Source of the DNA: an uncultured virus (IMG/VR IMGVR_UViG_3300035208_003294)
Lineage: Duplodnaviria; Heunggongvirae; Uroviricota; Caudoviricetes
Length of the DNA stretch: 20,000 nt
IMG/VR virus record: IMGVR_UViG_3300035208_003294
Reading direction: 5' to 3' (one strand)
The notes below the pieces were generated by a model. That model did no database searches, had not been told where the DNA came from, and saw nothing but the letters and a program-made list of their open reading frames with translations. A program made the translations under genes and the position numbers. Positions within the stretch are counted from its first letter, which is position 1. The number at the start of each line of letters is the position of its first letter. Shown here one piece after another: positions 1-20,000 of the stretch.

Positions 1-14
1 AGTATATACTTGAG

Positions 15-24
15 TATTTAAGTA
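15..24 (+). promoter_or_regulatory. Archaeal TATA box (TATTTAAGTA) for a probably leaderless protease transcript
   Basis: The TTTAAGTA core ends 21 nt before the ATG at 46; no Shine-Dalgarno visible. Confidence 0.5.
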
Positions 25-45
25 TAAAAAGCTATCATCTTAAAC

Positions 46-1509
46 ATGGCAACTCTTGAAGAGATGAAACAGGAACTAAGCGTTCACAAGGAAGAATGGA
101 AGACGAAATACAAAGTGACTGATATAAGCATCGGGCTAAAGGAATCTGGCGGGATCCTTACAAACGAACTATGCTATCAGTTCTGGGTGAACGAGAAGAA
201 AGTCCTCGAAGCAATGAGCGCAGATGAAGTCATCCCTAAAACCCTCTTCGAGAAGAAAACCGATGTTTGGGTAGAGAAGAAATGGTACTCTCAAGACATC
301 GTTCCAGGGACGATCCCCATGGACATCCCAACAAACGTCCGCGTCCGGCCTATACAACCAGGGTGCGGAGTCGGGAATGAGAAGATAACCCAAGGAACTC
401 CTGGTGCCCTCTATAAAATACCTGGACTAAACAAGAAATTCCTGCTGTCCAACGGGCACGTACTTGCTGCAGACCCATTCAACTACATCAAGAACCAATC
501 GAGCGTTGCCTGCCTGCAGCCCGGGCCCTATGGTGGCGGAAGCAACCCTGCTGATTACATCGGAAATCTGCGGTTCATGATGCTATTGAACGATCAAACC
601 GATGGTGCCGTTCCTCCGGTGTATTCAATAGGGTGTATTGAGGACGAGATAAACTACGTTGCAGACGGTCAGAGATTCGTTATGAACACATATAATGATG
701 GAACAATCTCTTCCCAAGGAGCTGCCCCCAACACTGCTGATTGTGCCCTATGTGAGCTGGCCGATGGAGTGGACATGATTCCAACACCCATAGATGAGAA
801 GGATTCCCCAAAGACACCGTCTTGCATCCTTCAACCAGGCCAGAAAGTCAAGCTCACAAGCTGGCGCATGAACGGAACAACCTGCGGAGTTGTCACCTCT
901 GTTGGAAAGAGCGCCCAAGTAAACTATAGTAATAACAAAGTAGCCAACTACGTAGACCTGATAGTGACTACCAAGATAGGGGAGCCCGGGACATCCGGAT
1001 CCGGAGTCATAACTGACGACGAAGCCCAGGCATTCGGCGGATTGAACTTCGCAGGAGACGGTTCAATGAATCTTGTCTGCTCTATTCAGCACATCAACGC
1101 CGCCTTTGGAGGAAGCGTAGTCTGTGTCGACGGTTCAACCGATCCGATAGAACCCCCGCCTCAGCCCCCGGAGAATGAGATATGGGATATCCATGGCCTC
1201 ATCGTTGACGAAGACATGAATCCCATAGAAGGCGCAGAAGTAGTAACGCTATCCGACCTCGGAGTAAAGACCGACCAAACCGGTGCTTATCGTATCGAGT
1301 ACGTCGTAGCTCCTGGAACCCCAAAAATCGTAGACTGGATCGAAGTCTATAAACCAGGATACTACCAAACACAACAGATCGCAAGCATCGAAGGCAAGAC
1401 ACAGATGAATCCGATAGTGCTGACAAAAATAAAGAAGGAAAGAAAGTTCATTGGAAATTTGAACTTCTTCGGTATACAGATGCCGATAACCGGCGTCTTA
1501 ACCGACTGA
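46..1509 (+). CDS. Trypsin/chymotrypsin-like (Nal1-type) serine protease with N-terminal pro-region and C-terminal carboxypeptidase-regulatory-like domain
   Basis: RPIQPG motif; triad candidates His (LLSNGHVLA), Asp (ADCALC) and Ser (PGTSGS, a variant of GDSGS); CLQPGPYGGG; Pro-rich linker DPIEPPPQPPE followed by IHGLIVDEDMNPIEGAEV...TDQTGAYRI...VYKPGY. No signal peptide. Confidence 0.8.
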   Translation: MATLEEMKQELSVHKEEWKTKYKVTDISIGLKESGGILTNELCYQFWVNEKKVLEAMSADEVIPKTLFEKKTDVWVEKKWYSQDIVPGTIPMDIPTNVRVRPIQPGCGVGNEKITQGTPGALYKIPGLNKKFLLSNGHVLAADPFNYIKNQSSVACLQPGPYGGGSNPADYIGNLRFMMLLNDQTDGAVPPVYSIGCIEDEINYVADGQRFVMNTYNDGTISSQGAAPNTADCALCELADGVDMIPTPIDEKDSPKTPSCILQPGQKVKLTSWRMNGTTCGVVTSVGKSAQVNYSNNKVANYVDLIVTTKIGEPGTSGSGVITDDEAQAFGGLNFAGDGSMNLVCSIQHINAAFGGSVVCVDGSTDPIEPPPQPPENEIWDIHGLIVDEDMNPIEGAEVVTLSDLGVKTDQTGAYRIEYVVAPGTPKIVDWIEVYKPGYYQTQQIASIEGKTQMNPIVLTKIKKERKFIGNLNFFGIQMPITGVLTD

Positions 1510-1833
1510 TTTCTTTACTTGCTCAAGGGCAAGTCTTTTTTCTTCTATTTTCTTTTTCTCGAAAATCTGTTTGTATAGCGTCATCAGGTTTGTTTGCAGG
1601 AACACGATCAATGCGAAGTAAGTCGTTATCTGATCCCAAATCCCGGCTTCCGTTATCACCTGGTTCTGAAGATACATGACGAGTCCGATCATCGCTCCGA
1701 AAGCTATCGTGATCCCGAACTTCACCCAGTCAAAGGACTCAGGAGATTCGCTTGCTTTCTTTTTGACCCAGAAAGTCCCCGCGTATACCATTGCTGCTAT
1801 TATTGCATATAGCATAGTTAAAGTTGGTTCCAT
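1498..1833 (-). CDS. Small 3-TM membrane protein, holin-like
   Basis: 111 aa; three hydrophobic segments and a highly charged basic C-terminus (EKKKIEEKRLALEQVKK); at the end of the virion gene block. Confidence 0.6.
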   Translation of the reverse strand: MEPTLTMLYAIIAAMVYAGTFWVKKKASESPESFDWVKFGITIAFGAMIGLVMYLQNQVITEAGIWDQITTYFALIVFLQTNLMTLYKQIFEKKKIEEKRLALEQVKKSVG

Positions 1834-1854
1834 AGTTAACCCATTAGAATGAAG

Positions 1855-1862
1855 GTTTAAAA
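1855..1862 (-). promoter_or_regulatory. Archaeal TATA box (TTTTAAAC) for the holin-like gene
   Basis: The minus strand reads AAAGGC-TTTTAAAC, 21 nt before the ATG at 1833. Confidence 0.45.
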
Positions 1863-1877
1863 GCCTTTGCTTCAGTA

Positions 1878-2309
1878 TCAGCCCAAAGGAACGTTTATCC
1901 TTGGGATTAATGGAAGAATCTTATCTTCCCTTCCCTGGCTTTTTTTTGAACTTAAACATTTCATATAATGCAGTCTAGCAGTCTCGCATTCATCGTCATC
2001 ATGGTCTGATTTTCCCATACGATTAGCCGACCAGCTAAGCAAATTCTCCAAAGTCAAATCAGACAGGAAACCCATTACTGCGGTTAATGCAAGGTTTGGC
2101 TGGATCGCGCCAAATGCGCCATAGAAGAAAGGATCTCTCATAAGGAATCCAACAAAACCGCCCATGGCTATGTCGGAGAACAATCCTAAAAAGAAATAGC
2201 CTCTTTGTTTATCAAAGAAGGGAGCGTACAACTTACCTTTATGGGATCTCAATGATTTTATCAAACCTCCCAAGGCCCCCGCGATAACACACTCAAAAGT
2301 AAATATCAT
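1878..2309 (-). CDS. Membrane protein (DUF4257-like), possible second holin/lysis accessory
   Basis: IAGALGGLIKSL...KLYAP...FFLGLFSDIAMGGFVGFLM Gly-rich TM pattern; about 3 TM segments and a charged tail. Confidence 0.55.
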   Translation of the reverse strand: MIFTFECVIAGALGGLIKSLRSHKGKLYAPFFDKQRGYFFLGLFSDIAMGGFVGFLMRDPFFYGAFGAIQPNLALTAVMGFLSDLTLENLLSWSANRMGKSDHDDDECETARLHYMKCLSSKKSQGREDKILPLIPRINVPLG

Positions 2310-2355
2310 TATTTAAACCCTATGATTAGATATTTTATTCAATCCCATATAAAAA

Positions 2356-2490
2356 CTAAGATGTTGTCTCTATCGTTCTCGACACCTTTGAAATTGTAGG
2401 TCTTTCAATCGATGGGGTGATTGATTCTATTATTGGCTGCTCCGGTGCGAACACCGGTTGCCAAACCGTTCCTCCTTCTCCTCCTGGCAT
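2356..2490 (-). CDS. Small hypothetical protein, 44 aa (absent from the ORF track)
   Basis: Hand translation: MPGGEGGTVWQPVFAPEQPIIESITPSIERPTISKVSRTIETTS*. The ATG is 7 nt after the stop of 2498..6181 and the ORF fills most of the gap. Confidence 0.5.
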   Translation of the reverse strand: MPGGEGGTVWQPVFAPEQPIIESITPSIERPTISKVSRTIETTS

Positions 2491-2497
2491 TTTCTTT

Positions 2498-5400
2498 TTA
2501 CCTCGTGTACGTTGTCCAGTTTATCTTGAAACTCTGGCTCAAGTTTGGTGGATTGTAGTAATCAGCCCAGAGCCATATCATCTGCGAGCCTCCGATACTG
2601 ATGTTATTGTATACTGTGTACCTGGTGTTCTCTGTGAAGTTCACCGCCATAGAAACATCTGAACTGTTCCCCCATTTTAAGGTGACATTCTGAATGGATC
2701 GGTTGACCCACAGAACTGCAGCCAAAACATCAGTATAATTGTTGCTGAAATTCAGTGCGCCAATGGTGGCAGACTGGCCGCTAATATTGACGTTCTTCTC
2801 ACTCCTATGCCTCGGGAAGAAATATATGTTGCTTATTCCAGAGGACTTACCTATTCGGGCATCATATTGACTCTCATAGGTAAGGTTCGAAAGGTCGAAA
2901 ATCAAATTCCCTCCCCAGATGCTTGAAACAGAAATGTTGTACTGACAAGTACCAGACCAGGAATAATTGGAACAATTGTTCAAGGGGAACGTTATTGCCA
3001 CCGGGCCCGGGAACGAACCATTCTGAGAATAGAAATTTGCTACTGTGCAGGATCCGCTAGATAGATTGATACTCACATTCTCTGGTGCCGGTGTCGTATT
3101 GCTTACCCAAACCGTCTGATTGACGAAATACGCATTACAAGGGGCCGAAATATTAAACGATGATCTAGTGCTGTTTATAGTTTCATTAAATCCTACCACG
3201 TCTACATAGTAGAATCCTGAAGCATTTGAATTTCTGCAGATCACGTTGAATCTGTTATAGCCCAGGTTCGATAAAGTAGTCATCTCCTTTGAAGCGCTTA
3301 TTGTTGAATTCACGAAAGTATCGTAGACATCGTTCACGTAGACGCTGGCGTTACAGGTCCCTATACCAAAGTAGAGTTCGGGAGTCCTATCACTGAAAAA
3401 CGTTCCATTAGTCGTGAGGTTCACGTCCTGGTTGGAATAAGTGAAAGTCTCGCTTATGTTGCTGAACCCCCCAACATCGTACTCAGTTACGTTGAAATAA
3501 TAAACCTCTGAAAAAAGATCTCCAATTATTGCCGAACAAAGGTTTGCAGAGCAGTTCATTACATATTGCGTTCCTGACCAGCTTAAGTTCGCGCTACTAA
3601 AGTTCACGTCTGAATATGAAGCGTTAATGAATACAGACCTGTTGAAAGCCTCAACAAAGTTATTTGTTGGACTCACAATAGAAACGCTCTGAGGCCTATT
3701 AAGAGTGAAAGAGACATTAGAGCTGTTCACCACATTTCCTGCAGTATCGACACAAGAAACATAAGCGCTATGCAGACCATCATCATAAGTATTCGCTACA
3801 TTGTGTGTGTATTCCACATTACTTGGGATTGAAGATAAAAGCCACCAAACAGCTTCTTCACCAAAATCTATTCCTCCCACATAATTCCAAATTGGATACC
3901 AAGAGGTTGTTCCATTTTGGCAGCTTAAGTTTTGTGTGTTCCACATATTGAAATATGATTTTAGGCGTAGGTTTAGCGTGGTTCCATATTCAAAACAAGA
4001 GGAAGGTATGGTCTCATTGTATAACCAATAACTGCTTCTTCCATAATATATTTTTGATGAATTTTGAGTATTTATGGGCTTGGTATAATTCACATAAAAA
4101 TAACTTGTGTCGCTCGTTCCATAACCACCTGTACTAAAAATTCCGTCGTAGTATTTTGTAGCTGGGTATGTCCCCGAGAAAGTGCCAGTATAATTATAGG
4201 TCCCTGTATTCAGTCCCCCACATGTAGTGGCTACGTTTGCAGTTTCCTGGTAACACCATTCGGATTCCGATTCAGAATCCTTTACCCCGTCTATAAATAA
4301 AGAGCAATTATAAGCATCTTCCGGACCCGATACTGTGTAATTAATATTTGGTTGTGAGGTAAATGATGCATTGAGTGACGAGTTCAACACGACAACAGTT
4401 CCACACGACGACGACCCATTTTGACATGATGACCCATCAAAATAGCATTGTTTACCATTTCCAGCACCGGTACCAGTATATCGTGATTCACAATCTGAAG
4501 GATTGGTTTCCAAAGTGCAGGATGAAATATACGTTCCGGTACAGGCTAATGTGGTGGTGGTGGTCGTCGTTGTTGTCGTAGTGGTTGTAGTTGTCGTAGT
4601 GGTTGTAGTTGTCGTGGTCGTGGTTACGTTGACTGTGAAGTATTGGCTTACCTGCGCTAGGTTTCCAGCTGTGTCGTTCGCGTAGACGGTCACAGAGTAA
4701 TTGCTATTTGACAGGTTCAACGTGATATTTTGGCAGGCTGATAAACTGATTGAGGCCGTGCTGTTGACTGAGTACCAGCATTGTTGAAGGTTCGTGTCTT
4801 GGGCAGTATAGTTCAAACTGATGTTCGCAATGCTATAAGTCGTATTCGCAGGAGATTGGATGGTGATGTTCGGAAGAATCGTATCAACTGTCAAAGTCCT
4901 GGTCTCGCTTGTTCCGTTGTTTCCTGACGAATCATTAGCCCAGCCATAGTATGAATACGTGCCAGAAGAGAGATTAGACATGTTCGCGTAGAACCTCCAT
5001 TCCGTGCTGTTATACTGGTTCCAAGTCCACACATTGGCCAACCGGTATACTGGGAATAAGTAAGAGGAATTCATACTTGAGAAGTTATTGTATACTTCTG
5101 TTGTATTCTGATACGTTGTGTAGATTTGAGATTCCGCAGAACCACTACAGCAGCGAAACCCGAGGTAGCCGGTCACGGCCGAAGGCGCGGCGGCCAGGCT
5201 GGCGCAGAACACGCCCGCAGCGGCCCCATGGAGCCAGGTGCCGCCCCGGAGAACCGCACGCCCGCTGGTCGTGTCGCCGTAGAAGTATACGTCGTCCATG
5301 CCGTATCTCCCGTCGTCGGCTGCGCTCGTCGTAGACCAGTTGCCGCTCGTTGTATTGATATAATACCACCCGCTCGTAGGACCCGGCGCAATGGTTGTAA

Positions 5401-6181
5401 CCGATTCGTTAACCCACTCCCATAGGTTCCCGACCAGGTCGTATACGCCTTCCGTTGAGCGGCAATTCGTCCTGGAACCAGTCAAACATACCCGGTTGTC
5501 AGCGTATGAGCCGTTAATCTGGCAGAAATAATTTGTATTACAATTCAACGAGGTATCGCTGTCGTCTCCCGGAATATAATGCCCTGATTCTCCGGTAGGC
5601 AGATAATAGACGGTTCCAAGAACGTTCGCCGCAGCAAGCCACTCATCCGAGGTGCAAAGGTGCTTTCCTGTGTTGGCGCACATCTGCCGAGCCTGCTTCT
5701 GCGAAACCCCGGCCAAAGGCACTACGTTGGGTCTACTTGTAGCATTAACGCTTGTCCCAGTATCGCTATCTATGCCTCCGAACACTCCGCTTACGGGAAC
5801 GCACAAGGACGCATTACAATACCCCTCAGACGTGTAGCTGGCGCAATTACTGCCCGGAGAGCCGTCGCATCCCGGAACACTCGCCTCATACTGGTCGATG
5901 CAGTACCCGCCCAACGCATCGATATACGACATGTTCCCGCTGCAATTCACCGCATGGAAAGTAGTGTTGGTCTCATTCCAGTTGAACTTGAAGGTGTCCA
6001 GGTTCTCCTCCTCTATTGAGATATTAACTTCTATCCAGTTCCTACCAATGATGCTTTGATTAGCTTCGGTAGGGGGCTGGAAGGAAAGATTAAGGGACTG
6101 AACGGAGACAATAGACGAAAATAAAAACAACGTTAAAGCTATTAAGCCTAGTTTTCCACCGGAAAAAACATTAATTTTCAT
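2498..6181 (-). CDS. Secreted modular surface glycoprotein 1 (1227 aa): Ig-like scaffold with inserted CLec/FGE-sulfatase-fold DGR-target domain, Ig repeat, poly-Thr linker, Cys-rich module, further Ig-like domains
   Basis: Signal peptide; YCIDQYEAS, QARQMC..GKHLCTSDEW, GVYDLVGNLWEWV and RGG.W...GFRCC (FGE/CLec fold); YANDTAGN-type archaeal Ig repeats; very many N-x-S/T sequons; no C-terminal TM. Confidence 0.85.
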   Translation of the reverse strand: MKINVFSGGKLGLIALTLFLFSSIVSVQSLNLSFQPPTEANQSIIGRNWIEVNISIEEENLDTFKFNWNETNTTFHAVNCSGNMSYIDALGGYCIDQYEASVPGCDGSPGSNCASYTSEGYCNASLCVPVSGVFGGIDSDTGTSVNATSRPNVVPLAGVSQKQARQMCANTGKHLCTSDEWLAAANVLGTVYYLPTGESGHYIPGDDSDTSLNCNTNYFCQINGSYADNRVCLTGSRTNCRSTEGVYDLVGNLWEWVNESVTTIAPGPTSGWYYINTTSGNWSTTSAADDGRYGMDDVYFYGDTTSGRAVLRGGTWLHGAAAGVFCASLAAAPSAVTGYLGFRCCSGSAESQIYTTYQNTTEVYNNFSSMNSSYLFPVYRLANVWTWNQYNSTEWRFYANMSNLSSGTYSYYGWANDSSGNNGTSETRTLTVDTILPNITIQSPANTTYSIANISLNYTAQDTNLQQCWYSVNSTASISLSACQNITLNLSNSNYSVTVYANDTAGNLAQVSQYFTVNVTTTTTTTTTTTTTTTTTTTTTTTTTLACTGTYISSCTLETNPSDCESRYTGTGAGNGKQCYFDGSSCQNGSSSCGTVVVLNSSLNASFTSQPNINYTVSGPEDAYNCSLFIDGVKDSESESEWCYQETANVATTCGGLNTGTYNYTGTFSGTYPATKYYDGIFSTGGYGTSDTSYFYVNYTKPINTQNSSKIYYGRSSYWLYNETIPSSCFEYGTTLNLRLKSYFNMWNTQNLSCQNGTTSWYPIWNYVGGIDFGEEAVWWLLSSIPSNVEYTHNVANTYDDGLHSAYVSCVDTAGNVVNSSNVSFTLNRPQSVSIVSPTNNFVEAFNRSVFINASYSDVNFSSANLSWSGTQYVMNCSANLCSAIIGDLFSEVYYFNVTEYDVGGFSNISETFTYSNQDVNLTTNGTFFSDRTPELYFGIGTCNASVYVNDVYDTFVNSTISASKEMTTLSNLGYNRFNVICRNSNASGFYYVDVVGFNETINSTRSSFNISAPCNAYFVNQTVWVSNTTPAPENVSINLSSGSCTVANFYSQNGSFPGPVAITFPLNNCSNYSWSGTCQYNISVSSIWGGNLIFDLSNLTYESQYDARIGKSSGISNIYFFPRHRSEKNVNISGQSATIGALNFSNNYTDVLAAVLWVNRSIQNVTLKWGNSSDVSMAVNFTENTRYTVYNNISIGGSQMIWLWADYYNPPNLSQSFKINWTTYTR
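4550..4624 (-). repeat. Poly-Thr coding repeat (25 ACN codons)
   Basis: Degenerate trinucleotide tract that includes a duplicated 18-mer (gttgtcgtagtggttgta on the + strand). Confidence 0.95.
5147..5260 (-). other. DGR variable region (VR)-like segment
   Basis: Encodes RAVLRGGTWLHGAAAGVFCASLAAAPSAVTGYLGFRCC. Only 5 A in 114 coding-strand nt, all within NNY codons at positions where CLec DGR templates carry AAY; the invariant codons contain no A. Confidence 0.8.
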
Positions 6182-6198
6182 TTTTTTAGGACATTAAA

Positions 6199-6357
6199 TT
6201 ATTTCTGGAATGTTCCCTGATACGCGGCAGGTGTAAGGCTTCCTGAAGTTGTGATCGTACCACACGCCGAGATAGCGAACACTGTTGAAGACAATACCAT
6301 CAGCGCCAACAAAATTCTCTTTATCCCTGAAAGCTTATACGTACTGGATCGTGACAT
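6199..6357 (-). pseudogene. Remnant of a fourth secreted surface-protein gene (signal peptide plus start of a beta-helix cap), 52 aa
   Basis: Hand translation: MSRSSTYKLSGIKRILLALMVLSSTVFAISACGTITTSGSLTPAAYQGTFQK*. ISACGTITTSGS resembles VTNCSTITTPGDY in the neighbouring protein, and similarity is lost after it. Confidence 0.55.
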
Positions 6358-8893
6358 TGTTCGAGTTCCCAACATAATAGTTCTTCGAGTAATTAGACAT
6401 CACACACCAATCTACCAGGATATTGTTCTGTCTATTAATGTATACGCCGTAGCCACTGCCTTCCCCTGTGAAGCTGGAACCTAGGCAGGTAAGGGATACA
6501 CTGTCTGCTGCAATCACGAAGCACGTAGAGTTGCTATGTTGTCCTGAAAGGATTACGTAATCGCCGGGCGTTGTGATTGTTGAACAGTTAGTTACTAGAG
6601 TATGGTTTACTACAAAATATTGTGTTGTCTGTGCAAGATTCCCAACACTATCATTGGCATACAATGTTATGTTATATGTCCCCTTGCTCAGGTTAAGGCT
6701 AACGTTATTACATGAGGAGAGACTTGTATTAGACGTACTGTTTATCGAATACCAACAACCACCCAAGTGTACATCGTAGACCGTATAGTTTAAACTAAGG
6801 TTCCCAGACACATAGGAAGTGTTTTCAGGGAATTGGATGGAGATAGACGGGGACGTAGTATCTACTGTGAAATACTGGCTTACCTGTGCAAGATTACCGG
6901 CAGTATCGTTAGCGTATACAGTAACGCTGTAATTGCTATCGGATAAGTTCAATGTAAGGTTGCTACAATCGGGTACGCTTACTGAAGGCGTGTTGTTCAA
7001 GGAATACCAGCACTGCTGTAAATGCGTGTCAATTACAGTGTAGTTCAAACTGATATTCGATATGATGTATGTAGTATTGGTTGGGCTCTGGATTGTTATA
7101 TTAGGCAATACTAAATCAACCGTCAACGTCCTGGTCTCGCTTGTTCCGTTGTTACCGGACGTGTCATTAGCCCAACCATAGTAGGAATAAGTGCCATCTG
7201 ATAAGTTCGTGAGATTAGCGTAGAAACGATACTCGGTGCTGTTGTATTTCTGGAACTCGGACTCATACTGGAACCAAATTTCAGAAGCAGATAAGGGGCG
7301 GTTGTAGATACGGAGTTCATCAAGAGTTCCATTTAAATTTCTAGTGTTTACTGAGTTATCAAATAAATACGTGGTTCCTGATGAAATATTAATTGCCCCT
7401 TTACCTACCGTATTTGATGAAGTTGAGAAAACCCCATTTTGATATATGCTAATATTTGTTAAATTTAGTATAATCGCAAAATGTGTCCAAGTATTTATTG
7501 AGATTGCATTTGGAGTGGTGGCAAGGAAAGTTATTGGCGTACTTCCATTTGACGTATCTACTTGTAGTATTCCCGTCGATGCATAAATAAATATTCTTAA
7601 ATTACCATTACTATCAATTATACGGGGTGTTGTTTCTCCGTATCCGCTTCTAGGATATAACCAAAAAGAAATAGTTGCATTATTTATTTCGGGAAATGAT
7701 GGTACTTGTGAAAGACAGTTTTTTCCAGGACAATCTAATCCAAGTTCAAACTTTCCAGGAAGGTAACTGAGATTAGCAGAGGTCATATTGTTCCCATATT
7801 TCGATATATCCACTGCATAGGTGCTATTCTCTCCTATTGCTGAATTATTATTGAAATTCAACGCCAACACAAGAGATGGGTCGTATATCGAATAGTTTGC
7901 CCCGTTCCAGTTGAACTTGAAGGTGTCAAGTGTTTCATTCGTGGAAATAGACACATTCACTTCCGAGTAATTAGCACCGATAACAGCACCATCATCAGGA
8001 GTAGGGGGAAGGAAGGAAAGAGACAACGGTATGACATCCGCAAGAGTGGTCGTCGTCGTAGTTGTCGTGGTTGTCGTTGTTGTAGTCGTTGTGGTTGTGG
8101 TTGTTGTAGTAGTGGTTGATGCAGCTATCGTAATGTTCCTGGAACTGCTCGTATTCGTTACCGCTCCAACAGAGCAATTCACGTTCCAGAGATATGATCC
8201 GTCGGCAAGAGTAGAGTTTGCAGTAATCACCGTAGCCGTATTATTCGTAGTGTTCCCGTTTGCTATGCTCCAATTCCAAGATACCTCGTCGAATTGGCTT
8301 GTTACCCCAGACGTAAGAGTATACCAACCAGTTCCATTAAAACAGTATATCCCATAGCTTCCGGCATCGATGGTGTTGCTGTAAAACCTGAACTGTTTAG
8401 GATCCTGCGCCATACATAAACTGCTAATCGCTACGGTATAATTATTCGCGAATCTAACATATTGGACGACCGATGAAGCGGTAGCCAAACCAGGGGAAGA
8501 AATATTCACATAAGCATATTCTCCAGTAACCGAGCCAGAAGCAGAAGTAGACCAATCTCCGTCGAACATGTAAGAGAGATTGTTCCACCCAGAGGTATTA
8601 GTCAACAATCCATTATAATTCAATCCACAAGAACCATCCCCCACACGAGCTTCACTGAAATTACCCTGAAAGCAAGGAGTCTGCGCAAGACCATATCCTG
8701 AGTTGTTCAAGAACAGTTGACAAGTATACGTGTCTTCATCTCCAGATACCGTGAAGTTGAAATCTGGAGTATTATCAGAAGTAATATTAGCTTCTTCGGG
8801 GGTATTAAGTATTATACTAAGGGCTTGAGCGGAGACTAAAGGTAGAGCTAAGATCAACAACAACGATCCCAAAAACAATTTTGCATTTTTCAT
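6335..8893 (-). CDS. Secreted modular surface glycoprotein 2 (852 aa): Ig scaffold with Cys-containing insert, poly-Thr, Ig scaffold with LamG-like insert, two Ig repeats, truncated beta-helix start
   Basis: Signal peptide; LamG/concanavalin-like motifs TISFWLYP, WTHFAI and GTLDELRIYNRPLSASEI; YANDTAGN repeats; C-terminal CSTITTPGDYVI...GYGVYI NosD-like start; sequon-rich. Confidence 0.85.
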   Translation of the reverse strand: MKNAKLFLGSLLLILALPLVSAQALSIILNTPEEANITSDNTPDFNFTVSGDEDTYTCQLFLNNSGYGLAQTPCFQGNFSEARVGDGSCGLNYNGLLTNTSGWNNLSYMFDGDWSTSASGSVTGEYAYVNISSPGLATASSVVQYVRFANNYTVAISSLCMAQDPKQFRFYSNTIDAGSYGIYCFNGTGWYTLTSGVTSQFDEVSWNWSIANGNTTNNTATVITANSTLADGSYLWNVNCSVGAVTNTSSSRNITIAASTTTTTTTTTTTTTTTTTTTTTTTTLADVIPLSLSFLPPTPDDGAVIGANYSEVNVSISTNETLDTFKFNWNGANYSIYDPSLVLALNFNNNSAIGENSTYAVDISKYGNNMTSANLSYLPGKFELGLDCPGKNCLSQVPSFPEINNATISFWLYPRSGYGETTPRIIDSNGNLRIFIYASTGILQVDTSNGSTPITFLATTPNAISINTWTHFAIILNLTNISIYQNGVFSTSSNTVGKGAINISSGTTYLFDNSVNTRNLNGTLDELRIYNRPLSASEIWFQYESEFQKYNSTEYRFYANLTNLSDGTYSYYGWANDTSGNNGTSETRTLTVDLVLPNITIQSPTNTTYIISNISLNYTVIDTHLQQCWYSLNNTPSVSVPDCSNLTLNLSDSNYSVTVYANDTAGNLAQVSQYFTVDTTSPSISIQFPENTSYVSGNLSLNYTVYDVHLGGCWYSINSTSNTSLSSCNNVSLNLSKGTYNITLYANDSVGNLAQTTQYFVVNHTLVTNCSTITTPGDYVILSGQHSNSTCFVIAADSVSLTCLGSSFTGEGSGYGVYINRQNNILVDWCVMSNYSKNYYVGNSNNVTIQYV
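8045..8116 (-). repeat. Poly-Thr coding repeat (24 ACN codons)
   Basis: Degenerate trinucleotide tract between the two scaffold modules. Confidence 0.95.
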
Positions 8894-9333
8894 TTTCGTC
8901 GATAATGAATATATCCGGTGTATGAAACGATATAAGACTTAAGTTCTTCGATGCCCGCGCTCTCGAGGATCACTGCCAATGATATGCCGGTTGTTATCTC
9001 GAATGGCGTAGGAAAGAGGAACTCTTTCTGCTGCTTGAAGTAAGCCCCTGCGAAACTTGTATAAACCAGGCCGGATTTGGTACTTAGGTATACCCTATCA
9101 ATGAATTCAGCCTCCCCACACGATACGTTCACGCTGGAGAGCATGAAGGTCTTGTTAGCTGGAACGGCGTATAGGTCTGTAGTTAATTCCACCCCCACAG
9201 TCGTTATAATGGGGACCATTGCCGAGACGCAAGAATGGTCGTTCCCATACTCTGGAAGCGCCGTTCGTTCTATGACTATCTTTGAAGGGGAAAGCTTTAC
9301 AATACCCGGTTCCTTTAGTGTGCTCGTGCTCAT
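8890..9333 (-). CDS. Hypothetical beta-rich protein, possibly virion-associated
   Basis: 147 aa; ATGA overlap with the downstream gene; LYAVPANKTFMLSSVNVS pattern typical of small phage beta-sandwich proteins. Confidence 0.6.
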   Translation of the reverse strand: MSTSTLKEPGIVKLSPSKIVIERTALPEYGNDHSCVSAMVPIITTVGVELTTDLYAVPANKTFMLSSVNVSCGEAEFIDRVYLSTKSGLVYTSFAGAYFKQQKEFLFPTPFEITTGISLAVILESAGIEELKSYIVSYTGYIHYRRK

Positions 9334-9348
9334 GTTTCATTATTCGCT

Positions 9349-9936
9349 TTATAGGCTTCTGAGATAGTTGATAGCCTTAATGTTCGAAAGCTCTTTCTTA
9401 CCTATCGTGATGTCGTTGCTTAATGAATCGATCAATGCCTGGGCACCGACCACTCCGAACTGGCCGACTATGTCGTACTTGACGCAGTCCAATGCGGCCA
9501 TCTTGGTTACTATCCTCTGGATAGAACCGTGTTTGCTCGGGTCAAATACAGACTTGAAAGAATACCTCATTATTCCGTCCATATCGCATTCCGCTGTCTT
9601 TATGAAACCCCTGATCATGGTATCTGTGATATCGATCGTCAGGTCCGTTAGTTGTTCCCTGACCAACGCTATCGTGGTATAAGTCACTATGTCATAAGGC
9701 GCCTGCCTGGCAATGCTATATGGGCCCCCGACCAATGCGACATTTAATAAACGTATCTTATACCAGGTGGTATCATCGTGATCGTTGTCGTTATAGCTCA
9801 AAACCCAATCTCCGTCCCCGTCCTTCGCATCTATCGCTGCAAGAAGCTCGAAAGTGCCCGTCTCAGTAGCGCAGTGTTTGATCTCCACGTAAGCCACTGT
9901 GCTGCTGGCCGGTTGATCCCAGGTGATAGTTGGCAT
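9349..9936 (-). CDS. FN3-like domain fused to a head-tail adaptor-like helical domain
   Basis: N-terminal TITWDQP...YVEI...SYND...TWYKIR (FN3-like); C-terminal YTTIALVREQL...IRGFIKTAECDMDG (HK97 gp6/SPP1 gp15-like start), paralogous to the next gene. Confidence 0.6.
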   Translation of the reverse strand: MPTITWDQPASSTVAYVEIKHCATETGTFELLAAIDAKDGDGDWVLSYNDNDHDDTTWYKIRLLNVALVGGPYSIARQAPYDIVTYTTIALVREQLTDLTIDITDTMIRGFIKTAECDMDGIMRYSFKSVFDPSKHGSIQRIVTKMAALDCVKYDIVGQFGVVGAQALIDSLSNDITIGKKELSNIKAINYLRSL

Positions 9937-9937
9937 T

Positions 9938-10300
9938 TTATCCGTTTGTTCTTACACTAAATGTCGGTTCTACTGCAGTTCCCTTCTTCGTTCCTACCTT
10001 GACCATTATCTGCTCCTGCTGCGTTTCAAAGCTCTTCAAAGCTTCCCTATAGTTCTGGACAGTATCGAAGTATTCCGGGCCCAGGTATCTGATACAGCTT
10101 GCGCAGGCATACGCCTTACTTGCTATATCCGCTCCGCACTGGGCTACTTCCGCATCGGTCATATTCGTTGAAAGCCCCAGGTGATCATTGACGTGCTTGT
10201 CTCCGTCAGCTATGAAAGACTCTATATTTGCCGTCGGCACGTTCACTATGTCGAACAAGTAATGCATCAATCTCACCGCCGCGACTGTTGTATAAGCCAT
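9938..10300 (-). CDS. Head-tail connector/adaptor-like protein
   Basis: MAYTTVAAVR...IESFIADGDKHVNDHLG pattern and about 120 aa size, typical of gp6/gp15-like adaptors; GGAGGT SD upstream. Confidence 0.65.
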   Translation of the reverse strand: MAYTTVAAVRLMHYLFDIVNVPTANIESFIADGDKHVNDHLGLSTNMTDAEVAQCGADIASKAYACASCIRYLGPEYFDTVQNYREALKSFETQQEQIMVKVGTKKGTAVEPTFSVRTNG

Positions 10301-10309
10301 TGTAATGTA

Positions 10310-13186
10310 TTACCTCCTCCTGCGATATATAGTCACCAATATAGTTGCCATGCCAAGGGCCCCCAAGAGATAGATGATGTTCCTGGAGATCCCACTTGCC
10401 CTATAGCTCGAGACTATTATTGCCCTGTTGCGTTCTATTGAGACATTGAATAAGCAAGTAGTTAAATTCTCTCCCGTTATCTTTGCATTCCTGAAAGCAT
10501 AATCACAGGGAGACGTTGAATTGATCCCTAGAACCATGTCTGATACATTAAACCCTGAGAAAGATAGATGATCGTTTCCTATGAAGGTTATGTTCGTTGA
10601 ATTCTCGAAATAGACATCTTCATTCATACCTTCGAAATAATCTACTGGACCAACCCCGTACCAAAGAGATACGTTATGTGAATCGGTGGATTGTTCCCAG
10701 ACAAGGTAACCAGAGCTGTTGACCATTAAAGAAGATAACGAACCGGAATCATTCTTGTACCACATGCTGTTTGGGGTGTTGTTTCCTGCGGTGATGTTCA
10801 CCGGACCACTGCCAGAAACATTACTGATAATGACCTGGATGAGGGAAGAGTTCTTAACGGAAACAAAGGCGTTTACGATAGTGCCGGAAGGGGGAGTGAT
10901 GGAGAGATTGGTTTGAGAATACCACTGCATGTCAGTAGGCAAAGAAATGTTGATTTGAGAAGAAGAGATGAGGTTAGGTAGACCAAAAATCAAGTAATCA
11001 TTAAATTGTAGGGTAACATTGTTAACAACAGAACTATTCGCATTTGCAAAACTATTTCCTGAACGATTAATTTTATAGTAAACTTGTGGAATTGCCATGT
11101 AGCCTTGTATTAATGTGCTATTCAGTCCATTCCTCCACGAAAAAACACTTGAAACATTTTCAGGAATAAAATAAGTATCAGCATCTACAAGGTTTGTAGG
11201 CTTCTGTGAACTTGTATTCCAGTGATTAAGAGAAAAGTCGTGAGTGATATTCTGATTGCTAGCTCCTTGTAACCATAAATCAACATAGAAACCAGAGCAA
11301 GTATTATTTGCTACTATCCAGTTTTTAGCAGCGGTTGTAGTGATATATGATATGTTGTCTGTTGATAGTTCGTTATTTGTTGACCTCCAAAGTCCATATA
11401 GTTCTCCAAAGAAAGCACATGAACCTGGGTTATGGTATTGGTAAGTTAGTGTTTGGGATAGATTTATAAATGGATATGCCGAAATAGTATTATTAACGAA
11501 TGACCCATTATTACAGTTATCAAATGCTGCAAATCCGGTGCTTCCAATACCAAACATTACGTTGTTCTGGACTGAAACATTTGATACATTCATACAACGA
11601 ATACCAAGATTATACCCATCTGAATTGAACGTAATGTTTGAGAACGTATTTCCACTCGCAGACAAATCTCTATTGACAAGTCCTGACCAGGCTGTGTTAC
11701 CGATGAGTAATCCTATATCGCAATTATATATTGTGTTATTTTCTGCTTTAGAACCAATTCCATAAATCCCCATACAATTACCAACTGTCCATGCAGCAGA
11801 TGACGCATCATGTGAAACGCTGTTCTTTATTGTTCCATTTATAGAATAAGAATAAATGGGAGATTTCTCGGCATTACAACTATTTACAGTACCATTAACG
11901 CTGCTTCCAGATAGAAGAATAATGCCTTTACTACAGTTTATTACACTCACATTAAAAACTGTATTATTACTTCCTCTATCCTCTACTCCTTCATCATAGC
12001 CTTGGACAGTTAGGTTCTTCACAACTGAATTTGTTCCTCTCATCGAGATTCCTGCAAAAGAACCATTCCCAATTAATGTAAGATTTCCATCTCCGGTCAG
12101 TGTTTGATTGTTACCAGTTAATAGAAATATCCCTTCATATCCTGTTGAATTTATTTGATAGCTTCCTGAACAAATATGTAGTTCTGTGTTGTCCACACCA
12201 AATGTTCTTATGTATGCTGAAAAACAACGATAAAGATTTTGAATATTTGTTTGACCGATTATGTTGCTAGTATCGTTAGCCCAGCCATAATAGGTATATG
12301 TACCAGATGAGAGATTCGTTACGTTCACATAGAAGCGGTACTCCGTCGAATTGTATTTCTGGAACTCAGAGCGGTAATGCAAGGCTATTTCTAATGCTGA
12401 CAAGGAACGATTATACATCCTAAATTCGTCAATAGATACTGTATGATTCAACTCAGAGTCTGCAAGATATGGAACCGTAGTCATAGGATTCATTACTCCA
12501 GTAAATGGCTTAGAACATTGTAATGCCCCATTTAGATATATTGAAATGTTTGTTCCTGAATATACTAAAGCATAGTGAAACCAACCTAAAGGCACTGTTC
12601 CACAGCCGTCGTTAAGTGTTGCCGTAGAATTTGAAACAACAAACTTGAAAATACCTCCTTCAATTCTAAATTTGTATTGATTCCAACTAGACATAAAAAT
12701 ATTGAAATTTGCAGATAGATTTGTTGTATTAACCCATGCCATTTGAGTATATGTTGTCCCTACATTTGATATTATTGGACAACGAATATTTGTTGCAACA
12801 TTTGAAGTGCTAACTGCATTTTCATATTTCCCTGCAATTATTGTGAGGGTTGAATTACAAACATTGTTGAGTTTGCTTATATCAATAGCCGTTGTCGCAT
12901 TCTCTCCTATCGCTGAATTATTATTGAAATTCATCGCTAACACTAACGAAGGGTCGTATATTGAGTAATTCACCCCATTCCAGTTATAGATGAACGAATC
13001 CAAAGAAGCATTGCTGAAATTACCCGTAATCGTAATATTCGACTCAACATAATTCGCACTGATAACAGCACCATCCAAAGCAGTAGGGGGCTGGAAGGAA
13101 AGATTAAGGGATTGAGCGGAGACAAAAGAAGAACTCACCATGACTAGAATTAGAAGTAGAAATGCCTGGAAGGTCTTCTTGATCAT
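10310..13186 (-). CDS. Membrane-anchored surface glycoprotein 3 (958 aa): Ig scaffold with LamG-like insert, parallel beta-helix (pectin-lyase/NosD-like), C-terminal TM
   Basis: Signal peptide; YTQMAWVN, WFHYALVY and IDEFRMYNRSLSALEI; repeated beta-helix rungs (NNTIYNCDIG, GNTFSNI); C-terminal IIYLLGALGMATILVTIYRRRR anchor; GAGGT SD. Confidence 0.85.
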   Translation of the reverse strand: MIKKTFQAFLLLILVMVSSSFVSAQSLNLSFQPPTALDGAVISANYVESNITITGNFSNASLDSFIYNWNGVNYSIYDPSLVLAMNFNNNSAIGENATTAIDISKLNNVCNSTLTIIAGKYENAVSTSNVATNIRCPIISNVGTTYTQMAWVNTTNLSANFNIFMSSWNQYKFRIEGGIFKFVVSNSTATLNDGCGTVPLGWFHYALVYSGTNISIYLNGALQCSKPFTGVMNPMTTVPYLADSELNHTVSIDEFRMYNRSLSALEIALHYRSEFQKYNSTEYRFYVNVTNLSSGTYTYYGWANDTSNIIGQTNIQNLYRCFSAYIRTFGVDNTELHICSGSYQINSTGYEGIFLLTGNNQTLTGDGNLTLIGNGSFAGISMRGTNSVVKNLTVQGYDEGVEDRGSNNTVFNVSVINCSKGIILLSGSSVNGTVNSCNAEKSPIYSYSINGTIKNSVSHDASSAAWTVGNCMGIYGIGSKAENNTIYNCDIGLLIGNTAWSGLVNRDLSASGNTFSNITFNSDGYNLGIRCMNVSNVSVQNNVMFGIGSTGFAAFDNCNNGSFVNNTISAYPFINLSQTLTYQYHNPGSCAFFGELYGLWRSTNNELSTDNISYITTTAAKNWIVANNTCSGFYVDLWLQGASNQNITHDFSLNHWNTSSQKPTNLVDADTYFIPENVSSVFSWRNGLNSTLIQGYMAIPQVYYKINRSGNSFANANSSVVNNVTLQFNDYLIFGLPNLISSSQINISLPTDMQWYSQTNLSITPPSGTIVNAFVSVKNSSLIQVIISNVSGSGPVNITAGNNTPNSMWYKNDSGSLSSLMVNSSGYLVWEQSTDSHNVSLWYGVGPVDYFEGMNEDVYFENSTNITFIGNDHLSFSGFNVSDMVLGINSTSPCDYAFRNAKITGENLTTCLFNVSIERNRAIIVSSYRASGISRNIIYLLGALGMATILVTIYRRRR

Positions 13187-13199
13187 CTTGGACCTCTCA

Positions 13200-13547
13200 C
13201 TAAGCGTAATAGATTGCTAGACCAAAAGCTCTATTCGCCGTCTGGCCCCCGCTAGTCGTGTGTTGAACTGTCAGCTCCCCGGCGAAGCTCTTCCCAATCG
13301 TCAGAGAATGAGAAGTATTCGCAGCGCATGCCCCGGAGTTATAAACGGATTTACCATTCTCGTCCAGGAGAATCAATGTAGCCGTAGTAGCGCCATCTAG
13401 TACAGGCACATCGAAAGTAGCATCGAGCATTGTACCACAAATGCGTATTGTGGTCGATATCAGATCATTATCTGTCGCGAAGAGCAGAGTCAGATCGACT
13501 TCTTTCCTGCTGACGCTCCCTGGAGCGTATACGTTTCCTCTTGCCAT
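13200..13547 (-). CDS. Hypothetical protein, probable small virion beta-sandwich protein
   Basis: 115 aa, Thr/Gly/Ala-rich, tightly packed in the structural operon. Confidence 0.65.
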   Translation of the reverse strand: MARGNVYAPGSVSRKEVDLTLLFATDNDLISTTIRICGTMLDATFDVPVLDGATTATLILLDENGKSVYNSGACAANTSHSLTIGKSFAGELTVQHTTSGGQTANRAFGLAIYYA

Positions 13548-13548
13548 T

Positions 13549-13863
13549 TTAAATCTTTATGAACTTTTCGTAAGTCGTCATGTATTCCTTCGTTAGTTTC
13601 TTTTGCTCGTCTAGTTCTTTATAACCCATTGTTATGAGCATCTTCAAAAGCTTTAGCATGTGATTTGATATGTTGAAATCTTTTGTTTCTTCTGGTTCCC
13701 AAACATAATCCCCTTCAGAAATCCCGGCCTTACGTTTTGAAAGCTCTTCTGGAGTTAATTGCAAAATCTCAAAGAACTCAGCGCAGAGCGTACATAATAA
13801 TTCTGAGCTATATTTTGGAAGAAGATTGATCAATGAAATCCTTTCGGTATAATTAGCTTGCAT
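13549..13863 (-). CDS. Hypothetical helical phage protein
   Basis: 104 aa; ERISLINLLPK...LDEQKKLT...YEKF; 1-nt gap to the next gene; function unknown. Confidence 0.65.
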   Translation of the reverse strand: MQANYTERISLINLLPKYSSELLCTLCAEFFEILQLTPEELSKRKAGISEGDYVWEPEETKDFNISNHMLKLLKMLITMGYKELDEQKKLTKEYMTTYEKFIKI

Positions 13864-13897
13864 TGTATAATATCTTGTGCTGTCCTATCTTAAATAC

Positions 13898-14332
13898 TCA
13901 AATCCCAAACATATCGTCGTTGTCTTCTACGCGGCAAATTGGGATCATCATTGCTTGGCCGGCTTCCCTTGGATTCCTAAACGGGGGCCACGTTTTGTTC
14001 TTTGGTACCGTTGGAACCAATGAAAACCCAGGAAGCAGCCTTTTGAATATGAAGTTATTAACGAATTTAGAAAGCATTTTTTGAACTTTCGTTATCCGTG
14101 AATACGGGAATACGCTGAGCGTGTATGATATCAGTTGATCTTCGCAAGTAGAAGGAAAACGGATATCATAAAATCTTAGTTCTCTAACAACGGGTTTGAC
14201 ATTTACCGGGGGAACTATGCCAAGTTTGATAAATCCCTCTTTTCTTGCGCTGTCGTCAAACTTGATTGACTGCATATAATCCTCAAACCTGGAGAGATTA
14301 TCTGCTTCAACTGCTACGAACCAATGAGTCAT
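13898..14332 (-). CDS. Hypothetical protein
   Basis: 144 aa, co-oriented and fills the gap; no function recognised. Confidence 0.7.
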   Translation of the reverse strand: MTHWFVAVEADNLSRFEDYMQSIKFDDSARKEGFIKLGIVPPVNVKPVVRELRFYDIRFPSTCEDQLISYTLSVFPYSRITKVQKMLSKFVNNFIFKRLLPGFSLVPTVPKNKTWPPFRNPREAGQAMMIPICRVEDNDDMFGI

Positions 14333-14335
14333 AAT

Positions 14336-14352
14336 AAAAAGAAAGAAAAAAA
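14336..14352 (-). terminator. Archaeal oligo-U terminator candidate
   Basis: The minus strand reads TTTTTTTCTTTCTTTTT just after the stop at 14360. Confidence 0.5.
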
Positions 14353-14359
14353 TGGTTTT

Positions 14360-14800
14360 TCAGGTCAGTTCAGTCCATGCCGGAGACGCTTTAGTTCCCT
14401 GGTTTGAATAGACTTTGCCTGTCGCTGTGTCTATTGCCATGGATCCAACGCCGCATGTTCCTGCACCATCGCCAGAGGTTCCACTTGAAGGGGTGGAAGC
14501 TGTGGTTATGATGAAGATGTTGTCGGATGCCGGGCATGATAGGACTCTTGCGTACACAGGAGATGCTTTCGTTCCTGCGTTCACGTGGACCACTCCATTA
14601 GTCCTGTCTATGCACATTCCACCAACACCTATCACAGCTGCCCCGTCTCCAGATGTACCGTTTGTAGGCGTGCCTTCCTTTGTCATGAAACCCACGCTGT
14701 TATTCAGCATAAGATAGGTTCCTGAAAAGGTGAAAGTAGTCGCAGCGCTGCTTGTTATCAGCGGATCCAAAACGCTCTTATGCGTATCGAGACTTCTCAT
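14360..14800 (-). CDS. Internally duplicated head decoration/fibre-like protein
   Basis: Two ~45-aa units (GTPTNGTSGDGA..GVGGMCIDRTNG..NAGTKASPVY and STPSSGTSGDGA..GVGSMAIDTATG..NQGTKASPAW); directly after the capsid gene; AAGGAGG SD at 14811-14817. Confidence 0.65.
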   Translation of the reverse strand: MRSLDTHKSVLDPLITSSAATTFTFSGTYLMLNNSVGFMTKEGTPTNGTSGDGAAVIGVGGMCIDRTNGVVHVNAGTKASPVYARVLSCPASDNIFIITTASTPSSGTSGDGAGTCGVGSMAIDTATGKVYSNQGTKASPAWTELT

Positions 14801-14821
14801 TTTTGTGTTTCCTCCTTAGAT

Positions 14822-14832
14822 AAAAGAAAAAA
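14822..14832 (-). terminator. Oligo-U tract after the major capsid gene
   Basis: The minus strand reads TTTTTTCTTTT shortly after the capsid stop. Confidence 0.4.
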
Positions 14833-14849
14833 TATATGCCGCGACCAGA

Positions 14850-15713
14850 TTAGGTCGTCGGTATCTTTGCGAAGGCGTCTATGTCGTGTATCTCCACTGT
14901 GAGCCACTCACTCAGGGATACAGGGAACAGGTCTTCCTCAGTCATGGTGTACGTCTTCAGCTTGGGGTTCTGGCTTATGACCAGCTCGGCTGCGTCAGGA
15001 TCTTTGCATCCTATGTAGACGTTTCCTGCAGTCACGTGAGCTGATTTCACCAGGAAATCCTCTTTCTTCTTCGCGCCCGGGAACAGGTCTACTATCGTCA
15101 TCCAGTAGGGCTGCCTCTTGCTGTCAAGACCGTTCAGCTTGTTTATGTCTGTCGGGTTCCCCAGTATGTACGAGGGCTCGAAGTTGGTGTTCAACGTTGC
15201 TATCGCATTCAGGATGTCCTGGTGCATATCGCAGGCTTCACTCTGATCCCATGCTCCGTTGTTGGTGATGGTGTTCGCTGCTGCAACACAACCGGTTATC
15301 CCTGTTATGTTAGCTGCGGAGTATCCGTTCAGGGCGAGTTTGTCCTCTTTCCTGTGGATCATCTTCGTGCATCTCTCGACTTCCTTCGCTTTCAGCTTCG
15401 GGTCCTGTGCTAAGTCCCTTTCGTGGACGTAGAAACTCTCTTTCAGCTGGTAGATGGTGAAGTTCTTCGTGGAAACGAAGGTGTTTCCGACATTCCCTCT
15501 CGCGCCCTTGGCGGTAATGAGTATGTCTGAATCGTCTGTTGCATCCATGATAGTCACAACGTCTGTGTCTATCGTCGAACCAACGTTCCTTATGGGCAAT
15601 ATCTTCCTTGCCACCATGTTGTCCTTATAATCCTCTGCGTAGGCCGCAAGGATTTTTGTCCATTCCTCCACATTGCGTGCAGGAATTCCCATCGCGGAAT
15701 CTGATGCTATCAT
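14850..15713 (-). CDS. Major capsid protein, HK97 fold, encapsulin/Linocin_M18-like
   Basis: 287 aa; MVARKILPIR, IYQLKESFYVHERDL, MIHRKEDKLALNG..AANITGI and C-terminal LTVEIHDIDAFAKI; follows DUF2213 and the cement genes. Confidence 0.8.
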   Translation of the reverse strand: MIASDSAMGIPARNVEEWTKILAAYAEDYKDNMVARKILPIRNVGSTIDTDVVTIMDATDDSDILITAKGARGNVGNTFVSTKNFTIYQLKESFYVHERDLAQDPKLKAKEVERCTKMIHRKEDKLALNGYSAANITGITGCVAAANTITNNGAWDQSEACDMHQDILNAIATLNTNFEPSYILGNPTDINKLNGLDSKRQPYWMTIVDLFPGAKKKEDFLVKSAHVTAGNVYIGCKDPDAAELVISQNPKLKTYTMTEEDLFPVSLSEWLTVEIHDIDAFAKIPTT

Positions 15714-15725
15714 TTTAGTGTGTGT

Positions 15726-16361
15726 TTATCCTCTCAACAGGCATTTTACCTGTACGAGCTTCTTCATGTTCTGCGAGCTGTACGAAAACTTCAGCGCAGT
15801 TTTGAAAGTTACCTGTGTCGTACTATCCACTGTGGCAATCTGAACTACTTCAGAGTCTGTCGCAGTAGCATCTGTCGCTCCCTGTAGGTAGACCATGTCG
15901 CCTGCTAAGAAATAAGCAGTCGATGTGACAGTTGCTGTCTTTGCTCCTGCTGTCGCGGTGCTCATCGCGGTCGTGTAGTTAGAAACTTCAGCATCCTCGA
16001 GCGCCCTTGCGCATGTGGTCGAGACTGCTTCAGTCGTCGCGCTCTCTCTTACCATAAGCCCTGAATCGTTCGCGAGCTTTAGCAGATCGCCTGCAGCAAC
16101 GTCTGTTCCCCCACCAACTACTGGAAGGTAAACTATCCCTGCAACTATGACGGGTACTGGATCATAAGTGCTGTAACATCCGGGCTGAGTCTTTTCGACA
16201 ATGTCATCCTCGGCTATGCCGATGAATCCTCTCGTGTTCGCTCCGTCAACGGCAACAACGACTGTTCCCGCTGCAGAGTATTTCACCGCCGAGCCGAATG
16301 GAATCTCTCCGGCGGCAGTCATGTGTTCCGTGTGCCATACATCTACGGCTATTCTTTTCAT
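15726..16361 (-). CDS. Capsid cement/decoration-like protein, paralog B
   Basis: AAGEIPFGSAVK...FIGIA...DPVPVIVAGIVYL...VAAGDLL...ARALEDA pattern; position between scaffold and capsid genes. Confidence 0.7.
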   Translation of the reverse strand: MKRIAVDVWHTEHMTAAGEIPFGSAVKYSAAGTVVVAVDGANTRGFIGIAEDDIVEKTQPGCYSTYDPVPVIVAGIVYLPVVGGGTDVAAGDLLKLANDSGLMVRESATTEAVSTTCARALEDAEVSNYTTAMSTATAGAKTATVTSTAYFLAGDMVYLQGATDATATDSEVVQIATVDSTTQVTFKTALKFSYSSQNMKKLVQVKCLLRG

Positions 16362-16374
16362 TTTGTAGTTGAAT

Positions 16375-17007
16375 TTATGTTCGTAATTTCGCTCTCACCT
16401 GGCAGATCTTCCTCACGTTCTTTGAACTGTAGGAGAATCTGCAAGGTTCTTTCAGCGTCATCTGAGTTCCTGAGTCTATCGACTCCACTTGCGCTATCTC
16501 TGAATCTGTCGCCAGCCCGGAAGTTCCTTCCAGGAGAACCATGTTGCCTGCGGCAAAATATGTCGTATCATCCACCGTAAGAACTTTTGAACCTGCAGTT
16601 CCTGTTGTGAGCGAGCATGTGTATAGGGACGGGTCCATATTCTCAAGAGCCCTTGCGCACGTTGCAGATGCTGACTCATCAGTAGCGCTCTCAAGAGCGA
16701 AAAGCCCTAGATCGTTTGCTATTGACAATAGGCATCCTGCAGTTATCGCGGTCCCTCCGCCGACAATTGGGAGATTGACTATCCCGGCAGTTATGACAGG
16801 AACCGCCTGCCCCCACTGATAACAACCGGCTCTCTGCATGCCGCAATAATTATCCTGGGCAACGCCCAGAAAACCCCTGGTGTTTGACCCATCGATCGCT
16901 TTGACCACCGTTCCTGCCCCGGAACGTATAACCGCCGCTCCGAAGAATATCTCTCCTGCGGCAGTGTAGTGCTCTACAGCCCATACATTGACTGAAACCC
17001 TTTGCAT
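16375..17007 (-). CDS. Capsid cement/decoration-like protein, paralog A
   Basis: Colinear full-length paralog of 15726..16361 (TAAGEI.FG.AV, NTRGF.G.A, LANDxGL, TCARALE, ATDSE, FSYSS.N). Confidence 0.7.
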   Translation of the reverse strand: MQRVSVNVWAVEHYTAAGEIFFGAAVIRSGAGTVVKAIDGSNTRGFLGVAQDNYCGMQRAGCYQWGQAVPVITAGIVNLPIVGGGTAITAGCLLSIANDLGLFALESATDESASATCARALENMDPSLYTCSLTTGTAGSKVLTVDDTTYFAAGNMVLLEGTSGLATDSEIAQVESIDSGTQMTLKEPCRFSYSSKNVRKICQVRAKLRT

Positions 17008-17008
17008 T

Positions 17009-18076
17009 TTAGACTTTCCTCCTGTTTGAAATCTTAGTGTAGACGTCGTCTACCATCTTCTGCGAGTCGGAGTCCCTAGTCAATCCGTCTGCAGAAATCT
17101 GCTTGCTTGACTTGTTCTCCTTCGCTATCTTCTCGATCTTCACATGCTCGTTCGTCAGGTCGCAAACCGTCATCTTCTCCAGTTGCTCCCTTGGCATGGA
17201 ATCGGTTATCGCCATGATCTTGCCTATAAGCTCTGTTTTCTTCTCTGCCATCAGCTCGTCCAGCTGCTTTGCCTTGGCTTCAAGATCAGAAACCTTCTTG
17301 ACCTGGGCCGCGTCATTGCTTATCTGGTTGATGGTCTTCGCCTGTGCCTTGATACCGCAGCCGTCAGCGAGACTGCATCTCCCCGATTTCACAATCGCCG
17401 TATGGTTCGAGAGCATGTTCGTCTGGACGTAGTCATACTTCTGGTCGTTGTAAACTCCAGGCTTCTTGACTATCTTGCAGTTGAATCCTAGAGAAACTTC
17501 TCTCGGGCCTTTCTCGTCTTGCATGAGCTTTATGGCTTCTGCCCCATCTATTTCAAAGTCCTGGATTATGGCGTTGTTGTATCTTGGATTCCTCACAAAA
17601 CCGTTTACTTCTGCAGGCTCTGTAACCATCCCTATTTTTGGGTGTTCGATAGTTATTGCATTCGCGTCCATGAATCTCACGGCCTTTTTGAGTTCCTCTG
17701 GATCCTTGAGGACTTTCTTACCATTATAGTCCTGCACACCGGGTTTGCATACGACTACATCAGGAATCACGAGTTTTGAATCTGCAAACCTGAAATTCTT
17801 GGAATCAAGAACTATGTCCACAGAATCATTCGCTATCAGAACCGATTCATCTGCAGAATCCATTGAACTTGTGAGCTCGGGTTCTGGATAAGCGGTTTCA
17901 GAAGTAGTTGTTGATTCGGTGCCTGTCGAAGCGGTCTCTTCCGCAGGAGAGATACTTGGTTCGCCTTCGGTTGCATTAGCTGACTGGTCGGTCCCAGCTT
18001 CGCTGTAAACTATGCCATCCTTATCGCACTTCACTGATCCTGAAATTTGTGACCAGGGAATGATAACTTCTACCAT
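17009..18076 (-). CDS. DUF2213-family prohead protease/scaffold protein
   Basis: KPGVQDY, PEEL, AITIEHP and REVSLGFNC...PGVY...YDYVQTNMLSNHTAIVKSGRC match DUF2213 motifs; coiled-coil scaffold C-terminus; acidic Ser/Thr-rich N-terminal extension. Confidence 0.85.
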   Translation of the reverse strand: MVEVIIPWSQISGSVKCDKDGIVYSEAGTDQSANATEGEPSISPAEETASTGTESTTTSETAYPEPELTSSMDSADESVLIANDSVDIVLDSKNFRFADSKLVIPDVVVCKPGVQDYNGKKVLKDPEELKKAVRFMDANAITIEHPKIGMVTEPAEVNGFVRNPRYNNAIIQDFEIDGAEAIKLMQDEKGPREVSLGFNCKIVKKPGVYNDQKYDYVQTNMLSNHTAIVKSGRCSLADGCGIKAQAKTINQISNDAAQVKKVSDLEAKAKQLDELMAEKKTELIGKIMAITDSMPREQLEKMTVCDLTNEHVKIEKIAKENKSSKQISADGLTRDSDSQKMVDDVYTKISNRRKV

Positions 18077-18099
18077 ATACTATATTTTATATGCCTTAG

Positions 18100-18108
18100 T
18101 TTAAATAC
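18100..18108. promoter_or_regulatory. Bidirectional archaeal TATA box
   Basis: TTTAAATA on + (about 20 nt before the CRISPR repeat) and TATTTAAA on - (about 23 nt before the ATG at 18076). Confidence 0.55.
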
Positions 18109-18127
18109 TTGTCGATTAATAATTAAC

Positions 18128-18217
18128 TATCGAGAAGTACATCCAGTAAAACAAGGATTGAAACACTATCGCTTGTAATAGGCTCTTTACTGTATCCAGT
18201 AAAACAAGTATTGAAAC
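18128..18217 (+). CRISPR. Mini-CRISPR unit: one ~37-nt repeat, one 29-nt spacer, one truncated 24-nt repeat
   Basis: ATCCAGTAAAACAAG[G/T]ATTGAAAC at 18141-18164 and 18194-18217 (23/24 identical), ending in the Cas6-type ATTGAAAC handle. The full copy TATCGAGAAGTACATCCAGTAAAACAAGGATTGAAAC resembles 37-nt archaeal class 1 repeats as I recall them. No cas genes in the window. Confidence 0.8.
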
Positions 18218-18229
18218 AAACAAACAAAT

Positions 18230-18478
18230 ATGATATGCCCAATCTGTGCCCAAAATGTGTTAAAGTGTGATGAATCTATGCAAAATATTGCAGATGATTG
18301 CTACTGCATAGAAGACAGAGGGCCTATTACCAGCACTTACAAACACGTAAATGAAGAATTTCTCGGTGAATTCTTAATGGGAGACGCTTCTACCTTCGTG
18401 ATCAAGGTCGCGCAACTAGGAGGAGTGCCAATAAAAAGAGTGCGCAAAATAGTAGAAACCAGCATGTTAAAACCTTGA
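18230..18478 (+). CDS. Small Cys-rich (Zn-binding) hypothetical protein downstream of the mini-CRISPR
   Basis: 82 aa; CPIC...C...CYC; ATG 12 nt after repeat 2; occupies an otherwise empty gap on the + strand. Confidence 0.6.
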   Translation: MICPICAQNVLKCDESMQNIADDCYCIEDRGPITSTYKHVNEEFLGEFLMGDASTFVIKVAQLGGVPIKRVRKIVETSMLKP

Positions 18479-18502
18479 AGTCGTCCTCTGCTTTTTCCAT
18501 TT

Positions 18503-18670
18503 CTATCTCAACGTTAATGCCACTACTATCAAGACAAAAGTTAATATTACAACTAGCACCCAATTTAGAAATCTGTTCACATCCTCAAAATTCTGTTCCT
18601 CTTCTGGTGACGGTTGGAATTTGTCGAATGCTTCCAGATTAGACCATTCCGGAATTTTTATTCGTTCCAT
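18503..18670 (-). CDS. Small single-TM membrane protein (55 aa)
   Basis: Probable start at ATG 18670 (MERIKIPEW...); C-terminal hydrophobic helix WVLVVILTFVLIVVALTLR. Confidence 0.55.
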   Translation of the reverse strand: MERIKIPEWSNLEAFDKFQPSPEEEQNFEDVNRFLNWVLVVILTFVLIVVALTLR

Positions 18671-19049
18671 CGTGTTTACTCCCAGTTGAAACGTTCTTTG
18701 GCCCCAACATTGCCAGGACAAGATTATTTAAGAAGACATTAGGGAAATGTGTTTCAGTCCCTATGCCGCTGGCCTGATATGCCCACTTACCAGCTTCTTC
18801 TATCTGCCTTGCGAAAATCTCCCTCTTAGCTAGGTCCTTTGAGAAGTCTAAAAGTGGCGGCGGAAGATCCCCGGCGGGTTGAATGCACCAGGCATCTACG
18901 GCTATTAAATCAATGGATGGTTCATCATCCTCTGTCATACGCCTTTCTGCCTGGCATAATTCGCACAATCCAACTTTGTGTTCCTGTGCTCCACTCAAAA
19001 CAAACCCGCAATCAAAACAGATTGCTTTACTTGCTTGCCTTTTTCGCAT
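18639..19049 (-). CDS. Zn-finger hypothetical protein
   Basis: CFDCG...CELC near the N-terminus; part of an overlapping gene chain. Confidence 0.6.
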   Translation of the reverse strand: MRKRQASKAICFDCGFVLSGAQEHKVGLCELCQAERRMTEDDEPSIDLIAVDAWCIQPAGDLPPPLLDFSKDLAKREIFARQIEEAGKWAYQASGIGTETHFPNVFLNNLVLAMLGPKNVSTGSKHDGTNKNSGMV

Positions 19050-19230
19050 TTTCGTTCATCTTTTTTACGTAAATAAATAGTTTCTGAGCCTTTAAATAGT
19101 TGTCATCATGGTTCAAACATGATTTCTCCGATTCGTGTAAAATCGAGGGATCAATTTCACAACGGAAATTGTCTCCCTCGACAAGGTGCAACGCCTTGCA
19201 TACCGGACAACGAACTACGTGCCAGAGCAT
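19027..19230 (-). CDS. Small Zn-ribbon hypothetical protein
   Basis: CPVC...C...C, 67 aa; overlaps both neighbours. Confidence 0.55.
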   Translation of the reverse strand: MLWHVVRCPVCKALHLVEGDNFRCEIDPSILHESEKSCLNHDDNYLKAQKLFIYVKKMNENAKKASK

Positions 19231-19538
19231 TCTTTGTTGGCCTCATCCGGTATCACTGTGAACTTTATCTCCACGCCCGTTGCTTCCCTGATTGCTTGCT
19301 CGATGTTGTCCTGGATGTCCACGTTGATGATAGACTTTGGGACCTCGCTCTGTGGGATGTTTATCTTCGCCTCGAGTGCCGGTCTTGTGAACAATTCAGC
19401 AGGCAAGTCTATGCGCAGCTTGATAGCCACTTCCCCAACCTCAAGCGCCGGAGAAGTCTTAGTCAATCGGGCCAGGAGTTCATTGTATCTTCCAGTCTTG
19501 CGCAGGATGATATGTCCGACATAAGAGAAAGGGGCCAT
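19215..19538 (-). CDS. Hypothetical phage protein
   Basis: 107 aa; starts 2 nt after the upstream stop; globular composition. Confidence 0.65.
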   Translation of the reverse strand: MAPFSYVGHIILRKTGRYNELLARLTKTSPALEVGEVAIKLRIDLPAELFTRPALEAKINIPQSEVPKSIINVDIQDNIEQAIREATGVEIKFTVIPDEANKECSGT

Positions 19539-19540
19539 TC

Positions 19541-19975
19541 TTAACCAAGGAGCTTGTTAACTCCTTTTATGCATTGCAAAGCATTTTCAACGTGTTTTAG
19601 TTCTTGTGGTTCAACTAAAAACTTTGAAAGTTCGTCTTGGACATTTGTAGTCAAAACCTTCAAAGCAATTGAAATCCCTTTATTCTCTATTAGATTAAAG
19701 TTCAAGCCCCTTAACTCTATTAATCTGACATCTTCAAGGACTTCTTTTGTCGTGACCTTCTCAAATGGGGGTCCCTGGTTATTGGGCTTCTCCCTTATCT
19801 GAGGAGCGCGATAACCATCTGAAAGCTTTGACTTATTTAGCTCCTTAACTCTTTCAGAAAGCGCATTTAGGTAAGCTTTTTTGTTTTCTTCGAAACCTCG
19901 CGAAGCATTTATTGGGGGCCATACCAGATCGTCTCTGTTGTACTGGGGTTTGGTATCTATCTGGATCCTCTTCAC
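19541..19975 (-). CDS. Hypothetical protein
   Basis: 144 aa from a GTG start (start uncertain); charged, helical. Confidence 0.55.
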   Translation of the reverse strand: MKRIQIDTKPQYNRDDLVWPPINASRGFEENKKAYLNALSERVKELNKSKLSDGYRAPQIREKPNNQGPPFEKVTTKEVLEDVRLIELRGLNFNLIENKGISIALKVLTTNVQDELSKFLVEPQELKHVENALQCIKGVNKLLG

Positions 19976-20000
19976 TGGCTTGGTTATGCCATGCGCACGC

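Follow-up and report, generated by a model that had tools for sequence, protein, structure and literature searches.

The three large genes of the window (the whole 20,000-nucleotide stretch of DNA analysed here) share an architecture in which a lectin-type domain is lodged in one loop of an Ig-like domain, and they are best explained, with a probability of roughly three in four, as paralogues built by domain insertion in the fibre module of an archaeal virus of the head-tail type that is a distant relative of ANMV-1. The three products would be secreted, heavily N-glycosylated proteins of the adhesin type, in each of which a Big_13-like Ig β-sandwich would act as a pedestal from which a complete lectin-type domain is looped out. 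The module is widespread among the surface proteins of archaea, where LamG is its standard guest, and is probably old; genes 2 and 3 carry two diverged LamG domains and gene 1 a CLec domain of the DGR-target family in the LamG position, presumably imported by an old recombination. The proteins may bind cell-surface glycans, and three different heads would widen what is bound. The coordinates of all features are collected in Table 1.

Table 1. Features located in the window, in order of position; residue numbers refer to the respective protein.
Feature	Position	Strand	Evidence
Gene 1 (P0001, 1227 aa)	2498..6181	-	ORF, translation, Pfam PF03781 and Big_13
Gene 1 Ig-C half, residues 390-433	4883..5014	-	contains 26-nt exact match at 4896
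Gene 1 linker, CLec to Ig-C half, residues 348-389	5015..5140	-	
Two AATCT motifs, directly 3' of the VR-like segment, within coding sequence	5122..5133	-	
Gene 1 guest, CLec/FGE-sulfatase-type lectin fold, residues 77-347	5141..5953	-	PF03781
VR-like segment of CLec, residues ~307-346, internal to ORF	5144..5263	-	gapless alignment with L080 TR
Gene 1 Ig-N half, residues 29-76	5954..6097	-	alignment A4; local profile match E 8e-23
Gene 2 (P0002, 852 aa)	6335..8893	-	
Gene 2 Ig-C half, residues 550-593	7115..7246	-	hhalign to complete Ig profile
Gene 2 guest, LamG/ConA-like jelly roll, residues 338-549	7247..7882	-	PF13385 Laminin_G_3
Gene 2 Ig-N half, residues 289-337	7883..8029	-	AF2 pLDDT 96-98
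Three small genes between genes 3 and 2	8890..10300	-	
Gene 3 (P0003, 958 aa)	10310..13186	-	
Gene 3 Ig-C half, residues 278-321	12224..12355	-	
Gene 3 guest, LamG, residues 78-277	12356..12955	-	PF13385
Gene 3 Ig-N half, residues 26-77	12956..13111	-	includes 29-nt exact match at 13083
Upstream virion module	13200..18076	-	Pfam and PHROGs

That the three large proteins have a split scaffold in common, with inserts in a single loop, had been proposed in a sequence-only reading of this DNA and is borne out by our analysis for all three minus-strand ORFs, the insert coordinates estimated there matching the measured ones (Table 1). The shared N-terminal half reads SL.LSF.PPT ... LD(T/S)F.(F/Y)NWN and the C-terminal half YNSTE(W/Y)RFY ... 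YYGWAND, the guest site lying between the 'NWNGxNYSxY' and the 'YNSTEYRFY' strands of an Ig-like β-sandwich. By homology, the two halves together correspond to one complete Ig domain. Upon in silico deletion of the insert, the scaffold aligns by hhalign with columns 3-93 of the 94 in the profile of its uninterrupted Ig neighbour (98.6%, E 7e-16). Taken by themselves, the N half covers columns 3-44 of that profile (91%), whereas columns 56-93 are covered by the C half of gene 2 (97.6%, E 4e-12). In agreement, AF2 modelling of residues 285-600 of P0002 from a 40-row alignment yielded a pLDDT of 91.2 and a pTM of 0.90, with both Ig halves at 96-98. Going by the profile alignments, pTM and pLDDT, both halves of the gene 2 module may pack as one β-sandwich.

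Docking of the P0002 pedestal halves as separate chains (residues 3-56 and 258-312 of alignment A1) gives weak support to the one-domain reading. The score was 0.42 against 0.01 for the best control, the runs agreeing in at least 96% of the contacts with a partner pLDDT of at least 74. The mark used was reached by 116 of 157 solved complexes and by 2 of 215 mismatched pairs, but at scores of 0.60 or less only 18 of the 157 solved complexes reached it, together with both passing mismatches; furthermore, since the two chains are halves of one domain, the pass may mirror their likeness to solved Ig folds. Fold searches with the P0002 model were filled by LamG-like chains and are uninformative on the Ig part. 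The structural half of the earlier interpretation, a single Ig-like domain with a lectin-type guest in the same loop three times over, is supported.

The guests themselves are assigned by profile matches. In P0002, which consists of a signal peptide, an N-terminal domain, a poly-Thr tract, the Ig[LamG] module, two complete Ig domains and a C-terminal part, PF13385 matches with E 1.5e-21 (77.5 bits versus a cut-off of 27.6); in P0003, where a signal peptide and Ig[LamG] are followed by a long C-terminal part, the same family matches with E 3.2e-17 (63.5 bits, same cut-off), and the two LamG domains are 42% identical. P0001 is composed of a signal peptide, the Ig-N half, CLec, a linker, the Ig-C half, a complete Ig domain, a poly-Thr tract and a long C-terminal part, and PF03781 matches its residues 151-345 with E 6.3e-12 (46.1 bits versus a cut-off of 23.3). 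This CLec is 56% identical to P0124 and 57% to the DGR target of locus L080, while a PDB sequence search with it returned only SUMF2 (E 2e-4) and EgtB. NCBIfam gave no match above cut-off for the three proteins. The linker was considered as a leftover of the last LamG strand, as seen in P0126, P0137 and P0140, and this was rejected, its 2.6 bits being equalled by 51 of 200 shuffles.

A wider survey places these modules in a large family. The N-half profile retrieves 477 protein clusters at E≤1e-3, mostly large archaeal surface proteins, and the whole Ig[LamG] module has 178 matches, many over 95-100% of its length, with names that point to Micrarchaeia, Aenigmarchaeota, Altiarchaeia and Nanoarchaeota. 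Of the N-half/C-half pairs catalogued, 467 in all, 86 are uninterrupted copies of the Big_13-like Ig domain and 381 carry an insert, which contains LamG in all but two; the CLec-in-Ig arrangement of gene 1 is unique among the 467. A first set of 90 pairs comprises 4 uninterrupted domains, 63 with a single LamG, 21 with LamG plus extra material, P0126, in which a CLec is nested within LamG, and P0001. The second set of 377 comprises 82 uninterrupted domains, 226 with LamG only, 65 with LamG plus extra material and 4 without a detected guest, these being one divergent LamG, two mispaired tandem Ig domains and one unclassified 169-aa insert (P0268). Scanning genome contigs with the CLec alignment recovered distant relatives only (≤35%), none with pedestal halves. 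Scans of viral contigs with the capsid protein, with residues 28-440 of P0001 and with the 29-nt repeat gave no matches, and a full-text literature search found no description of an Ig-like pedestal with a looped-out LamG.

The assignment to an ANMV-1-like virus comes from the neighbouring genes. The upstream virion module encodes a head maturation protease, two cement-like proteins, an HK97-type major capsid protein and four small ORFs, and the sole match of the capsid protein in the phage collection is ANMV-1 (33% over 100%). Between genes 3 and 2, the product of 9349-9936 resembles the ANMV-1 'capsid tail fiber' (tblastn, 32% to L001 32383-32613 and 42% to the related virus L002). The host is probably a DPANN archaeon. 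L002 encodes a 1375-aa protein whose C-terminus has 35% identity with the last ~210 aa of P0001, and the L002 counterpart of gene 1 shares only this part; moreover, the records of L002 and of a second related virus, L027, contain neither an RT nor an FGE domain. On these sequence comparisons, the CLec was apparently gained in the lineage of the present virus. As a side observation, a search of viral contigs gave no exact match to the spacer that separates two CRISPR-like repeats.

A fibre module is not the only place where such proteins could act, and several of their features are those of exported proteins. As read by eye, the three N-termini are hydrophobic leaders of the Sec type ending in SVQS, SAQA and SAQS, and gene 3 ends with a hydrophobic helix followed by RRRR. 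N-x-S/T sequons amount to 62-68 per 1000 aa in the three proteins (64 in P0001) versus 0-19 in the other genes, including those of the virion, and glycosylation at these archaeal sequons would need export. The fibres of tailed viruses do not usually have signal peptides or a C-terminal membrane anchor, which counts against the fibre-module reading; in addition, the close homologues are without exception large proteins from the cell surface of DPANN-type archaea. The three proteins might therefore not be virion parts, being instead exported and anchored in the membrane of the infected cell, where they would alter what the small archaeal cell adheres to or exclude other viruses. We consider this possible but rather doubtful: the genes lie within the structural block, between the head-tail genes and the homologue of the ANMV-1 tail fibre, and in L002 both are retained in corresponding positions, an Ig[LamG] gene as well as the domain with which gene 1 ends.

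Concerning gene 1, the sequence-only reading had further proposed DGR mutagenesis of the CLec, and this is not shown: the domain is of the DGR-target family and bears a VR-like signature, but neither a TR, nor an RT, nor Avd is found in the 20-kb window. Judged from sequence likeness, this CLec is a member of a family of true DGR targets. Its closest relative belongs to a canonical DGR, L080, whose VR and TR differ at 15 sites, 14 of which are TR adenines, with the RT 160 nt beyond. Compared with the TR of this relative, rather than with a TR of its own, the VR-like segment of gene 1 has 40 mismatches over 119 nt, which fall on 19 of the 26 TR adenines and on 21 other bases. The gene 1 VR was presumably written by a DGR at an earlier time and could since have become frozen.

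That gene 1 is still a live target, with TR and RT elsewhere in the viral genome, outside the window, and cis elements embedded in the coding sequence, seems unlikely. In its favour, apart from the adenine bias and the canonical relative, the two AATCT motifs have parallels in 10 of 28 related CLec loci, where the motif occurs 2-4 times within 80 nt past the VR (background 0.13 per 80 nt); the gene order is that of ANMV-1, which ends with the target followed by the RT; and the CLec is internal in the homologues P0126, P0137 and P0140 as well. A hairpin 3' of the VR-like segment was also considered and rejected (z -0.87, no common structure across three relatives). Against a live system, the window, with 2.6 kb downstream of the VR and 14 kb upstream of it, contains no template repeat, neither by blastn (word size 7) nor when both strands are scanned with tolerance for adenine changes (at most 40% mismatch, with at most 6 non-adenine mismatches in 90 nt), no RT family among its 21 ORFs (Pfam), and only matches with E>1 when searched in six frames by tblastn with three related RTs and one Avd-region ORF; likewise, the related viruses L002 and L027 lack an RT. 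The VR-like segment is identical in the contigs of two sequencing runs, a weak point, as both may be sources of this DNA. Finally, the segment is not C-terminal, being at residues ~307-346 of 1227, whereas in 28 of 28 metagenome relatives long enough to cover the end of the profile only 0-6 residues separate the CLec from the stop, and in 14 of 16 genome relatives no more than 10 aa do; surveys, in the available part of PMC8144416, place VRs at C-termini and attribute this to the cis elements required for homing.

A different question is posed by the likeness of the flanks in DNA, as the conserved halves had been taken for recombination arms by which binding domains are swapped. The four exact matches named in that proposal are present, with 29 nt at 6069/13083, 23 nt at 5976/7905, 26 nt at 4896/7128 and 22 nt at 7839/12912; poly-Thr tract aside, they are the only exact repeats of at least 20 nt in the window, the longest repeat in each of 20 shuffles being 12-16 nt. 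On the other hand, the flanks are not near-identical in DNA as described, their aligned halves sharing 56-79% nucleotide and 48-89% amino acid identity. The Ig-N halves of genes 1 and 2 are 55% identical in amino acids, and the Ig-C halves of the same genes 89%, with 79% at the nucleotide level and a proportion of synonymous differences (pS) of 0.65; over all flanks pS is 0.58-0.96, which is saturated or nearly so, and the longest self-blastn matches in the window are 383 nt at 71.8% and 205 nt at 72.7%. Nucleotide identities this low, with synonymous sites near saturation, indicate that the flanks are conserved as protein, which is also what is observed in hundreds of unrelated proteins. Their likeness is thus attributed to purifying selection on the halves of one folded domain and not to a role as recombination arms.

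Nevertheless, the exact runs of 22-29 nt are longer than expected from codon usage in four of six comparisons (p<0.0005, 0.0115, 0.008 and 0.0045; 0.13 and 0.90 in the others) and from a stricter shuffle in three of four (0.006, 0.034 and 0.030; 0.26 in the fourth), and some DNA-level exchange between the paralogues is therefore likely. This hints at micro gene conversion, which homogenises flanks and is no demonstration of cassette exchange. The composition of the guests also deserves attention: GC3 is 0.27 in the LamG domains of both gene 2 and gene 3, and here and in L002 it is lower in LamG than in the flanks (0.27 versus 0.54, p 9e-6; 0.27 versus 0.44, p 0.005; 0.41 versus 0.63, p 0.001), a difference that is absent in four unrelated viral contigs. 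This would fit imported cassettes and counts against the explanation that we favour. The CLec of gene 1 has a GC3 of 0.65, and its VR-like segment of 0.82-0.88.

Programmed diversification, in which cassettes are swapped among the three genes or with a donor pool by way of the conserved halves, is nonetheless improbable. It could account for the exact runs at or near both edges of the insert, for LamG composition departing from that of the flanks in this lineage only, and for three kinds of guest in the same loop across the family (LamG, CLec and the unclassified insert of P0268). It would also suit the mosaic similarity of the genes: where the N half begins, the best agreement is between genes 1 and 3; at its end and throughout the C half it is between genes 1 and 2; and genes 2 and 3 agree best along the N half and where LamG begins. 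Contrary to it, with silent sites near saturation no recent exchange spans the flanks, which are equally conserved in hundreds of unrelated proteins, and neither a recombinase nor an array of donor cassettes is found in the window (Pfam, PHROGs). Chimeric joints were searched for in contigs. Those of the two runs that hold this DNA are identical to the window letter for letter, and none of them connects a gene's flank with an insert from a different gene; joints were seen in a third run only, either from relatives or at poly-Thr tracts. This check is weak, because contigs drop rare variants. FastTree trees of flanks and of LamG (125-126 rows, one module per protein kept from 223) have no supported conflict, although with few supported branches and long branches they have little power; the neighbours of flanks and inserts are the same rows (P0013, P0027), and the family-wide median end branch is 0.32 for flanks versus 0.94 for LamG, so that flanks evolve about three times slower.

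A more far-reaching version, in which the Ig pedestal is a general socket of DPANN-type surface proteins and viruses whose guests enter by recombination in the conserved halves, and in which a captured, DGR-written CLec kept its 3' AATCT cis elements, now coding, so that a remote TR and RT can hypermutate an internal, loop-presented domain and combine cassette choice with hypermutation, appears equally improbable.

The Ig-like pedestal with a looped-out LamG is a common unit from which ultra-small archaea build their giant surface proteins, and it explains the short, strongly conserved motifs found around hypervariable lectin domains. In gene 1, a variable lectin of the DGR type lies well inside the protein: if its VR is still written, the C-terminal constraint would be softer than thought, and if it is frozen, the gene would be a clear case of a captured and orphaned DGR target. 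A tailed archaeal virus with three predicted exported glycoproteins and different lectin heads may also provide a lead on how DPANN-type viruses recognise cells.

Comparison with known systems gives analogues for different parts of this arrangement. The best structural match of the gene 2 LamG (residues 55-260 of the AF2 model) is domain 4 of the GH43 arabinanase AbnA (5hon_B; Z 22.5, rmsd 2.3 Å, 187 aligned), and the CBM40 of a sialidase is also similar (4c1w_A; Z 16.6, rmsd 2.4 Å, 161 aligned); the predicted likeness is one of fold and is no proof of function. The modular type IV pilin PilC of Streptococcus sanguinis, according to the available text of PMC9934059, carries a ConA/LamG-like lectin module on a small structural module, and its chain 7oa8_A is among the structural matches of the P0002 model (Z 14.5, rmsd 3.5 Å, 182 aligned); unlike PilC, the proteins described here have no pilin-type N-terminus seen by eye, and the carrier is an Ig-like domain in long, multi-domain proteins encoded by a virus. 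In the 'evolved Dit' and other decorated tail proteins of siphophages, as far as the available portions of PMC7291167 and PMC7533335 go, a loop of a β-sandwich likewise holds an inserted carbohydrate-binding module. There, however, the carrier is a Dit galectin domain and the guest a BppA-type CBM instead of LamG or CLec, the virus group is another, and signal peptides and sequons distinguish our three proteins; no Dit family was found in the Pfam and PHROGs scans of the proteins of the window, and Dit is cited here as a functional analogue only. With respect to DGR variable proteins such as Bordetella phage Mtd, ANMV-1 AdtA and the DPANN targets, which have a C-terminal CLec fold, gene 1 likewise encodes a CLec/FGE-type domain, with the identity to the target of the L080 locus (VR, TR and RT) and the adenine-biased segment given above. 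It differs from them in that the CLec is internal (77-347 of 1227) and looped out from an Ig domain, without TR, RT or Avd in the window, and in that its VR-like segment is internal, whereas VRs are at C-termini in the available part of PMC8144416. ANMV-1 itself resembles the window in its gene order, which runs from protease to capsid, fibre and target.

The products of genes 1, 2 and 3 (P0001, P0002 and P0003) are built on a common split Big_13-like Ig domain, whose motifs are present on either side of an insert in all three proteins, as the sequence-only reading had claimed, and the inserts are likewise of the types it had named, being an FGE-sulfatase/CLec domain (PF03781) in P0001 and LamG domains (PF13385) with 42% mutual identity in P0002 and P0003. 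The intact Ig-like domains lying after the module in genes 1 and 2 served as reference (a profile of 30 sequences), with which we compared the halves taken from a 40-row alignment: the N half matches columns 3-44 (91%, E 1e-6), the C half columns 56-93 (97.6%, E 4e-12), and the scaffold without its insert columns extends over columns 3-93 of 94 (98.6%, E 7e-16). The AlphaFold2 test called for by the same reading, carried out on P0002 285-600, resulted in a mean pLDDT of 91.2 and a pTM of 0.90, with both halves at 96-98, four to five predicted strands ahead of LamG and five behind; from the profile matches and these model scores we infer that the two halves pack together. The matches listed by structure searches with the model were taken up by its LamG portion (5hon_B with Z 22.5, rmsd 2.3 Å, 187 aligned).

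Using the whole P0002 module as query, 178 proteins were retrieved, many of them spanning 95-100% of the module, the named carriers being Micrarchaeia, Aenigmarchaeota, Altiarchaeia and Nano- or Woesearchaeota. In a search of 1.84 billion representatives, the N-half profile alone reaches 477 clusters at E<=1e-3, many of these proteins being 2000-7600 residues long with up to 16 matched stretches each, and the pedestal holding LamG, Ig[LamG], is also found in viral contigs L002, L004, L005, L006 and L016. Guests were catalogued by matching every N half to the following C half, in a first set of 144 proteins (90 pairs), drawn with queries that themselves contained LamG or CLec, and in a second set of 130 new proteins (377 pairs).

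Guests of the split pedestal, in numbers of pairs
Content	First set	Second set
Uninterrupted pedestal	4	82
Single LamG	63	226
LamG with nested or extra domains	21	65
CLec nested inside LamG	1 (P0126)	0
CLec alone	1 (P0001)	0
Neither LamG nor CLec detected	0	4

Almost without exception, the pedestal's own guest is LamG; of the four pairs lacking a detected guest, two are mispaired tandem Ig domains, one contains a divergent LamG and one, in P0268, an unclassified insert of 169 aa. LamG is itself a host, of LVIVD repeats in P0041, of RCC1 repeats in P0095 and, as judged by eye, of an intein-like sequence in P0119 and P0095, and these nested guests, together with the LamG and CLec held by the pedestal, therefore make domain insertion a habit of the family. 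Insertion points within LamG recur (P0041, P0095, P0119, P0124, P0126, P0137, P0140), CLec being located just ahead of the last LamG strand in P0126, P0137 and P0140.

Nearly all long ORFs of the window are on the minus strand. Among 50,697 phage records the sole match of the capsid protein is the archaeal virus ANMV-1 (33% identity, full length), which has the same gene order as the window, running there as protease, cement-like, capsid, tail fibre, DGR target and RT. The product of 9349-9936 is similar to the ANMV-1 'capsid tail fiber', and viral contigs L027 and L002 have several window genes in common, at 26-42% identity. Because of the ANMV-1 capsid match and gene order and of the L027 and L002 homologues, the window is read as the block of structural and fibre genes in a virus distantly related to ANMV-1. 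A homologue of the only long plus-strand gene adjoins fibre genes in L002. In the divergent intergenic region beside the protease gene, two CRISPR-like direct repeats of 25 nt, spaced by 28 nt, end in ATTGAAAC; the first matches Rfam CRISPR-DR7 with 42.7 bits (gathering score 37), the second scores 21.7 bits, and the pair may represent either a mini-array carried by the virus or single, isolated repeat units. One exact copy of the repeat occurs in another viral contig, L232, having otherwise nothing in common with the window, and the spacer has no exact match among viral contigs.

Features of the window and of a related DGR locus
Feature	Coordinates	Strand	Remarks
Direct repeats	18128-18218		CRISPR-like
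Head maturation protease	17009-18076	-	first in order, high to low coordinates
Cement-like paralogues, two adjacent	15726-16361 and 16375-17007	-	PF22758, phrog_563; similar N-termini; upstream of capsid gene
HK97-type capsid protein	14850-15713	-	after cement-like paralogues
Four small ORFs	between capsid gene and gene 3	-	
Gene 3 (P0003)	10310-13186	-	
Three small ORFs	between gene 3 and gene 2	-	
Gene 2 (P0002)	6335-8893	-	
Gene 1 (P0001)	2498-6181	-	last of minus-strand series
Plus-strand gene	46-1509	+	PHROG 'protease' match (phrog_20754, E 2e-28); carboxypeptidase-regulatory-like domain
Compact canonical DGR, metagenome contig L080 (1-5266)	target end 1185; VR 1057-1177; TR 1685-1805; RT 1969-2982		

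The DGR hypermutation proposed for gene 1 is not shown: its CLec is of the DGR-target type, with a VR-like part (5144-5263) whose differences from a relative's template are adenine-biased, but neither a TR nor an RT or Avd is present in the window. Judged from its relatives, this CLec is a member of a family of real DGR targets. It occupies the very C-terminus in 8 of 11 homologues compared with gene 1, and in a metagenome scan all 28 CLec ORFs reaching the profile end stop 0-6 residues beyond it, RTs being found beside loci L080, L084, L085, L096, L099 and L106. In L080, whose CLec is 57% identical to that of gene 1, VR and TR differ at 15 sites, 14 of which are TR adenines, and an RT follows. 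Against this relative's template the gene 1 VR-like part has 40 mismatches over 119 nt, with 19 on the 26 adenines, and its GC3 goes up to 0.88. In the 80 nt beyond each VR of 28 related CLec loci (L080-L101), AATCT(G) motifs average 1.04, vs a background of 0.13 per 80 nt, and are repeated in 10 of the loci; they may serve DGR homing as a cis element particular to this family. Two AATCT motifs lie 3' of the gene 1 VR-like part (5122-5133), where they are translated. That a remote DGR still writes this part is nevertheless unlikely, as it is internal to the protein and identical in two assemblies (both may be sources of this DNA), and both RT and FGE domain are missing from two related viruses, L002, which has terminal repeats, and L027, which is estimated to be complete. 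In L002 the counterpart of gene 1, a 1375-aa protein (15504-19628) with a different head, has only the last ~210 residues in common with it (P0001 1012-1220, window 2498-3146; 35% identity), which argues that the Ig[CLec] head was gained in this virus lineage; this arrangement suggests a conserved domain for attachment or anchoring that bears a variable distal part. In a third run, X3, a 969-nt contig over 5092-5265 with 30 differing letters belongs to a relative and not to gene 1, many of the differences forming pairs at codon positions one and two, a pattern like that between two VRs written by a DGR.

The proposal that the conserved flanks are recombination arms exchanging binding cassettes between genes is not supported. 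All four exact DNA matches reported between the genes were recovered in place and, the poly-Thr tract aside, are the only exact repeats of at least 20 nt in the window, shuffled sequence reaching 12-16 nt. However, the whole flanks, described as near-identical in DNA, are only 56-79% identical in nucleotides and 48-89% in amino acids (longest self-blastn matches 383 nt at 71.8% and 205 nt at 72.7%), with silent sites near saturation (synonymous differences 0.58-0.96), and their motifs are conserved across hundreds of unrelated proteins. Exact runs do exceed a codon-usage null in four of six comparisons (p<0.0005, 0.0115, 0.008 and 0.0045; 0.13 and 0.90 in the rest) and a stricter same-codon-flag shuffle in three of four (0.006, 0.034 and 0.030; 0.26 in the fourth), which suggests short conversion tracts between paralogues. 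LamG GC3 is also below that of the pedestal halves in gene 2 (0.27 vs 0.54; 7247-7882), gene 3 (0.27 vs 0.44; 12356-12955) and the relative L002 (0.41 vs 0.63; 9983-12487), core virion genes having 0.5-0.66, with no contrast in four unrelated viral contigs; cassette import would account for this, and so would selection favouring preferred codons where residues are conserved, and neither the exact runs nor the GC3 contrast shows cassette swapping. Family-wide, the flanks evolve about three times slower than LamG (median end branches 0.32 vs 0.94), as would follow if purifying selection acted on a pedestal whose neighbouring head evolves fast. In trees that are weak, flanks and inserts share their closest neighbours (P0013, P0027) without supported conflict, and contigs of two runs containing this DNA, both possibly its sources, have zero differing letters from the window over 4500-13200. 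Chimeric flank-insert joints were sought in contigs of three runs, where rare variants are invisible; the joints observed are confined to the third run, with relatives, or to the poly-Thr tracts.

Read by eye, each of the three proteins begins with a hydrophobic leader, and that of gene 3 terminates in a hydrophobic helix plus RRRR; the products of genes 1-3 contain 62-68 sequons per 1000 residues, vs 0-19 for other genes. Given these leaders and sequons, the three proteins are probably exported glycoproteins with lectin heads, which may act either as virion fibres or at the surface of the infected cell. Full-text literature searches returned no description of the Ig[LamG] module or of an Ig-inserted CLec. 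Among known systems, PMC7291167 describes 'evolved Dit' tail proteins with carbohydrate-binding modules looped in, PMC9934059 presents modular pilins with grafted lectin modules, and for DGR targets modularity and intragenic recombination are proposed in PMC8144416.

Follow-up and report, generated by a model that had tools for sequence, protein, structure and literature searches.

Exported "moron" proteins are encoded in the late operons of several bacteriophages (lambda Lom and Bor, HK97 gp15, T5 Llp). Morons are small and single-domain, usually have their own promoter and terminator, and work at the host envelope, where they serve adhesion, exclude superinfection or mask receptors. PblA and PblB of Streptococcus phage SM1 are tail-fibre-like proteins that decorate the host surface. 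Receptor binders of the C-type-lectin kind that are diversified by retroelements, such as Mtd of Bordetella phage BPP-1, are a further class, and targets of such diversification occur in DPANN archaea and in archaeal viruses. In tailed viruses the cytoplasm is the site of particle assembly; N-glycosylation in archaea takes place at the membrane's outer side.

The window analysed here, a 20,000-nucleotide stretch of the uncultured virus record IMGVR_UViG_3300035208_003294, appears to hold the late, virion-encoding operon of an HK97/Caudoviricetes-type archaeal virus with a contig of about 78 kb. Our view, made up of the window and L003, covers 25.7 of 77.7 kb. Three large genes of the window (g9, g13 and g15, Table 1) can be set beside the systems above. 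Morons resemble them in being virus-encoded, in carrying export signals and in lying among tail or fibre genes, but the window's proteins are 852-1227 aa long, occupy 9.1 kb, show no visible signals of their own and are coupled to virion genes; they are also rich in sequons, and their host is probably archaeal. With PblA and PblB they share a position among virion genes and, on the reading favoured here, products that would be placed on the host surface as adhesins, although the phage SM1 proteins have no signal peptide and reach the surface via phage lysis, whereas the window's proteins have predicted classical export signals. The Mtd-type binders are comparable to g15, in whose FGE-sulfatase/C-type-lectin domain the final ~100 nt are poor in adenine and favour NNC codons (A fraction 0.09 at residues 301-330, the remaining 90-nt windows lying at 0.18-0.34), and this lectin tip resembles the variable region of a diversity-generating retroelement in its base composition. 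Unlike those binders, g15 carries the lectin domain N-terminally and not C-terminally and has no variants in the contigs of two runs. No repeat longer than 19 nt that might serve as its template was found in the window and 5.8 kb upstream, and none of the ORFs scanned within the 25.7 kb in view belongs to a reverse transcriptase family.

Table 1. Features of the window, listed in the direction of operon transcription, with the evidence for each.
Feature	Description	Position	Strand	Basis
CRISPR repeat	one full copy	18128..18164 (feature 18128..18217)	+	Rfam RF01320 CRISPR-DR7
g1	head maturation protease/scaffold (DUF2213), 355 aa	17009..18076	-	PF09979 E 1.3e-22; phrog_530 E 8.1e-28
g2	cement/decoration paralogue A, 210 aa	16375..17007	-	PF22758 24.0 bits, below cut-off 27; phrog_563
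g3	cement/decoration paralogue B, 211 aa	15726..16361	-	PF22758 28.7 bits, above cut-off 27; phrog_563 E 2.5e-8
g4	HK97-type major capsid protein, 287 aa	14850..15713	-	PF04454 Linocin_M18; phrog_264 major head protein
g5	146 aa, two tandem Gly/Ser/Thr-rich repeats, head-module position	14360..14800	-	no family
g6	144 aa	13898..14332	-	no family match (Pfam, PHROGs)
g7	104 aa, low GC (0.35)	13549..13863	-	no family match (Pfam, PHROGs)
g8	beta-sandwich protein, 115 aa, family common in tailed viruses	13200..13547	-	Atlas
g9	predicted exported glycoprotein, 958 aa	10310..13186	-	PF13385 E 3.2e-17
g10	gp6-like head-to-tail adaptor, 120 aa	9938..10300	-	AF2 model, VIA-align, hhalign
g11	195 aa, C-terminal half adaptor-like, extra N-terminal domain	9349..9936	-	homologues in L027, L025
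g12	small beta-rich protein, 147 aa	8890..9333	-	Atlas
g13	predicted exported glycoprotein, 852 aa	6335..8893	-	PF13385 E 1.5e-21, Big_13, Big_3_3
g14	58-aa ORF (52 aa from inner ATG), lipoprotein-type signal VFAISA-C	6199..6375	-	translation, lipobox by eye
g15	predicted exported glycoprotein, 1227 aa	2498..6181	-	PF03781 E 6.3e-12, Big_13; phrog_2889 E 2.2e-15
g15 lectin tip	adenine-poor, NNC-codon-rich end of lectin domain	5150..5246	-	A fraction
g16	membrane protein, 143 aa, holin-like by position only	1878..2309	-	hydrophobic segments
g17	membrane protein, 111 aa, charged C-terminal tail, holin-like by shape only	1498..1833	-	sequence
g18	protease-like, 487 aa, CarboxypepD_reg-like C-terminal domain	46..1509	+	phrog_20754 "protease" E 2e-28

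Head module and neck genes

Seventeen co-directional, tightly packed ORFs run along the minus strand from 18076 to 1498 in the ORF map of the window, with intergenic gaps of -41 to +49 nt among the first 15. A CRISPR repeat lies on the upstream side of the operon start (RF01320, 42.7 bits where the gathering score is 37, the match running over model positions 1-37 of 37) and is followed after 28 nt by a second copy of its 3' half (18193-18217).

The operon opens with a head module of the tailed-virus (HK97/Caudoviricetes) kind, identified by its capsid protein and the adjoining protease/scaffold gene, as the sequence-only reading had proposed. The capsid protein g4 matches Linocin_M18 with 32.7 bits (cut-off 24.3) and has 7 homologues at 35-100% identity. 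Homologues of g1 are present in L004, L005, L006, C3 and L025. The paralogues g2 and g3 match phrog_563, a virion structural protein, and in relatives the g2 homologues adjoin the capsid gene. The N-terminus of g5 matches a 156-aa ORF that follows the capsid gene of L004 (pairwise comparison, E 6e-5). T-runs flank g5 on both sides.

Smaller virion-type genes of the same operon are interleaved with g9, g13 and g15. Of these, g8 has Atlas feature scores of 0.93-0.94 to clusters that are 71-94% viral, with structural TM scores of 0.81-0.88 over residues 8-115. Bbp16 is the named family that comes closest and accounts for only 21% of one cluster scoring 0.79. Feature scores for g12 are 0.94-0.95 to clusters 89-100% viral, its structural models are cupin/jelly-roll-like at a TM of about 0.5, and only 4 matches to it exist among 1.84 billion representatives.

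On its predicted model (pLDDT 65, pTM 0.62), g10 folds like a gp6-type head-to-tail adaptor and is taken as one. In a wide VIA-align search every one of the first seven rows was a phage neck or portal-tail chain (Z 7.7-6.8; HK97 gp6, Z 6.7), and such complexes made up 21 of the first 35, with Z below 8 for what is a helical bundle. An hhalign comparison of g10 with a PF05135-like ORF of L006 gave a probability of 78%, while Pfam PF05135 was not matched directly and a Foldseek search returned no match. A g10 homologue sits after the capsid gene in L004. Its neighbour g11 is homologous to the 114-aa ORF that follows the capsid gene in L027 (1.3e-16) and to a 241-aa ORF of L025 (3.4e-17), with tblastn coverage limited to residues 81-195; the hhalign match between g11 and g10 is weak (probability 20%) and the g11 model has a pLDDT of 32. 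The presence of an adaptor means that a neck exists, and hence that something docks on it.

Predicted exported glycoproteins

The three large genes total 9120 nt and 3037 residues. Their binding modules (Ig-like, LamG, C-type lectin and beta-helix) are joined by poly-Thr linkers. In g9 a signal peptide is followed by Ig-like and LamG modules, a beta-helix-like region and a C-terminal membrane helix ending in RRRR (...IIYLLGALGMATILVTIYRRRR), the anchor expected from the first inspection. The Beta_helix match of g9 is weak (E 0.003), its homologues P0036, P0037 and P0047 carry PF13229, and the protein collection includes g9 at full length. In g13 the order is signal peptide, N-terminal domain, poly-Thr linker, Ig-like module, LamG, three Ig-like modules and a short C-terminal stub, which by eye resembles a truncated beta-helix; it has modules in common with g9 (45% over 313 aa) and g15 (80% over 132 aa). 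The N-terminal part of g15 consists of a signal peptide and the lectin domain between two Ig-like modules, followed by a poly-Thr linker and a Cys-rich, Ig-like C-terminal half, with 37 Cys in all. Pfam scans detected no catalytic family in any of the three.

All three N-termini have a positively charged start and then a hydrophobic stretch of 17-18 residues, with a maximal 12-residue Kyte-Doolittle mean of 2.5-2.9, to which g14 (2.46) and g17 (2.33) come close. In our own rule-based heuristic scan they score 40-43, compared with 30.4 for g17, 25.7 for g16 and 22 or less, or nothing, for other ORFs of the window; two cut sites, placed by eye, both read VSA-Q. N-x-S/T sequons number 59, 58 and 78 in g9, g13 and g15, about 2.4 times the composition-based expectation (shuffle means 24.4, 24.8 and 31.8; z 8.3, 8.4 and 10.1), and none of 1000 shuffles reached the observed count for any of them. 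The reversed motif S/T-x-N is at chance level (25, 26 and 32). The density of 6.2-6.8 sequons per 100 aa compares with 0-1.9 in the other 18 proteins of the window and lies at the top of the range of the homologues (2.8-7.0), so there is no sign of decay. The three thus look like genuine Sec-type exported, sequon-selected glycoproteins, with export and glycosylation predicted from sequence, which bears out the description of signal-peptide proteins dense in sequons.

Coupling to the virion genes is also as first described. The gaps before g9, g13 and g15 are 13, -4 and 17 nt, the second being an ATGA overlap (8890-8893) of the g12 stop with the g13 start. The last codons of g9, those of RRRR, form the ribosome-binding site of the adaptor gene (AGGAGGAGG, 12-20 nt before the g10 start at 10300), which ties g9 to the virion genes. 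About 9 kb of such ORFs lie within the virion operon. Archaeal promoters aside, we saw no separate terminator or promoter for g9, g13 or g15. Their GC3 is 0.34, 0.41 and 0.50, a value that an Asn/Ser/Thr-rich composition also lowers. Among the head genes that could be identified and the adaptor-type g8 and g10-g12 it ranges from 0.48 to 0.66; g6 (0.43) and g7 (0.39) are low too.

We considered the three genes as moron-like islands and rejected the idea on the gaps of -4 to 17 nt, the g12-g13 coupling and the g10 ribosome-binding site inside g9.

Cellular and viral relatives

Where an organism is named, relatives of the large ORFs appear to be cell-surface proteins mainly of DPANN archaea, and this taxonomy makes a DPANN host plausible. 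The g9 matches listed comprise 43 proteins, one of them the window's own, and 7 have an organism name (Woese-, Nanohal- and Micrarchaeota, two Aenigmarchaeota, Altiarchaeales and Methanocellales). As a rule they cover only the N-terminal third of g9, where archaeal proteins with LamG, DUF2341, Ig and beta-helix modules are 35-46% identical over the Ig-LamG-Ig module. Many start with the same kind of N-terminal signal, and at least 7 of the 42 non-self matches end, by eye, in a hydrophobic helix and basic tail (for example P0015, ...LILIWRRRRGRR). Unlike these cellular genes, the window's copies are encoded between viral capsid and adaptor genes. In the cell-surface LamG comparison the N-terminal 429 aa of the query had a match in 0 of the 329 genomes of the phylum of G001.

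Related viruses fill the same capsid-to-adaptor stretch differently. G331 and G332 have open frames of 239 and 223 residues with a LamG domain (G331/L025 and G332/L027; PF13385 E about 1e-26, phmmer to g13 9.9e-11). These belong to the same domain family as g9 and g13, but the proteins measure 221-232 aa (492 aa for a DUF2341-like one), lack a signal peptide, contain 0.2-1.3 sequons per 100 aa and are far less similar to g9 and g13 than cellular proteins are. L004 has a fibre-like ORF, also without a signal peptide, after its adaptor gene. The glycoproteins thus vary among relatives, which goes part of the way towards a refuting outcome named at the outset, sporadic glycoproteins combined with a complete conventional tail module elsewhere. 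In an unrelated virus, L013, a LamG/DUF2341 protein of 1584 aa whose N-terminus holds a membrane segment is encoded between an adaptor-like gene and head-closure/Neck1 genes, and its LamG part matches phrog_8510 "virion structural protein" (E 2.2e-39).

Tail, portal and terminase genes

None of the 22 ORFs scanned in the window matches a tube, sheath, tape-measure or baseplate family in Pfam or PHROGs (E <= 0.01), in agreement with the sequence-only reading. That these proteins come "instead of tail genes" was an over-reading, given the adaptor-like fold of g10, the adaptor-position homologues of g11 in two relatives, the 25.7 of 77.7 kb in view and the variation of the glycoproteins among relatives. 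Neither terminase nor portal is encoded in the window or the 5.7 kb beyond its end, so structural genes must lie elsewhere on the contig. Relatives have a PF06381-type portal (L006, C3 and G331) and a terminase (L006 and C3). No tube, sheath or tape-measure gene was found in the scanned ORFs of C3, a scope that excludes PHROGs on 1-32.5 kb and a 309-aa ORF at 59469-60398, and PF04984 and PF10145 are absent from all three related viral records, including one rated 100% complete.

Downstream membrane proteins

The lipoprotein-like g14 overlaps the end of g13 by 41 nt. Beyond g15 lie two small multi-helix membrane proteins, g16, which has only sub-threshold family matches (Phage_holin_3_3/LydA holin, E 0.084), and g17, for which Pfam gave no family above cut-off. 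The convergent g18 (PF13620 27.3 bits, below cut-off) is a candidate lysis enzyme.

Possible role of the predicted exported glycoproteins

We tentatively favour g9, g13 and g15 as host-type exported adhesins acting at the envelope of the infected cell. "Remodelling of the host surface", one of two possibilities raised by the sequence-only reading, is thus also our best reading of proteins that look exported and sequon-selected. It is supported by the signal N-termini and the sequon excess with the reversed motif at chance, by the membrane helix and basic tail that g9 keeps from its cellular homologues, and by relatives that fill the slot with signal-less proteins. The lipoprotein-like mini-ORF and two membrane proteins that come next in the same string, the GC3 of g9 and g13, lower than in the head genes identified and in the adaptor-type genes (with g6 and g7 low as well), and a gene order upheld in Logan contigs of two runs add to it.

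Four points weaken it: the three genes are closely tied to their virion neighbours and form no moron-like islands, in this slot relatives carry LamG/DUF2341 or fibre-like proteins that are likely virion components, the shuffled modules of the three paralogues and the variable-region-like lectin tip are traits of receptor-binding proteins, and no other receptor-binding candidate lies within the 25.7 kb. All but the last of these points favour the leading, though rather unlikely, alternative in which g9, g13 and g15 are receptor-binding fibres or spikes, their hydrophobic segment unused for export, or else exported, glycosylated and joined to the neck outside the cytoplasm, at the cell surface or in the space under the S-layer during lysis. 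The glycoprotein genes adjoin g10 and g11, two of them are coupled to virion genes, and the giant LamG protein of L013 is encoded amid neck genes. Against it stand the separate sites of particle assembly and N-glycosylation, the lack of a precedent in the literature searched, the complete cellular layout of g9 with its membrane anchor, the stub at the end of g13, and the failure to recognise a virion-docking domain in any of the three. That the particle is finished outside the cytoplasm, picking up Sec-exported, N-glycosylated fibres on its adaptor or neck during egress, we consider unlikely; in a more extreme version it may leave wrapped in membrane bearing the anchored g9.

The three proteins could instead serve egress, their lectin and beta-helix modules binding or loosening the S-layer or glycan coat from outside in partnership with the membrane proteins g16 and g17 and the protease-like g18. 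They are encoded directly upstream of the former and opposite the latter, and in the relative C3 a beta-helix protein bearing a signal peptide is joined to a GDSL esterase, but with no catalytic family detected, homologues that are adhesin-type surface proteins, and binding modules far in excess of what known lysis accessories need, such a role is very improbable. A particle in which host-derived membrane envelops the HK97 capsid and g9 serves as anchored spike, the other possibility raised at first, has scarcely any likelihood: the sequence of g9 is that of a type I membrane protein and tail genes are missing from view, yet nothing in view supports such a particle, a gp6-type adaptor is present, lysis-type genes come next, budding or matrix-like genes are not in view, relatives have no anchored protein, and we know of no prokaryotic precedent. 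Least credible is a mis-assembly joining host to viral genes, or a piece of cell chromosome with a defective prophage, because despite the cellular look of the glycoprotein genes and the differing composition of the blocks, Logan contigs from two runs and two studies (both runs possibly being the source samples) extend across all junctions and show 0 differences, a single 26.6-kb contig spans 571-20000, three assemblies exist (77,715, 77,729 and 77,908 bp), overlapping adaptor-type genes lie between the glycoprotein genes, and flanks within the 25.7 kb hold only small ORFs without family matches.

If the proteins are envelope adhesins, three complete host-type cell-surface genes would have become fixed among the head and neck genes. 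Their synthesis would coincide with that of the virion proteins late in infection, and the host machinery would export and N-glycosylate them, leaving g9 on the exterior side of the infected cell's membrane and g13 and g15 in the cell envelope. There they could act as adhesins or receptor masks that block superinfection, prevent progeny from re-adsorbing to debris or alter what the host cell adheres to. The large glycoproteins probably do not replace a tail but act at the outer side of the infected cell. They would not be part of the cytoplasmically assembled tail, the particle would have a neck and most likely a short tail, and the remaining short-tail genes would lie in the other 52 kb of the contig. 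Should fibres be picked up during egress after all, the result would be something for which we know of no precedent among viruses of prokaryotes, a glycosylated host-recognition apparatus on an HK97 capsid.

Organisation of the head operon

The window comes from the reverse strand of a metagenome contig of 77,715 bp. L003 continues it by 5.7 kb past position 20000, so that 25.7 of the 77.7 kb were in view. Seventeen minus-strand ORFs lie between 18076 and 1498, the first fifteen of them spaced by -41 to +49 nt, and T-runs lie 3' of g4 and of g5.

Features of the window and of its extension L003
Feature	Position (nt)	Strand	Description
g1		-	Head maturation protease/scaffold, DUF2213
g2, g3		-	Cement proteins, paralogous to each other
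g4		-	HK97-family capsid protein
g8		-	Small beta-sandwich protein; family common among tailed viruses
g9	10310-13186	-	Exported-glycoprotein type, 958 aa
g10 ribosome-binding site	10310-10321	-	Within g9
g13	6335-8893	-	Exported-glycoprotein type, 852 aa
g13 poly-Thr linker codons	8063-8118		
g14	6199-6375	-	Small ORF between g13 and g15; predicted lipoprotein-type signal, Cys after ..FAISA, mature part ~21 residues
g15	2498-6181	-	Exported-glycoprotein type, 1227 aa
g15 lectin domain	5147-5731		C-type-lectin/FGE-sulfatase
g15 lectin domain end	5150-5246	-	Adenine-poor (0.09), packed with NNC codons
g15 poly-Thr linker codons	4550-4625		
44-codon ORF	2345-2489		Between g15 and g16 (read by eye)
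g18	46-1509	+	487 aa, protease-like (phrog_20754, E 2e-28), no signal peptide
CRISPR repeat units	18128-18217	+	Full-length repeat, 28 nt, then 3' half only of a second copy
ORF-poor tract	2900-4300 of L003		~1.4 kb past window position 20000 with no ORF of 60 aa or more

The small ORFs of the operon are near-orphans. A search of 1.84 billion representatives leaves g12 in this state, and g11 has one match, 90% identical. The g12 product looks like a small viral protein of jelly-roll type. Comparison revealed no similarity between g8 and g12, between g8 and the 120-aa ORF of the related virus L004, or between g12 and a 138-aa ORF of C3, a related 78.8-kb contig. At the far end, g18 is convergent with the two terminal membrane proteins of the operon, with which it could make up a candidate lysis set, holin plus protease, suited to a host with an S-layer. 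The ORF-poor tract of L003 contains G-runs, A/T-runs and inverted-looking segments, and searches of it for tRNAs and Rfam families found none.

Three large proteins with a cellular export layout

The products of g9, g13 and g15, encoded by 9120 nt in total, begin with two basic residues and a hydrophobic core of 17-18 residues, a start that a rule-based scan scored as signal-peptide-like. They contain 59, 58 and 78 N-x-S/T sequons, respectively; shuffled sequences average 24.4, 24.8 and 31.8, and none of 1000 shuffles reached the observed counts. The reversed motif S/T-x-N stays at chance level (25, 26 and 32), so the sequon excess is directional and not compositional. At its C-terminus g9 carries a membrane helix followed by RRRR. 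The sequence-only reading had described signal-peptide proteins dense in sequons, one of them with such an anchor, and both descriptions hold, the signal peptides as predictions. Ig-like, LamG, FGE-sulfatase/C-type-lectin and weak beta-helix domains are distributed across the three proteins and joined by poly-Thr linkers. Shuffled modules, 33-80% identical, recur among the three genes; one stretch that g9 and g15 have in common is the signal region. GC3 is 0.34 in g9, 0.41 in g13 and 0.50 in g15, compared to 0.48-0.66 in the identified head and adaptor-type genes.

Searches with g9 retrieved 43 proteins at E <= 0.001, including the window's own, with coverage mostly of the N-terminal third. 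An organism is named for seven: five DPANN-type archaea, one member of the Altiarchaeales and one of the Methanocellales. By eye, many of these homologues start with a similar signal, and a helix with a basic tail closes at least 7 of the 42 matches other than the window's own, which argues that g9 is a complete cellular-type surface-protein gene. None of 329 genomes from the phylum that includes G001, the genome C3 is binned with, matched the N-terminal 429 aa of g9.

The lectin domain of g15 is GC-rich throughout (up to 0.69 per 100 nt), and its end resembles the variable regions that diversity-generating retroelements produce. Neither a template repeat nor a reverse transcriptase was found within the 25.7 kb in view, and contigs of two runs hold no variants of this segment, a result of little weight as contigs lose rare variants.

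Adaptor-type genes and a predicted neck

An AF2 model of g10 from a two-row alignment (pLDDT 65) aligned best with phage neck and portal-tail chains (rows 1-7, Z 7.7-6.8). It matched HK97 gp6 at Z 6.7, and neck or portal-tail complexes made up 21 of its first 35 rows. With Z below 8 for a helical bundle, and a Foldseek search of the PDB returning nothing at E <= 0.001, the model is good evidence but not proof that g10 is an adaptor. In profile comparisons, g10 was paired with a PF05135-like ORF of one relative at an hhalign probability of 78%, reached a probability of no more than 1.7% with a 273-aa ORF of L013, an unrelated tailed virus, and showed no similarity to a 120-aa ORF of C3; a sequence search of the PDB gave one chance match (E 1.4). 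In two relatives, the gene directly behind that of the capsid is homologous to the C-terminal half of g11; AF2 modelling of g11 itself from a 2-row alignment failed (pLDDT 32). The adaptor evidence for g10 and the position of the g11 homologues together argue that the virus has a neck. The four terminal Arg codons of g9 (CGC AGG AGG AGG) are also the ribosome-binding site of g10, confirming an earlier suggestion of a Shine-Dalgarno sequence inside the preceding gene at ~10315.

Related viruses

In L004 and L005 the capsid protein is 51% identical to that of the window, and the gene order is protease, cement, capsid, a 156-aa ORF, a 120-aa ORF, a g10 homologue and a fibre-like ORF with no signal peptide. 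G331 (46.3 kb, rated 100% complete) encodes portal, protease, cement and capsid proteins, after which come a LamG protein (232 aa) and a DUF2341-like one (492 aa), neither with a signal peptide, followed by the homologue of g11. The longest ORF of G331 is 1098 aa, and the genome gave no sheath or tape-measure family matches. The small LamG protein of G332 likewise lacks a signal peptide.

C3 lies in a bin with a Methanobacteriaceae genome. Its products include a terminase and a set of three beta-helix proteins, of which two have a predicted signal peptide and adjoin the terminase; one of this pair, with 4.3 sequons per 100 aa, is fused to a GDSL esterase. C3 also encodes a portal, a head module and, between portal and head protease, a 2635-aa protein of PEGA, CarboxypepD_reg and Ig-like repeats and a 961-aa nuclease-PEGA protein; archaeal-type replication genes (PCNA, Cdc6, MCM-like) follow. 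The two giant proteins and the signal-peptide beta-helix pair all fall within 45426-72322. The scanned ORFs of C3 had no tail-family matches, PHROGs being run only beyond the first 32.5 kb. Seven remaining loci, with weak similarity in the protease only, and L026, a duplicate of the L006 contig, were excluded.

The lineage pairs its HK97 capsid with cement proteins and a protease of the DUF2213 family, and LamG proteins recur in its structural module. Long-tail genes are absent from the relatives examined and from the lineage as far as seen, and the virus therefore likely has a short tail. L013 has an SU10-type capsid, an S78 protease, and head-closure and Neck1 genes; between these last two and an adaptor-like gene it encodes a LamG/DUF2341/Big_13 protein of 1584 aa that has a membrane segment at its N-terminus (6320-11074). 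Viruses of these archaea may repeatedly carry giant surface-type proteins in their head-neck regions.

A CRISPR repeat upstream of the operon

The gap immediately upstream of the head operon holds a CRISPR repeat that scores 42.7 bits with the Rfam model CRISPR-DR7, whose gathering score is 37. It could belong to a one-spacer mini-array or to solitary repeat units, and our guess is that the latter would act as an RNA decoy for host Cas proteins. Its 24-nt core is present as a single isolated copy in a further viral contig, L014 (36.9 kb), and, with up to 2 mismatches, in 12 of the 329 genomes of the G001 phylum, among them G006 with an array of 33 repeats; searching with the core backwards as a control yielded 0 matches. 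Forty spacers from arrays of six genomes of this phylum had no match longer than 17 nt in the window and its relatives, and the window's 28-nt 'spacer' had no exact match in viral_contigs.

Possible roles of the exported-type proteins

The slot of g9, g13 and g15 is occupied in relatives by LamG or fibre-like proteins lacking signals, and the three genes are coupled to virion genes; both features argue for a role linked to particle production. The complete, predicted cellular export layout and the maintained sequon excess argue that the proteins leave the cytoplasm. On established understanding, a particle assembled in the cytoplasm is unable to take in exported, glycosylated-type proteins, and together these points favour, tentatively, action at the envelope of the infected cell. 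The proteins would be exported and would then work there as adhesins or receptor masks. The main alternative, somewhat less likely, is that they are exported fibres joined to the particle by an unknown route, which the shared slot and the coupling would also suit. A function as egress helpers is improbable, and an enveloped capsid more improbable still.

An artefact is the least credible explanation, as Logan contigs from two runs, each belonging to a different study, cover all 20 kb with zero differences, among them a single 26.6-kb piece; both runs may be the source samples of the window. Assemblies of 77,729 and 77,908 bp encode the same proteins. The poly-Thr linker codons of g13 and g15 draw short contigs of foreign organisms and loose ends in both runs, a possible reason for the absence of full-length g13 and g15 from the recorded called proteins.

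The literature searches brought up no archaeal tailed virus described as encoding signal-peptide glycoproteins within a structural module. To our knowledge, host recognition and exit are largely unknown for archaeal tailed viruses, and we are aware of viruses of small symbiotic archaea almost solely from metagenomes. Here, about 12% of a genome (9.1 of 77.7 kb) is given to complete, predicted host-type exported adhesins wired into the capsid operon. This points either to remodelling of the host surface by the virus, possibly altering attachment, superinfection or symbiosis, or to a route of assembly for its receptor-binding proteins that textbooks exclude.

Follow-up and report, generated by a model that had tools for sequence, protein, structure and literature searches.

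A shortened repeat-spacer-repeat unit of the CRISPR-DR7 family in an uncultured tailed virus: a candidate virus-encoded crRNA-like RNA

An uncultured tailed archaeal virus carries, in the gap between two divergently oriented genes, a compact repeat-spacer-repeat unit whose first repeat is, judged by its sequence, a bona fide class 1 CRISPR repeat of the AUUGAAAC-tag type, linked in cellular arrays to type I-B cas genes. The unit is not a plain excerpt of a host array, because its repeat cores follow one another at a period of only 53 nt and no host-like leader precedes them. We tentatively interpret it as a virus-encoded crRNA-like RNA (a viral “crlRNA”) that would be cut by host Cas6 and would then occupy or redirect class 1 effectors, an interpretation to which we give somewhat less than an even chance.

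Results

Anatomy of the unit

In the window, that is, the whole 20,000-nt stretch of viral DNA analysed here, a 24-nt core, ATCCAGTAAAACAAGGATTGAAAC, spans 18141-18164 and returns at 18194-18217, the second time with a single G>T change at 18209. No further copy with up to three mismatches was found in the 20-kb window, nor was an additional copy present in the 6 kb past its end that an overlapping contig provides, and none of 200 shuffled sequences matched the core. The first copy forms the 3' part of a full-length repeat (Table 1) that matches the Rfam family CRISPR-DR7 (RF01320) on the + strand over model positions 1-37 with 42.7 bits, passing the family cut-off, a curated gathering score of 37 bits, over the full model. 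The second copy reaches 21.7 bits, under the cut-off, and because it scores so low without the 5' 13 nt, these nucleotides add real repeat signal to repeat 1. Taken alone, they give a weaker signal: they match the best of 42 distinct host 5' parts at 9/13, a value reached by 3.5% of window 13-mers; the 13 nt preceding repeat 2 are not repeat-like (best 5/13).

The ATCC/GGAT pairing is the stem of the CRISPR-DR7 family, and the G>T change in repeat 2 disrupts one of its G-C pairs, whereas the 8-nt tag is intact in both copies. Repeat 2 covers 65% of the repeat length (24 nt) and begins 29 nt past repeat 1; the spacer accordingly measures 29 nt, or 20 nt under the 33-nt alignment of repeat 2 given by cmscan. 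A preliminary description of this DNA had reported a full repeat with an ATCC/GGAT stem, a 29-nt spacer and a second repeat lacking its 5' 13 nt, with a stem weakened by the G>T change, and each of these elements is borne out. The TATA box that it placed near the first repeat is likewise present, as the TATA-like TTTAAATA within a longer promoter-like motif.

Two side observations concern the boundaries of the unit. The 7-mer ACTATCG stands at the start of repeat 1 (18127-18133) and again at the start of the spacer (18165-18171), so that another reading of the unit is a tandem pair of repeats in which the second has exchanged its 5' part for a longer one. In addition, a 41-nt look-alike (four differences) of positions 18188-18228, comprising repeat 2 and its AAACAAACAAAT tail, was found on other contigs (runs X1 and X3) with quite different flanks, which suggests that the cut-down repeat and its A-rich tail form an independent unit in other places too.

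Table 1. Features of the unit and its surroundings (window positions)
Feature	Positions	Strand	Evidence and remarks
Promoter-like motif CTTAGTTTAAATA	18095-18107	+	contains TATA-like box TTTAAATA (18100-18107); 20 nt before repeat 1
Repeat 1, full 37-nt CRISPR repeat ending in the 8-nt tag ATTGAAAC	18128-18164	+	Rfam CRISPR-DR7
Spacer-like segment ACTATCG...ACTGT, 29 nt	18165-18193	+	between repeat 1 and repeat 2
Repeat 2, 24-nt core (stem-loop and tag) without the 5' 13 nt	18194-18217	+	23/24 identical to repeat 1
ORF82, orphan 82-aa gene	18230-18478	+	starts 12 nt after repeat 2; oligo-T run 18492-18496 after the stop
Head-maturation protease gene	17009-18076	-	PHROG 530, E 8e-28; DUF2213, E 1e-22; divergent from the unit
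Two tandem cement / virion structural protein paralogues	15726-16361, 16375-17007	-	PF22758, PHROG 563; between protease and major capsid protein
Major capsid protein, HK97/linocin-type	14850-15713	-	in one block with the protease and cement protein genes
Three very large proteins (1227, 852 and 958 aa)	2498-6181, 6335-8893, 10310-13186	-	FGE-sulfatase-like, Laminin_G_3 lectin-fold and Big_13 Ig-like domains

The repeat family and its link to cas genes

When species genomes were scanned for a slightly degenerate form of the core, at least 128 stretches were returned, forming arrays with a period of about 73 nt. Among the matches listed, such arrays occur in Methanosarcina, Methanoperedens, ANME-2, Methanolobus, Methanococcoides and Methanohalophilus, as well as in Methanophagales, Altiarchaeota, Bathyarchaeia and many bacterial MAGs. 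The closest over 37 nt, again among the matches listed, are an Altiarchaeales locus (L043, 33/37) and a Methanoperedens locus (L052, 32/37), followed by L102 and L036.

Matches to cas genes adjoin the repeats at four of the five loci checked. Directly ahead of a 44-repeat array of an Altiarchaeia genome (L050/L165) lie cas8b, cas7 (Csh2), cas5b, cas3, cas1 and cas4; at L036 the repeat is preceded by cas3, cas1 and cas4, and L013 has cas4. The evidence at L052 is a weak type III RAMP match (40.7 bits, under the curated cut-off of 108), and no cas gene was found in the 10 kb examined at L043. The preliminary description would have lost its footing had the repeat matched no cas-linked array; the arrays of L050/L165 and L036 are cas-linked, and the search that it proposed for subtype and host supplied a type I-B linkage, although the repeat itself does not name the host.

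Repeats of 37 nt belonging to type I-B systems of Methanococcus maripaludis and Clostridium thermocellum are reported to yield crRNAs that begin with the tag AUUGAAAC and are trimmed at the 3' end (Richter et al. 2012, PMC3479195). Repeat 1 agrees with type I-B CRISPR-DR7 arrays in matching the whole 37-nt model above the cut-off and in carrying the same 8-nt tag (PMC3479195); the unit departs from them in having only two copies, in its period (53 against about 73 nt) and in residing on a virus.

Dimensions compared with host arrays

The retrieved host loci supplied 1520 distinct neighbouring repeat pairs, against which the unit could be measured. Core-to-core periods lie between 69 and 102 nt in all 1520 pairs, with a mode of 73, and not one pair has a period of 68 nt or less. 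The shortfall of the unit is made up of 13 nt from the cut-down repeat 2 and about 7 nt in the spacer. Since the shortest host period, 69 nt, implies a spacer of 32 nt, the 29-nt spacer lies under all 1520 implied values, and the unit does not have the dimensions produced by the host adaptation machinery. Within the 100 nt upstream no host-like leader was detected: the best local score was 26, compared with best scores of 21-33 in 30 shuffles.

The same core in other viruses

The core recurs at 24 IMG/VR loci, representing 21 distinct contexts, none of which is related to this virus. It is solitary within 200 nt in 14 of the 21 (one of these being cut by the contig end), and seven contexts are two-copy, with periods of 73, 73, 73, 72, 70, 64 and 52 nt. 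The unit with the shortest period (L136) has the same layout as that of the window: a full repeat (DR7, 41.9 bits), 28 nt, and a cut-down, degenerate copy; the 64-nt period belongs to L145. Counting the window, short periods are thus found in three of eight viral two-copy units as opposed to none of the 1520 host pairs. A same-strand ORF of at least 40 aa starts no more than 150 nt after the repeat in 12 of the 20 distinct viral contexts with readable downstream DNA.

Two cases deserve separate mention. On an unrelated viral contig (L140, 3001-3272) a 63-aa ORF lies 56 nt past a solitary core and scores 27.9 bits against the Lar restriction-alleviation family, just under the Pfam cut-off of 28.6, an anti-defence setting. 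Elsewhere, two loci (L147 and L150) proved to be parts of one 117.8-kb IMG/VR contig, which carries two one-spacer units about 68 kb apart, each with a slightly degenerate first copy.

Genomic setting and the adjoining gene ORF82

The large genes of the window all lie on the minus strand and make up a tailed-virus structural block (Pfam, PHROGs), in which the protease comes first, followed by the two cement proteins and the major capsid protein; the three very large proteins probably serve as tail fibres or in host binding. A gap of 562 nt, which contains the unit and one small + strand ORF, separates the protease start (18076) from the minus-strand gene that comes next (18639-19049). A 17-kb stretch (L160) of a 77,715-nt metagenome contig overlaps the window over 10,989 nt at 100% identity and extends 6 kb past the window end, where the genes are also on the minus strand. 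This extension includes about 2 kb (L160 2660-4670, approximately 21407-23417 in window numbering) with no ORF above 76 aa on either strand, on a contig that is otherwise gene-dense; no clear repeats and no Rfam match were found there.

Neither Pfam nor PHROGs revealed cas genes in the 20-kb window and the 6 kb beyond it, and the absence of cas genes asserted at the outset holds over these 26 kb of the 77.7-kb contig. The earlier placement of the unit “at the head of the capsid operon” has to be corrected as to strand: the unit lies opposite the capsid genes and points away from them, into the small + strand gene.

The only other copy of CTTAGTTTAAATA in the window is at 2348-2360 (-), 38 nt ahead of the ATG of the gene at 1878-2309; the motif pattern was built from those same two sites, so that this count is no independent test, and its use as a promoter is best treated as a lead. 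A bacterial promoter and terminator scan returned no result, as would be expected for an archaeal virus.

In a related strain found in run X3, nine of the 12 listed differences within ORF82 are synonymous third-position changes, and the remaining three fall in its last codons (P ~0.004). Because the differences are mostly synonymous, this pattern indicates that ORF82 is a real gene under purifying selection and that the + strand is presumably expressed. No family match was obtained for the protein, its only other matches being repetitive surface proteins; the AlphaFold2 model is poor (pLDDT 46.7), and an Atlas search gave weak helix-turn-helix-like leads on a poor model. The simplest reading of the locus would be a single + strand transcript running through promoter, repeat 1, spacer, repeat 2 and ORF82, forming an antisense island within the structural genes.

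Strain variation and co-occurring arrays

The form that carries the unit was recovered with zero differences in contigs of one landfill run and two groundwater runs belonging to two studies, and because it is identical in these three runs, the unit is not an assembly artefact; two of the three may themselves be where the DNA studied here originated. The related strain in groundwater run X3 is about 92-95% identical to the window. There, a 224-nt contig has 72 other nucleotides between the starts of the protease gene (18076) and ORF82 (18230); these replace the whole 153-nt gap (18077-18229), unit included, with junctions falling exactly at the two divergent start codons. Forms with and without the unit are both present in run X3.

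Contigs of runs X3 and X4 also contain the sequence of window positions 18131-18165 recurring after 38-39 other nucleotides, as in a normal CRISPR array. The X4 record shows one repeat copy with 0 differences over 27 nt and the other with 2 over 34 nt, and both intervening stretches end in GAC, the letters with which an L043-type repeat begins. Groundwater runs of the study in which the virus is present thus also contain array contigs with a near-identical repeat. As for other relatives, IMG/VR yielded none close to the protease, an 89%-identical protease lies on an 8-kb JGI contig, and capsid-gene relatives at 31-39% identity have no DR7 repeat in the DNA retrieved.

Searches with the spacer

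The preliminary description had called for the spacer to be compared with the virome and with host genomes; this brought to light no credible target in IMG/VR 18-mers, GenBank phages or Altiarchaeota genomes. Two spacer 18-mers gave 0 and 3 chance matches in IMG/VR, 50,697 GenBank phage records gave chance matches only, no site with up to three mismatches was found in any of 61 Altiarchaeota genomes, and the longest match in those retrieved loci that were compared was 13 nt. The PAM-proximal seed had five matches in 99 kb of candidate cas loci, compared with 1-24 for shuffled spacers, which is chance level, and a 14-mer seed had two matches in three Altiarchaeota genomes, as did a reversed control. 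In the opposite direction, none of 1695 host spacers from the retrieved arrays matched the window (best 15 nt exact or 18/19). The whole unit had no match in isolates, represented by GenBank phages and PLSDB plasmids.

Two candidate sites were considered and rejected. The best spacer match within the window is 17/29; a site in ORF82 (18319-18334) agrees with the spacer at 14 of 16 positions, yet it reaches only these 17/29 overall, is tied with four other window sites and is attributed to chance. The visible part of the X3 variant contains nothing better than this 17/29 site, and at 18337 the variant has a mismatch to the spacer where the window has a match. A 13-nt exact match of the spacer 5' end in one genome (G002) is inside a 403-aa ORF, not in a promoter, and the reversed control gave as many.

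The spacer itself bears some resemblance to the repeat. It carries ATC, CTTGT and TTTACTG in this order, amounting to 15 nt of the reverse complement of the core with insertions of 1 and 9 nt; a score of this kind is attained by 2.2% of shuffled spacers (p ~0.02) and by 1.5% of 1519 real host spacers, and the likeness to an inverted repeat core is therefore marginal and only suggestive. In the predicted folds, the 5' half of the spacer pairs with repeat 1 and the 3' half with repeat 2, with unexceptional folding energies (z-scores from -0.2 to -1.7).

Host signals

Altiarchaeota arrays (L043, L050 and L036) and one Omnitrophota MAG (L123) contain the exact 24-mer, which is absent from all 392 genomes of the Methanoperedens class. 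Relatives of the capsid protein at 28-39% identity, on the other hand, occur in 13 of these 392 genomes and in four of 79 of the Methanophagales class, and in none of the 61 Altiarchaeota genomes. Of the 50,697 GenBank phage records, ANMV-1 alone (KP703175.1, recorded host an uncultured archaeon) has a match to the major capsid protein, with a full-length identity of 33%. A search of 5.8 billion proteins with the capsid protein brought up only seven, itself included; the virus lineage is sparsely sampled. Tetranucleotide correlation did not discriminate among hosts.

The host signals therefore conflict: the 24-mer points to Altiarchaeota and the capsid gene relatives point to methane-cycling Halobacteriota. 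The earlier idea that the repeat could identify the host is weakly true as far as the exact 24-mer points to Altiarchaeota arrays; the family, however, extends across many archaeal and bacterial phyla and is too widespread for the repeat to name one.

Discussion

Comparison with known viral CRISPR mimics

Judged by its sequence, the unit appears to fit three known kinds of viral CRISPR mimics in part: it is a mini-array by form, it is not a strict Racr, and it bears the marks of a Cracr with no seed match found. Like the arrays of the portogloboviruses SPV1 and SPV2 (Medvedeva et al. 2019, PMC6858448), the unit sets a single spacer between repeats of host type on an archaeal virus that has no cas genes in the vicinity; over the 26 kb covered of the 77.7-kb contig it answers to the general description of a mini-array, in which a virus lacking cas genes has one or two spacers flanked by such repeats. 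With the arrays of SPV1, SPV2 and the Altiarchaeum viruses it also shares an intergenic position and variation between related strains of one population. It differs from mini-arrays in its 29-nt spacer, compared with at least 32 nt in host arrays, in the 13 nt missing from repeat 2 and in its carrier, a tailed HK97-type virus whose capsid gene has ANMV-1 (33%) as nearest GenBank relative. The arrays of SPV1 and SPV2 are described as having a host-like leader (PMC6858448), whereas the unit has no such leader and no target was found for it; what precedes it is a promoter-like motif of the virus's own.

Solitary repeat units are reported to lie just downstream of promoters (Camara-Wilpert et al. 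2023, PMC10651486), and the unit resembles Racrs in being a viral repeat mimic right behind a promoter-like motif and without cas genes. Racrs are described as inhibiting the matching CRISPR-Cas system by way of aberrant Cas subcomplexes, and the action proposed for them, the sequestering of Cas6 and Cas7 (PMC10651486), is by analogy also the one that we propose for the unit. The second, partial copy 29 nt away nevertheless sets it apart from solitary units, which have no other full or partial repeat within 100 bp; under the SRUFinder rule of the same authors, a full and a partial match within 100 bp count as a mini-array and not as a solitary unit (PMC10651486).

Viral crlRNAs are marked, according to a preprint by Liu et al. 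(10.1101/2024.10.29.618823), by short spacers and degenerate repeats, the spacers of viral crlRNAs being 17-21 nt long, those of host crlRNAs 23-27 nt and those of canonical type I-F crRNAs 32 nt. The unit agrees with Cracr, CreA and CreR RNAs in that its spacer is shortened, its second repeat is degenerate, it lies on a virus and its presumed target is a class 1 type I system, and the likeness to CreA-type RNAs drawn in the preliminary description stands as regards form. Its repeat 1, however, is canonical and not degenerate, and the defining match of these RNAs, at least 9 bp PAM-proximal to a host cas or creT promoter, occurs for the unit at chance level in the 99 kb of candidate cas loci and three genomes. 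The main text of the preprint deals with bacterial cases only, the word “archaea” having no occurrence in it. The repeat family may already be contained in the supplementary tables of the Racr and Cracr papers.

Proposed mode of action

As a virus-encoded crRNA-like RNA, the unit would be transcribed from the + strand promoter-like motif, with a start at about 18130, and the transcript would run through repeat 1, the 29-nt segment, repeat 2 and ORF82 and stop close to the oligo-T run (18492-18496). In repeat 1, and perhaps also in repeat 2, the Cas6 of a host type I-B or linked type III system would cleave at a point 8 nt short of the repeat end, although the loss of the 5' 13 nt and the weakened stem mean that the second cut may not take place. 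The product, an RNA about 53 nt long, would consist of a 29-nt guide preceded by the AUUGAAAC tag and followed by a 16-nt remnant at the 3' end. Its guide being about 7 nt below those of the host, it would assemble an effector with one Cas7 fewer, and the virus would benefit as Cas6 and effector proteins are drawn off host crRNAs, in analogy to the Racr and Cracr RNA anti-CRISPRs. The RNA might also steer effectors to a partly matching site; since no target was found, it may be either a guide that co-opts the host system or a decoy that jams it.

Alternative explanations

The same anatomy lends itself to two further interpretations that have to be taken seriously. One is a true mini-CRISPR array, in which the 29-nt spacer would guide host type I-B or III effectors against a competing virus or plasmid in the same cell, as described for SPV1 and SPV2. 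The repeat-spacer-repeat form on a virus without cas genes and the tag retained in both copies suit this possibility, which we regard as unlikely but far from negligible. Guides of type III systems are trimmed. The 3' ends of type I-B crRNAs are trimmed as well (PMC3479195), so that a short guide and a poor repeat 2 need not block function, and the close strains with and without the unit in run X3 reproduce the population setting of SPV1 and SPV2 (PMC6858448). What speaks against it is a spacer below every length implied by the host pairs, the missing host-like leader that SPV1 and SPV2 are described as having (PMC6858448), and the want of a protospacer in the IMG/VR 18-mers, GenBank phages, Altiarchaeota genomes, window and visible X3 variant, the last being weak evidence, since viral diversity is thinly sampled and no match was obtained either for the one-spacer arrays of Altiarchaeum viruses (Rahlff et al. 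2021, PMC8324899). The other is an inert relic without function: a piece of a host array gained by recombination, in which a later 20-nt deletion removed the spacer end together with the beginning of repeat 2 and a point change arose. A single 20-nt deletion in an ordinary repeat-spacer-repeat unit would indeed give this anatomy without selection, one deletion and one substitution accounting for it entirely; moreover, the related strain does without the unit, the capsid-gene relatives show no such repeat, and target, leader and an exceptional fold are all wanting. Yet the cores differ at only one of 24 positions with both tags intact, the edge of the supposed deletion coincides exactly with that of the core, the unit sits precisely between a promoter-like motif and a conserved gene, the unrelated virus L136 shares the layout with a 52-nt period, and short periods recur among viral two-copy units and not among host pairs, so that decay alone is a doubtful, if serious, contender.

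Other possibilities assign the unit a different role. It might be the 5' untranslated region of ORF82, in which cutting of repeat 2 would create a short-leader mRNA with a crRNA tag and tie expression to host CRISPR activity. Repeat 2 ends immediately ahead of the ATG of a gene that appears to be under purifying selection, the only promoter-like motif is upstream of repeat 1, and same-strand ORFs, one of them Lar-like, follow the repeat in many other viral contexts; however, these ORFs share no homology, same-strand neighbours are expected about half the time by chance, and ORF82 matches no known family, which makes such a Cas6-gated leader very improbable. The unit could also act as DNA or through the opposite strand, either as an attachment site for integration into host arrays or as an antisense “anti-repeat” on minus-strand read-through that pairs with host pre-crRNA. 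Read-through from the flanking genes, all on the minus strand, would yield the antisense of both repeats, and integration into arrays via repeat-like sites has been proposed for solitary repeats (PMC10651486, citing Varble et al.). We nevertheless consider this scarcely credible, given that no integrase was found in 26 kb (Pfam, PHROGs), that the unit lies mid-genome between structural genes, that two assemblies of nearly equal length (77,715 and 77,908 nt) suggest a free genome, and that the Rfam match and the tag are oriented on the + strand, where a + strand gene follows. It is tempting, finally, to combine the crRNA-like and the leader functions: the unit would be a self-masked crRNA mimic whose “spacer”, instead of being acquired from an invader, would go back to an inverted copy of the repeat core and pair with repeat 1 through its 5' half and with repeat 2 through its 3' half, and a Cas6 cut would free a guide-less decoy together with a tag-bearing ORF82 mRNA, the 52-53-nt layout having been reached independently in unrelated viruses. 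This combination is improbable as it stands; if true, one 90-nt insert would let the virus both sense and answer host CRISPR activity.

Significance

Repeats borrowed by viruses are already known as mini-arrays, Racrs and Cracrs, and the tested or well-described cases come from Sulfolobales viruses and bacteriophages. The unit described here would place a shortened-guide element in a tailed virus with a capsid gene akin to those of viruses and proviruses of methane-cycling archaea, and would aim it at the widespread AUUGAAAC-tag type I-B repeat family. The short period, seen in 3/8 viral two-copy units and in 0/1520 host pairs, may serve as a simple rule for telling viral crRNA-like units from fragments of host arrays in metagenomes. 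The coexistence of strains with and without the unit in one groundwater sample would, moreover, constitute a natural test of the benefit that the unit confers on the virus.
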